This document shows, piece after piece, positions 1 to 64,000 of a stretch of 64,000 nt of DNA. The stretch's first letter is position 1. Every line of letters begins with the position of its first letter. The position numbers and the translations under genes were made by a program. Source of the stretch: Gammaproteobacteria bacterium (GTDB taxonomy: Bacteria > Pseudomonadota > Gammaproteobacteria > Eutrophobiales > Eutrophobiaceae); NCBI GenBank assembly GCA_965221695.1, contig OZ244905.1:1824001-1888000 (forward strand), read 5' to 3'. A model generated the notes under the pieces. That model was not told where the DNA came from. It saw only the letters and a list, made by a program, of their open reading frames with translations, and did not search any database.

Positions 1-224
1 GAGTACGTTTTCTACAATGCTGCGAGCAGGAATGCGATGGCAGCGACCACAGCCGCCAGCGTAATTTAATGGGGTCGGGTCTATCTGCACAATCTCACGT
101 CCCAAGTGCGCGTAGCAATCGTCAAGGTGATGGACGATCTGAAAAACGTAGCAATCAAACTCTCATGATCAGGTCTCTGCACACGTATGTAACTGTTGGC
201 ACAAGACCAAGGTCAGTCCCACGT

Positions 225-446
225 ACCACTCCCACAACAGCAGGAGTCCAATCGAAAACTGTGCCACCCGAAGGGCGACCCATTGTTCACCTGGATTCCT
301 GCTTACGCAGGAATGGGTTCGGGGGGACGCTCACATGAACATCGCCACCATAACCACTCCCGCGAAAGCGGGAGTCCAGTCGAATACTGCGTCGCCCGCA
401 GGGCGACCCCTTGTCTCACTGGATTCCCGCTTCCGCGGGAATGGGG
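225..446. repeat. Two tandem BIME-like units (~128 bp period), each with a convergent pair of REP-like palindromes
   Basis: ACCACTCCC..GGAGTCCA at 225 and 353; CTGGATTCC..GGAATG at 291 and 419; shared internal hairpin GCC(A/G)CCCG(A/C)AGGGCGACCC. Confidence 0.8.
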
Positions 447-533
447 CGGGGCGCAGGTCAGCTAGCAAAATTTACGTAGAAATATAACGTAAACTCGGAT
501 TAACGCGGCGCCGGCCTGAAACGGGCTGTTCAA

Positions 534-1265
534 TTATGGCCTGCCCGCCTCGATCAATGCCTGGGCCAGTAGTTTGGGGTTGGTATAACAGACTTCATGG
601 CTACCCGGCTTCTGCACGACCCTGCACAGGCCCAGGCGGTCCGCCATCCTGGGATACCAGGCATACTCTCCATGGGGCAGGACAAGATCATCCGTGAAGT
701 TGATATAGCTCCTGGGGACGTTCAGCCGTTGAAAGCCCCGCATGCTGATCTTTTCGTTTTGTGAATAGACACAGACCGGCTTCAGGCCCGCATAAACCCG
801 CTCGGCCGTTTCCAGGTCGGCATCGTTGATGAAGCGTTCGCGAAAAACGTCGAAAGGCAACATCCAGTTGGTTCTCTCGCCTTCTTTTTTGATGATCGCG
901 TCAAACATCTGGCGGTGCCCGGGTGTTACCACATCATAGATGCATTCCCCGTCTTCCAGCACCAGGGCGTTCTGAAATACCAGACGCTTGACGCGGTCGG
1001 CCACCTGTTCTGCCACGTTCGGAATCACGATCCCGGCAAAGCTGTGGCCCGCCAGGATGAAGTCGCGGATGTCTTTCTCCAGGATGTAGTCAACCACGGA
1101 CCTCACACAATCCGCCTGGGTGAAAAAATTGCCGGCTTCCTCACCGTGGCCGGCCATCGTTGGCGCATAGGCGATGTGGCCGTGCCTGTTGAGTTCCTCG
1201 ATCACCTGACTCCAGCAGGATTCATCGTGCATGGAACCATGCACCAGCACAAATGTCAGTTTCAT
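534..1265 (-). CDS. Alpha/beta hydrolase (esterase family)
   Basis: FVLVHG, GHSFAG nucleophile elbow, C-terminal GSHE; probable start MKLTFV at 1265 (ORF extends to 1319). Confidence 0.85.
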   Translation of the reverse strand: MKLTFVLVHGSMHDESCWSQVIEELNRHGHIAYAPTMAGHGEEAGNFFTQADCVRSVVDYILEKDIRDFILAGHSFAGIVIPNVAEQVADRVKRLVFQNALVLEDGECIYDVVTPGHRQMFDAIIKKEGERTNWMLPFDVFRERFINDADLETAERVYAGLKPVCVYSQNEKISMRGFQRLNVPRSYINFTDDLVLPHGEYAWYPRMADRLGLCRVVQKPGSHEVCYTNPKLLAQALIEAGRP

Positions 1266-1320
1266 GTCTGTATATGTCTCACTATAATCATCACCGAGCG
1301 GGTTGATATCATTAAGCAAC

Positions 1321-2202
1321 CTACTCGCCGCCCCCGGCTTCTGTCAAGGCCGACTCCCAGGCAATCAGCGCTTTTTTGTTCTCGATTCCCCAGCGATAAC
1401 CTCCCAGCAAGCCGGATGTGCGTAAAATACGATGGCAGGGTATCAGGTAAGAGACCGGATTGGCGCCCACTGCAGAAGCTGTGGCTCTAACGGCTGAAGG
1501 GTTGCCGGTAAGTTGCGCCAACTGCTTGTAGGAGATCAGACTCCCTTCCGGTATTCTGAGCAGGGCGCGCCAGACATTGACCTGGAAATTTGTGCCTCTG
1601 ACGAAAAGACGAAACTGTTTCTGATGCCCGTCACGTTCTTGATTTCCGGCGTTGAACAGGCTGTTCGCCAATGGGCCGGTACGTAGCGGATCGCAGTAAA
1701 TCTGCGCCGCGGGCCAACGCTTGTCCATCTCGTTTGCCTCCTGCTCAAGCAGTTCCATTGAACCGAACGCCAATTCGCAGATGCCTTTATCGGTCAGCGC
1801 CAGCAACATCATCCCGATCGGACAAGGATGGATGCCATAATATATCTTCAGGCCGTAACCGAGTCGCTTGTATTGACCCGGGGTAACTGCCTCGATGGAA
1901 ACAAACTGATCATGCAGCCGGCCTGGCCCCGACAAACCCAGGTCAAGCGCCGTGTCAAGTATACTGGCCGATTTATCCAACAATTTCCTCGCGTGCTGTA
2001 CCGTCAGGAACTCCAGGAAGCGCTTGGGACTCACCCCCACCCAGGACGTGAATTTCTTCTGGAAGTGCCAGGGGCTCAAGCCGAAGTGGGTCGCTACCTG
2101 CTCAAGAGAAGGTTGCAGGCCGGCGTTATCGCGAATATAGGCAATCGCTTGCGCAATCTGTTCATAATCTCCCGCCTGGGTTAAGCGATTAGCGACATTC
2201 AT
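1321..2202 (-). CDS. ada: Ada-like AraC HTH / O6-methylguanine-DNA methyltransferase
   Basis: N-terminal AraC HTH (PSLEQVA..SPWHFQKKF), IPCHR active site, GGYRWG; lacks the N-terminal Zn domain. Confidence 0.85.
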   Translation of the reverse strand: MNVANRLTQAGDYEQIAQAIAYIRDNAGLQPSLEQVATHFGLSPWHFQKKFTSWVGVSPKRFLEFLTVQHARKLLDKSASILDTALDLGLSGPGRLHDQFVSIEAVTPGQYKRLGYGLKIYYGIHPCPIGMMLLALTDKGICELAFGSMELLEQEANEMDKRWPAAQIYCDPLRTGPLANSLFNAGNQERDGHQKQFRLFVRGTNFQVNVWRALLRIPEGSLISYKQLAQLTGNPSAVRATASAVGANPVSYLIPCHRILRTSGLLGGYRWGIENKKALIAWESALTEAGGGE

Positions 2203-2234
2203 CGGAAAAGTATAGGTTATTCAGACATCCCATC

Positions 2235-2248
2235 CACCCGAATCTTGC
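2235..2248 (-). promoter_or_regulatory. Possible Ada-box-like site
   Basis: GCAAGATTCGGGTG on the minus strand ~35 bp upstream of the ada-like start; GCAAGATT resembles the E. coli ada promoter B box as recalled. Confidence 0.3.
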
Positions 2249-2269
2249 TATCCGGCACAGAAGAACCAG

Positions 2270-2629
2270 TCAAGCGAAAGGAACAAGTCGTGATCTTCGA
2301 ATACGTTTGTCACGTGTAAGCAATGGCACACGATGGACAATGCTCGTCGCCGCTATCAATTCATCAGCCGGGTCACTCCGGAAATCCAGTTGAGTTGAAA
2401 CGCGAGCTATGTCCAAATCAATAGGCCAGACGTGAATACTCGACAAAACGGTCTCAATCTCCGGTTCATCGAGGTCAATCAGGATTCTGCCAAGTTGAAC
2501 AAGCTTTGCTAATTCCCATAGGACAATGGCAGAAATGCCCCAGGGATTATCTCTGAGCAGAGACCGCTCGCTGGGACGAATCTCATCGCACAACGCGTGG
2601 ATCAGAACATGGGTATCAAGATTGATCAT
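2270..2629 (-). CDS. vapC: PIN-domain VapC toxin
   Basis: MINLDTHVLI, ISAIVLWE, DPADELIAAT, LLTRD; overlaps the antitoxin 3' end. Confidence 0.9.
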   Translation of the reverse strand: MINLDTHVLIHALCDEIRPSERSLLRDNPWGISAIVLWELAKLVQLGRILIDLDEPEIETVLSSIHVWPIDLDIARVSTQLDFRSDPADELIAATSIVHRVPLLTRDKRIRRSRLVPFA

Positions 2630-2849
2630 CGGCATCCCATGCCAGCCCGGTCGAAAAAATGTCCCCATGCACAGAGAGTTTGTTACGCAGACATCCAATC
2701 AATGATCCGGGCTGTTTCGGGTAAGGAATGACCCGGGCGACAGGCCGGCCGTGCTTGGTAATCACAATACCCTGAGCATCAAGATTGTCAAGCAACGCCA
2801 GGCAATGTTCCTTGAATTTTGCGGCGCCGATGGTGGGTAGAGATTTCAT
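2616..2849 (-). CDS. Phd/YefM family antitoxin
   Basis: AAKFKEHCLALLD..IVITKHGRPVARV, upstream of the PIN toxin. Confidence 0.9.
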   Translation of the reverse strand: MKSLPTIGAAKFKEHCLALLDNLDAQGIVITKHGRPVARVIPYPKQPGSLIGCLRNKLSVHGDIFSTGLAWDADDQS

Positions 2850-2860
2850 TGAAAATAAAG

Positions 2861-2896
2861 TGTCTATATTTTATGACCAGTCACATATTATGGACA
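2861..2896. promoter_or_regulatory. Putative antitoxin operator
   Basis: Nested inverted repeat TGTCTATA..TGACCAGTCA..TATGGACA just upstream of the antitoxin start. Confidence 0.55.
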
Positions 2897-2926
2897 TATT
2901 TTCGATATTGTCAATTATCATGTTAA

Positions 2927-3005
2927 GGAACATCTGATTAAGTCAGATGTTACTACGATACAAGGATGCATCGACAAGTCCAGGATGGACTTGTTCAGAG
3001 TTTCC
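2927..3005. mobile_element. 79-bp MITE with IS5-like ends and TTAA target duplication
   Basis: TTAA-GGAACATCTGATTAAGTC...GACTTGTTCAGAGTTTCC-TTAA; both ends match the 223-bp element at 58134. Confidence 0.8.
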
Positions 3006-3480
3006 TTAAATTCATCGGGCTGAGCACGATGCCGTCCTCATCGGCATAGAGCCAGTCTCCAGGTTTGAAGGTGGCGTCGGCGAAGTTCAGGGTGATGTCG
3101 CGTTCGCCCTTGCCTTGCTTGACGCTGCGCCTGGGGTTCGTGCCTAGGGATTTGATGCCGATCTCCAGTGTAGAGATGACTGCGGAATCCCTGATGCATC
3201 CATGGACGATCAATCCCTCCCAGCCATTCTTTATACCCAGTTCCGCCAGCTTATCGCCGACCAGGGCGCAACGGATTGACCCGCCGCCATCCACCACCAG
3301 CACGCGGCCATCGCCAGGTTCTTCCAGGGCAGCACGGACGAGGGAATTGTCCTCGAAACACTTTACCGTGGAGATGGGGCCGGCGAATGCTGTTTTGCGA
3401 CCGAATGACTGCATCAGAATGTTGGCCACCTGGACTTTGCCTTCATGCTCATCGTAAAGATCTGCTGTTGAAAATGTCAT
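2995..3480 (-). CDS. rraA: RraA family protein (RNase E regulator / HMG aldolase-like)
   Basis: TADLYD, KCFEDNS, VLVVDGGGS..ALVGD, GCIRD, YADEDGI. Confidence 0.92.
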   Translation of the reverse strand: MTFSTADLYDEHEGKVQVANILMQSFGRKTAFAGPISTVKCFEDNSLVRAALEEPGDGRVLVVDGGGSIRCALVGDKLAELGIKNGWEGLIVHGCIRDSAVISTLEIGIKSLGTNPRRSVKQGKGERDITLNFADATFKPGDWLYADEDGIVLSPMNLRKL

Positions 3481-4838
3481 TTCTTTTGCCTGTTCCGCTT
3501 CCAGTCTTTGACGACTTTCGCTTGCCGTTTGTTCATTGCCAGGGCATCGGCCTGCACGTCTTTGGAAATCGTGGCGCCGGCAGCTATCGTGGCGCCGTCG
3601 CTGATTCTCAGCGGGGCGATGAGTTCGGTATTGGAACCGATAAACACGTCATCGCCGATGATTGTCCTGTGTTTCTCAACCCCATCGTAGTTGCAGGTAA
3701 TTGTTCCGGCGCCAATGTTAACCCGTTCACCCACCTTGCTGTCGCCGATGTAGCTCAGATGGTTCGCTTTTGACCCCTGACCTATTTCCGATTGTTTTAT
3801 CTCGACGAAATTGCCGATATGTATGTCTTCACCGAGGCTGGAACCGGGTCGAATCCTGGCGAACGGCCCGATCCTGTTGCTTGCGCCGATATCGGCATTA
3901 TCCACAATGCAGTTGGCAAAGATATTTGCCCCGTCCCCAATGCGGGTATCCCGGATCACGCAGTTGGGGCCGATCGAAACCCGGCTGCCGATATTCACAT
4001 CCCCTTCTATGACGACGTTGATGTCGATAAAAACATCCTCGCCGGTTCTCAGACTCCCGCGCAAATCGAAGCGCGCCGGGTCGGCCAGGGTGACTCCCCG
4101 CCGCATCAATTCCTCAGCCTGCAGAAGCTGGTAGTGACGTTCCAGCTCTGCCAGTTGGACACGGTCATTCACGCCTTTTATCTCCATGACCGATGCGCTG
4201 GAAAGCGTCCGCACCGCTACACCTTCGGCAACAGCCAGACCGACAATATCCGTCAGCAGGTATTCCTGTTGGGCATTATCGTCGGTGAGCTGACCCAGCC
4301 ATTTTTTCATTCGCGCCGAACGCACTACCATGATCCCGGTATTGATCTCGCACAAGGATTTCTCCGCTTCGCTGGCATCTTTCTGTTCGACGATTTTCAG
4401 GATCTTGCCCTCATGATCGCGCACTATACGGCCATAACCCGTGGGGTCTTCAACGCGGGCGGTAAGCAGGCTGAACCCGGTATCTGCCGCCGCTTCCGCA
4501 AGCGCGGCCAGGGTTTCCCGGGTAATCAAAGGCACGTCACCATAGAGAACGATGACATGATGGGATCGGGGAATGGAATCGATAACCTGCATCAAGGCAT
4601 GGCCAGTGCCCAGTTGCCGCTCCTGTCTGACCCAATGAGCGCGCAAGGTCTGATGCGCTGCGCGTACCTGCTCGCCCCCGTGCCCGTCAATAATATAGAC
4701 CTGATCACAGGCGCGGATGGCGCTATCGTAAACATGCGCCAGCAGTGTTCTGCCCGCCAAGGTATGCATGACCTTGGGCAGTGAGGAGCGCATACGCTTG
4801 CCTTGTCCGGCGGCAAGGATAACAGCGCTCAGAGGCAT
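3477..4838 (-). CDS. glmU: Bifunctional UDP-GlcNAc pyrophosphorylase / glucosamine-1-P acetyltransferase
   Basis: LAAGQGKRM..PKVMH, QLGTGHA, hexapeptide repeats, CNYDG; follows atpC. Confidence 0.97.
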   Translation of the reverse strand: MPLSAVILAAGQGKRMRSSLPKVMHTLAGRTLLAHVYDSAIRACDQVYIIDGHGGEQVRAAHQTLRAHWVRQERQLGTGHALMQVIDSIPRSHHVIVLYGDVPLITRETLAALAEAAADTGFSLLTARVEDPTGYGRIVRDHEGKILKIVEQKDASEAEKSLCEINTGIMVVRSARMKKWLGQLTDDNAQQEYLLTDIVGLAVAEGVAVRTLSSASVMEIKGVNDRVQLAELERHYQLLQAEELMRRGVTLADPARFDLRGSLRTGEDVFIDINVVIEGDVNIGSRVSIGPNCVIRDTRIGDGANIFANCIVDNADIGASNRIGPFARIRPGSSLGEDIHIGNFVEIKQSEIGQGSKANHLSYIGDSKVGERVNIGAGTITCNYDGVEKHRTIIGDDVFIGSNTELIAPLRISDGATIAAGATISKDVQADALAMNKRQAKVVKDWKRNRQKK

Positions 4839-4953
4839 GATATCGAGTTACGGTTCATCTACCACGGGCGACTGAATGCAAGAGACATACAGGGTTGTAT
4901 GGTAGCAGATTTTTTGTTTGTGTCCTTATCCGTTTATTGCGTGAGACATAGCG

Positions 4954-5376
4954 CTAACGCCCGCTGCGCTGGCGTAACCGGCGGATAGCTTGCAGTTGGG
5001 CAACTGCTTCTGCGTTTCTTGCCAGAGCAGTGGCGTATTCCATTTCCGCTTCGCGATCGTGTAACTGGCGTTCGGCTTCCTCCTTGGCCTTGAGTACCGC
5101 CGCTTCATCTAGGTCTTCGGCGCGCATGGCCGTATCTGACAGTACCGTGACCACATTCGGTTGCACTTCCAGCATCCCGCCGGATACATAAAATCCCTCC
5201 TCGTTGCCACCGGCATGCCTGACACGGACTTCACCGGGCGCCAGTTGTGTCACCAACGGTGTGTGTCCCGGCGCAATACCCACTTCTCCCAGGATAGCCG
5301 GCGCAAAAACCATTTCCGCATCACCGGAAAAGATTTCCTTTTCGGCGCTGACGATGTCAACCTGTATCGTACTCAT
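4954..5376 (-). CDS. atpC: ATP synthase epsilon subunit
   Basis: VDIVSAEKEIFSG, GIAPGHTPL, SGGMLEVQP. Confidence 0.97.
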   Translation of the reverse strand: MSTIQVDIVSAEKEIFSGDAEMVFAPAILGEVGIAPGHTPLVTQLAPGEVRVRHAGGNEEGFYVSGGMLEVQPNVVTVLSDTAMRAEDLDEAAVLKAKEEAERQLHDREAEMEYATALARNAEAVAQLQAIRRLRQRSGR

Positions 5377-5453
5377 AATCTACTCCACCTCTCTCGCCAA
5401 TCCAGTTGCCGCTGCGGCAAGCCTGTTTTCGCTGGCATGCAGTTCCGACCGCA

Positions 5454-6863
<1,410 letters not shown>

Positions 6864-6883
6864 TTATCCTCGATAAATTTAAC

Positions 6884-6912
6884 AGAAGCTCTGACTTAAT
6901 CTCAGAGTTTCC
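6884..6912 (-). repeat. Solo MITE terminal hairpin in the atpG-atpD spacer
   Basis: AGAAGCTCTGACTTAATCTCAGAGTTTCC matches the reverse complement of the 58134-58160 terminus with a 2-nt insertion. Confidence 0.7.
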
Positions 6913-6926
6913 TTGGATTGATATAA

Positions 6927-7790
6927 TCAGACTGCCGCTGCGCCGCCGACAATCTCTGAAATTTCCTGTGTGATCGCAGCCTGGCGCGCCTTGTTGTAAA
7001 TCAATTGCAATTCTTCGATCAGCGTTCCGGCATTATCGGATGCGCTTTTCATCGCTACCATGCGCGCCGCCTGTTCACAGGCGATATTCTCCACCACCGC
7101 CTGGTAAATCAACGATTCGATATAGCGTTGCAACAACTGCTCAAGCACCTCTTTGGCATCGGGCTCATAAATGTAATCCCAGTAATGTGTTAATTCCTCG
7201 TCCTGAATGGAGCGAATCGGCAAAAGCTGCTCAACCGTTGGTTTTTGTGTCATTGAATTGACAAAATGGTTGGAGACGATGTACAACTCGTCGATCTTCT
7301 CCTGCAGGTAAGCATCCAATATTGCCTTGATAGCGCCGATCAGTATATCGAGACCGGGAGCATCCCCGATATGAGTAGTCTGGGCGAGGACGTTTGTGCC
7401 GAAGCGTCGGAAATAGCCTGCCGCCTTGTTGCCGATGATACTCAGATCAATGCCAATCCCGGAGTCATCCCATTCTTTCATCTTCGCAAGAACATCGCGA
7501 AACAGGTTTGAGTTAAGTCCGCCACAAAGACCGCGATCGGTAGATATCACGATCAACCCGACACGCTTTATCTCCGTCCTGGGAACAAGATAAGGATGCT
7601 TGTATTCAGGATTGGCCGCGCCCAGGTGGGCAATCACATTGCGTATCTTATCGGCGTACGGGCGCGCGGCGCGCATCCGTTCCTGTGCCTTGCGCATCTT
7701 GCTCGCGGCAACCATTTCCATGGCCTTGGTGATCTTCTGCGTGTTTTTCACGCTTGCGATCTTGGTACGAATTTCTTTGCCTACTGCCAT
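6927..7790 (-). CDS. atpG: ATP synthase gamma subunit
   Basis: [32 protein letters not shown]. Confidence 0.99.
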
Positions 7791-7872
7791 TTGCTCTTGT
7801 TGTTCCTGATGTTTACGCTGACACTGCCCGGATAAGGACTATTATCCCGTTGGTTGAAAAGTCCGGGAGACC

Positions 7873-9414
7873 TTACCATGTATGATTCTGTTTGAAATCC
7901 TCCAGGCTCTTTGTTAAAGCAGCCTCAACGGCTTCGGTATACGCTGCTTTTTCCTGGATTTCCGCCATCAGTTCTTTCTGCTCGCTATGCATGTAGTCAT
8001 GCAATGCCGCCTCGAAATCACTCACCTTTTCCAACTCCACGTCATCGAGGAAACCGTTTTCTACCGCAAAAAGACTCACCGCTATCGCAGCTACGCTTAA
8101 CGGGGAGTATTGTTTCTGTTTCATCAATTCCATCACGCGCTGACCGCGTTCCAACTGTTTGCGGGTTGCTTCATCCAGGTCGGAGGCAAATTGCGCAAAT
8201 GCAGCCAGCTCACGGTATTGGGCCAACGCCAGGCGGATACCACCGCCCAGCTTCTTGATGATCTTTGTCTGCGCCGCGCCGCCCACGCGGGAAACCGATA
8301 AACCGGCGTTAATAGCCGGTCGGAAACCGGAATTGAACAGGTCTGTTTCCAGGTAAATCTGGCCGTCGGTGATTGAAATCACGTTGGTGGGGACAAACGC
8401 GGACACATCGCCTGCCTGGGTCTCGATAATGGGCAATGCAGTGAGCGAACCGGTCTTGCCCTTAACCTTACCGCCGGTCATTTTCTCGACTGCGTCTGCA
8501 TTGATACGAGACGCCCGTTCCAGCAATCTTGAATGCAGGTAGAAGACGTCGCCCGGGTAGGCTTCACGCCCCGGCGGTCGCCGCAACAACAATGAGACCT
8601 GGCGATAAGCCCAGGCTTGCTTGGTCAAGTCATCATAAATTATCAGCGCGTCTTCACCGCGGTCACGAAAATATTCACCCATCGCGCAACCGGAGTAAGG
8701 CGCAATATACTGCATTGCCGCGGAATCCGATGCGGTGGCCGCAACAATGATGGTGTGTTCCAGCGCCCCGTGTTCTTCCAGTTTGCGAATAACAACATTG
8801 ATTGACGAGGCCTTTTGTCCAATGGCCACGTAGATACATTTCACCCCGGTGCCTTTCTGGTTGATGATGGTATCCACTGCTACTGCGGTTTTCCCGGTTT
8901 GCCGGTCGCCGATGATCAACTCGCGTTGCCCGCGCCCGATCGGTACCATCGAGTCGATAGATTTCAAACCGGTTTGTACCGGCTGTGAAACGGACTGTCT
9001 CTGAATCACGCCGGGCGCGATCTTTTCGATGGGTGAGGATTCATCGGTATCGATTTCGCCTTTCCCGTCAATGGGAGTCCCCAGCGAGTCGACGACGCGT
9101 CCCAATAATGCCTCTCCCACGGGTACTTCCAGGATGCGCTTGGTGCATTTGACGGTATCGCCTTCGGAAATGTGTTCGTAACTTCCCAGTATCACGGCGC
9201 CGACTGAATCCCGTTCCAGGTTAAGAGCCAGGCCGTAGGTATTACCGGGAAATTCGAGCATCTCCCCCTGCATCGCATCACTCAGACCATGGATCCTGGC
9301 AATCCCGTCCGACAGGTTGACCACTGTGCCTTCCGTGCGCGCTTCGGTATCCAGGTCAAAATCCTGTATCTTCTTTTTTATCAGTTCACTGATTTCTGTA
9401 GCGCTGATTGACAT
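7873..9414 (-). CDS. atpA: ATP synthase alpha subunit
   Basis: [29 protein letters not shown]. Confidence 0.99.
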
Positions 9415-9548
9415 CGCTGTTCCTCATTTTTTCTTTCAATAGCCGCAGATGAGACAGGCAGACACAAACCAGATGGTGTTGAAGCGGTCGGCCCTTCAGT
9501 CTGATACTGTTTTTCATCTACAGTCGGGTATGATTTGTGGGTTTCACG

Positions 9549-10082
9549 TCAGCTTAGTTGATTACGCATTTCGGTCAGCCGGCCACGCAAAGACGCATCA
9601 ATGATCGAATCACCGGCGCGGATAACAGCGCCGCCAATCAAGGACTGGTCGATTGAAGTAACGATATTTACCTGTTTGCCCAAGCGTGCCGATATTGAGC
9701 CGGCTATAGTGTCCTTTTGTTGCTGGTCCAATTCATATGCCGTTACGACTTCAACTTCCAGCCTGCCTTCCGCGTCTGCCCGCATCTGTTCGTACAACTG
9801 CTTAATCTGCGGCGCATATTGCAACCGCTCTGCCTGAACCAGTATCTTTACCAGGTTTCGGCCTGTGTCGGAAAGCCCATCGCGATACACATCAAAGATC
9901 AATTCCTGCAGTTGCTCCGAACTGACTTTGGGGTTGAAAATCAGCCGGCGCATATCAGGGTCGGAGACAAGCAGGCCCAACAAGTCCAGCATGCTCGACC
10001 ACTCCGCCACCTGTTGCGACTCCTGGGCCAACTCAAACACGGCGGTCGCATAAGGTCTTGCTATGGTGACATTCTCTAGCAT
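9549..10082 (-). CDS. atpH: ATP synthase delta subunit
   Basis: TIARPYA, LIGGAVIRAGD..IDASLRG. Confidence 0.97.
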   Translation of the reverse strand: MLENVTIARPYATAVFELAQESQQVAEWSSMLDLLGLLVSDPDMRRLIFNPKVSSEQLQELIFDVYRDGLSDTGRNLVKILVQAERLQYAPQIKQLYEQMRADAEGRLEVEVVTAYELDQQQKDTIAGSISARLGKQVNIVTSIDQSLIGGAVIRAGDSIIDASLRGRLTEMRNQLS

Positions 10083-10112
10083 CGGTGCAATAGCGTCCTA
10101 TTTGAGGCTGTG

Positions 10113-10583
10113 TTACAAACGTGCGCCAATGTTGGCCAATACTTCATCATGCGCGGTCTTATCGACTTCACGCATCAGGATTTGTTCGGCGCCGGCCAAC
10201 GCAAGCGTCGCGACTTCCTCTCGCAACTGGTCTCTCGCCAGGGTGCGTTCCTGTTCGATTTCAGACCGGGCTGCTTCGATCAAGCGTTCGCCTTCCGTCT
10301 TTGCCGTGTTCTTCGCTTCTTCCATAATCTCATCCCCGCGTCTTTGCGCCTGGGCGATGATCTCCGCGGCCTGTTGTTTGCCTTCTTCCACCAACTCCAC
10401 CAGGCGGCGGTCGGCTTCCGTCAGCTTGGTCTGACCGGCCTCAGCGGCGGCGAGGCCATCGGCGATACGTTTTTCGCGTTCCTGCAGGGCCTGCATTATC
10501 GGCGGCCAGACAAACCGCATACAGAACCAGACAAAGATGAACAGCGATATCGCCTGGCCGAGCAGGGTAAGATTAATGTTCAT
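10113..10583 (-). CDS. atpF: ATP synthase F0 subunit b
   Basis: [17 protein letters not shown] followed by a coiled coil; 156 aa. Confidence 0.97.
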
Positions 10584-10602
10584 GCAGCAGGCTCCGCGCT
10601 GT

Positions 10603-10956
<354 letters not shown>

Positions 10957-10970
10957 TTATAGATGGAAAG

Positions 10971-11792
<822 letters not shown>

Positions 11793-11821
11793 TTAATCCT
11801 CCGTCTGCTTCCTGTGCTACG

Positions 11822-12223
11822 TTACCCTCGACCGGCGCGCAGGTTCACACTCAGCGCCCAGGCGTATACTGTCAGCGTCGCGGCATACGTGGTCACGAAT
11901 ACCGGAAAATTGACCGGCGCCGTCGCAAACACGATGCAGAACAGCGCTATCACCAGTAATATTTTCATAAAATGCGCCAGGCACAGGTTTCTGACGAACT
12001 GCTGCGCGCTCTTCGCCTTGCTGCCGAATACCTTTCTCCCCGTATACCACGTCGATAGCGCGCTGATGCCACCTGCAAGAATGGCAGACAAGGCCGCGAT
12101 GCGGCCCAGCGCCGGCAGCAGCAATACGCCGGCACAGAGCGCTATGCCGATTTGCATCAATGCGATCCTGTCAGGAACGACATTTATTCTCGGAGATTTC
12201 AAAAACCTGTCCACCAGGCACAA
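11822..12223 (-). CDS. atpI: ATP synthase subunit I (start uncertain)
   Basis: Four hydrophobic segments directly upstream of atpB. Confidence 0.75.
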   Translation of the reverse strand: MCLVDRFLKSPRINVVPDRIALMQIGIALCAGVLLLPALGRIAALSAILAGGISALSTWYTGRKVFGSKAKSAQQFVRNLCLAHFMKILLVIALFCIVFATAPVNFPVFVTTYAATLTVYAWALSVNLRAGRG

Positions 12224-12542
12224 CTCCCGTTTACGAGATGTGTTCAGTTGTATTTCTGCCCGGGGATCGGACCGTTCAGTCGTTGCTTTTATCCACGGTA
12301 ACGGGCAAAGTCGGGCGATTATAAAGGACTTGTCAGATTAAATCAATCATTGCGTTGCACAAAATTATTTCCCGAGCTTTTTATAGCCGTCTGATACAGT
12401 TTTAATATTGCTTTGAGACCAATCCAGCCAGTTTCTTACGTGCCTGCCAGCATTTTATATCTGCCTTTACAATAAGGATAAATATCGAATTTGATAGACG
12501 GTTCCATAAGAACTTCGACTTTGATTTGTCAACCTCGAAGAC

Positions 12543-12563
12543 CTGACTTAATCAGAGGTTCCC
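12543..12563 (-). repeat. Solo MITE end
   Basis: CTGACTTAATCAGAGGTTCCC matches the MITE terminus in reverse orientation. Confidence 0.7.
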
Positions 12564-12564
12564 T

Positions 12565-12617
12565 ATTTTAGGTTGACTCTAAAATAAACATGTCTATTAT
12601 AGAGTTAGCTCTAAAAT
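12565..12617. promoter_or_regulatory. Two tandem imperfect palindromes upstream of the AAA ATPase
   Basis: ATTTTAGGTTGACTCTAAAAT (12565-12585) and ATTATAGAGTTAGCTCTAAAAT (12596-12617). Confidence 0.55.
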
Positions 12618-12646
12618 TTACATGAACAAAGACGCACTGTGCAATA

Positions 12647-13783
12647 ATGACTATCCATCGATACCTGACAGCGAGTGTCAAGGCAGACCTGGCGGAAAAA
12701 ATGGTCTTTTTGGGTGGACCAAGGCAAGTGGGTAAAACGACGCTTTCCCTCAGCCTGATACCTGGCGCTGACGAGTCTCATCCGGCATACCTGAATTGGG
12801 ACTTGCACGAGGTCCAACGCATGCTCCTGAACGGGCAATTGCCGGCGGAGCAATCGCTGCTTATTTTAGATGAGATTCACAAGCACAAAGGCTGGCGCAA
12901 CCTGGTCAAGGGCTTTTACGATAAACACAGGTCAAATAAGCGTTTTCTCGTTACCGGCTCGGCGCGTCTGGATCATTATCGGCGCGGTGGCGATTCATTA
13001 CAGGGACGTTACCATTACTTGCGTCTGCATCCTTTTTCGTTATACGAATTGAATGCTGCGCCAACCGGGTCGGATTTATCGGCATTACTGCGTTATGGCG
13101 GTTTTCCCGAACCGTTTTTAAAGCAGAACACCCGTCATTGGAAAAGGTGGCAGAGGGAAAGACAAAGCCGTGTTATACAAGAGGACCTGGTCAACCTGGA
13201 AAACGTGAAGGAAGTATCGCAACTGGGTTTATTGGCCCGGATCTTGCCCGATAAGGTGTCTTCAACCCTTTCCGTCAACAACCTGAAACAAGACTTGTCT
13301 GTCGCCTATGAAACTGCGGAGAGGTGGGTCACGATCCTGGAAAACCTTTACTATTGTTACAGGATTTCGCCCTATGGGTTGCCCCACTTGCGCGCCTTGA
13401 AGAAAGAGAGGAAGCTGTATCTTTGGGATTGGTCTCTTTGTAGCGATGCCGGCGCGCGCTTCGAGAATATGGTCGCATCCCACTTGTTGAAGTATTGTCA
13501 TTTCCTGGAAGATACCGAAGGCGATGCGATGGCATTGACGTTTATTCGGGATGCGGCCGGGAGAGAGCTTGACTTTGTCGTGACGCAAAACGGCAAGCCA
13601 CTATTTGCGGTTGAATGCAAAACCGGGGAACGAAACCTGGGCAAGAACATCGCGTACTTTTCTCAACGCACCGATATTCCTTATTTTTACCAGGTACATA
13701 TCGGGGACAAAGACTACGAACAGCCGGAATTAAACGCCAGAGTTATTCCGTTTACTCGTTTTTGTGAATTGTTGAAATTATAA
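12647..13783 (+). CDS. AAA_14 / DUF4143 ATPase with C-terminal nuclease-like motif
   Basis: GPRQVGKT, ILDEIHK, TGSA, SLQGR, GGFPE, KLYLWD, ELDF..VECK. Confidence 0.9.
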   Translation: MTIHRYLTASVKADLAEKMVFLGGPRQVGKTTLSLSLIPGADESHPAYLNWDLHEVQRMLLNGQLPAEQSLLILDEIHKHKGWRNLVKGFYDKHRSNKRFLVTGSARLDHYRRGGDSLQGRYHYLRLHPFSLYELNAAPTGSDLSALLRYGGFPEPFLKQNTRHWKRWQRERQSRVIQEDLVNLENVKEVSQLGLLARILPDKVSSTLSVNNLKQDLSVAYETAERWVTILENLYYCYRISPYGLPHLRALKKERKLYLWDWSLCSDAGARFENMVASHLLKYCHFLEDTEGDAMALTFIRDAAGRELDFVVTQNGKPLFAVECKTGERNLGKNIAYFSQRTDIPYFYQVHIGDKDYEQPELNARVIPFTRFCELLKL

Positions 13784-13860
13784 AGCGGAAACCCAACCAT
13801 AACGGCCGCCTTGCCCGACAAGCGCGGATCTGCATTACTTTAATCATTCTCAGCATTTGG

Positions 13861-14481
13861 TTTAGCGCTCCCAGGTCCACGCTATCACCTTGGCCACATC
13901 TTAAACAAACACCGGCGTAAAACGCGCCTCGGCACAGGCCAATGGAAATACCAGCGGCGCCAACTTGAGCAATGTCGCAAAGCGGTTGAAGAAACTGTCC
14001 TCAATACCGAAAATCACAGAAGGATGGTAACTGGTGACCCGGATACCTACGGCGGCATGAACCATATCTTCCGCCGCCCCCTTGCTGCGCAGGTAATGGC
14101 TGGCTCCGGCCAGCGCATCCGCATCGATTGCGCTCATATGCAACAGGCGCTGTATGTTGAGCCGCCGGCAAGCGCGGATAACCTTGCCGGTCAACTCCAC
14201 ATGCACATGGTGAAAACCAGAATCGTTGCGCCCACCCTCATTCAGAATCCCGACCAGGTTGATGACCGCATCACAGCCAGACAATGCAGCAGAGAGTTGC
14301 TCCTGGTCGTGAACATCTACCTCAACCTGCTCCAGGTTCGCCAAGGAACCAAGAACTGGGTGGTTGCCCGTCCGTAAGCGTGTCAATATTTTCAACTCAT
14401 AACCGGCATGGCTCAATTCCCGAGCGAGCGCGCAGCCGAGAAAACCACTACCACCAAGGATGCCGATCTTTCTGATGTTAT
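13861..14481 (-). pseudogene. Complex I NDUFA9-like NAD(P)-dependent epimerase pseudogene
   Basis: ILGGSGFLG, VINLVGIL, YLRSK; in-frame TAA inside PVFV*DVAK, truncated soon after; no in-frame ATG at the expected start. Confidence 0.75.
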
Positions 14482-14738
14482 ACTCATTCCTGGTGTGTAG
14501 AGATGAATGGTAAGGTATCGCCCTGAATTTATGTATTGTTATTTTGAGAGACAATAAGCAACACGAGGGGAGTACACCACCATAAAACAAGATACTGTAG
14601 TTGCCCTGAAAATGCCAGAAGATGATGAGGATATTCAGGCCCGTAGTATTTGGTGAGGTTGTCTGTCCATAAACGGGAATTGGATTGTGTATTCGTTCAA
14701 CAATATCTAAGAAGTATTACCTGTAGCGCTTCGGTGTG

Positions 14739-15839
14739 TCACCTCACCGGCAGCGTCAGCGTGGGTCCCCTGGATTGGGTTTGACCGGCCTGCAGGTCGA
14801 ACAATTGTCTTAGCAGCATGAAGGTGGATTTAGTTTCGAGGTCAGTGTCTTCAATGTAGAACCAGTGGTTGCGGTAGTAGGTGGCGATGTACGCGTTTTC
14901 GGGTCGTTCGGTGGCGGATTTGACTTTGAACAAGCGGCCGGCCGGGGTGTTGTTCCAGTCGAATGCGCCGCCGGTTTTTGCTGTTGTGGTAGTAACAAGG
15001 CCGTCGTACCGATGGCGGGCCGGAATTTCGACATTTTGCGACAGGTAATACAGCAGGCCGGAGATGGAACGGGTGCGTACTGACCATTGCGTGTGTTTTA
15101 TTTCCAGGAAGTCTGTGCTCAATTCAAAGTCATTGATATTACGGTCCAGTTGCAGCAACTCATAAATCCGGTCAGTTTCATATTTGTGATCATCCTGGCC
15201 GGTAACCAGTCTGACGATGATGGCATCGCCGCCCTCATTTTGCCTGGCGCCGATTTCTATCAACTGTTTTTTTTGTAGCGCGCTCAATGCTTGCAGTAAA
15301 ACGCTGAATTGTTCGTGCTCAGGTTCATGCTTCGGGGTCGGCCCGGAGGCGTTGGGCGCGTTGTAGAGATCATTGATTCGTTCCAGGCACAGGCCGAACA
15401 CCCGATCGATATTCCAACCTGATTGTGTCAACACCAGGATGTCTTCCAGTTGCACGGGGCTGAGGATGCTCTTTAGCAGATCTTCACCTTGCAGGGGTGT
15501 GTAGGAAATTGTTGGTTTGTCGAAATAGGCGACCCCGGCGCCGGGGCTGATACTGTCGCTGCCCCCGAAATTGACTCCGGCATTGAGCCCGGCATTCGCG
15601 CTCAGCGACAGGCTAGCCGTCACGCTACCGATTTCCAGGAAAAAAGGCACATCACGGTAGCGCATCCGCACCAGGTTTTGCAGCATCTGCTCATTGATGG
15701 AGGCAATTATGGCTTGATTGTAGGCGGGATGCGTGCGTTCCAGGGCCGTCGGGCCGAACGCTGACTGGCAGCCGGATAGCAGGACCGGCAGTGTCAATAT
15801 AAGGAGGGCGCTAATAAGGCGGTTGCGCATGGTGGTCAT
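14739..15839 (-). CDS. Hypothetical lipoprotein
   Basis: Signal peptide with LLSG-C lipobox; 366-aa ORF; family not recognised by name. Confidence 0.8.
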   Translation of the reverse strand: MTTMRNRLISALLILTLPVLLSGCQSAFGPTALERTHPAYNQAIIASINEQMLQNLVRMRYRDVPFFLEIGSVTASLSLSANAGLNAGVNFGGSDSISPGAGVAYFDKPTISYTPLQGEDLLKSILSPVQLEDILVLTQSGWNIDRVFGLCLERINDLYNAPNASGPTPKHEPEHEQFSVLLQALSALQKKQLIEIGARQNEGGDAIIVRLVTGQDDHKYETDRIYELLQLDRNINDFELSTDFLEIKHTQWSVRTRSISGLLYYLSQNVEIPARHRYDGLVTTTTAKTGGAFDWNNTPAGRLFKVKSATERPENAYIATYYRNHWFYIEDTDLETKSTFMLLRQLFDLQAGQTQSRGPTLTLPVR

Positions 15840-15902
15840 AGATCGGAAGTCTACAGGATAGTGAGGTAGACATGAAGAATTTACTGGACGCTAAAAGCAG
15901 AG

Positions 15903-15985
15903 TGTCGCCTTAAGCGACCTGTTGTTTTACTGGATTCCCGTTTTTCAGCCTGCCCCTGTATGGCGTTGAGCAGGGGCGAGAATGG
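15903..15985. repeat. Half BIME/REP unit interrupted by a GC hairpin
   Basis: GTCGCC..GCGACC..CTGGATTCCCG..GAATGG as at 391-446, with GCCCCTG..CAGGGGC inserted. Confidence 0.6.
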
Positions 15986-16005
15986 GATAAGAAAGACTGT
16001 TCTTT

Positions 16006-16023
16006 TGAATGAATAATCATTCA
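16006..16023. promoter_or_regulatory. Palindromic operator upstream of the amine catabolic operon
   Basis: TGAATGA-ATAA-TCATTCA, just upstream of a TGGACA-17-CATGAT sigma70-like promoter. Confidence 0.7.
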
Positions 16024-16087
16024 TTTCTTGTGGACAGTATAACCCGGATATGGCATGATACGAATCGCATAACTCATCTCGGCCGAC

Positions 16088-17419
16088 ATGTCACGCAAAC
16101 ACGATAAATCAGCAGCACATTTTCAGAAGGCGTTGACTCGCCTGCCGCTGGGCGTGACTTCCAATTTTCGCTACTGGGGGGATGACAGAACGATTTACAT
16201 CAAACAGGGGAAAGGCGCCCGGATTTGGGATATCGACGGCAACGAATACATCGACTACCGCATGGGTTACGGCCCCGCTATCCTCGGGTACGCTGATGAA
16301 AGGGTCGACGAAGCCGCCCGTCACGGCATGGAGACAGGCGGCGTGTTCGCGCTGGCGACGGAGCTTGAATACCAGGTTGCTGAACGTCTTTGTAAGATGG
16401 CGCCGTCTGCCGAACAGGCGAGATTTTCCGTATCCGGAACGGAAGCGGTGATGGCTGCCTTGAGGCTGGCCCGAGCCTGTGCCGGTAAGGATGAGTACGT
16501 GCTGGTTGAAGGGGGTTATCACGGTATATTCAGCGAGGCGTTATGGTACTCTGAGGTCGAGAACTGGCAGGAAAAAGAAGGAGACCCGGCGCTGCTGCCC
16601 TATGGTGATGGCGTGCCAGACCTTTACCGCCACTTGGTTCACAGTGTTCCCTTGAACGATTCCGATCGCCTTGAAAGCCTGTTCCGACACCGCGCTGATA
16701 AAATCGCCGCATTCCTGATTGAACCTATCATGGGTAATTGCTGTTCCATCACCGCCAGCAACCAATACCTCAAGGATACGCGCGAACTGTGCAGCCGTTA
16801 TGACGTGATACTGATCATCGACGAGGTAAAAACCGGGTTCCGGGTCGCTAAAGGAGGCGCACAGGAACTGCTGGGGGTGGATGCGGACCTTTGCGCGTTT
16901 GCAAAAGCCATGGCCAACGGTTACCCGATTTCCGCGTTGGCCGGCAAGGAAGAATATATGCGCGCTATCGGAGACGGGGTGACCCATGGCGGCACTTACT
17001 GTGGCCACTCGGTCTCCCTGGCTGCCGCTGAAAGAACTCTGCAGATTCTCGATGAGACGGACGCGCTGGGATCCATCGCCGCCCGGGGCGAACAACTGCT
17101 GCAAGGCCTCGGCGAGGTATTGACCCGGCGCGGCATCCCTCATTGTTTTGTTGGTCATCCCTCCATGCCAGGATTATTCTTTAGTTCGGAACCGCCAAAT
17201 GACTACCGCGACTGGGCGCGTTCCGATTACACTTTCTACAAGGCGCTGGCGCCTAACCTGCATGACGCCGGCGTGCTGGTGGAACCTGATTCGCGCGAGC
17301 CGTGGTTCCTTTGCGAAGCCCACGATGAAGCCTGCATAGAAGAAACCGTGACAAAGTTTGAACAAGCGGTACACGTGACGCTCGAACAGCAACAGGGTAA
17401 GCGCTACGGAGCCGTCTAA
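16088..17419 (+). CDS. Class III PLP aminotransferase (GSA-aminomutase-like)
   Basis: WDIDGNEYID, SGTEA, GGYHG, EPIMGN, DEVKTGFR, FAKAMANG. Confidence 0.9.
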   Translation: MSRKHDKSAAHFQKALTRLPLGVTSNFRYWGDDRTIYIKQGKGARIWDIDGNEYIDYRMGYGPAILGYADERVDEAARHGMETGGVFALATELEYQVAERLCKMAPSAEQARFSVSGTEAVMAALRLARACAGKDEYVLVEGGYHGIFSEALWYSEVENWQEKEGDPALLPYGDGVPDLYRHLVHSVPLNDSDRLESLFRHRADKIAAFLIEPIMGNCCSITASNQYLKDTRELCSRYDVILIIDEVKTGFRVAKGGAQELLGVDADLCAFAKAMANGYPISALAGKEEYMRAIGDGVTHGGTYCGHSVSLAAAERTLQILDETDALGSIAARGEQLLQGLGEVLTRRGIPHCFVGHPSMPGLFFSSEPPNDYRDWARSDYTFYKALAPNLHDAGVLVEPDSREPWFLCEAHDEACIEETVTKFEQAVHVTLEQQQGKRYGAV

Positions 17420-17507
17420 GCTGTATTCTCCATATATCATGTTTCCGATAACGCCAAACGACCTGGTGAGAAACACGGGTTAATACAGCCAACGGAGAAC
17501 AGAAGTC

Positions 17508-19124
17508 GTGAAGCATTATGACGCAATCGTCATCGGCGCCGGTCACAATGGCCTGACCAATGCCGCATTCCTGGCCAAGGCCGGTTTGTCTGTGCTGGTC
17601 GTGGAAAAAAATCCCTGGATAGGCGGCGCGTCTGTCAGCCGCTCCTTGTACCCGGGCTGGACTTATTCCAACTGTTCCTATGTATGCAGCCTGTTCCGCC
17701 CGGAGATCTACCGCGACCTGGAGTTGGCGCGCCACGGCCTGCAGGTCATTCCTTATGAAGGCGGCATCACCTTTATGCGCAACGGGGATTATTTTGGTAG
17801 TTATGGCGACGAGGAGCGCCAGTATCGGGAAATGGCGAGGCATTCAAGACGCGATGCCGACGCGTATTTTCGCTATGAGGCGGATGTGATGCGTCAGACC
17901 CAACTGATACGTCCGCTGTTAATGCGGACACCGCCGGACCCGACATCGTTCAGACCCCGGGACATCATGGAATTGATCCATTTCATAAAATCCTACTGGG
18001 ACCTGGGCGAGGAAGCCCTGTGCGATACCGTCCGCTTTTGGACCATGAGCATCGGCGACTTTCTGGACGAATATTTTGAAACAGACGTGATCAAAGCACA
18101 CCTGGCCGGCAGCGGCATTATCGGCACCGCGCTGGGGGTTTATTCTCCGGGCTCGGCCTACGTGTTGCTGCATCATTATATGGGCGATGTGGACGGCAGT
18201 ATCGGCTCCTGGGGTTTTGCACGAGGCGGCATGGGCGCCATCGCCAATGCTCTGGCCGGCGCTTTCCAGGCCCATGGCGGCGAGATTAAAGTCGATGCAG
18301 GCGTTGACAAAATCCTTGTGGACGGACGACGCGTCAAAGGCGTGGCGCTGGAAAACGGCGACGAATTCCACGCCGATATCGTCGTTTCCAATCTCGATCC
18401 GAAACGCACCTTCCTGGACATCATGAATGCAAGAGACCTGCCGCCGGAGCTGGTGAGCAAAGCGCGCAACTTCAAGATTCGCGGCTCTTCCGGGAAGCTC
18501 AATATCGCCCTGGACGGCATGCCCTCGTTTCATGCCATCTCCGGCGACCATGAGTTGTTCAAAGCGGATTTTCATTTTATCGACTCGCTGGAACGCATGG
18601 AACTGGCCTACGATGACTGGAAAAACGGTACCTGGTCAAAAGATCCTTACCTCGATACCCTGATACCCACCCGCGTCGACCCGACCATGGCCCCGCCCGG
18701 CAAACACATGATGAGCGTATTTGTCCAATATTGCCCGCCGCAAGTGAACGGCGAGGACTGGACCGATGAGCAACGGGATCAGTTCGGGCAAACCGTGATT
18801 GACCAGATTTCGGAATACAGTCCTGATTTCAAGGATTTGATCCTGCATGCTGAAATCCGCACACCGCGGGAGTTGGAACAGGAAGTGGGGCTGACCGAAG
18901 GCAACATCTTCCAGGGTGAACTGACCTTCGACCAACTGCTGTTTAACAGGCCCTTCCCTGGCTATGCTCGCTATCGAGGGCCTCTGCAAGGCATGTACCT
19001 GTGTGGTTCCGGCACGCACCCGGGCGGCGGCGTAATGGGCGCGCCGGGCGCTAATGCCGCCAGGGAAATCCTGCGCGACCTGCGCCGCGCCAATGTCGTC
19101 CCGGAAACGTTTTGTGATGACTGA
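17508..19124 (+). CDS. FAD oxidoreductase, phytoene desaturase/PYROXD2-like (copy A)
   Basis: IGAGHNGL, RGGMG, GNIFQGEL, YLCGSGTHPGGGVMGAPG. Confidence 0.9.
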   Translation: MKHYDAIVIGAGHNGLTNAAFLAKAGLSVLVVEKNPWIGGASVSRSLYPGWTYSNCSYVCSLFRPEIYRDLELARHGLQVIPYEGGITFMRNGDYFGSYGDEERQYREMARHSRRDADAYFRYEADVMRQTQLIRPLLMRTPPDPTSFRPRDIMELIHFIKSYWDLGEEALCDTVRFWTMSIGDFLDEYFETDVIKAHLAGSGIIGTALGVYSPGSAYVLLHHYMGDVDGSIGSWGFARGGMGAIANALAGAFQAHGGEIKVDAGVDKILVDGRRVKGVALENGDEFHADIVVSNLDPKRTFLDIMNARDLPPELVSKARNFKIRGSSGKLNIALDGMPSFHAISGDHELFKADFHFIDSLERMELAYDDWKNGTWSKDPYLDTLIPTRVDPTMAPPGKHMMSVFVQYCPPQVNGEDWTDEQRDQFGQTVIDQISEYSPDFKDLILHAEIRTPRELEQEVGLTEGNIFQGELTFDQLLFNRPFPGYARYRGPLQGMYLCGSGTHPGGGVMGAPGANAAREILRDLRRANVVPETFCDD

Positions 19125-20676
19125 CCGTTACGATGCAATCGTCATAGGCGCCGGCCATAATGGCCTGGTTTGCGCCGCGTACCTGGCCCGCGCCGGTTAT
19201 TCAGTACTGGCGCTGGAAGCGAACGAGCAAGTCGGCGGCTGCGCCATCACCCGGGAGTTCGCTCCCGGCTATTCGGTCTCCGCCGGCGCGCACCTGTTGT
19301 GCGGATTGCCCGCGCGTATCGTCCACGACCTGGCGCCGGAACGGCGCGGCCTTCAATGGGCGGCCGCCGGCATGGATACGGTCGCGCTGGCGCCGGATGG
19401 CAATCACCTTACCTTGGGCCAGGATAGTGTGAACGGCCTTGAACTGCCCGGAGACGACCGCGCCGCATACCCCCTGTTCCTGCGCAAATACCGGCGCTTT
19501 GCCCGCTTGTTGCAAAAGACATTCCTGCGCCGACCTCCCCGGCTCGCCCATAATAGCCCGACGGAGCTGGCGCGCCTGGCCGGTCTGGCCCTGGAAGTGC
19601 GCCTGCTGGGCAAAGACCTGATGCGTGAATTGCTGCGCACCGGGGCAATCAATATCTACGATGTATTGCAGGAAACCTTCGCCGATAAGCGCTTGAAAGG
19701 CGCGCTCTCCCTGGATGCCCTGCTCGGCGCCAACCTGGGGCCGCGCTCGCCTGGTTCAGTCCTGACCTTCCTGTACCGATTGGCGGGACAGTGGGACCAT
19801 AGCGGCGTCTCGCTGCCCGCGGGAGGAATGAGCGCGCTGGCCCGCGCGCTGCGCAATGCCGCCGAGACCGCTGGGGTCGAGATCAGAACCGCGACACCGG
19901 TCAAGCGGGTGTTACTGGAACATGACCGGGCAGCCGGCGTAGAAACCGCATCAGGCGAACAGATAGCGGGGAGACTGATCGTATCCAATGCCGATCCGAA
20001 AACCACCTTCCTGCAACTGGTCGGAGCCAGGCACATGGAGACGGGTTTTGTCAGGCGCATTAATAATATTCGTATGCAGGGCAAGGCGGCCAAATTACAT
20101 CTCGCCCTGGACGGATTGCCGGAATTCCGGGGACTGACCGCGGCGCAAACGGGTCAAAGACTGCTGGTTGCGCCCTCGATGGATTATCTCGAGCAGGCAT
20201 TCGACGCCTCCAAGTACGGCAGGTTTTCTGAACAGCCAGCGCTGGAAATCAGTATCCCGACCAGCCACGACCAGAGCCTGGCGCCGTCCGGCAAGCATGT
20301 ATTGTCCGCCATCGTCCAGTACGTTCCCTTCCGGCTTCGTTCCGGTTGGGAAACCGGCAAAGACGCCCTTAAGCAATTGCTGATAAAACGCTTGGAGCAA
20401 TATGCGCCCGGCATCGGCAAGCAGGTAATTGCCGCAGAGTTGCTGGGGCCGCCGGACCTGGAAACAGAATTCAACATGCATGGCGGCCACTGGCATCACG
20501 GCGAATTAAGCATGGATCAATTTCTGATGCTACGGCCAGTCCCGAGCGCGGCGCGCTACCGCGCGCCGCTCACCGGACTGTACCTGTGCGGCGCCGGCTG
20601 CCACCCCGGCGGCGGTATAACCGGCTTGCCGGGATACAACGCCGCCAGGGAAATACTGAAACAGGAGAGGGCTTAA
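19117..20676 (+). CDS. FAD oxidoreductase, phytoene desaturase/PYROXD2-like (copy B)
   Basis: IGAGHNGL, GHWHHGEL, YLCGAGCHPGGGITGLPG; start overlaps the copy A stop. Confidence 0.9.
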   Translation: MTDRYDAIVIGAGHNGLVCAAYLARAGYSVLALEANEQVGGCAITREFAPGYSVSAGAHLLCGLPARIVHDLAPERRGLQWAAAGMDTVALAPDGNHLTLGQDSVNGLELPGDDRAAYPLFLRKYRRFARLLQKTFLRRPPRLAHNSPTELARLAGLALEVRLLGKDLMRELLRTGAINIYDVLQETFADKRLKGALSLDALLGANLGPRSPGSVLTFLYRLAGQWDHSGVSLPAGGMSALARALRNAAETAGVEIRTATPVKRVLLEHDRAAGVETASGEQIAGRLIVSNADPKTTFLQLVGARHMETGFVRRINNIRMQGKAAKLHLALDGLPEFRGLTAAQTGQRLLVAPSMDYLEQAFDASKYGRFSEQPALEISIPTSHDQSLAPSGKHVLSAIVQYVPFRLRSGWETGKDALKQLLIKRLEQYAPGIGKQVIAAELLGPPDLETEFNMHGGHWHHGELSMDQFLMLRPVPSAARYRAPLTGLYLCGAGCHPGGGITGLPGYNAAREILKQERA

Positions 20677-21860
20677 TGGTAGCTCGGGTCGCAGCGCAAC
20701 GGGTTTTACCCACGCCGTTTCATCGGCGCGCCGCAGCCGCGTGCGAGACCAATCTCTGGTCATCCTGGGCGGGATATACCGTCGTGGACTGCTATACCTC
20801 CGTGGAAGATGAATATTTCTCCATCCGTAACGCAAGCTCGGTGTTTGACCTCAGCCCCATGACCAAGTATCGCATCAGCGGTAAGGATGGGCTGGCCTAC
20901 CTGGACAAGCTGATGACGCGCAGGATGGACAAGCTGACCCCCGGGCAGGTCATGTACACACTCTGGTGCAATGATCAAGGGCGCCTGCTGGATGACGGAA
21001 CCGTCTTCCACCTGGGCGACAATCAATGGCGCTTGTGTTCCCAGGAACCACACCTGGACTGGCTGCTGGCAAGCGCCTTGGGTTTTGCTGTCGAGATTCG
21101 CGACGAATCGGAGGAACTGGCTGCCCTGGCTGTGCAAGGCCCCACTTCCTGCCGGACACTGAAAGCCATGGGCCTGGCAGATATCGAGCTACTCAAACCC
21201 TTTTCAGCGCGCGTTTTTCCATTTGAAAATAACGAACTGCTGATCTCGCGCACCGGTTTTACCGGCGACCTGGGTTATGAGTTATGGATGCAACCGGATG
21301 CTGCGGAATCCGTATGGGATGCCCTGTTCACGGCCGGCGCGCCGTTCGGCATCACGCCCATCGGCGGCCAGGCCCTGGATATTGCCCGCCTTGAGGCCGG
21401 TTTCATCCAGCCGGAAGCGGAGTTCATGCCTGCGGCCAACCTGGTGCGCCCGAACCGGGGCCGTTCCCCGTTCGAACTGGGTCTTGGCCACCTGGTGCAT
21501 CTCGACAAGCCGGTTTTCAACGGCAGACGGGCTTTGCTGGAAGAACAGCAACAAGGGTCGCGCTATCGCCTGGTCAGGCTGGATGTCGCCGGCAACAAGC
21601 CGGCCAGCGAAGCGTTTATTTACAATCACAAGGAGCAGGAGGTCGGGCACGTGACCTCGGCGGCCTGGTCACCCAGCGCCAAGATGAATATCGCCCTGGC
21701 CTCGTTGCAGATGCCCTGGGGCAGACCCGAGGATGAACTGTATGCGGAAGTATATTACGATAGCGAATTACAGTGGAACCGCCTCATGGCCCGCTGCAAA
21801 GTGGTGGAACACGCTTTTTTTGACCCGCCGCGACGGCGCAAGACCCCGGCGGATTGCTGA
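20676..21860 (+). CDS. GcvT/aminomethyltransferase family folate-binding protein
   Basis: TPFH, FDLSPM, DDGTV, LAVQGP, SRTGFTGDLGYE, ARLEAG; TAATG coupling. Confidence 0.9.
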   Translation: MVARVAAQRVLPTPFHRRAAAACETNLWSSWAGYTVVDCYTSVEDEYFSIRNASSVFDLSPMTKYRISGKDGLAYLDKLMTRRMDKLTPGQVMYTLWCNDQGRLLDDGTVFHLGDNQWRLCSQEPHLDWLLASALGFAVEIRDESEELAALAVQGPTSCRTLKAMGLADIELLKPFSARVFPFENNELLISRTGFTGDLGYELWMQPDAAESVWDALFTAGAPFGITPIGGQALDIARLEAGFIQPEAEFMPAANLVRPNRGRSPFELGLGHLVHLDKPVFNGRRALLEEQQQGSRYRLVRLDVAGNKPASEAFIYNHKEQEVGHVTSAAWSPSAKMNIALASLQMPWGRPEDELYAEVYYDSELQWNRLMARCKVVEHAFFDPPRRRKTPADC

Positions 21861-21914
21861 ACAAAAAACATGATCTGACGGCTGCTCCCAACACAGCGAA
21901 CCCGGCGTAACAGC

Positions 21915-23309
21915 GTGAACAACTGCAAACAGACAACTCCGGAGGAACTGCAGGAATTTCTGGAAAGACACCCTGACACGAAGATGGTCGAACTCCTGCT
22001 GCCCGATATCAACGGTATCCTGCGGGGCAAACGTGTCGGCAGAGACGAACTCAATGCCTTGTACCGGCAGGGACTTAAAATGTGCGCCTCGACCCCGCTC
22101 ATCGACAGTCGCGGCGAAATTACCTTTGATATAAACCTGGGCACCCGGGACGGAGACCCGGATATCATGAGTTATCCGGTGGCCGGCACGCTGGCCCCGG
22201 TTCCCTGGTTGGGCGATTCAGCCATTGCTCAGGCATTTGTTACCTTGCGCGACCTGGATGGCGCGCCCTGGTTTGCTGACCCCCGTCAGGTATTGCGGCG
22301 CGTGTGCGACAAGCTGCAAGAACTGGGTTTGCGGGCGGTGGTCGCAACGGAATTCGAGTTTTACCTGCTGGAAACTGGGGAGGGCAATGCGCCACAGCCG
22401 CGTCTGGGCAGGATTCCCGGCACCGGACTGAAGCAACAAGGCCTGCAATATGCCAGCCTGGAGGATTTGTGGGAATGCGACCCGCTGCTCCGGGATGTGC
22501 AGCGCAACTGCGAAGCGCAAAACGTGCCCGCAAGCGCCGCGTTGCCTGAATTTTCTCCGGGGCAGTTTGAAATCAACCTTCACCACCAGGACGACCCGGC
22601 GCGCGCCTGCGACCACGGCGCAATGCTGAAACGCATCATCAAGGGAACCGCCTGCCGGCATGGACTGGGCGCGGCCTTCATGGCAAAACCCTTTGACAAC
22701 TACGCCGGCAGCGGGCTGCATATTCATGTCAGCCTGTTCGATGAGCAGGGAAACAATGTCTTCGCCGGCCCTGAAGACGAAACCAGGCCGTCCGTTTCCA
22801 GCGCGCTCAGGCATGCGGTAGGGGGGCTGCAACAGACCATGGCCGATGCCATGGCTTTGTTCGCTCCCAACGCCAATTCTTACCGGCGCCTGCAACCTGA
22901 CTCGTTTGTCCCGCTAAGTCCGAACTGGGGTTATAACCATCGGGCGGTTGCTTTGAGAGTGCCGGTGTGCGGCCGCCAGGATACCCGCATAGAACATCGG
23001 GTGGCAGGCGCGGATGCCAACCCGTACCTGGTAATGGCTGCGGTCCTGGCCGGCATTCATTACGGCATCACCCGTCAATGTGAACCAACTGAAATGATCG
23101 CTGAAGGGACTATGCTGGATAAACAGGAGATCGCCTTGCCGCGCCGTTGGGACGCAGCCCTGGACCGATTCCAGCACAGTGATGTGTTGCCGGAGTACCT
23201 GGGAGAGAAGTTTTGCCAGGTATTCGAGCTGGTCCGGCGCAGTGAGTGCGAACGCTTTCACAGCCAGGTCAGCAACCGTGATTACGAGTGGTATCTGCGC
23301 GGTGTTTAA
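21915..23309 (+). CDS. Glutamine synthetase-like gamma-glutamyl-amine ligase (PuuA/PauA family)
   Basis: DINGILRGKR, EFEFYL, PGQFEINL, FMAKP..GSGLHIH, RIEHRVAGADANPY. Confidence 0.88.
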   Translation: MNNCKQTTPEELQEFLERHPDTKMVELLLPDINGILRGKRVGRDELNALYRQGLKMCASTPLIDSRGEITFDINLGTRDGDPDIMSYPVAGTLAPVPWLGDSAIAQAFVTLRDLDGAPWFADPRQVLRRVCDKLQELGLRAVVATEFEFYLLETGEGNAPQPRLGRIPGTGLKQQGLQYASLEDLWECDPLLRDVQRNCEAQNVPASAALPEFSPGQFEINLHHQDDPARACDHGAMLKRIIKGTACRHGLGAAFMAKPFDNYAGSGLHIHVSLFDEQGNNVFAGPEDETRPSVSSALRHAVGGLQQTMADAMALFAPNANSYRRLQPDSFVPLSPNWGYNHRAVALRVPVCGRQDTRIEHRVAGADANPYLVMAAVLAGIHYGITRQCEPTEMIAEGTMLDKQEIALPRRWDAALDRFQHSDVLPEYLGEKFCQVFELVRRSECERFHSQVSNRDYEWYLRGV

Positions 23310-23442
23310 CTCGCATTCCAACAAGTCCGCTCAACCCGAATCTCTCATTACCAATTGATGCGATGATCGCTAACAGCAAACATCTATCCGATGCTGACAA
23401 GTGAATTGATGGGATCTTCGAGTTAGAGGTAAACTGAGAGTT

Positions 23443-24633
23443 ATGTCTTCACTATCACAACTCATTGACAACCAGCCGGAAGGGTTTTCCCTGCAACAGG
23501 CATTTTACCGGGATGCCGATATATACCGGCGCGAACTGGAGCGGCTGTTTATGAAGTCCTGGTTGTATGCCGGGCATGTCAGCCAGATTCCAGAAACCGG
23601 CGATTATTTTCTGTATGAACTGGCCGATGAATCCGTGATCATCGTACGCGCAGGCGAGAATTCCATTAAGGCATTCCTGAACCTGTGCCGCCATCGCGGT
23701 TCCCGTATCTGCCTGGAAGCGGAAGGCCGGCAGAAACTGCTGGTATGTCCATACCATGGCTGGACTTACCAGCTTGACGGCGCGCTGCGGGGCGCCAACT
23801 ACACACCGCCGGATTTCCAACGTTCGAATTATGCTCTGCGCGAGGCGCGGCTGGAGACGCTGCACGGGATGATCTTCATCAATTTTGACGAACAGACAGC
23901 CTCTTTCCAGCCGCTACGGCGCGATTTGGACGACTGCCTGCAGCCCTACAGGCTGGAACAGACCAAGGTGGCTCACAAGCAGAGTTACCCTATCCAGGCA
24001 AACTGGAAACTGGCGCTGGAAAATTATTGCGAGTGCTATCACTGCGTTCCCGCTCACCCCGAGTATGCTGAAGGACATGGCCGCTCATTTCCTGAGAAGG
24101 AGATGTCCGGCCTGCTGAAGCAGGTCATGGAACGAGGTAAACGGCTGGGACTGACCGATCATTGCGTTGACAAGAGCTGGTTGCATTCCGGCGTCGCCAA
24201 CGCAGACCGCGGCTTTGATCGCTATCCCCTGCTGAACGGCTTTGTCACCGGCAGCCGGGACGGCAAACCCGTGGCGCCGCTGCTGGGAGACCTGCGCGGT
24301 TATGACGGCGGCGCAACTGATATTCAGATCGGGCCGTTCACCTTTGCCCTGGCCTACTGCGACCACTTGGTCATCTATCATTTTCGCCCTTTGAATGTAG
24401 CCGACTGTGTTTGTGACATCACCTGGCTGGTCAATGAAAACGCGGTAGAGGGAAAAGATTACCATCAAGAGGAGCTGATCTGGCTCTGGGACATCACTAC
24501 CGTTGCCGACAAACGCATTATCGAGGACAATCAGAAAGGCATAAATTCCGCGTTTTACCAGCCAGGACCTTATACCGGCATGGAAGGTTTCACCCGCGGG
24601 TTCATCGACTGGTATCTGCGCGCGATGAAATAA
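23443..24633 (+). CDS. Rieske non-heme iron oxygenase alpha subunit (GbcA/Stc2/CntA-like)
   Basis: CRHRG..CPYHGW Rieske motif; ENYCECYHCVPAHP iron site. Confidence 0.9.
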   Translation: MSSLSQLIDNQPEGFSLQQAFYRDADIYRRELERLFMKSWLYAGHVSQIPETGDYFLYELADESVIIVRAGENSIKAFLNLCRHRGSRICLEAEGRQKLLVCPYHGWTYQLDGALRGANYTPPDFQRSNYALREARLETLHGMIFINFDEQTASFQPLRRDLDDCLQPYRLEQTKVAHKQSYPIQANWKLALENYCECYHCVPAHPEYAEGHGRSFPEKEMSGLLKQVMERGKRLGLTDHCVDKSWLHSGVANADRGFDRYPLLNGFVTGSRDGKPVAPLLGDLRGYDGGATDIQIGPFTFALAYCDHLVIYHFRPLNVADCVCDITWLVNENAVEGKDYHQEELIWLWDITTVADKRIIEDNQKGINSAFYQPGPYTGMEGFTRGFIDWYLRAMK

Positions 24634-24635
24634 CG

Positions 24636-25289
24636 ATGCGCAAGAGAGATCCGGGGAGCATCCCCGACAACAGGACCCTGGCAAAACAACGCCGCCAGGA
24701 ACAACTCATCAAGGCCACTATACGCTGTGTTGCCAAACGCGGCCTTTCCGCTACGACTATGGCGGACATCACCCAAGAGGCGGGGCTTAGCCTGGGGATC
24801 GTCAACCTGCACTTCAAGAGCAAGGACAAGCTGTTACTGGAAACCCTGAAATATCTGGCGGAAGAATATCGCCAGGCATGGGAAAAAACGTTACGCACGA
24901 CAGGGCCGGGGCCGGCGGAGAAACTTGCCGCCCTGGTAGAACTGGATTTTAGCAAAGCGATCTGTGATCACAAAAAAATCTCGGTGTGGTTCGCCTTCTG
25001 GGGCGAGGCCCGCGCGCGCCCCGTCTATATGAAAACCTGCGCCGAATATGACCACTATTACGTGCAGGAGGAAGCGCAACTGTTTGCTGAAATACTGCGT
25101 GACGATGACAACAACCGCCTTGATCCGATGATGCTGGCTACGACACTGGATGCGCTTGTGGACGGTCTGTGGGTGGATATGCTGTCAGCGCGGAATGCAA
25201 TCAGCCGTAACCAGGCCAAGCAACTGGTGATGGACTATCTGTGCTCAGTCCTGCCGGATCATTTTCACCGCACCGCCGAGCCGGACTGA
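24636..25289 (+). CDS. TetR family regulator (BetI-like)
   Basis: RRQEQLIKATI..TTMADI..AGLSLGIVNLHFKSK; WFAFWGE; DGLW. Confidence 0.9.
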   Translation: MRKRDPGSIPDNRTLAKQRRQEQLIKATIRCVAKRGLSATTMADITQEAGLSLGIVNLHFKSKDKLLLETLKYLAEEYRQAWEKTLRTTGPGPAEKLAALVELDFSKAICDHKKISVWFAFWGEARARPVYMKTCAEYDHYYVQEEAQLFAEILRDDDNNRLDPMMLATTLDALVDGLWVDMLSARNAISRNQAKQLVMDYLCSVLPDHFHRTAEPD

Positions 25290-25375
25290 CCAACGATGGG
25301 GCAATCTCCGGATAACAGCGCCAGGGAGTGGGAGACGGGCCGGATGCGACGCAAACGAACGCGGCGGGTTTCACT

Positions 25376-26491
25376 ATGACGATGGCAGCGAACCGGCTTC
25401 CTCAGTATACAGGGAAGGCCATCCTGCTGATGCTGTTGGCGCTGTCATGCATGGCGCTTGCGGCGGAAGAAAAAGTCGTCAACATGTATAACTGGGCGGA
25501 CTATATCGGCCCGGCCACCATCGAAGATTTTGAACGGGAATACGGCATCAAGGTCAATTACGACATCTACGATACCACGGAGATTGTGGATGCCAAACTC
25601 ATGTCCGGCAATACCGGTTACGATGTCGTTGTGCATGCCGCGTCTTATTCCGCCCGCCTTATTGAGGCCGGCGTGTACCAGCCCTTGGAGCGCAGCCGCC
25701 TTGATAACTGGAAATATCTGGACCCGGACATTATGCAGATCATGGACGACTTCGACCCCGGAAACCGTTATGCGGCCCCGTATATGTGGGGAACGACTGG
25801 TATTTCCTATAACGTGGACATGCTCAGGGAACGCTACCCGGACGCGCCGCTGGATAGCGCCGATTTCTTTTTCAGGCCTGAAATCATTTCACGCTTTGCC
25901 GATTGCGGCGTGACCATGCTGGATGGCCCCATCGATGCGCTGCCTTCAGTCATGAGTTTCCTGGGTTATCCGGGCAATTCCATTGACCCGCAGCATCTGC
26001 GCGCGGCGGAACATGTGATGAAATCCATCCGGCCTTATATCCGCTATTTCAGTTCCGCCAAGATGCTGATCGACATGCCGAACAAGGAAGTATGCGTGGC
26101 CATGAGCTGGTCAGGTGATTATATCGTGGCCCGTAGCCGCGCCGCGGAGGCCGGCGTTGACATCAACCTGGCCTATGTCATGTCGAAAAACGCTGTTCAT
26201 ACCTGGATTGACTCCATGTTTATTCCCAGCGATGCCCCGCATCCGGACAACGCCCACCTCCTGGTCAACTTTCTGCTGCGCCCGGAGGTGATTGCGCAGG
26301 TTTCCAATTTCATTGGTTATGCCAACGCCAATCAGGCCGCGACTGCGCTGGTGGACCCGGACATTGCCGCAGACCCGGCCATTTATCCTGACGCCGATGT
26401 GCGCAGCCGCATGGAACTCTCCCTGGTCTATTCTCCCAAGATGGAGAGAAACCGGTCCCGGGCCTGGACGCGGATTAAATCAGGTCTTTGA
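25376..26491 (+). CDS. potF: Polyamine ABC transporter substrate-binding protein
   Basis: YNWADYI, TGYDVV, PYMWGTTG, WSGD, APHPDNA; signal peptide; alternative GTG start at 25328. Confidence 0.88.
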   Translation: MTMAANRLPQYTGKAILLMLLALSCMALAAEEKVVNMYNWADYIGPATIEDFEREYGIKVNYDIYDTTEIVDAKLMSGNTGYDVVVHAASYSARLIEAGVYQPLERSRLDNWKYLDPDIMQIMDDFDPGNRYAAPYMWGTTGISYNVDMLRERYPDAPLDSADFFFRPEIISRFADCGVTMLDGPIDALPSVMSFLGYPGNSIDPQHLRAAEHVMKSIRPYIRYFSSAKMLIDMPNKEVCVAMSWSGDYIVARSRAAEAGVDINLAYVMSKNAVHTWIDSMFIPSDAPHPDNAHLLVNFLLRPEVIAQVSNFIGYANANQAATALVDPDIAADPAIYPDADVRSRMELSLVYSPKMERNRSRAWTRIKSGL

Positions 26492-26511
26492 AAACTGTGG
26501 TGTAATACCAA

Positions 26512-27606
26512 GTGGACAAAACGCTCATTCAGATTGAAAACCTCTGTAAACATTACGGCGATTTTCCCGCTGTGCGTGACGTCAGTCTCGATATTTTCCA
26601 GGGTGAATTGTTTTCCATACTCGGTGGTTCGGGTTGCGGTAAGACCACCTTGCTGCGCATGCTGGCGGGATTTGAGCAACCGAGTTCCGGCAGGATCCTG
26701 ATCGATGGCATCGATATGGCCGGCGTGCCCCCCTATGAGCGCCCTGTCAATATGATGTTCCAGTCATATGCCATCTTCCCGCACATGAATGTTGAGGATA
26801 ACGTTGCCTACGGCCTGAAGAAAGAGGGCCTGCCGAAATCAGCGGCGCGCGCGCGGGTGGACGAAATGCTGGAACTGGTGCAACTGGCGGAGTTCGCCCG
26901 CCGCAAACCCCGACAGCTATCCGGCGGCCAGCGGCAACGGGTCGCCCTGGCGCGGGCGTTGGTCAAACGTCCTAAAGTCCTGCTTCTGGATGAGCCGCTG
27001 GCGGCGCTGGACAAGAAGCTGCGCGAGCGCACCCAGTTCGAGTTGATGAACATCCAGGACCAGACCGGCGTGACGTTTATCGTCGTCACTCATGACCAGG
27101 AGGAAGCCATGACCCTGTCGACCCGCATCGCAGTTATGCGCGAAGGCAGGTTTATCCAGTGCGGCGCGCCGCAACAGATCTACGAATATCCGGCGAACCG
27201 CTATGTTGCGGATTTTTTCGGAACCATCAATTTGTTCGAAGGCTTGGTCAGCCGCGTTGACGGTGACAACATAACAATAACATGCGCTGCGGTGAACGCT
27301 GACATCAAAGCAAAAACGACGACCCGGATCAACCGTTCCGATCGGCTGACGGTTGCCGTGAGACCTGAGAAAATCTCGATCTCGAAAAAACCTCCAGACG
27401 CCGGCGTTGCGGCCGCGCTGAAAGGGGTGGTCCTGGACCTGGGCTATTACGGGAGCCTATCCGTGTACCGCATCAGCACAGATGCGGGATTCGTTGTCCA
27501 AGTCAGCGCCCAGAACCGAATGCGCTCAGCCGAAAGAAGCCTGGAATGGGATGACGTGGTATACCTTTCCTGGGATATTGGCAGCAGCGTGGTATTAGCA
27601 GAATGA
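26512..27606 (+). CDS. potG: Polyamine ABC transporter ATPase
   Basis: GGSGCGKT, FQSYAIFPHM, LSGGQRQR, LLLDEP, TOBE tail. Confidence 0.9.
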   Translation: MDKTLIQIENLCKHYGDFPAVRDVSLDIFQGELFSILGGSGCGKTTLLRMLAGFEQPSSGRILIDGIDMAGVPPYERPVNMMFQSYAIFPHMNVEDNVAYGLKKEGLPKSAARARVDEMLELVQLAEFARRKPRQLSGGQRQRVALARALVKRPKVLLLDEPLAALDKKLRERTQFELMNIQDQTGVTFIVVTHDQEEAMTLSTRIAVMREGRFIQCGAPQQIYEYPANRYVADFFGTINLFEGLVSRVDGDNITITCAAVNADIKAKTTTRINRSDRLTVAVRPEKISISKKPPDAGVAAALKGVVLDLGYYGSLSVYRISTDAGFVVQVSAQNRMRSAERSLEWDDVVYLSWDIGSSVVLAE

Positions 27607-28499
27607 CACATTCGGACAAGCTTTGGCGGCTCGTGGTCATCTCCACGCCCTATCTGTGGCTGTTGGTTTTTTTTCTGTTGCCGTTCCTGTTCGTCCTCAA
27701 GATCAGTTTTGCCGATCCGATCGTCGCGCTACCGCCGTTTACCGCGCTATTCGATCCTGCCAGGGAAGGCGGACGCTGGTTCCAGATCACACTGGATAAT
27801 TACCGCTTCATACTCGAAGATGACCTGTATTGGATCAGTTACTTCAAATCGATCAGGATTGCCTTCATCTCGACCTGCCTGTGCCTGCTCATCGGATACC
27901 CGATGGCTTATGCCATCGCTCGGGCCGCGCCGGGCTGGCGCAACCTGTTTCTATTCCTGGTCATCCTGCCGTTCTGGACCTCGTTTCTGCTGCGGGTTTA
28001 CGCCTGGATGGGCATGCTGAGCACGAACGGCGTGATCAACAACCTGCTGATCGGGGCGGGTCTTATTGACCAACCCTTGAAACTGTTGTACACGGATTTT
28101 GCGGTCTATATGGGCATCATTTACTCGTACCTGCCATTCATGATCCTGCCGTTGTACGCCAACCTGGAGCGGTTGGACTACAGTCTGAACGAAGCGGCAG
28201 CGGATCTCGGCGCCAGGCCCCTGGCAATTTTCCGTGATATCACACTCCCTCTTTCCTTACCCGGCATTATCGCGGGCTGCCTGCTGGTGTTCATTCCTGC
28301 GCTGGGGGAATTTGTCATTCCGGCCTTGCTGGGCGGACTCGATTCGCTGATGATAGGCCGTACCCTGTACGATGAATTTTTTACCAATCGCGATTGGCCG
28401 CTGTCGTCAGCGGTTGCTGTTATCCTGTTACTCATCCTGGTGGCGCCCATCATGCTGTTCCAACATTACCAGGCGCGCGGGACCGCGGACCAACCATGA
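27603..28499 (+). CDS. potH: Polyamine ABC transporter permease
   Basis: LPFWTSFLLRVYAW, EAAADLGA, NRDWP. Confidence 0.9.
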   Translation: MTHSDKLWRLVVISTPYLWLLVFFLLPFLFVLKISFADPIVALPPFTALFDPAREGGRWFQITLDNYRFILEDDLYWISYFKSIRIAFISTCLCLLIGYPMAYAIARAAPGWRNLFLFLVILPFWTSFLLRVYAWMGMLSTNGVINNLLIGAGLIDQPLKLLYTDFAVYMGIIYSYLPFMILPLYANLERLDYSLNEAAADLGARPLAIFRDITLPLSLPGIIAGCLLVFIPALGEFVIPALLGGLDSLMIGRTLYDEFFTNRDWPLSSAVAVILLLILVAPIMLFQHYQARGTADQP

Positions 28500-28530
28500 T
28501 CTGCCAGCGTTCCATTGCGCGCCAGCCCCG

Positions 28531-28566
28531 CCATTACCGCGCAAGCGGAGATCCATTGGATTCCGG
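28531..28566. repeat. Degenerate REP remnant between potH and potI
   Basis: CCATTACCGCGCAAGCGGAGATCCATTGGATTCCGG resembles the REP pair at 353-446. Confidence 0.5.
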
Positions 28567-28581
28567 TTTACAGGACAAATC

Positions 28582-29412
28582 ATGAACAAACCGCGATCCA
28601 GGTTTCTGTTGACTGTGCTCTGCTTTGGTTATGCGTTCCTTTATATCCCGATCGTCATGGTGATGGTATATTCGTTCAACGATTCCCGTATTGTCTCGGT
28701 CTGGGGCGGTTTTTCTCTGCGCTGGTATGCGGCTCTGCTGGAGAACCGGCAGCTACTTGAGGCGGCCCTGCTCAGCTTGCGCATTGCCTTCATCAGCGCC
28801 ACCTTTGCCACCGCGCTGGGGACGCTGGCCGGACTTGCCCTGGCTCGGATCAGGAAGTTCCGCGGCAGGCTACTTTTTTCCGGCCTTATCGCGGCGCCGC
28901 TGGTCATGCCGGAGGTCATCACCGGGCTATCGTTGTTGCTGCTGTTTGTCAGCCTGCAGGATTTCACCGGCTGGCCGGGCGGACGAGGCGCCATGACCAT
29001 CACCATTGGTCATATCACCTTTTCCATGGCCTATGTCGCAGTGATTGTGCAATCGAGATTGATTTCCATGGACCAGTCCCTGGAGGAAGCGGCCATGGAC
29101 CTGGGCGGACGGCCATTCCAGGTGATGTTTGATATTACCTTGCCCATCATCGCGCCGGCCATGCTGTCCGGCTGGTTGCTGGCATTTACCCTGTCGCTGG
29201 ATGATCTGGTGATCGCCAGTTTCGTGTCCGGCCCGGGCGCCAGCACCCTACCCATGTGGATTTTCTCCAAGGTCCGCCTGGGCGTCACCCCTGACGTCAA
29301 CGCGCTGGCGACCCTGATCATTCTCACTGTCAGCCTCGGGACGTTCATCGCCGGCCTGATTTTGCTGCGCCAGCATCGGCAACAACGGCAGGCCAGCCAC
29401 TCATCCGCTTGA
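28582..29412 (+). CDS. potI: Polyamine ABC transporter permease
   Basis: FLYIP..YSFN, PLVMPEVITG, EEAAMDLG, SLDDLVI. Confidence 0.9.
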   Translation: MNKPRSRFLLTVLCFGYAFLYIPIVMVMVYSFNDSRIVSVWGGFSLRWYAALLENRQLLEAALLSLRIAFISATFATALGTLAGLALARIRKFRGRLLFSGLIAAPLVMPEVITGLSLLLLFVSLQDFTGWPGGRGAMTITIGHITFSMAYVAVIVQSRLISMDQSLEEAAMDLGGRPFQVMFDITLPIIAPAMLSGWLLAFTLSLDDLVIASFVSGPGASTLPMWIFSKVRLGVTPDVNALATLIILTVSLGTFIAGLILLRQHRQQRQASHSSA

Positions 29413-29427
29413 ACCCGAGGGCCAGTT

Positions 29428-30267
29428 ATGTTCATCGCCAATTTCCATGTTCTGAAACAATCCGCCAAATGGATTGTGTATTCCTTGCTGCTGGTAAATT
29501 TCGCTTTTTACCTGAATTGGGACTGGCATGTCGCCACTCATGCGCTGGCGCCAGCGGCGCCGCTAAATCATTGGTTGCGGGCTTTTGCTGCGTCCATCGA
29601 CCACGCGTCCTGGCTCACTCTGATCATCCTGTTCGAACTGGAAACCTATACCCTGTCCGATGAAGCATTCACCCCGCTGGTAAGAAGAACCATGCATGGG
29701 ATTCGTCTGTTGTGTTACCTGTTTATCTTGCATACGGTCTATGCTTACAGCCACAGCGCGTATGAAGTCCAATATAAAGTGGAGCAGGCAACGGGCGTGT
29801 CCGACCTGTGCCAGGTAGCAGACGGGCGTCTATCGTTTGTCTACAACCAGCAATATACCTATCTCAATGAAGACAACTGCGCAGAACTTGGCCAAGGCAA
29901 TGAATTTTTTCTGCTGGAGAAGGGGCTGGTGATTGCCGACTCCATCAGCCTGAAGAGAGAAAGATGGCTGGCATGGTTGGATCTGGTTGAGGCTGTGATC
30001 TGGCTATTCATCATGGGACTGATCGAAGCAACCATCAGACTGCAGGAACGCGGGATATCAAGAGGACGGACCATGGCTACGCTGAATTATCTCAAGTTTG
30101 CCGGTTTTAGCGCGTTGATAGGCATCGCGTCTCACTGGGGACTGACCGGCCTGTTGCTGAATTTCTGGGATGAAATCCTTTGGATAGGCGGATTTGTCGC
30201 GATCGAGATGAACATGTCGGACTGGCGCGAAGAACTTGAGGGAGAGCAGGTCGTAAGGCTGGCCTGA
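29428..30267 (+). CDS. Hypothetical multi-pass membrane protein
   Basis: About six hydrophobic segments, a central loop with two Cys; 15 bp after potI. Confidence 0.8.
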   Translation: MFIANFHVLKQSAKWIVYSLLLVNFAFYLNWDWHVATHALAPAAPLNHWLRAFAASIDHASWLTLIILFELETYTLSDEAFTPLVRRTMHGIRLLCYLFILHTVYAYSHSAYEVQYKVEQATGVSDLCQVADGRLSFVYNQQYTYLNEDNCAELGQGNEFFLLEKGLVIADSISLKRERWLAWLDLVEAVIWLFIMGLIEATIRLQERGISRGRTMATLNYLKFAGFSALIGIASHWGLTGLLLNFWDEILWIGGFVAIEMNMSDWREELEGEQVVRLA

Positions 30268-30274
30268 GGTTGCC

Positions 30275-32278
30275 ATGCGGCAGATTTATACCCCCAAAGC
30301 CGTATTCGATGAAGCGCTGGAACTGGTAAATGCCGGCAATCCGGGCGCGGCTGAGCGTATTTGCAGGGAGGCCCTGGAGCGAATTCCCGATGATGTCAAT
30401 ATGTTGGGGCTGTTGGGCGCAATACTGGTAAAAATGCGCCGACTGGATCAGGCCGAGCGGGTGTTGCGGCGCACAGTGCGCCTCGCTCCCACCTTTGCCA
30501 AGCCTCACGAAGACCTGGGTTTCGTATTGCTTGAACTGGAACGCTACCAGGAAGCTGTCGGCGTTCTGCAGAAGGCAGTGCGGCTCGATCCCAAGCTTGA
30601 GTTCGCCCAGTTCAACCTGGGCAAGGCCCTGGCGATGACCGGCCAGGGCGAGCAGGCCGATGCCGCCTTTGAGGAGTCCTTCTCCCTGTCGCCGGAACGA
30701 AAGCTGCTGGCCGAAGCCGCCAGGCTGCACAAGGAAGGCAAGCTCGAGGAAGCGGAAAAACGCTATCGCCAAGCGCTGAAGAACAACCCCGATAATGTTG
30801 ATGCCATGCGCCTCCTGGCCATGGTGGCAGCGGCGTTGAAGCGCTTTGATGACGCCGAACGCCTGTTGCGGCGCGCGCTTGCCATCGCGCCGGACTACCT
30901 GACTGCGCTCATTGACCTAGGCCGGGTATTGAAAGAGCAGGACCGCTTTGAAGAAGCCATCGAATGCTTCAAAAAAGCCGTTGCCATCAACCCAAATAAC
31001 CCGCAGACCCATTTTCTGCTGGCCGGCGTCTGCGCGCCCGCGGCGCTGAACCATGAGGCGGTGGAAGCGTATCGGCAGACTCTGGCGTTATCCCCGAAGC
31101 ATCCGGGCGCGCTGCTCGGCCTCGGCAATGCTTTGAAGACCATCGGTCGCGTGGACGAAGCAATACAGTCCTACCATGACTGCATCAAGATAAAGCCCAA
31201 TAACGGCGAAACCTACTGGAGCCTGGCAAACCTCAAGACGTACCGGTTCAACGATGAACAACTGGCGGAAATGGAAAAACGGGTCGAGCAAAATGACACG
31301 GCCGGCGCAAAATCGGAGGTCAATTTTCTGTTCGCGTTGGGCAAGGCCTACGACGACCGGCAGGATTACGAGCGGGCCTGGCGCTACTACGAACGAGGCA
31401 ACAGCAAGCAGCGCATGCTGGTTCAATATGACCCGGTCCATACCGAGACTGTCAACGATAGCATCATTGAGGTCTTTGAGAAGCCTCTACTGCAAGAAAA
31501 AAGGGGTTCCGGCCATCCGGACCCGGCGCCCATATTTATCCTGGGGCTGCCGCGCTCCGGTTCCACTCTGATTGAGCAGGTTCTGGCCAGCCACAGTCAA
31601 GTGGAAGGCACCAGCGAACTGCCATACCTGGGCCGGGTCGCCACATCGCTGAACAGAAACCGGCCGGACGGCGTCAACTACCCGCAAGCCGTATGCGAGC
31701 TGGAACCGGAAAATTTTGCCACCCTGGGCAAGGATTACCTCCGCTACGCGCAACTGCACCGGACCGAAGGCAAGCCGCGCTTTATCGACAAGATGCCGAA
31801 CAATTTTCCCACCATCGGCTTCCTCTGCCTGATCCTGCCTGAAGCAAAGATCATTGATGCGCGCCGGCATCCCCTGGCAGCCTGCGTAGGCAATTTCAGA
31901 CAACACTACGCCAGGGGCCAAACCTTTGCCTATGACTTGACGGACATCGGGGAATACTACCTGCAATATCAGCGCATGATGGACCACTGGCACGAGGTCT
32001 TGCCGGGCCGGGTACTGACCGTGCAGTACGAGGAAGTCGTCACCGATTTCGAGAATCAGGCGCGCAGAATCCTGGACTATTGCGAGCTGCCTTGGGAAGA
32101 CAGTTGCATCCGATTTTACGAAACCGAACGGCCGGTCCGGACGGCAAGTTCCGAGCAGGTGCGCCAGCCCATTTATGCCGACGCGCTCAATTTCTGGCGC
32201 AACTACGAGACCCACCTGAGCGAACTGGAAGAAATTCTTGGGCCCATTCGCGATCGCTATAGAAAATATGAAAACTAA
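30275..32278 (+). CDS. TPR-repeat sulfotransferase-family protein
   Basis: ~10 TPR-like repeats, then FILGLPRSGSTLIEQ PAPS-binding loop, FIDKMPNNF, TASSEQVRQP. Confidence 0.9.
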   Translation: MRQIYTPKAVFDEALELVNAGNPGAAERICREALERIPDDVNMLGLLGAILVKMRRLDQAERVLRRTVRLAPTFAKPHEDLGFVLLELERYQEAVGVLQKAVRLDPKLEFAQFNLGKALAMTGQGEQADAAFEESFSLSPERKLLAEAARLHKEGKLEEAEKRYRQALKNNPDNVDAMRLLAMVAAALKRFDDAERLLRRALAIAPDYLTALIDLGRVLKEQDRFEEAIECFKKAVAINPNNPQTHFLLAGVCAPAALNHEAVEAYRQTLALSPKHPGALLGLGNALKTIGRVDEAIQSYHDCIKIKPNNGETYWSLANLKTYRFNDEQLAEMEKRVEQNDTAGAKSEVNFLFALGKAYDDRQDYERAWRYYERGNSKQRMLVQYDPVHTETVNDSIIEVFEKPLLQEKRGSGHPDPAPIFILGLPRSGSTLIEQVLASHSQVEGTSELPYLGRVATSLNRNRPDGVNYPQAVCELEPENFATLGKDYLRYAQLHRTEGKPRFIDKMPNNFPTIGFLCLILPEAKIIDARRHPLAACVGNFRQHYARGQTFAYDLTDIGEYYLQYQRMMDHWHEVLPGRVLTVQYEEVVTDFENQARRILDYCELPWEDSCIRFYETERPVRTASSEQVRQPIYADALNFWRNYETHLSELEEILGPIRDRYRKYEN

Positions 32279-32380
32279 CCCTGTTTCGAGGCTGCCAACA
32301 TATTTCCTCATGATCAGGGCGCTGCTCGCGCCGATTGCGCGTAACTGTTGGCGCAGGCCAGTTAACAAAACTTATGCGGC

Positions 32381-32410
32381 AAAAAATGAATGAAGATTTA
32401 TTCATTTTTT
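32381..32410. promoter_or_regulatory. Palindromic operator upstream of the TonB receptor operon
   Basis: AAAAAA-TGAATGA-AGAT-TTATTCA-TTTTTT, same core as 16006-16023; abuts TTGACA. Confidence 0.7.
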
Positions 32411-32485
32411 GACACAAAAGCTTGCATTTTACAGAACCATTGAGCTAATATATTAGGTAGTTTAAGGTTTAGCGGGATAACCACC

Positions 32486-34927
32486 ATGTCAAGTAACAAA
32501 ACAACTGTTCAACGGCCGCCATTCCAAAAAAAGACCCTCGCCATTGCCATGTCGGCCCTGCTGGGCGGCGCTCAGGCTGCCAATGCTCAAATACTGGAAG
32601 AAATCGTCGTTACCGCAACTAAGCGGGAGGCCAATCTGCAGGATATACCCGTATCGATTACTGCGTTTACGACGGATGAAATTCATCGTCGCGGTTTCAA
32701 GGGCATGGACGATTATGTCAGCTTCATTCCGGGCCTGGCCGTTGGCCGGCGCGAACCCGGCGGCAACTCGGTGGTATTCCGCGGGGTCGCGGCATCTGGC
32801 ATCCAGTTCGGCAACAATCCTTCTAGCGGTGTTTACCTGGATGAACAACCGATTACCGCCGCCGGCATCAACCCGGATCCGCGCCTGGTTGATATAGAAC
32901 GGGTCGAAGCATTAAGCGGTCCGCAAGGCACCTTGTTCGGCGATGCCTCCCAATCCGGGACGCTGCGCATTATTACCAACAAACCGGATGCTAACGAATT
33001 TGACAGTTGGGTCGAGGCCTCCGGTTCACAGGTTGATGGCGGCGATGCCGGCTATGATGTGAGCGCAATGGTCAACCTCCCTGTGATCGAAAACCAGTTG
33101 GCTGTTCGCCTGGTCGGTTTTCGCGCGGAAGAAGCCGGCTACATCGATAATGTGCTTGGCCCCAGCGCCGGCGGCTCTTTTGACAATGCCGGCTTTGTCG
33201 AGGAGGACGTCAATACCAGCAGGACCACCGGCGGACGGATCGCCGCGCGCTGGACCCCCAATGAGGACTGGACTCTGGATGTGTCCGCGATATACCAGGA
33301 CTGGGAGGCCGATGGTTTTGCCGACGCCAATCTCGAGGCGGGCAACTTGGAACAGGTTCGCTTCAACAAAGAGACAATGGACGAGGATTGGTACCAGTTG
33401 GGCCTGACCCTGGAGGGCAAGCTGGGTTTTGCCGATACCTTATTGCATGCCTCTTATTTCAATCGTGATTTTCGCTACGATGCCGATGGCACTGATTATC
33501 AGTTTGCCTTCAACCAACTGTTTGATGATGCGTATTACGATGTCTATAATTTTGGCGGCGACCCAAAAGACGGTTTTGCCATCAACGATGTGGGCAATGA
33601 GCGCTGGACCGTGGAGGCGCGATTGTCGACACCGGCTGACTCCGACAGCAAATGGTTCGGATTAGTGGGCATGTTTTACAACCGCACTGAGGAACATTCG
33701 GTATTTGCCGCGGGTAATGGTGATTTCGGCGGTTCCCCGGGATTTTATTACATCGCCTATAACGTAGATTTCAATAATCCGACTTATATCGATTACGACG
33801 GCACTATCCCAAATCCGGACTATAGGCCGGACAGCGCTTCCCTGAATGGGTTGCCTCCCGGTAGCTGGGAAGCCAATGACAACTGGTTTTTCGGGGTCTA
33901 TGACGAGCAGATCGACCAGTTTGCCATTTTCGGCGAGATGAGCTTCGATTTCACCGAGAATTTTACCATTACCGCTGGCGGACGCTGGTTTCGGGTTGAA
34001 CGCGAGTTCCACCTGGTGCAAGGCGCGCTGCAACAAGGGGATGCGCTGAAGCCCGATTATGAGACCGACTTCATTGTTACCGATGAAACCGTAGACGGGA
34101 TCGATCATGGTTTTGTGCCCAAGCTCAACCTGAGTTGGCGCTACACCGACGACATGATGGTTTACTTTACCTATTCACAAGGCTTCCGCAGTGGCGGCGG
34201 CAACGGCTCCAAGCGCATTTCAGGCATTCCTTCCACGTATGACGCGGACAAGCTGAAAAACATGGAAGTGGGGGCAAAATCCACCTGGCTGGATGGCCGT
34301 TTGCGCGCCAACTTCACCGCCTATAAAATGGAATGGGAAGATATACAAGTGCAGGTGGAAGACCCGAACCCGCTGGTGTTTTCCTTGGGTATCGTGAACT
34401 TCCCGGAGGCAAAGATAGACGGCTTCGAGTTTGACTTTGCCTGGTTGCCGGCCGAAGGCTGGGACCTGGGCGGAACGGTTGCCTATAACGATGCCAGGAT
34501 TTCCGAAACAGCGGCCCTGGATTTTCTGGGCTACACGCTGGATGTGGAAAAAGGCAGCAGGCTCCCGATTACGCCGGACTGGAAGGCGAGTCTGTCTGTG
34601 CAATATACCTTCCCGCAACTGATTGCCGGCGCCGAACCCTATATGCGCTTCGATTATTCGCATACCGGCGAATCGATTAATGCCTTGAGGGGTGTTGAAT
34701 CCATCGTCGCGCTGGAGACCGACCCGCCGACCACGGTGCAGAAGGCTTATGATGTCGGTGATTTCAGTATGGGACTGGAGGCCGATACCTGGAGCGCGTC
34801 ATTTTATGTTAATAATGTCTGGGACGAGAGCGGCACTACGTTTGTGAATAACCGCTGGGCTGAACGACGTTTTGGCGTGAACCAGCCCCGCACCTTTGGT
34901 GTGACCTTCAGAAAATATTTCAGGTAA
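32486..34927 (+). CDS. TonB-dependent receptor
   Basis: Signal peptide, LEEIVVTA TonB box, ERVEALSGPQGTLFG plug, terminal PRTFGVTFRKYFR. Confidence 0.93.
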   Translation: MSSNKTTVQRPPFQKKTLAIAMSALLGGAQAANAQILEEIVVTATKREANLQDIPVSITAFTTDEIHRRGFKGMDDYVSFIPGLAVGRREPGGNSVVFRGVAASGIQFGNNPSSGVYLDEQPITAAGINPDPRLVDIERVEALSGPQGTLFGDASQSGTLRIITNKPDANEFDSWVEASGSQVDGGDAGYDVSAMVNLPVIENQLAVRLVGFRAEEAGYIDNVLGPSAGGSFDNAGFVEEDVNTSRTTGGRIAARWTPNEDWTLDVSAIYQDWEADGFADANLEAGNLEQVRFNKETMDEDWYQLGLTLEGKLGFADTLLHASYFNRDFRYDADGTDYQFAFNQLFDDAYYDVYNFGGDPKDGFAINDVGNERWTVEARLSTPADSDSKWFGLVGMFYNRTEEHSVFAAGNGDFGGSPGFYYIAYNVDFNNPTYIDYDGTIPNPDYRPDSASLNGLPPGSWEANDNWFFGVYDEQIDQFAIFGEMSFDFTENFTITAGGRWFRVEREFHLVQGALQQGDALKPDYETDFIVTDETVDGIDHGFVPKLNLSWRYTDDMMVYFTYSQGFRSGGGNGSKRISGIPSTYDADKLKNMEVGAKSTWLDGRLRANFTAYKMEWEDIQVQVEDPNPLVFSLGIVNFPEAKIDGFEFDFAWLPAEGWDLGGTVAYNDARISETAALDFLGYTLDVEKGSRLPITPDWKASLSVQYTFPQLIAGAEPYMRFDYSHTGESINALRGVESIVALETDPPTTVQKAYDVGDFSMGLEADTWSASFYVNNVWDESGTTFVNNRWAERRFGVNQPRTFGVTFRKYFR

Positions 34928-34983
34928 TATTCCTGTATCTGCCATCGGTTTGCAGAGCTCACCTACTGTGAGGCGCTCTGTTT

Positions 34984-36312
34984 ATGCTCGAAGACTGGTT
35001 TAACGAAAACGCCATCGAAGAGGTAGAGGTGCTGATCCCTGATTTTGCCGGTATGGCCAGGGGCAAATACGTGCCTGTGGAACGCTACCTGCAAGATCAG
35101 GGAATACGCCTTGCCCAAGGTCTTTTTACTCAGACTATTTCCGGCGAATATACGGAATTGGTCGAAACCATTAACCCCACGGATATGGATATGGAGGCCC
35201 GACCGGCGTTGGAAACACTGCGCATAGTGCCCTGGGCAAATTACCCGACCGCCCAGATTATCCACGACTGTTATCAGCATGACGGCGCGCCGGTGACACT
35301 GGCTCCCAGGCATGTCTTGCAACGGACGCTGGCTATGTATGAGAGCCAGGGCAGAGCCGCTGTGGTCGCGCCGGAGATAGAGTTTTACCTGGTCAAGGCC
35401 AATACCGACCCCCATTTTCCATTAGAGCCGCCAACCGGCCGTTCAGGGCGTCAGGAACAATCCCGCCGTGTTCTGAGCATCGATGCCTTGAACGAATTCG
35501 ACGATGTCATCGAAGATATCTATACCTACGCTGAACTGCAGCAATTGGATATAGAAACCGTGTCTTATGAAGACGGCATCGCTCAACTGGAAGTCAATTT
35601 TCGTCATGGCGAGCCGATGCGTCTGGCCGACCAAGTGTTCGCGTTCAAACGCACTGTGCGCGAAGCGGCATATAAACACGATATGCACGCAACCTTCATG
35701 GCCAAACCCCACCAGGATCAGCCCGGCAGTTCGATGCACCTGCACCAGAGCATCATCGATAAGAAAACCGGTGAAAATATCTTTATGGGTAAGCCTGGTG
35801 AACCGAATAAATTGTTCAAAGGCTATATCGCCGGTTTACAGAAATACATGCCCGCGATCATGCCCATGTTTGCGCCCAACGTGAATTCTTATCGGCGCAT
35901 CGCCCGCTACCTGTCCGCGCCCATCAATACCCATTGGGGCTTCGACAATCGCACGGCAGGCCTGCGCGTGCCCTCATCGGCGCCTGAAGACACCCGGATT
36001 GAAAACCGGGTGCCCGGCGCTGACACCAACCCTTACCTGGTTATCGCCGCGTCTTTGGCAGCAGGCTACCTGGGCATGGAAAAACAGCTCGAACCGAGCC
36101 GGCCAATCGACGACAGCGCGCAGGAGCGGGCAATTACTCTGCCGCGTGACTTGCTGTCCGCGTTGAAGTTCCTGCGCAGGAGCGGGCCGATACGCCAGAT
36201 TCTCGGTGAAGAATTTGTCCAAGCCTATTTTGCCGTGAAGGAATTGGAATACGAAACATTTCTGGGGGTGATCAGTTCCTGGGAACGGGAGCGCCTGTTG
36301 TTGACGGTATAA
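34984..36312 (+). CDS. Second GS-like gamma-glutamylpolyamine synthetase (SpuB/PauA family)
   Basis: PDFAGMARGK, APEIEFYL, ATFMAKP..PGSSMHLH, WGFDNRT, ENRVPGADTNPY, ISSWERERL. Confidence 0.88.
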   Translation: MLEDWFNENAIEEVEVLIPDFAGMARGKYVPVERYLQDQGIRLAQGLFTQTISGEYTELVETINPTDMDMEARPALETLRIVPWANYPTAQIIHDCYQHDGAPVTLAPRHVLQRTLAMYESQGRAAVVAPEIEFYLVKANTDPHFPLEPPTGRSGRQEQSRRVLSIDALNEFDDVIEDIYTYAELQQLDIETVSYEDGIAQLEVNFRHGEPMRLADQVFAFKRTVREAAYKHDMHATFMAKPHQDQPGSSMHLHQSIIDKKTGENIFMGKPGEPNKLFKGYIAGLQKYMPAIMPMFAPNVNSYRRIARYLSAPINTHWGFDNRTAGLRVPSSAPEDTRIENRVPGADTNPYLVIAASLAAGYLGMEKQLEPSRPIDDSAQERAITLPRDLLSALKFLRRSGPIRQILGEEFVQAYFAVKELEYETFLGVISSWERERLLLTV

Positions 36313-36361
36313 TGCGTATCACGATGATCTCAGTGATTCGCTTGTTAGCATCGGATATATG

Positions 36362-36635
36362 ATGAACCAGCCGGCAAACAATACCGCAAACTGGCGGGCC
36401 ATTGACCGGGCGCACCAACTGCACCCCTTTTCCGATACCAAAGCCCTGGCAGAGGAAGGCTGCCGCGTGATCACGCGCGCGCAGGATATCTATAATCTGG
36501 GACAACGGTCTGGTCATGCGAGCCATACGTGATACTATGGTTATCTCTCCACCGCTGACTATGACGAGAGAACAAATCGACGAGCTGATTGAACTTGTCT
36601 ACAAATGCCTGAAGCTGACTGCTGGTAAACTGTAA
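36362..36635 (+). pseudogene. SpuC-like omega-aminotransferase remnant with a large internal deletion
   Basis: N-terminus WRAIDRAHQLHPFSD..RVITRAQDIY(+1)IWD fused directly to C-terminus NGLVMRAIRDTMVISPPLTMTREQIDEL. Confidence 0.85.
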
Positions 36636-36650
36636 ACCGGAGGAAACAAC

Positions 36651-38474
36651 ATGGGCTGGCAACATCAACTATTACGAGTCAATCTGAGCAACCTGAGTTG
36701 CGCAGTAGAATCGTTGAACAAAGAATGGGCGCAATCCTACCTGGGACAGCGGGGACTGGGCACCAAGTATCTGTATGAAGAGATCGACCCGCGGGTTGAC
36801 CCGGTTTCTCCCGAGAACAAGCTGATCTTTGCAACCGGCCCTTTGACCGGCACCATGGCCTCCACCGGGGGACGTTATTCGGTCATCACCAAGGGCGCGT
36901 TGACAAATGCCATTGCCTGTTCCAATTCCGGCGGCCAATTCGGCGCCGAGCTGAAACTGGCCGGTTACGACCTGCTGATCCTGGAAGGCAAGGCGCCGAA
37001 ACCCGTTTACCTTCATATCGAAAACGAGCGCGCGCGGTTGTTGCCTGCCGATCGCCTCTGGGGAAAGACTGTCTGGGAGACGGAAGAAATCATCAAGCAA
37101 ACGCATCAGGATCCTCTGATCCATATTGCCTCAGTCGGGCCCAGCGCCGAATACGGTTGCCGTTTTGCCTGCGTGGTTAATGACATGCACCGGGCCGCCG
37201 GCCGCTCCGGCGTCGGCACAGTGATGGGTTCGAAGGGCCTGAAGGCCATTGCCGTGCGGGGGACAAAAGGCGTCAGCGTGGCGGACCCTGCAGCATTTAT
37301 GCAGATCGCGACGGACACGGCGCAGGCCATGCGGCAAGATAGCGGGCGCAAAGCTCTAACCGGGGATGGCACCATCGCGATGATGGATACTACCAATGTC
37401 TATGGCTCCTTGCCCACCCGGAACTTCCGAGATGTCCAGTTTGAGGGCGCCGACAAAATCGGCCTGAGCGCAATGAAGACCGCCAATGAAAACGGCCATG
37501 TCAACCTTGTGACCAACAGCGCCTGCTTTGGCTGCACTATCGGTTGTGGCAGGGTCTGCCACATCGACCCGACACATTTTTCCGTCAAGGACAAGCCGCA
37601 ATATCACGGCGCGTCCGGCGGGCTTGAATACGAAACTGCGTATGCGCTGGGTTCTGCGGTAGGCGTAGACGATATCGACGCTGCCACGTATTGTGGTTTC
37701 CTCTGCAACGAATACGGTATGGATCCCATCTCCCTGGGCGGGTCTATCTCTGCCGCGATGGAGTTATTCGATATCGGCGCTATTGATGAATCGGTCACCG
37801 GCGGCATCAAGCTGGAATTCGGTTCCGCGGAAGCATTGTGCGCGATGACTGAAGCCGTTGCCAAAGGAGAAGGGTTCGGACGGGATGTGGGCATGGGCTC
37901 AAAGCTACTGTGCGAGAAGTATGGTCGCCCCGAGCTTTCCATGTCCGTCAAGGGCCAGGAATTCGCCGCCTATGACGGGCGCGGCATGCAAGGGATGGGC
38001 CTGGGATATGCCACCAGCAACCGGGGCGCCTGCCATTTACGCGCCAGCCCTTACGAACATGATTTTACCACCCTGGAAACCGAGGGCAAGGCGCAGGTAG
38101 TCAAGGAGACCCAGGATTTTATCGCTGCAGTCGATTCCAGCGGTTTATGCCTGTTCTCAGGCTTCGGCGGCTTCTCCAACGAACTGGTTGCGAAACACGT
38201 CGATGCCGCCTGTGCCGGAGAATGGGATGAAACGCGCCTGCAGGAGACCGGGGAGCGCATCTGGAACCTGGAACGGCAGTTCAACCTTGCCGCCGGTTTG
38301 ACCGGCAAAGACGATACCTTGCCTCCCAGGATTCTGTCCGAACCGGCGCCAAGCGGCGTGGGTAAAGGGCAGGTATGCAAGCTGGATGAGATGCTTCCGC
38401 AATATTACCAGTTGCGCGGCTGGGACGAGGGCGGCGCGCCGGTACCGGAAACCCTGGAACGGCTTGGACTGTAG
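36651..38474 (+). CDS. Aldehyde:ferredoxin oxidoreductase (tungsten AOR family)
   Basis: GPLTGT, SNSGG, RAAGRSGVG..MGSKGLKA, CFGCTIGC, EYET, RGACH, DSSGLC, YYQLRGWD. Confidence 0.92.
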   Translation: MGWQHQLLRVNLSNLSCAVESLNKEWAQSYLGQRGLGTKYLYEEIDPRVDPVSPENKLIFATGPLTGTMASTGGRYSVITKGALTNAIACSNSGGQFGAELKLAGYDLLILEGKAPKPVYLHIENERARLLPADRLWGKTVWETEEIIKQTHQDPLIHIASVGPSAEYGCRFACVVNDMHRAAGRSGVGTVMGSKGLKAIAVRGTKGVSVADPAAFMQIATDTAQAMRQDSGRKALTGDGTIAMMDTTNVYGSLPTRNFRDVQFEGADKIGLSAMKTANENGHVNLVTNSACFGCTIGCGRVCHIDPTHFSVKDKPQYHGASGGLEYETAYALGSAVGVDDIDAATYCGFLCNEYGMDPISLGGSISAAMELFDIGAIDESVTGGIKLEFGSAEALCAMTEAVAKGEGFGRDVGMGSKLLCEKYGRPELSMSVKGQEFAAYDGRGMQGMGLGYATSNRGACHLRASPYEHDFTTLETEGKAQVVKETQDFIAAVDSSGLCLFSGFGGFSNELVAKHVDAACAGEWDETRLQETGERIWNLERQFNLAAGLTGKDDTLPPRILSEPAPSGVGKGQVCKLDEMLPQYYQLRGWDEGGAPVPETLERLGL

Positions 38475-38598
38475 CGCTGGATCAATGCCGGCAGCGCCGC
38501 CGTTGCCATCCCTGCTACGCGGCAACGGCAAAGTTCAGCGTAGATTATCCTCTACTCCAGAGCTGCGGGCAGCTTGAACAGCTTAAGGACCGTATCTG

Positions 38599-39885
38599 AT
38601 GCCGGAGCAATACCAGCAAGCCCATTGTAATTCCTATTACGCGGCAACGGCGAACGTTACTACTGACTACCCTGCGCTCCAGGGCGCGGAGAGTTGCGAT
38701 GTCTGTGTCATCGGTGCCGGGTTCACCGGCATTTCCGCGGCGCTGAGCCTGGCAGAGCGAGGCTATAAGGTCAGCGTTATTGAGGCAAACCGAGTAGGCT
38801 GGGGAGCGTCCGGACGTAACGGCGGCCAGCTTATCGGCGGCATTAGCGGGGAGGAACACCTGGAAAAATCTCAGAATCAGAACATCTCCGATCAGCTCTG
38901 GTCCATGCGCTGGGCTGGCCATGAGATCATCAAGCAGCGAGTCGAGAAGTATTCCATAGAATGCGATCTCAAGTTCGGACATATGGATGTCGCCATCAAA
39001 CCCCGCCACTGGCGCGACCTGCTGGAGGAATACGACACCTTGCAAGAACGGGGATTTCCGCATGAAACCAGGCTGGCGCCGAAGCAGGAAATTACGAGTG
39101 TGATAGGCACGGAGGCCTATATCGGTGGCCTGATCAACATGGCCAACGGCCATCTGCATCCCCTAAACCTGTGCCTGGGCGAGGCTGCAGCGGCCGCGCA
39201 ACAGGGAACCAACATATACGAACAGTCTCCCGTACTCCGGATTGAACACGGTAGCAAACCGCGTGTGCATACTGAAGCAGGCAGCATCACTTGCGACTTC
39301 GTAATCCTGGCAGGTAATGCCTACCACCGCTTAGAACCCCGGCGCCTGGGCGGCTATGTGTTCCCCGCCGGCAGCTTTATCATTGCCACCGAACCCCTGT
39401 CAGATGAAATGGTAAGCGAAATCAACCCCCTGGACCTGGCCGTGTGCGATCCCAATCATGTGCTCGACTACTTCAGACTGAGCGCGGACAAGCGTCTGTT
39501 ATTCGGTGGCCGCTGCAATTATTCCGGTCGCGACCCGCGCAGTATCAGCCGATCCATTTTTCCGAGGATGGCAAAGATCTTTCCGCAACTGAAAAACGCG
39601 CGCATCGATTACGAATGGGGCGGCAAAATCGGCATTGTCATCAACCGCGTCCCGCATATCGGCAGACTGCAAGACAATGTCTTCTACGCCCAGGGCTATT
39701 CCGGCCACGGCGTAAACGTCACCCACCTGGCCGGTCAGATCCTGGCCGAAGCCATCGCCGGCACGTATGAGCGCTTCGACATATTCGCAAAGACCAAACA
39801 TCTGCGCATCCCCGGCGGTCAATGGATAGGCAACCAACTGCTTGCCCTGGGTATGCTCTACTATCGGTTGCTGGATTTGCTTTGA
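38599..39885 (+). CDS. puuB: FAD-dependent gamma-glutamylputrescine oxidase-like protein
   Basis: SYYAATA, IGAGFTG, GWGASGRNGG, HLHPLN, LDYFRLSAD, QGYSGHG. Confidence 0.8.
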   Translation: MPEQYQQAHCNSYYAATANVTTDYPALQGAESCDVCVIGAGFTGISAALSLAERGYKVSVIEANRVGWGASGRNGGQLIGGISGEEHLEKSQNQNISDQLWSMRWAGHEIIKQRVEKYSIECDLKFGHMDVAIKPRHWRDLLEEYDTLQERGFPHETRLAPKQEITSVIGTEAYIGGLINMANGHLHPLNLCLGEAAAAAQQGTNIYEQSPVLRIEHGSKPRVHTEAGSITCDFVILAGNAYHRLEPRRLGGYVFPAGSFIIATEPLSDEMVSEINPLDLAVCDPNHVLDYFRLSADKRLLFGGRCNYSGRDPRSISRSIFPRMAKIFPQLKNARIDYEWGGKIGIVINRVPHIGRLQDNVFYAQGYSGHGVNVTHLAGQILAEAIAGTYERFDIFAKTKHLRIPGGQWIGNQLLALGMLYYRLLDLL

Positions 39886-40014
39886 TTTTTATTGGGAGGA
39901 GAAGTAGAATAAATCCGTCCGGGATCGCGGGCTCCCGGAAGGCTCTAATCCAATAGGACTGGCGGGGAATTATCTGACGCTGTGCAAGCCGGACCATAAG
40001 CATGACCGCAAGGA

Positions 40015-43000
40015 ATGAAGACCACAATCCATAATCAGGAAAAATTCCAGCAACTTCTTCGCGAACTGTTCCAGTTTGATTGCGCCGATCTGGATTTCGG
40101 TATCTACCGCATTATGAATCACAAGCGGGAAGTGATCGAAAAATTTATCTCCGAGGACTTGGTCAAAGTTGTAAGTGAGGAGTTAGACCGGGATATCCTG
40201 AACGATCAGGAACGGGCTGTCCGGGAGTTAGAAGAAACAGCAAAATTAGTGCAAGAAACATTCGGCGATGACGCGCTGGATGCCAGCGGCAAATTACAAC
40301 GCTACCATGAGACTCCGCTGGGTAAAAAATACCTGAAATGGCAGCAACGCGCCATCGGGGCGCGCAACCGCAAAGCGCTGGAAGCGGATATCTTCAACCA
40401 CCTATTCGCTTTTTTCAGCCGTTATTACCAGGACGGCGATTTTATCTCTAAACGCCGCTACTCTAAACAGCATCGTTACGCCATTCCTTACAACGGGGAA
40501 GAGGTTTATCTGCATTGGGCCAACGCGGATCAGTACTACATAAAAACCGCCGAATATTTTCACGACTATTCCTATAGTTCGCAGGGGGTCACCGTCCATT
40601 TCAAACTCAATAACGCTGATGTTGAACAAAATAATATTAAAGGCGAAAAACGCTTCTTTGTGCCCCTTATCACTGGCATAACACAAAACGAAAGCGCCAA
40701 AGCATTCACCATCCCTTTTGAATATCGGCCATTAGACGAACAGGAAGAAACCCGATACGGGAGAACAAATCAGCAAGACACGATTATTACTGAGTTCGTT
40801 GCTGAAATACAGACAAGATCAGAGCTGTCAAACGAAATCCTGGTTGCGCTGGGTACCGCACGTCAGCGGAATGCAGACAATCAACCGGTCACATTTCTGG
40901 AACATCACCTGCGACAATACACTCGCCGAAATACTTCGGATTTTTTCATTCATAAAAACCTGAAGGCATTTTTATCACAGGAGTTAGATTTCTATATCAA
41001 AAGCGAAGCGCTACATCTTGATGATTTGGAAATTGCCGGCGAGGATTTTGCCGAAGGCTGGTTCCAGGTTATCCGGGTTCTCAGGAAGACAGGCAGTCAA
41101 ATTATCGATTTTCTCGACCAGATCGAAGGGTTTCAAAAGATGCTTTGGGAAAAGCGCAAATTCATCACTGAAATTGAGTATTGCATCACCATCGGCAATA
41201 TAGATGAACACTTTTACCCCACTATCGCTGACTGCGAGCCACAATGGATTGAATGGAAAGACTTATTTCATATTGATGAGGACAAGACAGATCTTTTCAC
41301 TTCCGGCGGAAGCGCTAGGGACAAACGCATCATCTTCATGAAGGATCATCCCACCCTCGTTCTCGACACCAAGCGCTTCGATGAGGACTTCAAGAACGAA
41401 CTGCTCGCATCTATCGAAGACATTGATGAATTATGCGATGGGTTGCTGATTCATTCGGAGAACTTCCAGGCTTTGGGGGTTCTTAACAATCGTTATCGGA
41501 GCAAAATAAAGTGTGTACATATCGACCCTCCATATAACACCGACACCAGTGGATTTTTATATAAAAATGAATACCGCCATTCAAGTTGGATGACGTTCAT
41601 GGAAAGCAGAATATTGGCATCAATCAACATGCTCACTAACGATGCATCTTATCTTTGCCATATTGATGAGAATGAATATGAACGCTTGCAACTTCTGTTT
41701 GAACGCATACCAATACCTGCTGCAGGCACTGCTGTCTGGGATAAAAGGAACCCTATGAACGCAGGTCGTGGTTTAGCGATGCAACATGAGTACATGATTT
41801 GGAGATCGAGGAAACGAGGGCCTATATATCTACGAAACCACAACATATCCTTAATATTGAAGACCGCTGACAACATACTTCAGAAATATGGAGAAGTTTC
41901 AGATGAAGCAAGAAAAGAATTTGCCGAATATGTAGATAACAACAAACAACTAACCGGAGGAGAGAAGGCATATCGGCATTTGGATGACGATGGAAATATT
42001 TATCAAAGTGTCAGCCTAAGGGCACCTGAACCAAGAACCGAGCAAAAATTCCATATTCCCCTAATACATCCTATTTCTGGTAAGCCCTGTCCCGTACCTC
42101 CAAATGGTTTTTCTCGCACTCCTGAAACATTACAAATCATGATAGAGCGGGGCGAGATTATCTTTGGATTAGATGAAAGCATACAGCCACGTCAAAAAGT
42201 CGTTCTTACAACCGAAAAAAGAAGGCAAATGTCTTCGGTCATACAAGACGCAAAAAAGGGAAAAGCAGATCTTGATCGGCTAGACCTTGATTTTCCTTAC
42301 TGTCATCCAGTCTCATTTTATGAGGAAATCATCGCGGCAGCCGTCGACAACGATAATGAAATTATACTGGATTACTTCGCGGGTTCCGGAACTACGGCCC
42401 ATGCTGTTATGAATCTTAACCGCGATAATGGAGGCAACATTAAGTTCATCATGGTTGAAATGGGACAATATTTTGATACTGTGCTACTGCCGCGCATCAA
42501 AAAAGTAACCTTTTCCCCAGAATGGAAAGACGGAAAACCAACTCGCATGGCCAGCCGGGAAGAAGCCAATCGTAGCCCGCGCATCATCAAGTATCTGCGC
42601 CTGGAAAGTTACGAAGACGCTTTGAATAACATCGAGCTTGATGACTCATCAGGACAGCAGGCCATGAAATTCGATGATTACCTGCTTAACTACATGCTCC
42701 AATGGGAGGCCAAACACAGTAAGACTTTGCTGAACGTTGAAGACCTCGCCCGACCGTTCGATTACAAACTGCAAATCCATACGAACGGCGCGACACGAGC
42801 AACGACTGTTGACATCCCGGAAACCTTTAACTACCTGCTGGGTCTCCACGTACAAACACGTCGAATATACGATGACGAGGGGCGACGCTACCTTATCTAC
42901 CAAGGCTTGGTTGACCAGCGACGGGCCGTCATCATATGGCGCGAAACCGACGGATGGCAAAAGGAAGATCTGGAACGCGATAAACAATTCATCAGCGAAC

Positions 43001-43116
43001 ATCAATTCACAGATGGCGCTGACGAGGTGTATGTCAACGGCGCTTCATTTATTCCGAATGCCAGGTCCATTGACCCAATTTTCAAATCTCGCATGTTTGC
43101 GCCGTTAGCCGCATGA
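40015..43116 (+). CDS. Large beta-class adenine DNA methyltransferase (type III Mod-like)
   Basis: LDFGIYRIMN, IDPPYN (motif IV), LDYFAGSGTTAHA (motif I), LESYEDALNN. Confidence 0.9.
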   Translation: MKTTIHNQEKFQQLLRELFQFDCADLDFGIYRIMNHKREVIEKFISEDLVKVVSEELDRDILNDQERAVRELEETAKLVQETFGDDALDASGKLQRYHETPLGKKYLKWQQRAIGARNRKALEADIFNHLFAFFSRYYQDGDFISKRRYSKQHRYAIPYNGEEVYLHWANADQYYIKTAEYFHDYSYSSQGVTVHFKLNNADVEQNNIKGEKRFFVPLITGITQNESAKAFTIPFEYRPLDEQEETRYGRTNQQDTIITEFVAEIQTRSELSNEILVALGTARQRNADNQPVTFLEHHLRQYTRRNTSDFFIHKNLKAFLSQELDFYIKSEALHLDDLEIAGEDFAEGWFQVIRVLRKTGSQIIDFLDQIEGFQKMLWEKRKFITEIEYCITIGNIDEHFYPTIADCEPQWIEWKDLFHIDEDKTDLFTSGGSARDKRIIFMKDHPTLVLDTKRFDEDFKNELLASIEDIDELCDGLLIHSENFQALGVLNNRYRSKIKCVHIDPPYNTDTSGFLYKNEYRHSSWMTFMESRILASINMLTNDASYLCHIDENEYERLQLLFERIPIPAAGTAVWDKRNPMNAGRGLAMQHEYMIWRSRKRGPIYLRNHNISLILKTADNILQKYGEVSDEARKEFAEYVDNNKQLTGGEKAYRHLDDDGNIYQSVSLRAPEPRTEQKFHIPLIHPISGKPCPVPPNGFSRTPETLQIMIERGEIIFGLDESIQPRQKVVLTTEKRRQMSSVIQDAKKGKADLDRLDLDFPYCHPVSFYEEIIAAAVDNDNEIILDYFAGSGTTAHAVMNLNRDNGGNIKFIMVEMGQYFDTVLLPRIKKVTFSPEWKDGKPTRMASREEANRSPRIIKYLRLESYEDALNNIELDDSSGQQAMKFDDYLLNYMLQWEAKHSKTLLNVEDLARPFDYKLQIHTNGATRATTVDIPETFNYLLGLHVQTRRIYDDEGRRYLIYQGLVDQRRAVIIWRETDGWQKEDLERDKQFISEHQFTDGADEVYVNGASFIPNARSIDPIFKSRMFAPLAA

Positions 43117-46100
43117 GCGAGCGTAATTCGCAATCATCTCAATATATCAAACTTGAGAGACGTCTCACCCTGCTTGCCTGGTTGAATGACCAGTTCGGCT
43201 ATAAAAACAACCAGGAACTTTTGCAGGACATCCGTGAATCGGACGAGGGTTTTGACGCCGAGGGTCGAACCCATATTTACCGGCGATTGATGTCAAGGGG
43301 CGGGAGAGTTCGCATCCCCCTGGATGACCTTGAGCGTTACGACCATAACCTGCGCGTCCACCTGCGCGCCATCAGCGCACGGCGACCGGGGCTTAAACTC
43401 AAGTATTTTCAATACCTCTCCGCTCTTTATACGGAGATTTATCTGGATGGCTATTTCAACAATCGGGCGAATTTGCTCCAGTCATTGAATGATTTCCAGG
43501 TTCGTTACAACTCCGGCTCAGGCATAAGATCAGAAGAGAGATTTGCCGAGACCGACCTGAAAAAACTCGCCTACTGGATGGCAACGGGCAGCGGTAAGAC
43601 CTTGATCATGCATCTGAATTACCTTCAGTTCCTGCATTACAACAAGGCCACATTGGATAATATCCTGCTCATCACGCCAAATGAAGGACTTAGCGAGCAA
43701 CACCTCGTTGAGATGGAATTGTCCGGGATACCAGCAAGACGCTTTGACCTGAACGAGAGCGGCTTGTTGCTGGCCCAAAAGGATACGGTCCGGATCCTGG
43801 AAATTACCAAATTGGTCAAAGAGAAACGCGGTCGCGGAGAACGCGTGCCTGTTGAAGCGTTTACGGGGAACAACCTGATATTGGTGGACGAGGGGCATAA
43901 GGGTTCCGGCGGGGAAGCATGGCTCAAGTTACGCAATGCCTTGGGGGAGACCGGATTTACCTTTGAGTACAGCGCTACTTTTGGCCAGGCTCTGACAGCA
44001 ACACGCAATGACCCGCTGACGACAGAATACGGAAAAGCAATTGTCTTCGACTATTCCTATCGTTACTTCTACGGCGATGGTTATGGAAAGGACTTCCGCA
44101 TCCTTAACCTCGTAGAAGAAACCTCTGAGGAGAAAACCAATATCCTGCTATTGGGTAATCTGTTGTCATTTTATCAACAAAAGCGCTTGTTCACGGAGCG
44201 AAAAGAAGCGCTGCGGCCCTATAACCTGGAAAAACCATTATGGGTGTTCGTGGGCAGCACGGTAAACGCTGTGTATACCAGAGACAAGCAAACACGCAGC
44301 GATGTTTTGACAACGGCCAGATTTTTGGATCACGTTTTAAAGTACAAGACCTGGACAGTGCGGGCCATCAGCAAACTACTCAATGGCAATAGTGGATTGG
44401 TGACGCCCGATGGCGAAGATGTTTTTAGGGATAAATTCAGTTATTTGAAGAGTAGTGGAATGGATTCCGAGCAGACCTACACTGATATCCTTACCAAGGT
44501 GTTTCATGCGCCTGCAGGCGGCGGATTGCATTTAAACAGTATCCGCAACAGCAAAGGAGAAATAGGCTTGAAGGCAGGAAATGCCGAGTTGTACTTCGGA
44601 TTGATCTATATCGGCGATGTCGCCAAATTCAAAAAACTCGTGGAACTGGATGATGCCGGCATAGTTTTTGAGGAAGACGCAGTGGCCGATTCGCTGTTCG
44701 ATGGCATCGGCACGCCGGATACGAGTATTGACATCCTGATAGGCGCAAAAAAATTCATGGAAGGCTGGAATTCCTGGCGGGTATCCAACATGGGGCTGTT
44801 GAATATCGGTCGCAAGGAAGGTTCCGAGATTATTCAACTGTTTGGACGCGGTGTGCGTCTGAAAGGCCGAGGGCACAGTCTTAAGCGAAGCGCGGCACAG
44901 GATGGAGAGCATCCTGCACATCTGGATTTGTTGGAGACATTGAATATCTTTGCGGTGCGAGCGAATTATATGGCGCAGTTTCGCAGTTATCTGGAACGGG
45001 AAGGCGTCGATACCGGGGGGCACAAGGAGTTACATCTGGCTATACGGGCTGATGAACGATTTTTTGGAAAAGGATTGGTCGTGCCGCGTATGCCGGAAGG
45101 CAAAAGCTTTATTGAGCAGGAGAATGTCGTTCTCGATAAGGATAAGGCTGCCAAGGTCTCTCTGGACCTTTCGACGAAAGTACGCGTAATGGAAAGCGAA
45201 CAGGGTGGCGTAAAGGAAGCTGAGTTTCAAGCCGGACAGTACCGGCAGATACCGGACGAAATCCTCGATCTTGTGGACTGGCACAAGGTATACCTGGAAC
45301 TTATTGAATATAAGGAACATAAAGACTGGGTAAATTATGCGCTGACACCCGTAACAGCCAGAGAGATCATGGAAACGAAACAGCCCGACAGGCTATATGG
45401 GTTAATGGCCGACAGTGCGATGATCAAACCCAATTCTTACGCCGACGTTATTCGCCTGCACGATGTGGTGGTATCCATCTTGAGAAAATATATGGACAGG
45501 TTTTACCGGGTGCAACGTGAACGCTGGGAATCCATGAACCTGCGCTATGAAGAACTCGGCAAGGGGGATCCAAATTTTCAAGACTATAGACTGCAAATTT
45601 CACTTGAAGAGAAAGAGTTGATTGAGGCAGTTGAAAGCCTGCTCAGAGAAGGTGAACGCATATACAAGGAAGAAACCAGCGAACTGCGAAATGTTTACTT
45701 CGACCGGCATCTTTATCAACCTCTGCTTGTTGATAAAGGCGCAAACGTCAAGTGCGCGCCACCGGGATTAAATCAGCACGAACAACGCTTCGTCCAGGAT
45801 TTGCGCGCATATTGTCGGCTGCACAAAGACGATGTTATCCCTGGTAGGGAGATTTACCTACTGCGCAACCTGAGCCGCGGCAAAGGGATAGGCTTCTTTG
45901 AAAACTCGGGCTTTTACCCTGACTTTATTCTGTGGATAAAAGACGACCAGGGCCAACGCATCGTCTTCATTGAGCCTCACGGCATGTTAAATGAACGACC
46001 ATACGAGCATAACGAGAAGGCCCAGTTACATGAACGCCTGCCTGAATTTGCCGAAAAATTAGGCGCATCCAGTGGATTGCGGGATATAAAACTGGACTCG

Positions 46101-46244
46101 TTCATTGTCTCAGCCACACCCTATGAGGCATTATGGGACCGGTATGGCGATACTTCCTGGGATCGGGACCGGTTTGCGCAAGCTCATATTCTCTTTCCGG
46201 ACCAGGGAGAAAATTACGATTACATCGCAGCCATCATGCAATAG
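43113..46244 (+). CDS. SF2 helicase-nuclease (type III Res-like)
   Basis: MATGSGKT, VDEGH, EYSATF, FMEGW, QLFGRGVR, FYPDF..FIEPHG; ATGA overlap with the methylase. Confidence 0.9.
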   Translation: MSERNSQSSQYIKLERRLTLLAWLNDQFGYKNNQELLQDIRESDEGFDAEGRTHIYRRLMSRGGRVRIPLDDLERYDHNLRVHLRAISARRPGLKLKYFQYLSALYTEIYLDGYFNNRANLLQSLNDFQVRYNSGSGIRSEERFAETDLKKLAYWMATGSGKTLIMHLNYLQFLHYNKATLDNILLITPNEGLSEQHLVEMELSGIPARRFDLNESGLLLAQKDTVRILEITKLVKEKRGRGERVPVEAFTGNNLILVDEGHKGSGGEAWLKLRNALGETGFTFEYSATFGQALTATRNDPLTTEYGKAIVFDYSYRYFYGDGYGKDFRILNLVEETSEEKTNILLLGNLLSFYQQKRLFTERKEALRPYNLEKPLWVFVGSTVNAVYTRDKQTRSDVLTTARFLDHVLKYKTWTVRAISKLLNGNSGLVTPDGEDVFRDKFSYLKSSGMDSEQTYTDILTKVFHAPAGGGLHLNSIRNSKGEIGLKAGNAELYFGLIYIGDVAKFKKLVELDDAGIVFEEDAVADSLFDGIGTPDTSIDILIGAKKFMEGWNSWRVSNMGLLNIGRKEGSEIIQLFGRGVRLKGRGHSLKRSAAQDGEHPAHLDLLETLNIFAVRANYMAQFRSYLEREGVDTGGHKELHLAIRADERFFGKGLVVPRMPEGKSFIEQENVVLDKDKAAKVSLDLSTKVRVMESEQGGVKEAEFQAGQYRQIPDEILDLVDWHKVYLELIEYKEHKDWVNYALTPVTAREIMETKQPDRLYGLMADSAMIKPNSYADVIRLHDVVVSILRKYMDRFYRVQRERWESMNLRYEELGKGDPNFQDYRLQISLEEKELIEAVESLLREGERIYKEETSELRNVYFDRHLYQPLLVDKGANVKCAPPGLNQHEQRFVQDLRAYCRLHKDDVIPGREIYLLRNLSRGKGIGFFENSGFYPDFILWIKDDQGQRIVFIEPHGMLNERPYEHNEKAQLHERLPEFAEKLGASSGLRDIKLDSFIVSATPYEALWDRYGDTSWDRDRFAQAHILFPDQGENYDYIAAIMQ

Positions 46245-46421
46245 TGTAAGGCAACCCCGCGGACACTCAAATTTACCTCTACGCTAACAACAACATCTCC
46301 ACAACGGGACTGGCGCTGGCCAGAAACGGAGATATCCCCATCAAGTCGATTCGATGTCGGCGCCGCAAACATCATTCCGGGTTTGGCCTGGTCAATATGA
46401 TATTTTTCAGTAATGCTATGC

Positions 46422-47060
46422 TCAAAATGGCGCTTCCACCGCGCAGTGCCGGCAACGGTCATCGGCGGCACACTTTTCCTTGGCGTGCCTGACGATCAGC
46501 GCGTGGTACTCGTTATACAGCCTGTGATCCGGGGCAAGACAGGTTTCGAACATCCGCCGCAGGGTTTCATAGTCTTCGCCGCCGTTAATCAGCCCAAGCT
46601 TTTTCAGCAGGCGGCGAGTATAAGTGTCTATCACAAACACGGGACGGTCAAACGCATAGAGCAATATATCATCGGTCGTTTCTTGGCCGATGCCGTTTAT
46701 TGACAACAGGGACTGTCTCAACCTGCCGGTATCCCATGTTGACAGGGCATCCAGGCCGCCCTGCGATTGCAGCCACCCACACAGGTTCTTCAGGCGCCGG
46801 GCTTTCACATTTAAGAAACCGGAAGACCTGATCAGACCGGCAAGCTCTTCCTGGGACAAGCTTGCAATACGATCCAGGCTAAGATTGCCTGTCGCTTGCA
46901 ACCTTGAGATTGCCTTTTCAACATTTTTCCAGTTGGTGTTCTGGGTCAACACGGCGCCGGCAATCACCTCGAACGCAGAATCTGCCGGCCACCAACGCTG
47001 CGACCCGTAGGCATCCAGCAGGCGATCATACAAGACGGTTAATTTGTCGCAGTGTTTCAT
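46422..47060 (-). CDS. HhH-GPD / endonuclease III-related protein
   Basis: WWPADSAFEV..AVLTQNT, LLSINGIGQET, FVIDTYT. Confidence 0.88.
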   Translation of the reverse strand: MKHCDKLTVLYDRLLDAYGSQRWWPADSAFEVIAGAVLTQNTNWKNVEKAISRLQATGNLSLDRIASLSQEELAGLIRSSGFLNVKARRLKNLCGWLQSQGGLDALSTWDTGRLRQSLLSINGIGQETTDDILLYAFDRPVFVIDTYTRRLLKKLGLINGGEDYETLRRMFETCLAPDHRLYNEYHALIVRHAKEKCAADDRCRHCAVEAPF

Positions 47061-47101
47061 TTGTTATAGTTTCGCTCAGGAAAAAGCAGATAAAATCTAT
47101 C

Positions 47102-47980
47102 ATGCATCCCGTAAATCATACCTATATCGGGCGCTTTGCCCCTACTCCCAGTGGCCCGCTTCACTTCGGTTCCATTGTCGCCGCGCTGGCAAGCTACCTT
47201 GACGCCCGCCATCACCGCGGCAAGTGGTTGCTCAGAATTGAGGATATCGACACGCCGCGGGTACGCGCCGGGGCAGACAGGAAAATCATTGATGCCCTGG
47301 AAATCCTCGGGTTGGAATGGGACGGTGATATAGTTTACCAAAGCAACCGCCTGAACCGTTACCAACAGGCGCTGCAAGCGCTGCTGGATAAAGACCTGCT
47401 GTACCGATGTTATTGTCCCAGGCGTATTACCAAAGGCAAACCTTACCCGGGCACATGCAGAATGCGTTCGGACCGTGACCACAAGCCACACTCACTGCGT
47501 ATCATCACACCGGAACAGCCCGTCAGCTTCGATGATGCCATCCAGGGCCGCCTCACAAGACGGCTTAACGAGCTGACCGGAGATTTCATCCTGCGCCGCT
47601 CGGACGGCTTGTTCGCGTACAACCTGGCAGTGGTCATCGACGATGCCGCCCAGGGCATCACCCACATCGTGCGCGGCGCAGACCTGCTCGAGACCACGTT
47701 CAGCCAGGTCTGCCTACAATCCATTCTCAACCTGCCGGCAACTAAATATGCTCACCACCCGATTGTCATCGATGCGCGCGGGAAGAAACTCAGCAAGCAG
47801 GATGGCGCGACAGACGTGCTCTCGGGTGCCTCCCCTGAAACCGTACTGCTTCAATCATTGAATTTTTTGGGACAAACGCCCGGCCAGGAACTGAACGGCG
47901 GCAATAAAAACGAGATCCTGGCCTGGGCCATCGATCACTGGAATATTGAGGCTGTCAGGAGTTCAATATTGGGTGTATAG
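47102..47980 (+). CDS. gluQ: Glutamyl-Q tRNA(Asp) synthetase
   Basis: GRFAPTPSGPLHFGS, RIEDID, CYC..YPGTC, VRGADL, KLSKQ; no anticodon-binding domain. Confidence 0.92.
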   Translation: MHPVNHTYIGRFAPTPSGPLHFGSIVAALASYLDARHHRGKWLLRIEDIDTPRVRAGADRKIIDALEILGLEWDGDIVYQSNRLNRYQQALQALLDKDLLYRCYCPRRITKGKPYPGTCRMRSDRDHKPHSLRIITPEQPVSFDDAIQGRLTRRLNELTGDFILRRSDGLFAYNLAVVIDDAAQGITHIVRGADLLETTFSQVCLQSILNLPATKYAHHPIVIDARGKKLSKQDGATDVLSGASPETVLLQSLNFLGQTPGQELNGGNKNEILAWAIDHWNIEAVRSSILGV

Positions 47981-48012
47981 TAGTCTGCCTGATCAGACTT
48001 GGATAAGCGCAC

Positions 48013-50364
48013 ATGCACGCACAAGCCGAACAACAATATAAACTGGTCCCGGTAAGCTCCCATTGGGGTAATTATCTTGCAGAGGTCGCGCAGGACGAAC
48101 TGGTTGCGATCCATCCGTACGCTTCTGACCCCGACCCCACGCCAATCGGCCAGTCACTGCTGAACGCAACAGACAGCGATGTGCGCATCCCCCAGCCTAT
48201 GATCAGACAAGGCTACCTGGAAAAACGCCACCACAGCGACGGCGCGCGGCGCGGGAACGAACCGTTTGTACCGGTACCATGGGATACCGCGCTGGACCTG
48301 GCGGCCGACGCCCTGCAACGGGTCAGACAGGAGTTCGGCAATGACGCGATTTATGGCGGCTCTTACGGTTGGGCCAGCGCCGGCCGCTTCCACCATGCCA
48401 CCAGCCAGGTGCATCGTTTTCTCAATACCATCGGCGGCTACACCCGTTCCGTCGACAGTTATTCGGTCGCAGCCGCGAGCGTAATCATGCCCCATGTGCT
48501 GGGCGTGGATTTCTTTGAACTGATGCTGCAAGCGCCCACCGTCGAGGATATTGCCAAGCATACCAGGCTGGTCGTGTGTTTCGGCGGTATTGCGATGAAG
48601 AATACCCAGATCATGGCCGGCGGCCTGGGCGCGCACACCGCCGGGGCCCAGTTACGGGATTTGAAACAGGCCGGGGTCAGGTTTGTCAACATCAGTCCGG
48701 TGCAGGATGACATGGCGGATTATCTCGACGCAGAGTGGTGGCCATGCCGGCCCAACAGCGATGTCGCGGTGATGTTGGGGATGGCGCATACCCTGGTCGC
48801 GAACAACCTGCATGACCGGCAATTCCTGGACAAATACTGTGTGGGCTTTGAGCGTTTTCTTCCCTACCTGATGGGAGAGGAAGATGGGATAGTGAAAGAT
48901 GCGCAATGGGCGGCGCAACTTGCCGAGGTCCCTGCGCACTGGATCGAGGCAACCGCAAAACAAATGGCAGCCGAACGTTGCCTGATCGGCATAAGCTGGT
49001 CGTTGCAACGGAGCGAATTCGGCGAACAGCCCTATTGGATGGCGACCCTGCTGAGCGCGATGCTGGGCCATGTGGGTCTGCCAGGCGCCGGTGTTGCCTA
49101 CGGTTACGGCTCTGTACACAACATTGGTTTTGTAGGCCGTCGGCTGCCGAATTACAAGACCGCGGCGCTGCCGCAGGGAGACAATGCGGTAAAGACATTT
49201 ATTCCCGTGGCCCGGATCGCGGACATGCTGTTAAATCCCGGCGGCAACTATGACTATAACGGTCAGAAGCTGACCTTCCCCGACATCCGGCTGGTGTACT
49301 GGGCGGGCGGGAACCCCTTCCATCATCACCAGGACCTGAACCGCCTGCGGCGCGCCTGGGCGCGACCGGAGACCATCATCGTCAACGAGCCGTTCTGGAC
49401 GTCCACTGCCCGGCACGCCGATATCGTGTTTCCGTCAACCACGCCCCTGGAACGCAACGATGCCAGCCTCAGTCCTATCGATTGTTACCTCGCCCCCATG
49501 CCGTGCGCGGTACCGCCCTTCGGCCAGGCCAGAAACGACTATGATATTTTCGCCGGGCTGGCAAAACGCCTTGATGTTGAACAGGCGTTTACCGACGGCA
49601 GGAATGAAGCGGAATGGGTGGAACATCTCTACAACTCCACCCGGGAGGCGGCGGCCGGGGCCAACGTAACCTTGCCGGAGTTCGATGAATTCTGGCGCGG
49701 CCGGCAGTTGACTGTCTATGACCAGACACCTGACCGGGAATTTGAACTGGAGAAATTTCGCGCCAACCCGCAGGCGAACTCACTGAATACGCCTTCCGGG
49801 AAGATTGAACTGTATTCGGAGAAGATCGCCGGTTTCAATTATGCAGACTGTGCCGGCCATCCCAGGTGGTACGACAAGCAGGAATGGCTGGGTTCTGCGC
49901 GCGCGGCGCGCTATCCGCTACACCTGATCTCCAATCAACCAAAGACCCGCTTGCACAGCCAGTATGACCATGGCATCACCAGCCGCAAGGCTAAGATCAA
50001 GCAGCGGGCGCCGGCCCGCATGAACCCGATGGACGCGGCAAAACGGCATATCGCAGAGGGCGATGTAATCCGTCTGTTTAACGAACGAGGCGCGTGCCTG
50101 GCCGGTGTCACACTTACGGAAAATCTGCGTGCCGGTGTGATCGAACTGGAAACCGGCGCCTGGTACGATCCGCTGGACCCGGCAGACCCCATGTCTCTCG
50201 AGATACATGGCAACCCGAACGTATTAACCCGTGATGCGGGCACCTCGAAACTGGCCCAAGGGCCAACTGCCCACAGTTGCCTGGTCGATGTGGAGAAGTT
50301 TACCGGGAAACTGCCCAAAATCCGGGTATTTTCACAACCGCCTGTGGTCAGCGCTTCAACCTGA
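48013..50364 (+). CDS. Molybdopterin oxidoreductase, BisC-like (biotin/methionine sulfoxide reductase family)
   Basis: SSHWG, GGSYGWASAGRFHHA, WAGGNPFHHHQD, RLHSQ, GAWYDP; no Tat signal. Confidence 0.88.
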   Translation: MHAQAEQQYKLVPVSSHWGNYLAEVAQDELVAIHPYASDPDPTPIGQSLLNATDSDVRIPQPMIRQGYLEKRHHSDGARRGNEPFVPVPWDTALDLAADALQRVRQEFGNDAIYGGSYGWASAGRFHHATSQVHRFLNTIGGYTRSVDSYSVAAASVIMPHVLGVDFFELMLQAPTVEDIAKHTRLVVCFGGIAMKNTQIMAGGLGAHTAGAQLRDLKQAGVRFVNISPVQDDMADYLDAEWWPCRPNSDVAVMLGMAHTLVANNLHDRQFLDKYCVGFERFLPYLMGEEDGIVKDAQWAAQLAEVPAHWIEATAKQMAAERCLIGISWSLQRSEFGEQPYWMATLLSAMLGHVGLPGAGVAYGYGSVHNIGFVGRRLPNYKTAALPQGDNAVKTFIPVARIADMLLNPGGNYDYNGQKLTFPDIRLVYWAGGNPFHHHQDLNRLRRAWARPETIIVNEPFWTSTARHADIVFPSTTPLERNDASLSPIDCYLAPMPCAVPPFGQARNDYDIFAGLAKRLDVEQAFTDGRNEAEWVEHLYNSTREAAAGANVTLPEFDEFWRGRQLTVYDQTPDREFELEKFRANPQANSLNTPSGKIELYSEKIAGFNYADCAGHPRWYDKQEWLGSARAARYPLHLISNQPKTRLHSQYDHGITSRKAKIKQRAPARMNPMDAAKRHIAEGDVIRLFNERGACLAGVTLTENLRAGVIELETGAWYDPLDPADPMSLEIHGNPNVLTRDAGTSKLAQGPTAHSCLVDVEKFTGKLPKIRVFSQPPVVSAST

Positions 50365-50414
50365 TATTGTCCGCGCATGCTTTCTACTCCCATGAACACC
50401 CCCACTAAACCACT

Positions 50415-51596
50415 ATGAATGATCAAATCGTCATTGCCGGCATGGCCCGCACCCCTCAGGGTGGGCTGCAAGGCGAGTTGTCGAGTGTCGCCGCTCCGCA
50501 GTTAGGCGCGACAGCCATCAGGGCAGCGCTGGCAAGAGCAAATATAGAACCGGTGGATGTGGATGAGACCATCATGGGCTGCGTCCTGCCGGCAGGACTG
50601 CGCCAGGCGCCGGCGCGCCAGGCTTCCATCGGCGCCGGCATCCCGACCAGCACAGGTTGCACAACCGTGAACAAGATGTGCGGTTCGGCGATGAAAGCAG
50701 TGATGCTGGGTTTCGACGCGCTGCGGGCCGGTTCGGCCGATTGTATCGTTGCGGGCGGGATGGAGAGCATGAGCAATGCGCCGTACCTGGTTCTGAAAGC
50801 CCGTAGCGGACTGCGCCTGGGTCACGGAGAGATGGTGGATCACATGTTCTTCGACGGCCTGGAGGATGCCTACGACCAGGGCAAGCTCATGGGGTCGTAT
50901 GCAGAGGACTGCGCCGCCAAATACGGCTTCACCCGGGAGATGCAGGATGCCTATGCCATCGAGTCGCTGACCCGCGCCCAGCGCGCCATTGGAGAAGGAA
51001 AATTCAACGATGAAATTGAACCGGTCGTGGTCAGGACACGCAAACGGGAAGTGACCGTGGACACCGATGAACAGCCCGGCAACGCGAACATCGATAAAAT
51101 CCCCATGCTTAAACCCGCGTTCGCCAAAAACGGCACCGTGACACCGGCTAATTCCAGTTCCATATCCGACGGCGCAGCAGCAGTGGTTTTACTCAGGGAG
51201 AGTGATGCGACGGCGCGCGGCTTGGAGCCGCTGGCGGTTCTGCATGCGCATTCCACCCATGCCCAGGAGCCGAGCTGGTTCACTACCGCGCCAGTGGGGG
51301 CAATCCGCAAAGCACTGGACAAAACCGGCTGGACCGTGGCGGATGTGGACCTGTTCGAGGTGAACGAGGCGTTTGCCGTGGTAGCCATGGCGGCCATGCA
51401 CGACCTGCAGATTCCCCATGACAAACTGAATGTGAACGGCGGCGCCTGCGCACTGGGTCATCCCGTCGGCGCCTCCGGCGCGCGCATCATCGTAACACTG
51501 ATTGCCGCGCTAAAAGACCGGGGGCTGAAACGCGGTATAGCCGGCCTGTGCATAGGCGGCGGCGAAGCCACCGCGGTAGCCCTGGAATTGCTTTAG
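50415..51596 (+). CDS. Acetyl-CoA C-acyltransferase (thiolase)
   Basis: NKMCGS, NEAF, GHPVGASG, LCIGGG. Confidence 0.95.
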   Translation: MNDQIVIAGMARTPQGGLQGELSSVAAPQLGATAIRAALARANIEPVDVDETIMGCVLPAGLRQAPARQASIGAGIPTSTGCTTVNKMCGSAMKAVMLGFDALRAGSADCIVAGGMESMSNAPYLVLKARSGLRLGHGEMVDHMFFDGLEDAYDQGKLMGSYAEDCAAKYGFTREMQDAYAIESLTRAQRAIGEGKFNDEIEPVVVRTRKREVTVDTDEQPGNANIDKIPMLKPAFAKNGTVTPANSSSISDGAAAVVLLRESDATARGLEPLAVLHAHSTHAQEPSWFTTAPVGAIRKALDKTGWTVADVDLFEVNEAFAVVAMAAMHDLQIPHDKLNVNGGACALGHPVGASGARIIVTLIAALKDRGLKRGIAGLCIGGGEATAVALELL

Positions 51597-52495
51597 CTTC
51601 TCATGCGCGCAATCTGCGGAGCGAAATGCTGTGCCAGCAGTCCGGCAACGATCAATACCAATCCCGCGATAGTCGTCACCGCGATAGCTTCACCTAAGAA
51701 CCGGCTGATGAATATCAGTGATATGAATGGCGAGAGAAAAATGAGTGTGCTGATTTTTGCCGTGGCGTCCGATAACCGCAATGCTGCGAGCCAGAAAATA
51801 TAGGTGATCCCCATTTCAAACAAGCCAACGTAGATGCCTGCCAGAATACCGGCCGTGCTCAAGGAAGATATATCCGACCAAAACCAGCAGGCAGCGGCTA
51901 TGAACGGGATACCGAACAGGAAGCTGAGGAACAGGCCGGTTACGGGTTCAACATGGTCTTTTGTCTTCAGCAACCAGTAGAACGCCCAGATGACCGTGCT
52001 GCCGAGCGCCAGAAAAATCCCCAGCGCACTCAACTCCCCCGCCGGAAATCGGCCGCCGCTGAAACAGATAACCAGCACGCCGGAATAACATATAACCGTT
52101 GCCAGGCAGTCAAAACGGGTAAGCCGGTGCTTCAAGATGGGCACGGACAGAAGCATCAGTGTTATCGCCCAGGTGTAGTTCAGCGCCTGGGCCACCTGCG
52201 CCGGCAACAGGTCGTAAGCCCGGAACAGTACCAGGTAATAACAGAACGGGTTCAATATGCCCAGGCTGGCCAGCCGGAGATAATCTCCGGCGCTCACCTG
52301 CAGCGCCATTGCCAACCTGCCGGTCGCGAGCACAACCGCCAACAGGCACAAGGTCGCGGTCACGCTTGCGACCAGCAGCAATTGGTATACATCGAGATAA
52401 CGCAACGCGATCTTGAACGCGGTCGCAACCGTGGACCAGAGTAATACCGCGCTGAGCGCGTACAGGTATGCCTTCTGCTGGCGGGCGAGTATCAT
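51593..52495 (-). CDS. DMT/EamA family transporter
   Basis: Ten hydrophobic segments; LLWSTVATAFK, LPAQVAQALNYTW. Confidence 0.88.
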   Translation of the reverse strand: MILARQQKAYLYALSAVLLWSTVATAFKIALRYLDVYQLLLVASVTATLCLLAVVLATGRLAMALQVSAGDYLRLASLGILNPFCYYLVLFRAYDLLPAQVAQALNYTWAITLMLLSVPILKHRLTRFDCLATVICYSGVLVICFSGGRFPAGELSALGIFLALGSTVIWAFYWLLKTKDHVEPVTGLFLSFLFGIPFIAAACWFWSDISSLSTAGILAGIYVGLFEMGITYIFWLAALRLSDATAKISTLIFLSPFISLIFISRFLGEAIAVTTIAGLVLIVAGLLAQHFAPQIARMRS

Positions 52496-52517
52496 CAGGG
52501 GGTCATTATGGGCCTGG

Positions 52518-53282
52518 CTAGCGCGGCGGCATCCTGATCCCGCCATCGATACGGATGGTTGTCGCGTTAATGTAATCGTTTTCGATAATGAACAGCGCGA
52601 GGCGGGCAACTTCGTCGGGACTGCCCAGACGCTTCGGGTAAAGCACGGATTCTTCCAGGGACCGGCGTACCGGTTCGTCCAGTGCGTCAAATATCGGGGT
52701 ATGAATAAGCCCGGGGGCAATGGTATTCACCCGGATACCCAGGCCGGCCAAATCCCTGGCTACAGGAACCGTCATGCCGGTTATTCCACCTTTGCTGGCG
52801 CTGTAGGCTGCCTGGCCGACCTGCCCTTCAAACGCAGCGACGGACGCGGTGTTAACAATCACGCCCCGTCCCCCGTCTTCATCGACAGGTTCGTTTGCAG
52901 CCATTTGTTCGGCGGCGAGACGCAGAACGTTGAAGGTGCCGACCAGGTTGACCTGGATCACCTTGTTGTACAGTTCCAGCGAATGCGGGCCGCTTTTTCC
53001 GATGGTTTTCGCGGCCACAGCAATGCCGGCAAAATTGCAACAGATATGTATCGCCCCGAACTTTGCCACGGTAGCATCAATAGCGGCGCGCACTGCCTCC
53101 TCGTCTGCTACGTCCACATGCCGGTACAGGATTTGCTCGCTCCCGGTGAGAGCATCGTCCTGAATCGAATTCAAATCGAACACGGCAACCCTGGCGCCTG
53201 CGTCAACAAGCCGTTTTGCCGTCGCCAGACCAAGCCCCGACGCCCCGCCGGTCACCACTGCAATTTTGCCTGGAATATTCAT
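52518..53282 (-). CDS. SDR 3-hydroxyacyl-CoA dehydrogenase (HSD17B10-like)
   Basis: TGGASGLG, NTASVAAFEGQVGQAAYSASK, RIDGGIRM. Confidence 0.92.
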   Translation of the reverse strand: MNIPGKIAVVTGGASGLGLATAKRLVDAGARVAVFDLNSIQDDALTGSEQILYRHVDVADEEAVRAAIDATVAKFGAIHICCNFAGIAVAAKTIGKSGPHSLELYNKVIQVNLVGTFNVLRLAAEQMAANEPVDEDGGRGVIVNTASVAAFEGQVGQAAYSASKGGITGMTVPVARDLAGLGIRVNTIAPGLIHTPIFDALDEPVRRSLEESVLYPKRLGSPDEVARLALFIIENDYINATTIRIDGGIRMPPR

Positions 53283-53381
53283 CGAGCGCTCCTGCAACAA
53301 AGCGGATTTAGCGCGCCAAGCTTGGCGTCTCCTGTTTTTTTCATGGCGTCAAACTTCTCCTAGATGATGATATTGCGTTGG

Positions 53382-53657
53382 CTATATTGTCTGATCAGTA
53401 TAGTGACCGCCAATTGAAAAAATATAGATATAATCATCATCGAACTTGTAGATGATTCTGTCCTTTTGAGAGATCCGCCGTGACCAGTACCCGGAAAGAG
53501 CATGCTTCAGCCGTTCGGGTTTTCCAGAGCCTTCCTCTGGGTTGTCTCTTAATAACTCTTTGATTATCCGACAGAGTGTCTTGTGTAATTTCCTGTCCCT
53601 GTTCCGTATTTGCTCATAAACGATCCAGGTGTTCCCTTCAAAAATTAATGATCTCAT
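53382..53657 (-). CDS. yoeB: Txe/YoeB toxin
   Basis: GSGKPERLKH..WSRRI..DRIIY..GGHY. Confidence 0.92.
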   Translation of the reverse strand: MRSLIFEGNTWIVYEQIRNRDRKLHKTLCRIIKELLRDNPEEGSGKPERLKHALSGYWSRRISQKDRIIYKFDDDYIYIFSIGGHYTDQTI

Positions 53658-53910
53658 TTAACTCCTTGTTCGTCGGTTTATATCCTGACCGCGTTTTATG
53701 CGTTTGCAATGATTCTGCCATCTGTTTCATCAACTCGGAATTCTGCAACACATAAAGCGTTTCCTGTTCCCGCTCCCAATCTTCGGCGCTGATTACAACA
53801 AAATCGTCGCCTTTGCGTCTTGTTACTTTCAAGGGGTCATGGCGCGAGATCACCCGTTCGACGAAGTGGCGCAGATTATCTCTGAACTGATTGACGCTGA
53901 TGCTTTCCAT
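53638..53910 (-). CDS. yefM: YefM/Phd antitoxin
   Basis: FRDNL..VTRR..VVISAEDWEREQETLYVL. Confidence 0.9.
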   Translation of the reverse strand: MESISVNQFRDNLRHFVERVISRHDPLKVTRRKGDDFVVISAEDWEREQETLYVLQNSELMKQMAESLQTHKTRSGYKPTNKELNEIINF

Positions 53911-53922
53911 TTGTCTGAATAA

Positions 53923-53941
53923 TGTACGGAGTTTCCGTACA
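53923..53941. promoter_or_regulatory. YefM-type operator
   Basis: Palindrome TGTACGGAGTTTCCGTACA 12 bp upstream of the antitoxin ATG. Confidence 0.75.
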
Positions 53942-54083
53942 ACTATAAACAAGTCAGTGATAATATACAACACTTACACTACAACATGTTTGCCGGTAGT
54001 TTACAGCAGTCCGCACTGGCATACACAACGGGTTTCCTGTTTCTGTAGTAAACTATAAGCTGACGTATTGAGGAGAATACGAT

Positions 54084-54887
54084 ATGGCTTCGACCGCACA
54101 AGCGCTGGCTGATGAGCCGATCCTGCTGACCGGGATCACCCCTCCCGTCGCCACCCTGACCCTGAACCGGCCGCGCCAGTATAATGCCTTGTCCGATACG
54201 ATGCTGATCGCGCTGCAAGAGGCGCTGGATAAGATCGCCACAGATGAAACCGTGCGTGTGGTGATCATCGCGGCAAACGGAAAGGCATTTTGCGCAGGGC
54301 ATGACCTCAAGGAAATGCGTTCCAGCGAGGACCGGGCATTTCACCAGGCGCTATTCGACCGCTGCGGCACGATGATGCAGACCATCCACCACCTGCCGCA
54401 GCCTGTCATCGCCAGTGTACAAGGCATTGCCACCGCCGCCGGCTGCCAGCTTGTTGCGCAATGCGACCTGGCTATAGCCGCAGACACGGCCCGCTTTGCC
54501 GTATCCGGCATCAATGTGGGGTTGTTCTGTTCCACACCGGCAGTGCCTTTGAGCCGCAACATGCATCGCAAGCAGGCTATGCAGATGTTGCTGACCGGCG
54601 ATTTCATTGATGCGCAGACCGCAAGACAGTTCGGCCTGGTGAATGACGTCGTGCCCCCGGAAGAACTGGATGCCGTAGTGAAGTCCCTGGCGCAGAAAAT
54701 TGCCGGCAAATCGCCCTTGGCCATCAACCTGGGTAAGAAGATGTTTTACCAACAGGCAAGGATGGATATCAGCGCAGCCTACGATTTTGCCGGTGAGCGC
54801 ATGACCTGCAATATGGACAGCGAAGACGCCCGGGAGGGAATAGACGCGTTTATCGAAAAACGCAAGCCGGTTTGGCAAGGCAGGTGA
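54084..54887 (+). CDS. Enoyl-CoA hydratase/crotonase family protein
   Basis: AFCAGHDLKE, AAGCQLVAQCD, GLFCSTP, EGIDAF. Confidence 0.92.
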   Translation: MASTAQALADEPILLTGITPPVATLTLNRPRQYNALSDTMLIALQEALDKIATDETVRVVIIAANGKAFCAGHDLKEMRSSEDRAFHQALFDRCGTMMQTIHHLPQPVIASVQGIATAAGCQLVAQCDLAIAADTARFAVSGINVGLFCSTPAVPLSRNMHRKQAMQMLLTGDFIDAQTARQFGLVNDVVPPEELDAVVKSLAQKIAGKSPLAINLGKKMFYQQARMDISAAYDFAGERMTCNMDSEDAREGIDAFIEKRKPVWQGR

Positions 54888-54969
54888 TTTGCGCTTAGCT
54901 GGTTCACTGCAATTGGACTGACGCCATCCAGCTTGCAAGCGGAGAAATCCGAGACCAGCAGAGGTTCCA

Positions 54970-56013
54970 ATTTACGCAACCAATACATCGAGTTACGGCA
55001 GCACCGTAGTCAGCATTTTCCAGGCCATTGAATCCTATGGTGTGGATGGGCACGCGGTGCTGAGTGATGCCGGCCTGGACCTGAGCCAGGTGAGCCAGCC
55101 CTTGTACCGGGTTCCCGGCGAAACGCTTGCCCGGCTGGTAGCGACCGCCGAAGCAGTTACCGGCGACCCCTGTTTCTGTTTCAGGGTCGCCAGTTATATT
55201 CATCCGACCACATACGGCGCGCTGGGCTTTGCTCTGTATTCGAGCAATAATGTGCGCGCCTTTTGCCACCGGTTGTCCCGGTTTCATTCGTTCATCACCA
55301 CGAATCACGATTGCATTTTCGATGAGACGGACAAGCAGTCAAAGCTGCTGATCAAGCCGGCTGATACTGGGATAGAGCAACATGTGTACCGCTCCCTTGT
55401 GTCCGGCTACATGGCGGTAATGGTCAGGTTCCTGCGAGAGGTCAGCAGCCCGGACTTTCACCCTGTCAGGGTGGACATTGCCTGTGATGCGCCGCCAGGT
55501 TGTGAACAGGTTTACCGGGATTACTTCCGATCAAACGTGGTATTTTCAACCGGGGAATATGCGCTGTTGTTCAACCCGGACGAGATCGACAAGCCGTTTC
55601 CTGCGGCAAACGTAGAGCTGGCGCAACTAAATGACCAGATCATGATGAAAATGCTGGCTGACACCGTGAAGGGTGACCTGGTGATGCAGGTCAGAGCCAA
55701 GCTGGTGGAATTACTGCCTTCGGGAGAGTGCGGAAAAGAGGACGTCGCCAGGGAGTTGTACATGAGCGTGCGCACATTGCATAATAAACTGGAGCGGTTG
55801 GGTTCCAGTTATCAACATGTTCTGGATGACACCCGACGGGAACTGGCAGAGCAATACATGCAACAGCAACAGCGTTCCATCAGTGAAGTGGCTTATTTGC
55901 TGGGATTTTCCGATTGCAGCAATTTTTCCCGTGCGTTCAAACGCTGGACCGGCCAGTCACCAAGCCAGTTCCGATCCGGAAAAATTGCGGATTCATTCGG
56001 TCAGGAAACCTGA
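54970..56013 (+). CDS. AraC family regulator (OruR/ArgR type)
   Basis: GALGFA, MSVRTL, ISEVAYLLGFSDCSNFSRAFKRWTG; start uncertain (ATT 54970 or GTG 55042). Confidence 0.88.
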   Translation: MYATNTSSYGSTVVSIFQAIESYGVDGHAVLSDAGLDLSQVSQPLYRVPGETLARLVATAEAVTGDPCFCFRVASYIHPTTYGALGFALYSSNNVRAFCHRLSRFHSFITTNHDCIFDETDKQSKLLIKPADTGIEQHVYRSLVSGYMAVMVRFLREVSSPDFHPVRVDIACDAPPGCEQVYRDYFRSNVVFSTGEYALLFNPDEIDKPFPAANVELAQLNDQIMMKMLADTVKGDLVMQVRAKLVELLPSGECGKEDVARELYMSVRTLHNKLERLGSSYQHVLDDTRRELAEQYMQQQQRSISEVAYLLGFSDCSNFSRAFKRWTGQSPSQFRSGKIADSFGQET

Positions 56014-56019
56014 TTAAGT
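56004..56019 (+). repeat. Degenerate MITE left end overlapping the araC stop codon
   Basis: GGAAACCTGATTAAGT versus GGAAACTCTGATTAAGT. Confidence 0.5.
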
Positions 56020-56045
56020 TGAAAGAGCGCTAGGAGGATAGACAA

Positions 56046-57410
56046 TTGCCTGTTTCGAAATATTCACTCAACCTGGTCCGACTTGCGGCAATAGTCCTGT
56101 TGCTTTCTACAAATCAACTCCACGCCGACGAACCTACCGCACAGATTTACATTACCAATGTTCACATTTTTGACGGACATAATGAAGCGCTGCACAGGAA
56201 CAGGCATGTCCTTGTTGAAGGAAACCTGATCAAAGACATCTCGGCCGAGACCATCAATGACCTGGCATCCGATGCGATTGTCATCGACGGCGGAGGCCGA
56301 ATTATGGTCCCCGGGCTGATTGACACACATTCCCATCTGTCTATCGTAGGTAGTCCGGGTGAAATGCGCGATTGGAGCTGGGAGCGGATTGGGGTGTTGA
56401 TGGGGAAACGGGCTGAGACGACGTTAATGTGGGGCTTTACTACCGTGCGCGACCTGGGCGGTCCGGTCATGGGCCTGAAGCAGAATATCGATGCCGGCCT
56501 GGTACCCGGCCCGCGTATCTTCCCCTCACTCGCGTTCATCACCCAGACCGGCGGCCACGGTGATTTTCGCGCCTGGACCGACCCGCACCCGCGCTGGTTT
56601 GATGAAACCGCAAACTGGGAACGACTAGGGTATTACCGCCTTGCCGACGGCGTCCCCGATGTGCTGGCTTCGGTCCGGGAGAACCTGTCCCGCGGGGCGA
56701 CCCAGATCAAGCTCATGGGCAGTGGCGGCGTCGGTTCCGAGTATGACCCGATAGACTCTGTCCAATACACCCTGGAAGAGCAACAGGCCGCGGTCCGGGC
56801 AGCGCAAGACTGGGATACATACGTGGGCGCGCACCTGCATAACGGTCCCGCAATCCTACGCGCGTTACAGGCAGGATTGAAGAGTATCGATCATGGTTTC
56901 GGCATTGATGAGGAAGGCATGAAACTGCTGGTCTCCAAGGGCGCGTTTCTGAATACGCATTTTGCCTGGAACCACCTGGTGTTGCAGGCTGACTTTCTCA
57001 ACGAATATCAACTGGCCAAGGCGCGGGAAGTCATTTCCTGGTCTGACAATATGGTCAGACTGGCAAAAAAACACAAGCCCAAGCTCACCTATTGTGTCGA
57101 TGCCTTCGGGGACGATGAACTGTTCAACGCCCTGTACGCGATGGAATTCAAGGCCAGGGCTGAGCATTTCAGCCCGCTGGAGATTCTCAGACAGGCCACT
57201 TCCGGCGCCGCGGAATTGCTGGAACTGAGCGGCCGGCGCAACCCTTACCTTCAGGGCAAACTGGGCGTGATCGAGGAAGGCGCTTACGCAGACCTGCTGC
57301 TGGTGGACGGCAACCCACTCACGGATATCACCCTGTTGTCCGAACCCGAGAAGCATCTCCGATTAATCATCAAGAATGGGAATATCCATAAAAATACCTT
57401 GCCTGATTAA
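56046..57410 (+). CDS. Exported amidohydrolase (prolidase-like metallo-dependent hydrolase)
   Basis: Signal peptide, PGLIDTHSH, GFTTVRD, QIKLM, SIDHG, ADLLLVDGNP; TTG start. Confidence 0.88.
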   Translation: MPVSKYSLNLVRLAAIVLLLSTNQLHADEPTAQIYITNVHIFDGHNEALHRNRHVLVEGNLIKDISAETINDLASDAIVIDGGGRIMVPGLIDTHSHLSIVGSPGEMRDWSWERIGVLMGKRAETTLMWGFTTVRDLGGPVMGLKQNIDAGLVPGPRIFPSLAFITQTGGHGDFRAWTDPHPRWFDETANWERLGYYRLADGVPDVLASVRENLSRGATQIKLMGSGGVGSEYDPIDSVQYTLEEQQAAVRAAQDWDTYVGAHLHNGPAILRALQAGLKSIDHGFGIDEEGMKLLVSKGAFLNTHFAWNHLVLQADFLNEYQLAKAREVISWSDNMVRLAKKHKPKLTYCVDAFGDDELFNALYAMEFKARAEHFSPLEILRQATSGAAELLELSGRRNPYLQGKLGVIEEGAYADLLLVDGNPLTDITLLSEPEKHLRLIIKNGNIHKNTLPD

Positions 57411-57715
57411 GCAGCTCTGGCTTTATCAATACGCGCGCGCCGCTTAGGGTCATTCAACGCTTTCCAAAGATCATTGCGTTGTTGCAGGTTCAGCCAGAAG
57501 CTCGCGCTATTGCCAAAAACAGCGCCGAGCATCAAGGCTGTATCAACGGTTACAGCACGACGATTGGTACATAGTTCATTGACCGTTTTGCGGCTAACTC
57601 CCATCGCCTCAGCCAACCTTCCTTGAGTGAGTTGCAGAGGTGTCAAAAACTCTTCAGTAATCATTTCGCCTACACTTACAGGTTGTCGTTTTGTGACATT
57701 CATGATCTGTCTCAT
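57407..57715 (-). CDS. higA: HigA antitoxin (Xre HTH)
   Basis: VGEMITEEFL..LTQGRLA..GVSRKTVNE..FWLNLQ. Confidence 0.92.
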   Translation of the reverse strand: MRQIMNVTKRQPVSVGEMITEEFLTPLQLTQGRLAEAMGVSRKTVNELCTNRRAVTVDTALMLGAVFGNSASFWLNLQQRNDLWKALNDPKRRARIDKARAA

Positions 57716-58008
57716 CGAGAATCGTGATTATCCAGGTAAATATTACGCGCTTCGCCCTGTTGCTCCGACCATATGAATATCAGCCGCCATTTTTTGTTGA
57801 TGCGAACTGAATGTTTTCCAGCCAAATTACCTTGAAGCTTTTCAAAATGATTGCTTGGAGGAGAACGCAAATCCTGGTCACATGTTGCATCATCAATCAA
57901 TTGCAGTTTTCGGAAGAGACGGTCCTCAAGCTGCGCGGGTATTTTCTTGCTGATCCTATCCGCAAGATAAAACTCACGAAGCCACCTGTCCCGAAAACTG
58001 TGAATCAA
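57712..58008 (-). CDS. higB: HigB/RelE-like toxin
   Basis: MIHSF, DLRSPPSNHFEKL..HSVRINKKWRLIF..YLDNH; toxin-first order. Confidence 0.92.
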   Translation of the reverse strand: MIHSFRDRWLREFYLADRISKKIPAQLEDRLFRKLQLIDDATCDQDLRSPPSNHFEKLQGNLAGKHSVRINKKWRLIFIWSEQQGEARNIYLDNHDSR

Positions 58009-58035
58009 AACTGTTCTCCCTTATCTGGGTATATT

Positions 58036-58052
58036 GTAACGTACATGGTTAC
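58036..58052. promoter_or_regulatory. Putative HigA operator
   Basis: GTAAC-N7-GTTAC upstream of higB. Confidence 0.55.
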
Positions 58053-58133
58053 TTCCAGCAAGTAAAAAATCCTGTATTTTGTATCATAATTACAGGTCAC
58101 TTTAAGATTGACCTGTAAAATTTACACAGTAAA

Positions 58134-58356
58134 GGAAACTCTGATTAAGTCAGAGGTTCCTGCGATACAGGGATGTATCGCCACAAATCCGCCTGGAGCG
58201 GATTTGGACATCCGAAGGATGCCCGAGGGGTGTGCGCCATGGACGGTGCACATCAAACTCGATGACGATAAGTCATTGAATTTGGGAGCAAAACAAAAAT
58301 CGCATTTTTGTTTTGCGTGCTCTGACAAGTCCAGGATGGACTTGTTCAGAGCTTCC
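58134..58356. mobile_element. 223-bp MITE with IS5-like ends and TAAA target duplication
   Basis: TAAA-GGAAACTCTGATTAAGTC...GACTTGTTCAGAGCTTCC-TAAA; no transposase; chain of internal hairpins. Confidence 0.85.
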
Positions 58357-58394
58357 TAAATATCATTCAACAGCTTTCTGTGTAAAATAATCAC

Positions 58395-59666
58395 ATGCCT
58401 GTACTATACAAACACTGGCCTAAGCGGTTTAACCTGGTAGGGCTTTGTTTTCTGGCGCTCGTTATCGCCTATACCGACCGGGTTAATATTTCCGTTGCGG
58501 CAATCCAGATGCAGGATGACCTGGGCTGGTCCGATGCGACCAAGGGGCTGGTGTTGTCGTCGTTTTTTATCGGTTATTTCTTCTTCCAGGTTCTTGGCGG
58601 TTGGCTGGCAAACCGCTACGGCGGAAAAATCGTACTGGGTATCGCGGTCATCCTGTGGTCCGGTTTCACCCTGTTGACGCCGCTGGCCGCCTTCACCGGC
58701 TCCCTGGTACTGTTGCTGGGCGCCAGAATCCTCCTGGGTGTCGGCGAAGCCTCGGTCGCGCCGGCGGTATTGAACCTATTCAGTCGCTGGGTACCACCCG
58801 ATGAAAGAGCCCGGGCAGTTGCTTTTTTTTCCAGTGGAGCAATCGTCGGTACTCTATTTACCCTTATGATCACCGGCTGGATTATCGTTGAGTTCGGCTG
58901 GCCGATGGCGTTCTACAGCTTTGCGGTACTGGGATTCATCTGGGCGATGTTCTGGTTCCGATACGTCAGTAACAGCCCGGGTGAGCATCCGGATATTACG
59001 GAAACAGAACTCAGGCTACTTGCCGAGGTCAGGCAGGATGACTCACGGAACAAGAACATTCCCTGGCGTGTCATCTTTTCCCACCGGGCGGCCTGGGCGC
59101 TGATCATTGCCAATTTCTGCACCAACTGGGGTTTGTATGTCGCCCTGGCCTGGTTACCCAGTTTTTTCTACGATACCCAGGGAATTTCCATAATAGGCTC
59201 AGGCTTGTATTCCATGGCGCCCTGGCTGTCCATGTTTTTCGCGATGAATATCGCCGGGTGGATTGCAGACCGGGCGCTTGCAAACGGGATGGACGCGACC
59301 CGGTTGCGCAAGATTGCCCAGACCATCGGACTGGTGGGGTCAGCCTTGTTCCTGGTTGCCGCAGGCGCCGCCGCCACACCCCTGATTGCGGTGTTGACCA
59401 TGTGCGGCGCGCTGGCCTGCCTGGGGGTGTGTTATTCAGGTTTTGCCCCGGCCGTGTTGGAAATGGCGCCCCGACACAGCGATATTTTGTGGAGTATCAG
59501 CAATACCTTCGGGACCATACCCGGTATCATCGGCGTGGCAGTGACCGGCTGGCTGGTAGGCGCCACCGGAACCTACCTTGCCGCATTTGCCCTGGCCGCC
59601 GCGGTGCACCTGGTCGGCGCCATAGCCTGGCTGTTATTTGGAACGGCAAAGGAAGTCATCGGGTAG
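58395..59666 (+). CDS. MFS transporter, anion:cation symporter (ACS) family
   Basis: YTDRVNISVA, GLVLSSFF.GY, GGWLANRYGGK, WLPSF, SNTFGTIPG. Confidence 0.9.
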   Translation: MPVLYKHWPKRFNLVGLCFLALVIAYTDRVNISVAAIQMQDDLGWSDATKGLVLSSFFIGYFFFQVLGGWLANRYGGKIVLGIAVILWSGFTLLTPLAAFTGSLVLLLGARILLGVGEASVAPAVLNLFSRWVPPDERARAVAFFSSGAIVGTLFTLMITGWIIVEFGWPMAFYSFAVLGFIWAMFWFRYVSNSPGEHPDITETELRLLAEVRQDDSRNKNIPWRVIFSHRAAWALIIANFCTNWGLYVALAWLPSFFYDTQGISIIGSGLYSMAPWLSMFFAMNIAGWIADRALANGMDATRLRKIAQTIGLVGSALFLVAAGAAATPLIAVLTMCGALACLGVCYSGFAPAVLEMAPRHSDILWSISNTFGTIPGIIGVAVTGWLVGATGTYLAAFALAAAVHLVGAIAWLLFGTAKEVIG

Positions 59667-59671
59667 CAATC

Positions 59672-61405
59672 ATGATGCAGGGTCGAACCATGAGACGTGG
59701 TGATGGGCGCGTGATGGTTTTTACTCTGTTCATGTTGCTCGCAGCATCGGGGAAGGCGTCGCCGGCAGTGACCCAGGTTGAGCAAAAGACAACGGTCTTC
59801 TTGGATGGCAACATACTGACCATGGTTGATGCGGCGCCGGTTGCCGAAGCCCTGGCGGTGCGGGACGGCAGGATACTGGCAGTAGGCACTCGTTCCGAAG
59901 TCGAAATCATCGCAGGCGCCGATGTTGAAATCAGACGCCTGGCCGGCAAAACCCTGTTGCCGGGATTTATCGACAGCCACGGCCATATCAGCGCAGTGAT
60001 GTCATTCATGGCATTCGTCAACATCGCCTCCCCGCCGGTAGGGGAAGTCGGAAACATCGCCGACATACAGCGCCTGCTGGCAGAACGGGCCGCAGGAACG
60101 CCAAAAGGCGAGTGGATCATGGCGGCTGGTTACGATGATTCGTTGCTGGCGGAACAGCGCCATCCAAACCGTGTCGACCTGGACCGGATTTCCACGGAAC
60201 ACCCCATCGTGGCCTGGCATGTCTCCGGGCACCTGATGGCATGTAACTCCATGTGCCTGAAACTGGCCGGCATCTCGGCAGAGACAGAAAATCCGCAGGG
60301 AGGCGTTATCCGGCGCCTGCAAGACAGCAATGAGCCTAACGGCGTACTGGAAGAAAGCCTGGTCTACCGGATCTATTTCGACTTGCTGCCGGTGCATGAT
60401 GTGGCAAAACGCCTGGAATTACTGGAGCGGGCGCAAGACTACTATGCCGGTTTCGGCATTACCACCTTGCAAGAGGGCGCAGCCTCTCCGGTGGATCTGC
60501 AGACCTTGCAGCAAGCTTCCGGGCAGGATCTGTTGAAGCTGGATGTAGTCGCTTATCCGTGGTACCTGCATGCTGCCGTGCTGGATGAACAGTTCCCCTA
60601 CTCGCAAAATTATTCGGGCCGATTTCGCGTCGGCGGCGTGAAACTGGGCCTGGACGGTTCCCCGCAGGGAAAAACGGCATGGCTTACCGAACCGTACCAT
60701 GTGCCGCCGGAGGGACGAACAGCGGATTACCGGGGTTATCCGATACTGAGTGATGAAGCAGTCAATGGCTACGTCAAGGACTTTTTCGGCAAGAGCGTGC
60801 CGGTGATAGCCCATGCCAATGGCGATGCGGCGGCGGACCAGTTAATTGCAGCGGTACGAAAAGCCAACGGGTTTCATGGAAAAGCGGACCATCGTACCGT
60901 CATGATTCATGCGCAGACCGCACGCGACGATCAAATCGATCAAATGAAAACGGAGGGCATCATGCCTTCTTACTTCGCCGCGCATACCTTTTTCTGGGGC
61001 GATTGGCATCGGGATTCGGTATTAGGGCCTGTGCGTGGCGCGCGCATCAGCCCTCTGGCCTCCACTCTTGCCCGGGGCGTGCCCTATAGCATACACAACG
61101 ATGCGCCGGTTGTGCCGCCGGATATGATGCGGCTCACCTGGTGCGCAGTGAACCGCCTGACCCGCAGCGGCCAAACCCTGGGCGACGCACAGAAAATATC
61201 AGTAGCCGATGCCTTGAAAGCGATCACCATTAACGGCGCGTACCAGTATTTTGAAGAACACAACAAGGGCAGCCTGGAGGCCGGGAAACTGGCCGACCTG
61301 GTCATCCTGTCGGACAATCCGCTGAAGGTCGATCCATTGACGATCAAGGATATTCAAGTAATGGAAACGATAAAAGAGGGCAAGACGGTTTACTTGAGCA
61401 AGTAG
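59672..61405 (+). CDS. Exported amidohydrolase 3 (YtcJ-like)
   Basis: PGFIDSHGH, SGH, GVKLGLDGSPQG, HANGD, IHAQ, KGSLEAGKLAD; start approximate. Confidence 0.88.
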   Translation: MMQGRTMRRGDGRVMVFTLFMLLAASGKASPAVTQVEQKTTVFLDGNILTMVDAAPVAEALAVRDGRILAVGTRSEVEIIAGADVEIRRLAGKTLLPGFIDSHGHISAVMSFMAFVNIASPPVGEVGNIADIQRLLAERAAGTPKGEWIMAAGYDDSLLAEQRHPNRVDLDRISTEHPIVAWHVSGHLMACNSMCLKLAGISAETENPQGGVIRRLQDSNEPNGVLEESLVYRIYFDLLPVHDVAKRLELLERAQDYYAGFGITTLQEGAASPVDLQTLQQASGQDLLKLDVVAYPWYLHAAVLDEQFPYSQNYSGRFRVGGVKLGLDGSPQGKTAWLTEPYHVPPEGRTADYRGYPILSDEAVNGYVKDFFGKSVPVIAHANGDAAADQLIAAVRKANGFHGKADHRTVMIHAQTARDDQIDQMKTEGIMPSYFAAHTFFWGDWHRDSVLGPVRGARISPLASTLARGVPYSIHNDAPVVPPDMMRLTWCAVNRLTRSGQTLGDAQKISVADALKAITINGAYQYFEEHNKGSLEAGKLADLVILSDNPLKVDPLTIKDIQVMETIKEGKTVYLSK

Positions 61406-61462
61406 TCCGGATTGAATGATAAGGTATGAATATAAACAAAAATGATATATTTTCCATAGCAT

Positions 61463-61702
61463 ATGAAAGCTGAAACAATTGATAAAACATTTGATAACAA
61501 TAAAGCCGATATTACTGAAAATTTGGATTTATCGACTATCAAACGACCGAATCAAACACTGAAACGGGTTAACGTTGATTTCCCCGCATGGATGATCGAT
61601 TCGCTTGACATGGAAGCCTCCCGTATCGGCGTAACGCGCCAGTCGATCATAAAAATCTGGCTGGCCGAACGTTTGCAACAGGCGGGCAGCAATTCCTGCT
61701 GA
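61463..61702 (+). CDS. BrnA/CopG-like RHH antitoxin (orphan)
   Basis: KRVNVDFPAWMIDSLD..GVTRQSIIKIWLAERL. Confidence 0.85.
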   Translation: MKAETIDKTFDNNKADITENLDLSTIKRPNQTLKRVNVDFPAWMIDSLDMEASRIGVTRQSIIKIWLAERLQQAGSNSC

Positions 61703-61724
61703 CTTGCTCTATGATATCGCGTTA

Positions 61725-62990
61725 ATGAAAATACTCATCATTGGCGCCGGCATACAAGGGATCACAACCGCCTGGTACCTGAACCGATACCAGGTTGATG
61801 TCACAGTGCTGGAGCGTAACGAGGGGCCAGGGCTGGACTGCAGTTTCGCCAATGGCGGCGGGATAACCGCCGGCTTCTGTGAGCCCTGGAACGCGCCGGG
61901 GATACACAGAACGTTGTGGCAGTCCCTGGGCAGACAGGATTCGCCGATACTGTTACACCTCAAGTCCATTCCCGGTATGTTGTCCTGGGGCCTGGGGTTT
62001 TTACGGGCATCCCGAAAGGAAACCTTTATCGAAAACGTTAAGCGCAATTGCGCATTGGCCAATTATTCCATCGCACTGATGAAGGAAATACGGGAAGAAA
62101 CGGATATCGATTACCGGCATTCCGGCGCCGGCACTTTGCTGCTGTTTCGCAACCAGGAGTCCCTGGATGGACATATCGAACATGCCGGCTTTCTGCGTGA
62201 AGAATGCGGGGCGGCAAACAGGGCGCTGGACCGGGATGAACTGGTCGCCCTGGAGCCTTCCCTGCAACCGATTCGTGACCAACTCGTGGGAGGAATACAC
62301 TTTCCCGGCGACGAGACCGGGGATTGTCATATTTTTTGCGGGAAGATCGCCGAACTATTACAGAACATCGGCGTGGATTTTCGTTACGGCGCCGGCGCCA
62401 CACGAATCGTCCGGGAGGGTTCATCGTTCAAGGTTCAGTTGTCCGCGGGCGGCGCCCTGACCGCGGATGCGGTTGTCGTCGCCGCCGGCGCATACAGCCC
62501 GAAGCTGGCGCGTCCACTGGGGGTCCGTATCCCTGTCTATCCGGCGAAAGGCTACTCGTTGACGATCTCCATGGATGGCTGGAAAAACCGGCCGCGGCAT
62601 ATCATGGGCGACATGGACTTGCACGCCGGGATAAATCCATTGGGCGATGAAGTCCTGAGGGTCGCAGGCACTGCAGAATTTACCGGTTTCGACAAATCGA
62701 TTCCTGCTGCCCGGACAGGCAACCTGGTCAGGCTGGTTGAGGCTGTTTTTCCTGAATTGGCGAGGATCATGGATCGGGATTCGCTCAACCCGTGGACGGG
62801 GTTAAGACCTATGAGCAGCGATGGTGTGCCGATTCTCGGGAAAACACCGGCGCCCGGACTCTATCTGAATACCGGCCAGGGACATCTCGGCTGGACCATG
62901 GCGGCGGCATCGGGGCGGGTGGTGGCGGATGTCATCATCGGAAAGACACCGGCAGTGGACCTGACTCACTACTCGATGAACAGGTTTTGA
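61725..62990 (+). CDS. D-amino acid dehydrogenase (DadA-like)
   Basis: IIGAGIQG, SFANGG, VYPAKGYS, RVAGTAE, WTGLRPM, NTGQGHLGWT. Confidence 0.88.
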   Translation: MKILIIGAGIQGITTAWYLNRYQVDVTVLERNEGPGLDCSFANGGGITAGFCEPWNAPGIHRTLWQSLGRQDSPILLHLKSIPGMLSWGLGFLRASRKETFIENVKRNCALANYSIALMKEIREETDIDYRHSGAGTLLLFRNQESLDGHIEHAGFLREECGAANRALDRDELVALEPSLQPIRDQLVGGIHFPGDETGDCHIFCGKIAELLQNIGVDFRYGAGATRIVREGSSFKVQLSAGGALTADAVVVAAGAYSPKLARPLGVRIPVYPAKGYSLTISMDGWKNRPRHIMGDMDLHAGINPLGDEVLRVAGTAEFTGFDKSIPAARTGNLVRLVEAVFPELARIMDRDSLNPWTGLRPMSSDGVPILGKTPAPGLYLNTGQGHLGWTMAAASGRVVADVIIGKTPAVDLTHYSMNRF

Positions 62991-63003
62991 CAGGTCGAAA
63001 AAA

Positions 63004-64000
63004 ATGCTCAATTCAATAGTGGAACATCGACCCGGTTGGAAATGTCTGCATGGATTTGCCAATGTCCTGTTTCTGGCGCTTATCTGTTCTACCTGCGCCA
63101 CTGCAGCAGACTATGATGTCGCCATTCTGAACGGCAGGGTGATGGACCCTGAAACCGGTTTCGATCGAGTCCGGAACGTTGGACTTCGCGGCGGAATGAT
63201 AGTCGCGATCACAACCGACTCCATCTCGGGCGATAGGATTATCGATGCGACCGGGCATATCGTCACTGCGGGCTTCATCGATTCGCATGTGCACAGCCTC
63301 GATTTGTTCTCAGTTAAATTATTGATGCGGGATGGGGTCACCACGGGCATGGACCTGGAAGTGGGCGCATGGCCGGTGGGTCCTTGGTATCAAGGGAAAA
63401 AAAACAACTGGCCGATCAATTACGGCACAACCGTAAGTCAGGAGATAGTGCGCATGTCCGTGCACGATGCGAATGACGGTATCGACTTTAGCGTACCCAT
63501 AGATGCAACGGGTTTGAGCGATGCGCGAACGGCAAGCCTCAAAGACGGCATAGAGGGCTGGTCGGTGACAAAGAGCAACCTTGAGCAAATGAATGAGATT
63601 TCCCGCCGGCTTGATCAGGGTCTGAGTGAGGGCGCTCTGGGTTTAGGTTCCACTATCGGTTATATGCGTAAAGGGGTCAGCACCTACGAGATGTTTGAAG
63701 CACAACGGGCGGCAGCGCGTTATGGCCGGCTTACCGCCGCACACCTGCGGTTTCATCCGATGAACAAAACACCGACGGAATCACCCATCGGCTTTGCCGA
63801 AGCGTTCACCAACGCCGTGACGTTGCAGGCGCCCTTGTTAATCTCCCACAACAATGACTACGGCTGGTGGGAGATTGAAGAGAAACTGGCGCTGGCCAGG
63901 GAACAGGGACTCAATATGTGGTCTGAATACTATCCCTATACCGCAGGAGCCGGCCCGCTGGGCAGCGAGTTTCTGCGACCGGAAATGTGGGAGGATACGC
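63004..64000 (+). CDS. Exported D-aminoacylase-like amidohydrolase (partial, runs off the window)
   Basis: Own translation: signal peptide, YDVAILNGRVMDPETG, GFIDSHVH, DGVTTGMDLE, EYYPYTAG. Confidence 0.85.
   Translation, partial: MLNSIVEHRPGWKCLHGFANVLFLALICSTCATAADYDVAILNGRVMDPETGFDRVRNVGLRGGMIVAITTDSISGDRIIDATGHIVTAGFIDSHVHSLDLFSVKLLMRDGVTTGMDLEVGAWPVGPWYQGKKNNWPINYGTTVSQEIVRMSVHDANDGIDFSVPIDATGLSDARTASLKDGIEGWSVTKSNLEQMNEISRRLDQGLSEGALGLGSTIGYMRKGVSTYEMFEAQRAAARYGRLTAAHLRFHPMNKTPTESPIGFAEAFTNAVTLQAPLLISHNNDYGWWEIEEKLALAREQGLNMWSEYYPYTAGAGPLGSEFLRPEMWEDT

Follow-up and report, generated by a model that had tools for sequence, protein, structure and literature searches.

In the glycine betaine (GbcAB-DgcAB-SoxBDAG) and stachydrine (Stc2/StcD) routes, demethylation of a quaternary nitrogen begins with a Group-V Rieske oxygenase and is continued by flavoproteins, which remove the later methyl groups, and the C1 unit passes to folate. 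Carnitine oxygenase CntAB is also of Group V, but its reaction cleaves a C-N bond and releases trimethylamine rather than demethylating the substrate. In the folate-linked N-demethylases, namely dimethylglycine dehydrogenase/oxidase (DMGDH), heterotetrameric sarcosine oxidase (SoxA), and TMAO demethylase (Tdm), oxidative demethylation is coupled to a GcvT-fold folate domain that has a DAO-family flavoprotein or DUF1989 as its fusion or complex partner. The E. coli Puu and Pseudomonas Pau/Spu pathways use glutamine-synthetase (GS)-like ligases, a DAO-family oxidase, class-III aminotransferases, and a PotF-type binding protein with an ABC importer. The available part of PMC2938197 describes, on the basis of comparative genomics, neighborhoods in which a cytoplasmic sulfotransferase gene lies beside a gene for a siderophore-like TonB receptor; they include dioxygenases, halogenases, and SapC and are read there as biosynthetic.

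The locus studied here, from a window of 64,000 nucleotides of a Gammaproteobacteria bacterium (GCA_965221695.1 OZ244905.1:1824001-1888000), resembles each of these systems in part. As in the betaine and stachydrine routes, the presumed regulator is BetI-like, and the Rieske protein, which matches Stc2 structures (PDB 3vca/4qup) and 3n0q at about 245 bits, has the E-C-x-H-C-x3-H pattern in common with them. However, the cluster lacks a GbcB/CntB-type reductase, the later steps would rely on a free GcvT protein and a pair of CrtI-family flavoproteins instead of DgcAB, Sox, or StcD, its importer is of the Pot type rather than the betaine type, and an aminotransferase and GS-like ligases are added. 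The predicted folate-binding protein differs from the domains of DMGDH, SoxA, and Tdm in being a polypeptide of its own, whose translation is coupled to that of two CrtI/PF01593-type flavoproteins. Compared with Puu, Pau, and Spu, the locus is without a PuuC/KauB aldehyde dehydrogenase (an aldehyde:ferredoxin oxidoreductase, AOR, is found instead), PuuD, PuuR, and PuuP, it adds candidate demethylation enzymes, a TonB receptor, and a sulfotransferase, and every equivalog score is below its cut-off. CntA has the same Rieske motif, mononuclear-iron motif, and CxxC pair as the Rieske protein, but the alignment with CntA is limited to the N-terminal 200 residues (132 bits) and there is no CntB partner. 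In contrast to the neighborhoods in the available part of PMC2938197, the receptor/sulfotransferase pair shares an operator-like site with a putative amine-catabolic operon. A literature search found no description of this gene set.

Table 1. Features of the locus and its upstream flank, with positions counted from the first nucleotide of the window
Feature	Position	Strand	Matches and remarks
Predicted lipoprotein, 366 aa, divergent from first operon	14739..15839	-	N-terminus ends LLSGC
Operator-like palindrome 1, exact	16006..16023		TGAATGA-ATAA-TCATTCA; upstream of first gene
Sigma-70-like promoter	16031..16059	+	TGGACA, 17 nt, TG-CATGAT; block conserved in alignment of 8 same-genus upstream regions
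AT3, class-III (HemL/GntE-like) aminotransferase	16088..17419	+	PF00202 205 bits
FADa, CrtI/CrtO-family FAD flavoprotein	17508..19124	+	PF01593, PF01266
FADb, FAD flavoprotein paralogous to FADa	19117..20676	+	35-36% identity to FADa; GxGxxG motif intact
Stand-alone GcvT-family folate-binding protein	20676..21860	+	PF01571 188.7 bits; PF08669 36.6 bits
GS1, GS-like ligase, candidate gamma-glutamyl-amine synthetase	21915..23309	+	PF00120 315.8 bits
Group-V (quaternary-ammonium type) Rieske oxygenase, alpha subunit	23443..24633	+	PF00355 56.5 bits, PF00848
BetI-type TetR regulator	24636..25289	+	PF13977 73.2 bits, PF00440
PotF-like periplasmic binding protein	25328..26491	+	NF007962 380 bits (cut-off 636); PDB PotF 1a99 342 bits
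PotG-like ABC ATPase	26512..27606	+	TIGR01187 potA subfamily 405.9 bits (cut-off 355.6); PotG 458 (cut-off 613)
PotH-like permease	27603..28499	+	NF007963 394.6 bits (cut-off 489)
PotI-like permease	28582..29412	+	NF007889 342.5 bits (cut-off 476)
Helical membrane protein, 279 aa, conserved unnamed family	29428..30267	+	149 homologues; AF2 pLDDT 88.7
TPR + Sulfotransfer_3 protein, without signal peptide	30275..32278	+	PF13469 163 bits; TPR families
Operator-like palindrome 2, one mismatch	32387..32404		TGAATGA-AGAT-TTATTCA; upstream of TonB receptor gene
TonB-dependent outer-membrane receptor	32486..34927	+	PF07715, PF00593
GS2, second GS-like ligase	34984..36312	+	PF00120 332.5 bits; 35% identity to GS1
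AT2, class-III aminotransferase remnant	36380..36632	+	two pieces, different frames; ~1.09-kb internal deletion
AOR family protein	36651..38474	+	PF02730 256.1 bits; PF01314 415.6 bits
DAO-family FAD amine oxidoreductase, PuuB-like by position	38599..39885	+	PF01266 230.7 bits

Gene layout and operator-like palindromes

The ORF listing and the Pfam/NCBIfam scans confirmed the 17 intact co-oriented genes and one remnant that had been read from the sequence, all on the plus strand between 16088 and 39885. The class-III aminotransferase gene is followed by those for two flavoproteins of the CrtI/amine-oxidase fold, the GcvT-family protein, a GS-like ligase, the Rieske oxygenase, and the BetI-type TetR; then come the PotF/G/H/I-like importer, the 279-aa membrane protein, the TPR-sulfotransferase, and the TonB-dependent receptor, and finally the second GS-like ligase, the AOR, and the DAO-family flavoprotein. 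The tight coupling claimed for these genes holds within 16088-32278, where FADa/FADb overlap by 8 nt, FADb/GcvT by 1 nt, and PotG/PotH by 4 nt and the remaining gaps measure 2-133 nt. Further on there are wider gaps: 32279-32485 (207 nt) contains a promoter and a palindrome, 36313-36650 is the site of the aminotransferase remnant, and 38475-38598 precedes the DAO-family gene. Gene lengths agree with those of the orthologues in genome G022. The divergent lipoprotein, which has no Pfam or NCBIfam match, is kept at the same position in G001, G013, G015, and G022 with 66-71% identity and is a possible member of the regulon.

A palindrome of the form 7-4-7, TGAATGA-N4-TCATTCA, precedes both the first gene and the receptor gene; the first base of the exact copy, 16006, is where the sequence-only reading had set the start of the island. 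The 3.54-Mb genome holds three such sites in all at ≤1 mismatch, the third of which is within an ORF. A TTGCAT-N18-TAATAT element lies downstream of palindrome 2. Upstream of the aminotransferase gene, the palindrome is exact in G022, G015, G013, and G001 and has 1 mismatch in G003; G022 and G015 also keep the copy that precedes the receptor gene. The palindrome occurs at orthologous promoters of other families as well: in L006, L010, L014, and G228 it stands between the TetR gene and the aminotransferase or flavoprotein gene. G768 carries exact copies on two contigs, on C16 ahead of the aminotransferase-flavoprotein operon, in the interval between the TetR and aminotransferase genes, and on C2 ahead of the TonB receptor gene. 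No copy was found at ≤2 mismatches in the stretches fetched from G009, G012, and G647. Because the palindrome stands at both promoters and is conserved in relatives and other families, the island is two operons of one regulon, 16088-32278 and 32486-39885, which bears out the earlier view of a co-regulated unit. The TetR protein reaches 117.9 bits with the BetI model NF001978 (cut-off 118) and 118.7 with TIGR03384 (cut-off 201.3) and is the sole copy of its kind in the genome (G000). Judged from sequence, it is the presumed binder of the palindrome, and the regulon is probably under the control of this BetI-like regulator of its own.

Candidate demethylation and amine-processing enzymes

The Rieske protein has the [2Fe-2S] ligands CxH...CxxH, with C82, H84, C102, and H105 aligning with Stc2 and CntA, and its stretch E197-C198-Y199-H200-C201-V-P-A-H205 aligns with ECYHC...H of Stc2, 3n0q, and CntA. 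According to the available part of PMC10952381, the pattern E-C-x-H-C-x3-H is typical of Group V quaternary-ammonium oxygenases; the protein carries it, including the Cys-X-X-Cys pair by the mononuclear iron histidines and the bridging Glu. With 320.3 bits against the GbcA model NF058607 (cut-off 670), it is by sequence a family member, not GbcA itself. An FNR-type reductase (PF00175) is absent from all 17 island genes, and four candidates are encoded elsewhere in the genome.

Sequence comparison places FADa and FADb in the CrtI/CrtO family, the top named matches being CrtO and CrtI. FADa scores 304.6 bits with CrtO (cut-off 1000), and its top PDB match is the phytoene desaturase 4dgk; it is the best-conserved protein of the FADa-FADb-GcvT trio (mean column identity of 73% in alignment A3, compared with 63% for FADb in A1). 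Characterized CrtI-family enzymes act on C-C bonds and are not known to act on amines, and the candidate role of FADa and FADb as demethylases is therefore drawn from gene context. The start of FADb overlaps the stop of FADa (ATGACTGA), as the start of the GcvT protein overlaps the stop of FADb (TAATG). The top NCBIfam match of the GcvT protein is the C-terminal part of Tdm (251 bits; PDB 9q5a, 166 bits), and its nearest relatives are the Tdm C-terminal folate domain and true T-proteins. A GcvT/CoA-ligase fusion protein also exists (P0002).

AT3 scores 459 bits with GntE (NF041362, cut-off 525) and 341 bits with the HemL subfamily (cut-off 398). With the GGputSyn model NF045547 (cut-off 650), GS1 reaches 227 bits and GS2 195.6, and GS type I/III models score alike; the housekeeping GlnA is encoded elsewhere and has 27% identity to GS1. 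The DAO-family protein is unique in the genome and has pipecolate oxidase as its top NCBIfam match (191.7 bits, cut-off 600); its orthologues include two at 59% within the G647 cluster and another, at 47%, that follows the Rieske gene in L013. Neither a PuuC aldehyde dehydrogenase (PF00171) nor PuuD (PF07722) is among the island genes; one gene for a Peptidase_C26 (PuuD-type hydrolase) lies elsewhere, at G000:C1:993148.

The two AT2 pieces correspond to the first 39 aa (36380-36493, 76% identity) and the last 45 aa (36498-36632, 80%) of an aminotransferase that is intact between the same two neighbors in G022 (L082:7909-9258, PRK07480 770 bits) and G015. An acyl-CoA-dehydrogenase-family gene, which lies between TetR and PotF in relatives, is absent here. 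Since AT2 and this gene have been lost here and are kept in relatives, the pathway may be partly decayed in this genome. The AOR has full-length AFOR_N and AFOR_C domains, and three paralogues, of which the closest reaches 60%, are encoded at other places in the genome; in the island position it was found only in G015 and G022, and the link is confined to the genus. AT2 and AOR in this genus stand against an aminotransferase and an aldehyde dehydrogenase in relatives. We suggest that AOR may act as the aldehyde oxidizer, because relatives carry an aldehyde dehydrogenase where the genus has AOR.

Importer, receptor, and sulfotransferase

The importer proteins did not reach the equivalog level of PotF, PotG, PotH, or PotI, and the potA subfamily model TIGR01187 alone was passed. 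The start of the PotI-like protein was set at Met71 of the longest ORF, as the NF007889 alignment starts at residue 75 of that 346-aa ORF. The PotF-like protein, of which the genome has no second copy, retains W37, D39, Y40, W244, D247, D278, and Y314 and has the substitutions S38A, S85A, E185D, and F276W, at the polyamine-contacting positions of PotF in the E. coli numbering; E185D is present in all 14 module-linked PotF-like orthologues. Both acidic clusters of PotF are kept, which on sequence would fit a di-cation.

The 279-aa membrane protein has no Pfam/NCBIfam match, none of its 149 homologues carries a Pfam domain, and its AF2 model gave no clear fold match; its gene adjoins the Rieske gene in L011 and is also found within the G647 cluster. 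In L004, L005, L010, G228, G647, and G768, sulfotransferase orthologues of 45-63% identity have a TonB receptor and module genes as neighbors. Both proteins belong to the regulon. It is not obvious where a sulfotransferase would fit into catabolism. Sulfotransferases add sulfate, and there is no sulfatase among the island genes, so that the sulfated substrate considered possible by the sequence-only reading is unsupported.

The sulfotransferase, together with two amide-forming GS-like ligases and an aminotransferase, could instead belong to a biosynthetic set that makes and re-imports a polyamine metabolite, sulfated and amide-linked, such as one resembling a siderophore. The best match of the receptor is the siderophore-receptor subfamily TIGR01783 (120.6 bits, below the cut-off of 223.5), and other receptor/sulfotransferase neighborhoods are predicted in the available part of PMC2938197 to be of secondary metabolism. 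We nevertheless hold this to be very improbable, since the island contains no exporter, NRPS, or NIS synthetase, since an importer, TetR-type control, and oxidative demethylases are typical of catabolism, and since the palindrome sites follow the TetR gene in loci without the receptor. The half-sites (TGAATGA) and 4-nt spacer also differ from the Fur box.

Recurrence in other genomes and the proposed route

The sequence-only reading was to fall if its modules never co-occurred in other genomes; they do co-occur. A core of aminotransferase, two CrtI-type flavoproteins, GcvT, Group-V Rieske oxygenase, TetR, and Pot-type importer recurs in Alpha-, Beta-, and Gammaproteobacteria, and the sulfotransferase/TonB-receptor and GS-like/aminotransferase blocks recur with it in several families. 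The flavoprotein and GcvT genes were found in 15 of the 80 Rieske-anchored loci, many of which also have aminotransferase, TetR, and Pot genes. In the flavoprotein-anchored draw, 10 of 400 other Pseudomonadota have an orthologue; in all five genera fetched from it, FADa-FADb-GcvT are contiguous with TetR and the aminotransferase, with Pot genes in three and Rieske genes in four. Plasmids of cultured Shinella and Parasedimentitalea carry the same gene set under generic annotation; cultured carriers include Shinella zoogloeoides ATCC 19623 and Parasedimentitalea marina W43. The two closest sulfotransferase orthologues in the class-wide draw sit with a TonB receptor, GS2, and AT2, and in G647, a member of another family that repeats nearly the whole gene set, sulfotransferase orthologues are additionally accompanied by FADa/FADb/GcvT, DAO, and the 279-aa protein. 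Within the genus, two of the seven relatives fetched have the complete island, that of G013 ends at PotI, and G003, G009, and G012 hold a six-gene core. The 24-kb island stands as a co-regulated gene set but is modular, not a fixed block, with AOR confined to the genus.

This modularity would be expected of a mosaic of separate units, in which PotFGHI, GS1, GS2, DAO, and AOR would form a plain putrescine/spermidine route of the Puu type, the Rieske, FADa/FADb, GcvT, and TetR genes would make up a demethylation unit of the betaine type, and the TonB receptor and sulfotransferase would be a pair unrelated to either. Because the genome has no second set of PotF, DAO, and GS-like genes, this one may also serve ordinary polyamines, and sulfotransferase paralogues of 38-41% identity lie beside TonB receptors without module genes in all three cases fetched. 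However, the palindrome is common to both promoters, and in G768 to two separate contigs, the Pot genes travel with the flavoprotein-GcvT genes across all three classes, and G647 repeats the set in another family; we consider the mosaic unlikely.

It is also conceivable, although rather unlikely, that the regulon serves not a polyamine but a quaternary omega-amino-acid betaine or a small methylated amine (gamma-butyrobetaine, beta-alanine-betaine, choline-like), which would be demethylated to an amino acid, transaminated, and converted to a CoA ester. The Group-V hallmark and the BetI-type regulator agree with such a substrate, as do the acyl-CoA-dehydrogenase-family gene next to TetR in L006, L010, L013, G022, and G768, the ADP-forming CoA ligase after GcvT in L013 and G051, the fusion protein P0002, and the MttB, corrinoid protein, and MTHFR genes neighboring the set in L006. 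On the other hand, the acidic clusters of the binding protein suit a di-cation, two GS-like ligases and a PuuB-like oxidase suit free amino groups, and the island here has neither the acyl-CoA-dehydrogenase-family gene nor a CoA ligase.

We lean towards a repressor-controlled regulon through which a polyamine-like amine, N-methylated and probably quaternary, would be imported, stepwise N-demethylated, and then deaminated or gamma-glutamylated and oxidized. The predicted proteins are consistent with an N-methylated polyamine or amine as the substrate. N-methyl chemistry is suggested because the Rieske protein bears the Group V hallmark, the GcvT protein is nearest to the folate domain of TMAO demethylase, and relatives have genes for StcD-like flavin demethylases, MttB, and further Rieske proteins in addition, whereas a polyamine-like substrate is suggested because the sole PotF-type binding protein keeps polyamine-binding residues. 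Weighing against this reading, the scores of GS1, GS2, the PotF/H/I-like proteins, PotG (equivalog model), BetI, GbcA, and GntE are below the NCBIfam equivalog cut-offs, and the island encodes neither a reductase for the Rieske oxygenase nor a PuuD-type hydrolase.

In the proposed route, the amine would cross the outer membrane through the TonB receptor and be imported by PotFGHI. The Rieske oxygenase would hydroxylate one N-methyl group on a quaternary or tertiary nitrogen, with formaldehyde as the by-product, and the two CrtI-type flavoproteins might oxidize the remaining N-methyl groups, with the C1 unit caught on tetrahydrofolate by the stand-alone GcvT-type protein, by analogy with dimethylglycine dehydrogenase, sarcosine oxidase, and TMAO demethylase. 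The HemL/GntE-like aminotransferase may convert the freed primary amine to an aldehyde. A second amino group would be protected through gamma-glutamylation by GS1 and GS2 and its carbon oxidized by the DAO-family flavoprotein. The aldehydes would be oxidized by AOR, or in relatives by an NAD aldehyde dehydrogenase. The BetI-type TetR would sit on TGAATGA-N4-TCATTCA, and both promoters would be freed when the amine is present.

A bolder version, which we regard as quite improbable, is that the regulon is dedicated to N-methylated polyamines that are large and polycationic, for instance the methylated long-chain polyamines found in the biosilica of diatoms or sponges, or quaternary polyamine natural products like them. 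If this were true, polyamine uptake through a TonB-dependent receptor would be a first, the two CrtI/PYROXD2-type flavoproteins and the free GcvT protein would form an undescribed three-protein folate-linked N-demethylase, the molybdopterin AOR would stand in for the usual aldehyde dehydrogenase, and the sulfotransferase would gain a new role in amine handling.

Gene content and setting of the island

The source genome (G000) is a single contig (C1) of 3.54 Mb, of which the window covers positions 1824001-1888000; the island lies between the atp operon on one side and gluQ on the other. An ORF listing with Pfam and NCBIfam searches gave 17 intact genes at 16088-39885. The genes of the two flavoproteins FADa and FADb overlap by 8 nt, and those of FADb and the GcvT protein by 1 nt. 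One gap in the second operon holds both ends of a further class-III aminotransferase gene, AT2, each in a frame of its own; the same-genus relatives G022 and G015 have the intact gene. The sequence-only reading had described 17 intact co-oriented genes and one remnant, which is borne out by the ORFs and by the two AT2 ends. G022 and G015 also carry a gene of the acyl-CoA dehydrogenase family between those of TetR and PotF, which is absent from the source genome. Neither a reductase for the Rieske enzyme nor a PuuD-type hydrolase was found among the island genes; candidates for both are encoded elsewhere in the genome, those for the reductase being four proteins of FNR type.

Features of the island and its surroundings, in window positions (genes 1 to 17 as assigned by Pfam and NCBIfam)
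Feature	Position	Strand	Description
Toxin-antitoxin genes	2270-2698; 53382-53973; 57407-58008		PIN-domain protein; YoeB/YefM pair; HigB-like/HTH pair
ATPase gene and gene piece	12647-14590		AAA/DUF4143 ATPase, then 229-aa piece of NAD-epimerase-family gene
Lipoprotein gene	14739-15839	-	366-aa predicted lipoprotein, no family match
Palindrome 1	16006-16023		exact
First operon	16088-32278	+	
Gene 1		+	AT3, class-III aminotransferase, HemL/GntE type
Genes 2, 3		+	FADa, FADb, paralogous CrtI/CrtO-family FAD flavoproteins
Gene 4		+	stand-alone GcvT-family folate protein
Gene 5		+	GS1, glutamine-synthetase-like ligase
Gene 6		+	Rieske oxygenase alpha subunit
Gene 7	24636-25289	+	BetI-type TetR
Genes 8-11		+	PotF/G/H/I-like importer proteins
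Gene 12	29428-30267	+	279-aa membrane protein, no family
Gene 13		+	TPR + Sulfotransfer_3 protein
Palindrome 2	32387-32404		one mismatch
Second operon	32486-39885	+	
Gene 14		+	TonB-dependent receptor
Gene 15		+	GS2, second glutamine-synthetase-like ligase
Gap with AT2 remnant	36313-36650		both ends of a class-III aminotransferase
Gene 16		+	aldehyde:ferredoxin oxidoreductase (AOR)
Gene 17		+	DAO-family flavoprotein
Restriction-modification pair	40015-46244		type III; Mod 1033 aa, Res 1043 aa

The restriction-modification pair, placed between the DAO gene and gluQ, has a GC content of 44-49% against about 55% in its surroundings, and since no type III restriction-modification genes were found at the corresponding place in G015 and G022, it looks like a recent insertion. 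The lipoprotein gene is divergent from the first operon and shares with it one intergenic region containing the palindrome described below, a position kept in four relatives. Matches of the NAD-epimerase piece are confined to the N-terminal part of the corresponding families; it has a 74% identical paralogue elsewhere in the genome and is possibly a truncated copy. Toxin-antitoxin genes also lie around the island.

A palindrome shared by the two operons

When the sequences upstream of AT3 were aligned for eight genomes of the genus, a 7-4-7 palindrome, TGAATGA-N4-TCATTCA, proved to be conserved immediately before a promoter-like block that is conserved as well. It occurs before the first operon and again inside the 207-nt gap preceding the TonB receptor gene. 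With up to one mismatch allowed, the whole genome contains only three such sites; the third, at G000:C1:2703375, is inside the ORF of a TonB receptor and was dismissed as a regulon member and taken as chance. Both island sites are kept in G022 and G015. A wider scan covered 2.19 Mb of fetched loci and detected the palindrome in the divergent TetR/AT3 intergenic regions of three of them (L006, L010, and L014) as well as in the FADa/TetR region of the genome G228 and, in the genome G768, immediately before the receptor gene. The operon of G768 with the aminotransferase, flavoprotein, and GcvT genes, together with the TetR and Pot genes, is on a contig other than that of the receptor, and this second contig has an exact palindrome between TetR and AT3. 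The presence of the palindrome on both contigs points to a control site common to both gene blocks even when they are physically apart. No palindrome with up to two mismatches was found in the fetched stretches of G009, G012, and G647.

From this co-location, we infer that the palindrome is bound by the local TetR. We also considered a Fur box as its identity and rejected it, because the half-site and spacing are unlike the Fur consensus and the sites track with the TetR gene. The putative operator that would link the genes of the TonB receptor, sulfotransferase, GS2, AOR, and DAO protein to the core is specific to the present analysis, as are the Group V hallmark of the Rieske enzyme, the identification of the remnant, and the modular distribution of the island.

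Distribution of the modules in other genomes

Gene neighborhoods were compared from three independent anchors, namely, the Rieske protein, FADa, and the sulfotransferase. With the Rieske anchor, flavoprotein and GcvT genes were present in 15 of 80 kept loci, in many cases accompanied by AT3, TetR, and Pot genes. Beyond the genus, the closest Rieske orthologues (loci L004 and L005) have as neighbors GS1, a TonB receptor, the sulfotransferase, an aminotransferase, an aldehyde dehydrogenase, and an amidotransferase resembling PuuD. Within the genus, 9 of the 22 further genomes carry an FADa orthologue of more than 80% identity. Among seven same-genus relatives fetched, the island is complete, and at the same chromosomal site, in two; it extends as far as the sulfotransferase in one and to PotI in another, and consists of a six-gene core in three. 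When 400 other Pseudomonadota were sampled evenly, an FADa orthologue turned up in 10; the FADa-FADb-GcvT trio is contiguous with TetR and an aminotransferase in all five genera fetched, three of which have Pot genes and four Rieske genes. FADa orthologues of 62-66% identity are also located on plasmids of cultured Shinella, Ensifer, Rhizobium, Parasedimentitalea, and Fuscovulum, and the two plasmids examined contain the same gene set, with every product name generic.

The sulfotransferase anchor gave matches at E ≤1e-100 in 11 of 399 other Gammaproteobacteria, only two of them with at least 58% identity. In G768, the sulfotransferase has GS2, AT2, the receptor, and a conserved, uncharacterized protein of 320 aa beside it; in G647, a stretch of 38 kb combines this set with the FADa-FADb-GcvT trio, two DAO genes, and the 279-aa protein. 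Among more distant sulfotransferase paralogues, all three cases fetched adjoin a TonB receptor and have no module genes around them, and AOR was found in an island-type context only in G015 and G022. In other lineages, the protein of about 320 aa without a family (L004:5716-6663, L005:4106-5071, and L010:6849-7835, with 53-81% identity among the three; also G647 and G768) always has its gene between those of the TonB receptor and TPR-sulfotransferase; it is absent from the genus of the window. G647 has three FADa orthologues (63-68% identity) over two contigs, which suggests several module copies with different specificities.

This modular distribution would fit a mosaic of unrelated units, but the operator common to both blocks is at odds with such an origin, which we consider quite unlikely. 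Two earlier proposals are upheld by these comparisons: that the island is co-regulated, by the palindrome before both operons, in G022, G015, and other lineages as well, and that its modules co-occur in other genomes, by the trio with TetR and aminotransferase in five of five genera and the near-full set of G647.

Properties of the proteins and a possible pathway

The closest structures to the Rieske protein are those of the stachydrine demethylase Stc2 (about 245 bits), and against the GbcA model it scored 320 bits, under the cut-off of 670. It has the Rieske ligands and, round the iron histidines, the pattern E-C-x-H-C-x3-H, which is described as typical of Group V enzymes acting on quaternary ammonium compounds (PMC10952381). 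The PotF-like protein is the only one in the genome and has retained the aromatic and acidic residues with which E. coli PotF holds putrescine, with the substitutions S38A, S85A, E185D, and F276W in E. coli numbering; E185D is common to all 14 module-linked PotF orthologues. The homarine operon, as far as the accessible part of its description goes (PMC13236597), was considered as a related system and found unrelated.

FADa and FADb keep the dinucleotide-binding motif, and among named proteins CrtO and CrtI come closest to them. Their translational coupling to the GcvT protein and their context suggest that both may oxidize amines. The best matches of the GcvT protein are to true T-proteins and to TMAO demethylase, in the C-terminal part that binds folate. 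Complex prediction for FADa with the GcvT protein (from protein alignments A3 and A2) scored 0.26 against a mark of 0.32 and counts neither for nor against an interaction. Two apparent FADb-GcvT fusions, P0001 (910 aa) and P0003 (851 aa), were rejected as true fusions: they are singletons lacking the last 70-100 FADb residues, and are read here as frameshift or gene-call artifacts. Another singleton, P0002 (733 aa), joins a GcvT protein of the island type (59% identity) to part of an ADP-forming acyl-CoA ligase, namely its N-terminal CoA-binding region, and may be an artifact; the gene order GcvT-ligase in locus L013 parallels its domain order. The source genome also encodes a second tandem pair of FADa-like flavoproteins at G000:C1:691359-694508 (36-37% identity), whose neighborhood has neither GcvT nor amine genes, and further single paralogues at 1374045 and 2540859. 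No published description of the trio or of the island gene set was found in full-text literature whose coverage excludes most subscription journals, and the portions of the PYROXD2 literature available to us give no reaction for that enzyme.

The 279-aa membrane protein belongs to a widespread family that has no name, with 149 homologues without any Pfam domain. Invariant in the family are the motifs FELETY, HT, and WDE..WIGGF..IEMN, and a small beta-rich loop contains three conserved Cys. The AF2 model of the protein is confident; Foldseek gave no match at E 0.001, and VIA-align only helical-bundle matches with Z up to 9.6, in the uninformative range of the tool. The genome has four AOR-family genes, an unusual total for its size, the others (G000:C1:1229901-1231748 and two more) being 60%, 29%, and 29% identical to the island copy.

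On balance, we lean towards a model of uptake, demethylation, and deamination with gamma-glutamylation of an N-methylated polyamine-like amine. In this model, the receptor and PotFGHI would import the amine, probably a quaternary one, and the Rieske enzyme would take off the first methyl group. The remaining methyls would be removed by FADa and FADb with the GcvT protein, their carbon passing to folate. AT3 would then convert the freed amine to an aldehyde, GS1 and GS2 would protect a second amino group, its carbon being oxidized by the DAO enzyme, and AOR would oxidize the aldehydes, whereas in relatives it is an aldehyde dehydrogenase that adjoins AT2-type aminotransferases. The nearest named match of AT3 is GntE, which in guanitoxin biosynthesis makes a primary amine that is N,N-dimethylated afterwards; the order proposed here is the reverse. 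The main competing explanation keeps the same regulon with an omega-amino acid betaine as substrate, later handled as a CoA ester; the acyl-CoA-dehydrogenase-family and CoA-ligase genes of relatives speak for it, and we regard it as unlikely. A biosynthetic role has little support and appears highly improbable.

Dissolved organic nitrogen includes a large pool of methylated amines and polyamines, but to our knowledge the routes known for them cover only a few small compounds. For the degradative model favored here, the defined operator sequence, single regulator, single binding protein, and plasmid-bearing cultured carriers offer handles for a substrate hunt, and equally for the question of whether two CrtI-type flavoproteins with a free folate protein are a new N-demethylase. 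Should FADa and FADb prove related to human PYROXD2, an orphan enzyme, this would also suggest a reaction for it. Ties to a TonB receptor, a sulfotransferase, and AOR are unusual in amine catabolism and would widen the known roles of these families.

Follow-up and report, generated by a model that had tools for sequence, protein, structure and literature searches.

Three co-directional genes lie within the 64,000-nucleotide stretch of DNA analysed here (the window). They encode two FAD proteins, FlvA and FlvB, and a stand-alone GcvT-like protein, and their originally predicted extent holds. The longest open reading frames of the trio overlap by 71 and 91 bases; we assigned later starts because of N-terminal Rossmann motifs and Shine-Dalgarno-like sites. 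From these starts FlvB overlaps the FlvA stop by 8 bases and the GcvT-like gene overlaps FlvB by 1 base (TAATG), and the overlaps are therefore small and of the type associated with translational coupling. The original prediction that two paralogues of the phytoene-desaturase/PYROXD2 fold overlap each other and a GcvT-family gene is thus real, and the absence of carotenoid genes from the window was confirmed among its open reading frames of at least 150 aa. On the same strand the trio is surrounded by genes for a class-III aminotransferase, a glutamine-synthetase-like (GS-like) ligase, a Stc2/GbcA-like Rieske oxygenase, a BetI-type TetR regulator and PotFGHI.

Table 1 Genes of the trio and of the surrounding cluster, with positions in the window.
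Feature	Position	Strand	Assignment
AT3	16088–17419	+	class-III (GSA-aminomutase-like) aminotransferase; Pfam Aminotran_3, 205 bits
FlvA	17508–19124	+	PYROXD2/CrtO-like FAD protein, 538 aa; GTG start, GGAGAA upstream
FlvB	19117–20676	+	FAD protein, FlvA paralogue, 519 aa; ATG start
GcvT-like	20676–21860	+	stand-alone tetrahydrofolate-binding protein, 394 aa; ATG start, GGAGAG upstream
GS-like ligase	21915–23309	+	PuuA/GmaS type; Gln-synt_C, 315.8 bits
Rieske oxygenase	23443–24633	+	non-haem-iron, GbcA/Stc2 type; Rieske and Ring_hydroxyl_A domains
TetR regulator	24636–25289	+	BetI type; TetR_N and TetR_C_6 domains
ABC importer	25328–29412	+	PotFGHI type; NCBIfam PotF, PotG, PotH
PotF-like	25328–26491	+	
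PotG	26512–27606	+	
PotH	27603–28499	+	
PotI	~28582–29412	+	
TonB-dependent receptor	32486–34927	+	Pfam, NCBIfam; homologues in 10/55 long loci
Second GS-like ligase	34984–36312	+	Pfam, NCBIfam
Aldehyde:ferredoxin-oxidoreductase family protein	36651–38474	+	Pfam, NCBIfam
DAO-type flavoprotein	38599–39885	+	Pfam, NCBIfam; homologues in 11/55 long loci

We compared 79 loci fetched by similarity to FlvA (at least 51% identity) from Halieaceae, Porticoccaceae, Steroidobacteraceae, Woeseiaceae, Rhodobacterales, Hyphomicrobiales and other hosts. The full colinear trio is found in 59 of these loci and a frameshift-broken trio in 6; a further 12 run off the end of their contig, and in 2 the GcvT-like gene lies upstream on the opposite strand. 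Among the 67 informative loci the trio is colinear in 65, and none lacks the GcvT-like gene. FlvA and GcvT orthologues also share an identical pattern of presence and absence, occurring in the same 5 of 400 sampled gammaproteobacterial genomes (E ≤ 1e-150 and ≤ 1e-90, respectively, thresholds set after the paralogue scores had been seen; scoring covered the best 3–4 candidates of each genome, and genomes that are related do not count as independent), and they are adjacent in all seven copies within those genomes. One of the seven has the order FlvB-FlvA-GcvT, indicating that the composition of the trio is kept rather than its gene order, and this three-gene composition persists, permuted or not, across Gamma- and Alphaproteobacteria. 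We found no genuine fused form; six long proteins (P0124–P0127, P0129 and P0136) are, or resemble, frameshift read-throughs, as read or inferred. The arrangement of the trio is not due to chance.

The original prediction also called for complex modelling, which was run on the FlvB and GcvT-like pair. The pair passed with a score of 0.86 (runs 0.87, 0.86 and 0.86), compared to 0.00 for the best of three controls. Solved complexes attain this score mark in 116 of 157 cases and mismatched pairs in 2 of 215, counts that apply only roughly to this pair because the alignments were own-built. Contact agreement between the runs was 100%, partner pLDDT was at least 89, and no solved complex of a relative exists as a template to copy. 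K78 of the GcvT-like protein, inside the predicted FlvB interface, aligns with W476 of Tdm, which contacts another part of that protein. Conservation was not clearly raised at the interface of either FlvB (mean 0.553 vs 0.602 overall, equalled or exceeded by 7956 of 10000 random sets) or the GcvT-like protein (0.729 vs 0.649; 850 of 10000). According to the complex prediction, FlvB would be the subunit on which the GcvT-like protein docks.

Judged by family, the neighbours of the trio appear to be genes of amine import, N-demethylation and transamination. AT3 matches GntE best in NCBIfam (459.3 bits, below the 525 cut-off), has GSA aminomutases and amine/aldehyde transaminases as PDB relatives, and likely transaminates the demethylated product from amine to aldehyde; its orthologue is encoded in 26 of the 55 long loci, a number that rises to 35 when class-III aminotransferases of any kind are counted. 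The GS-like ligase, whose gene follows the trio in 20 of the 55, is closest in NCBIfam to gamma-glutamylputrescine synthetase (227.2 bits, below the cut-off of 650) and likely gamma-glutamylates an amine. Rieske oxygenases of the GbcA/Stc2 type form a class that N-demethylates quaternary ammonium compounds; the Rieske protein of the window, found in 39/55 long loci, scores 320.3 bits against GbcA (below the 670 cut-off) and matches 3n0q, 3vca and 4qup (‘Monoxygenase; demethylase’) at E ~1e-72 and carnitine monooxygenase at 1.6e-37. The TetR regulator (44/55, mostly divergent from the operon) scores 117.9 bits against BetI PRK00767, with a cut-off of 118.

The Pot importer (32/55) matches the NCBIfam models for PotF (380 bits), PotG (458) and PotH (395), each below the equivalog cut-off. 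Its PotF-like binding protein aligns with E. coli PotF at E 5e-101 and retains the aromatic and acidic residues of the putrescine site, and in the 29 cluster-linked binding proteins W is invariant at position 276 and E never occurs at position 185. As the only PotF-family binding protein in the genome, it may simply import putrescine. The genes from 32486 to 39885 probably belong to the system as accessories, a membership that we infer. AT3, the trio, the Rieske genes and PotFGHI form one co-directional block in alphaproteobacterial loci, and a Leisingera locus has a BCCT transporter together with a GbcB-like reductase. The link to polyamines does not hold for every locus, since several (L023, L031 and L062) hold the trio without a nearby transporter, aminotransferase or Rieske gene. 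Our favoured reading is that the trio is probably one heteromeric, split, THF-linked oxidative flavoprotein N-demethylase, acting on a methylated substrate like a di- or polyamine.

Alternatively, the trio might be a dehydrogenase of dimethylamine, methylamine or another small methylamine that feeds methylene-THF, with the GS-like ligase acting as gamma-glutamylmethylamide synthetase and the Pot importer and aminotransferase serving a separate polyamine route. The loci in which the trio stands alone or with TetR only, the GS-like gene that follows the trio, the absence of any Tdm found in the genome, and the association of plasma dimethylamine and urinary trimethylamine with the human PYROXD2 locus (excerpts of PMC3169529) would all agree with a small substrate. 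However, we consider it unlikely: the ligase is nearer to gamma-glutamylputrescine synthetase than to the GmaS-containing type III family (198 bits), and in the PDB it matches glutamate–methylamine ligase (4.5e-28) more weakly than true GS (1e-41). Furthermore, the aminotransferase and importer are frequent partners that would have no role for C1 amines, and the alphaproteobacterial loci join them to the trio in a single block.

It seems quite improbable that FlvA and FlvB are a polyamine oxidase or dehydrogenase that cuts internal C-N bonds of spermidine-like compounds, with a GcvT-like protein that is non-catalytic or has some other folate-linked role. Pfam family PF01593 does include polyamine and putrescine oxidases, putrescine oxidase is a structural neighbour of FlvA (TMq 0.59), and the PotFGHI, GS-like and DAO neighbours are classic genes of polyamine catabolism. 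Cleavage of propyl or butyl C-N bonds, however, would yield C3/C4 aldehydes that a GcvT-fold protein could not accept, and the GcvT-like gene is missing from no informative locus and keeps its folate-site residues. The accompanying Rieske enzymes are of the N-demethylase type.

The folate site supports the favoured reading of an N-demethylase. The GcvT-like protein matches Pfam GCV_T (188.7 bits) and GCV_T_C (36.6 bits); in the PDB it is nearest to the C-terminal THF domain of TMAO demethylase (E 1.2e-47), with T proteins coming next, and it also aligns with the folate domains at the C termini of 5l46, 4p9s and 1pj5. R82, D106, D107 and the SRTGFTGDLGYE block do not vary among 60 orthologues. 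The conserved R82 and R386 correspond in the alignment to R480 and K782 in the lining of the THF funnel of Tdm, and the homologous domain of Tdm binds THF and receives channelled formaldehyde (excerpts of PMC13619132). The Tdm equivalog model itself is matched only in its C-terminal half, with 251 bits against a cut-off of 1100.

That the GcvT-like protein could instead be the glycine-cleavage T protein of the organism, working with GcvH while the flavoproteins replace the other components, is highly improbable. The genome does encode GcvH, and a search of it gave no second T protein of canonical size, but the GcvH gene lies ~680 kb from the trio, and glycine decarboxylase P protein (GDC-P) has no match anywhere in the genome (completeness 96.85%). 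The GcvT-like protein also misses the curated gcvT cut-offs (161 vs 235.85 and 213.4 vs 300) and has SPMTK in place of the SHMG motif of T proteins, and the trio recurs in many genomes as a catabolic accessory (5/400 sampled). The lack of gcvH and gcvP in the window, as originally noted, therefore extends to the whole genome for gcvP, whereas GcvH is encoded elsewhere. Because the P protein and a canonical T protein are absent from the genome, the GcvT-like protein has no glycine cleavage system to serve.

FlvA and FlvB are 35% identical (183/524, E 3e-100), both carry the two FAD motifs, and both match Pfam Amino_oxidase above its cut-off (51.9 bits for FlvA). Conservation within the trio is highest for FlvA, whose mean column identity is 73% in 57 orthologues, with both dinucleotide-binding motifs conserved. 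In 60 FlvB orthologues G11, G13, N15, G16 and H496-P497-G498-G499 are conserved, together with the FlvB-specific W459-H460-H461. The closest folds to the predicted FlvA model (pLDDT 86) are 4rep and 4dgk, two carotenoid desaturases, followed by the flavin amine oxidases and dehydrogenases NicA2, MAO and putrescine oxidase. It is hardly credible that the pair are desaturases or ketolases of carotenoids or other isoprenoids, as their source-database name ‘phytoene dehydrogenase-like protein’, their best NCBIfam model (CrtO, 304.6 and 244.6 bits), the top structural neighbours (gamma-carotenoid desaturase and CrtI) and two SQS_PSY-family genes far from the window might suggest, since the scores fall far below the curated cut-offs (1000 for CrtO; 116.2 bits against 238.1 for FlvA and crtI_fam), none of the eight CrtI-like paralogues in the genome reaches the CrtI cut-off, the window lacks crt genes, the invariant partner is a folate protein within amine-catabolism clusters, and bird PYROXD2 had no carotenoid-metabolising activity in cell assays, according to excerpts of bioRxiv 10.1101/2024.11.26.625526.

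Both flavoproteins share a subfamily with the orphan human enzyme PYROXD2. Eukaryotic PYROXD2-type proteins (P0132 and P0131, one so named by its source) are 34–36% identical to FlvA over the full length, and the closest ESM Atlas clusters bear the PYROXD2 name. Orthology is not established, since another paralogue in the genome is almost equally near (35%, 315 bits). PYROXD2 is, to our knowledge, a single gene without an FlvB-like or dedicated GcvT-like partner, whereas FlvA has both beside it. The original statement that human PYROXD2 variants are linked to methylamine and methyl-lysine metabolite levels holds: besides the methylamines described above, the locus is tied to N6-methyllysine and N6,N6-dimethyllysine (excerpts of PMC8109053).

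Known N-demethylases share parts of this design. In dimethylglycine dehydrogenase/oxidase, sarcosine dehydrogenase and 4-methylaminobutyrate oxidase, an FAD part fused to a GcvT-like part oxidises the N-methyl group and the GcvT fold traps the carbon on THF. The flavin part of the trio, in contrast, has a CrtI/PYROXD2-type amine-oxidase fold rather than the DAO fold, and is split into two paralogous subunits with a separate folate polypeptide; the classic fused form also occurs in the genome (an 805-aa DAO-GcvT protein). SoxBDAG heterotetrameric sarcosine oxidase and N-methylglutamate dehydrogenase are likewise multi-subunit and THF-linked. In sarcosine oxidase SoxA unites the GcvT-like part with a second nucleotide-binding module, while the catalytic flavoprotein, SoxB, is a separate subunit; the predicted FlvB-GcvT contact resembles this split. 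However, the trio lacks SoxD and SoxG counterparts, differs in flavoprotein fold, and falls short of the soxA and soxB models, whereas two genuine Sox sets in other parts of the genome satisfy them. Tdm also differs, in that its folate domain is fused to a catalytic part that is not a flavoprotein but a Zn-containing N-terminal domain.

At the pathway level, the cluster shares the logic of GbcAB-DgcAB-SoxBDAG and Stc2, in which a Rieske enzyme takes the quaternary methyl group and flavoproteins the later ones, and its BetI-type regulator is a further likeness to glycine betaine demethylation. It misses every curated cut-off, its importer is of the Pot rather than the betaine type, and the aminotransferase in the operon points to an amine, not glycine, as the end product. 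PotFGHI-type import, GS-like gamma-glutamylation, a DAO-type oxidase and an amine transaminase recall Puu/Pau/Spu polyamine catabolism, which, unlike the cluster, has no folate-linked demethylase, Rieske oxygenase or CrtI-like flavoproteins.

In the proposed scheme, where the chemistry, the part played by either flavoprotein, the electron acceptor and the substrate are all inferred, PotFGHI would import a cationic, putrescine-like methylated di- or polyamine. A quaternary N-methyl group is not oxidisable by a flavoprotein, and the Stc2/GbcA-like Rieske oxygenase would handle any such group, leaving the remaining methyl groups to the trio. The flavin of the FlvA/FlvB pair would oxidise a secondary or tertiary methylamine at its N-methyl C-H bond, giving an iminium, and the GcvT-like subunit docked on FlvB would trap the one-carbon unit on THF as 5,10-methylene-THF, releasing the demethylated amine. 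The primary amine may then be removed by the class-III aminotransferase or by a GS-like/DAO gamma-glutamyl route, and expression would be controlled by the BetI-type TetR. The original proposal that a flavoprotein pair works with GcvT in trans is supported by conservation, co-occurrence, the FlvB and GcvT prediction, the folate-site residues, the absent glycine cleavage system, the amine-type neighbours and the association of the human PYROXD2 locus with methylated amines. No description of such an enzyme was found in the literature searched, and the trio most likely forms an undescribed enzyme that removes methyl groups from amines and passes their carbon to folate.

The two PYROXD2/CrtO-like FAD proteins, FlvA and FlvB, and the stand-alone GcvT-like protein (together, the trio) are encoded in a single-contig genome of 3.54 Mb by three co-directional ORFs lying between 17508 and 21860. 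With the longest possible starts these ORFs overlap by 71 and 91 bases; N-terminal Rossmann motifs and Shine-Dalgarno-like sequences led us to the corrected starts listed in the table. FlvA and FlvB share 35% identity across their full length (183/524, E 3e-100) and the corrected overlaps are 8 and 1 bases, in line with the original prediction of two divergent flavoprotein paralogues that overlap each other and a GcvT-family gene. The trio sits within a co-directional block that also encodes a class-III aminotransferase (AT3), a glutamine-synthetase (GS)-like ligase, a Rieske oxygenase, a BetI-type TetR regulator and a PotFGHI importer. The nearest solved relatives of the Rieske protein are 3n0q, 3vca and 4qup ('Monoxygenase; demethylase'), at E about 1e-72, and we take 3vca and 4qup to be the stachydrine demethylase Stc2. 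Downstream of the block are genes for a TPR-sulfotransferase, a TonB receptor, a second GS-like ligase, an aldehyde:ferredoxin oxidoreductase (AFOR) family protein and a DAO-family flavoprotein. A sequence scan for promoters and terminators was uninformative, returning 5 promoter-like sites vs 8.4 expected, one of them upstream of AT3, and no prominent intergenic terminator. An operator search by inverted repeats gave a single 10-nt palindrome and nothing else.

Features of the trio, its cluster and its surroundings (window positions, except where contig C1 of the window's own genome is named)
Feature	Position	Strand	Remarks
AAA_14/DUF4143 ATPase	12647-13783		just upstream of cluster
366-aa protein, no family match	14739-15839	-	just upstream of cluster; kept in the two closest relatives only
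Promoter-like site	16031-16059		upstream of AT3
10-nt palindrome	16075-16090
Co-directional block	16088 to about 29412	+	contains the trio
Class-III aminotransferase (AT3)		+	upstream end of block, before trio; best model GntE, 459 bits vs cut-off 525
FlvA	17508-19124	+	start GTG 17508
FlvB	19117-20676	+	start ATG 19117; 8-base overlap with FlvA
GcvT-like gene	20676-21860	+	start ATG 20676; one-base overlap with FlvB (TAATG)
GS-like ligase		+	in block, after trio; best model gamma-glutamylputrescine synthetase, 227 bits vs 650
Rieske oxygenase		+	in block, after GS-like ligase; GbcA 320 bits vs cut-off 670
BetI-type TetR, then PotFGHI		+	downstream end of block
279-aa protein, no family match	29428-30267
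TPR-sulfotransferase	30275-32278		TPR-repeat protein fused to sulfotransferase domain
AFOR family protein	36651-38474		AFOR_N + AFOR_C, tungsten-enzyme family; between GS-like ligase and DAO flavoprotein
DNA methylase and helicase-nuclease	40015-46244		1033 aa (N6_N4_Mtase) and 1043 aa (ResIII/SNF2)
GcvH gene	C1: 1163221-1163580
Six further CrtI/PYROXD2-like paralogues (L009-L013)	C1: 691359-694508, 876458-878044, 1374045-1375637, 2540859-2542439, 3308287-3309837

Farther along the window, the methylase and helicase-nuclease genes resemble a type III restriction-modification system. They lie in a stretch whose G+C is lower, at 0.44-0.49 vs about 0.55, so the region is probably an acquired island.

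Both flavoproteins belong to the flavin amine oxidase superfamily, scoring 51.9 (FlvA) and 74.6 bits (FlvB) against a gathering score of 19.8 for Pfam Amino_oxidase (PF01593). A GxGxxG-type N-terminal dinucleotide motif and a C-terminal HPGGG-type motif are kept across the orthologues of each. FlvA is the most conserved member of the trio, with a mean column identity among orthologues of 73%, compared to 64% for the GcvT-like protein and 58% for FlvB. Its predicted model (pLDDT 86, pTM 0.88) has one long low-confidence stretch, the invariant GNIFxGE loop, for which the FlvB equivalent is HWHHGE. The folds nearest this model are two carotenoid desaturases, followed by the flavin amine oxidases/dehydrogenases NicA2, MAO and putrescine oxidase. 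A carotenoid function, which the fold might suggest, is rejected: FlvA and FlvB reach 116.2 and 142.8 bits against the crtI_fam cut-off of 238.1 (TIGR02734) and 304.6 and 244.6 bits against the CrtO cut-off of 1000 (NF045689), and, as the original prediction held, the window contains no carotenoid gene (crtB, crtE, crtY and the like), the SQS_PSY genes of the genome lying >1 Mb away. None of the 8 CrtI-like paralogues of the genome reaches the crtI_fam cut-off. Six of these paralogues lie outside the trio; two come immediately after TonB-dependent receptor genes, two adjoin CN-hydrolase genes, and a LigM/DesA-like folate O-demethylase is encoded about 6 kb from one adjacent pair. None of the six has an adjacent GcvT-like gene.

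The GcvT-like protein is a member of its superfamily, with 188.7 bits vs 25.6 for GCV_T (PF01571) and 36.6 vs 25.9 for GCV_T_C (PF08669). Among 60 orthologues D106, D107 and R82 do not vary, conservation of R386 is 90% or more, and in the alignment the acidic pair corresponds to the DD pair of the TMAO demethylase Tdm and of T proteins, and R82/R386 to Tdm R480/K782 of the tetrahydrofolate (THF) funnel, suggesting that the folate site is retained. According to PMC13619132, the homologous domain of Tdm has a Kd of about 149 nM for THF, and formaldehyde reaches it by way of a tunnel. A role in glycine cleavage is rejected. The protein falls below the scores of canonical T proteins (161 bits vs 235.85 for TIGR00528, 213.4 vs 300 for PRK00389), and SPMTK stands at the SHMG position of the B. 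subtilis and T. maritima T proteins. A genome-wide search (completeness 96.85%) gave no match to the P protein (GDC-P), so that the absence of gcvH and gcvP noted for the window extends for the P protein to the whole genome, and GcvH is encoded about 680 kb from the trio. The genome holds no T protein of canonical size; the remaining GCV_T matches in it comprise two SoxA-type proteins, a DAO-GcvT fusion, a LigM/DesA-like O-demethylase and two hits that are short or weak. There are two SoxBDAG-type sets (L094, L095), and the fused protein, of 805 aa, is followed by a GbcA-like Rieske gene (L014). The genome is rich in folate-linked demethylases and apparently lacks glycine cleavage.

The three genes stay together across a wide range of bacteria. 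We collected 79 loci from species genomes with FlvA as the query, and 59 contain the full colinear FlvA-FlvB-GcvT arrangement. The trio carries frameshifts in 6 others, the contig ends before the GcvT position in 12, and the GcvT-like gene lies upstream on the other strand in 2 loci of Acidobacteriota; none of the 67 informative loci lacked a GcvT-like gene. Carriers include Halieaceae, Porticoccaceae, Steroidobacteraceae, Woeseiaceae, Rhodobacterales, Hyphomicrobiales, Kiloniella and others; cultivable ones are, for instance, Kiloniella laminariae DSM 19542, Leisingera sp. JC11, Hoeflea sp. TYP-13 and Lentisalinibacter orientalis. Within 400 evenly drawn Gammaproteobacteria, orthologues of FlvA (E<=1e-150) and of the GcvT-like protein (E<=1e-90) occurred in exactly the same 5 genomes, the window's own included, and were side by side in 7/7 copies; these thresholds were set after the paralogue scores had been seen, and scoring was confined to the best candidates of each genome. 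The trio occurs three times in one genome of this sample (G238), and one copy (L096; G238 C18:66000-82000) is permuted to FlvB-FlvA-GcvT beside TPR-sulfotransferase and TonB receptor homologues, indicating that selection keeps the three-protein composition and not a particular order. In the 55 loci that span 17 kb or more, the genes found nearby were those for a TetR regulator (44), a Rieske oxygenase (39), a class-III aminotransferase (35), a Pot importer (32), a GS-like ligase (20), a DAO flavoprotein (11) and a TonB receptor (10). The Leisingera locus additionally has a BCCT transporter and a GbcB-like reductase. Several loci of Halieaceae/Porticoccaceae type also have homologues of the TPR-sulfotransferase and of the 279-aa protein next to the trio.

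The original prediction had proposed structure prediction of all three proteins together; the pair run was FlvB with the GcvT-like protein, using a 60-row alignment for each, and this pair passed at 0.86 (runs 0.87, 0.86 and 0.86) vs 0.00 for the best of three controls. At that mark a benchmark accepts 116/157 solved complexes and 2/215 mismatched pairs, counts that are only roughly valid here because custom alignments were used. The runs agreed in 100% of contacts, with a partner pLDDT of at least 89. We found no solved complex of a FlvA/FlvB relative with a GcvT-fold protein, which makes it unlikely that the predictor reproduced a structure already known to it. The predicted interface would be formed by loop 303-313 and residues 477 and 484 of FlvB and by residues 71-79, 99-100, 129-137 and 279-285 of the GcvT-like protein, with 99-100 close to the invariant D106/D107. 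GcvT K78 aligns with Tdm W476, which, according to PMC13619132, contacts another part of Tdm. Conservation of the predicted interface residues is not clearly above average. We also searched for longer proteins that join the partners (10 matches with FlvB; 19 with GcvT at E<=1e-40). Apparent fusions of FlvA-FlvB (P0124-P0127) and FlvB-GcvT (P0129, P0136) were found, but the four that we inspected (P0124, P0126, P0129 and P0136) all have Arg-rich out-of-frame junctions and so are frameshift read-throughs, and natural fusions were rejected as support for the trio.

The chemistry proposed for the trio is that of the DMGDH and heterotetrameric sarcosine oxidase (Sox) families, although it is a member of neither. 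In DMGDH, SARDH and DMGO a DAO-fold FAD domain is fused to a GcvT-like domain, whereas the trio consists of separate genes with a CrtI-like flavoprotein fold, and the Pfam DAO match is limited to the Rossmann part (residues 5-101). Against the sarcosine oxidase models (TIGR01373, TIGR01372 and TIGR01375), the GcvT-like protein scores 140.8 bits vs 1164 as soxA and FlvB 24.2 vs 529 as soxB, and neither soxD nor soxG is present in the cluster. Within the limits of computation, the analysis supports the proposal that a flavin fold unlike that of DMGDH/SARDH pairs with GcvT in trans. On sequence comparison and modelling, we consider it fairly probable that the trio is a split THF-linked flavoprotein N-demethylase for a methylated di- or polyamine-like compound.

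The neighbouring genes bear on the substrate. The type of Rieske demethylase, the BetI-type regulator and the BCCT transporter of one relative suggest a compound bearing at most three N-methyl groups, with a primary amine as its end product. The PotF-like substrate-binding protein (SBP) is about equally similar to E. coli PotF and Pseudomonas SpuD (E about 1e-101). We located its putrescine-site residues by counting along the alignment, using a residue list from the literature. W37, D39, Y40, W244, D247, D278 and Y314 are retained, and the substitutions are S38A, S85A, F88Y, E185D and F276W. Position 276 is W in all 29 cluster-linked SBPs, 185 is E in none, and 38 is S in 4/29. Such a pattern would accommodate a diamine of which one end, bulkier and less prone to hydrogen bonding, is methylated. 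The idea that this SBP is a specialised paralogue is weakened in this genome, where it is the sole PotF-family SBP at E<=1e-15. The AFOR protein may oxidise aminoaldehydes of the amine pathway; the host that carries its gene resembles an aerobic marine heterotroph.

FlvA is also related to eukaryotic proteins over its full length, sharing 34% of residues with P0132 (316 bits) and 36% with P0131 (349 bits), one of which is named a pyridine nucleotide-disulfide oxidoreductase domain protein by its source; the Atlas clusters nearest FlvA bear the same domain name. The genomic paralogue at L010 is almost as close to a eukaryotic PYROXD2-type protein (35%, 315 bits). The module is common in metagenomes, marine and soil ones among them: at least 8000 FlvA relatives were scored, 74-89% identical among the matches listed and carrying generic names only. 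The statement that human PYROXD2 variants track methylamine and methyl-lysine levels was borne out by two studies: in one, urinary trimethylamine and plasma dimethylamine have an mQTL at the PYROXD2 locus (PMC3169529), and in the other a missense variant accounts for about 50% of the variance in N6-methyllysine and 48% of that in N6,N6-dimethyllysine (PMC8109053; plasma N6-methyllysine). In a further study, a bird PYROXD2 showed no carotenoid-metabolising activity in cell assays (bioRxiv 10.1101/2024.11.26.625526). The open-access article texts searched contained no description of the bacterial trio and no reaction or biochemical function for PYROXD2.

A more detailed scheme, which we regard as unlikely to hold in all its parts together, is that FlvA and FlvB would both be catalytic and would carry out successive demethylations (tertiary to secondary to primary amine) in one complex, with one folate subunit serving both. 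As natural substrates we envisage N-methylated compounds built on putrescine, cadaverine or propylamine, for example the long-chain N-methylated polyamines that diatoms contain; TonB receptors and the modified PotF (W276, without E185) would bring them in. Human PYROXD2 would by homology be the demethylase long sought for free N6-methyl- and N6,N6-dimethyl-lysine and for related methylamines.

To our knowledge, folate-capturing oxidative N-demethylation is known only from DAO-fold flavoproteins (DMGDH, SARDH, Sox and Mgd) or the Zn enzyme Tdm. If the trio is indeed a THF-linked N-demethylase, two CrtI/PYROXD2-type flavoproteins with a free GcvT-like subunit would be a third solution and a new enzyme class in marine and soil nitrogen and one-carbon cycling, and thousands of 'phytoene dehydrogenase' annotations would need correction. 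The N-demethylase reading also supplies a concrete, assayable candidate reaction for human PYROXD2.
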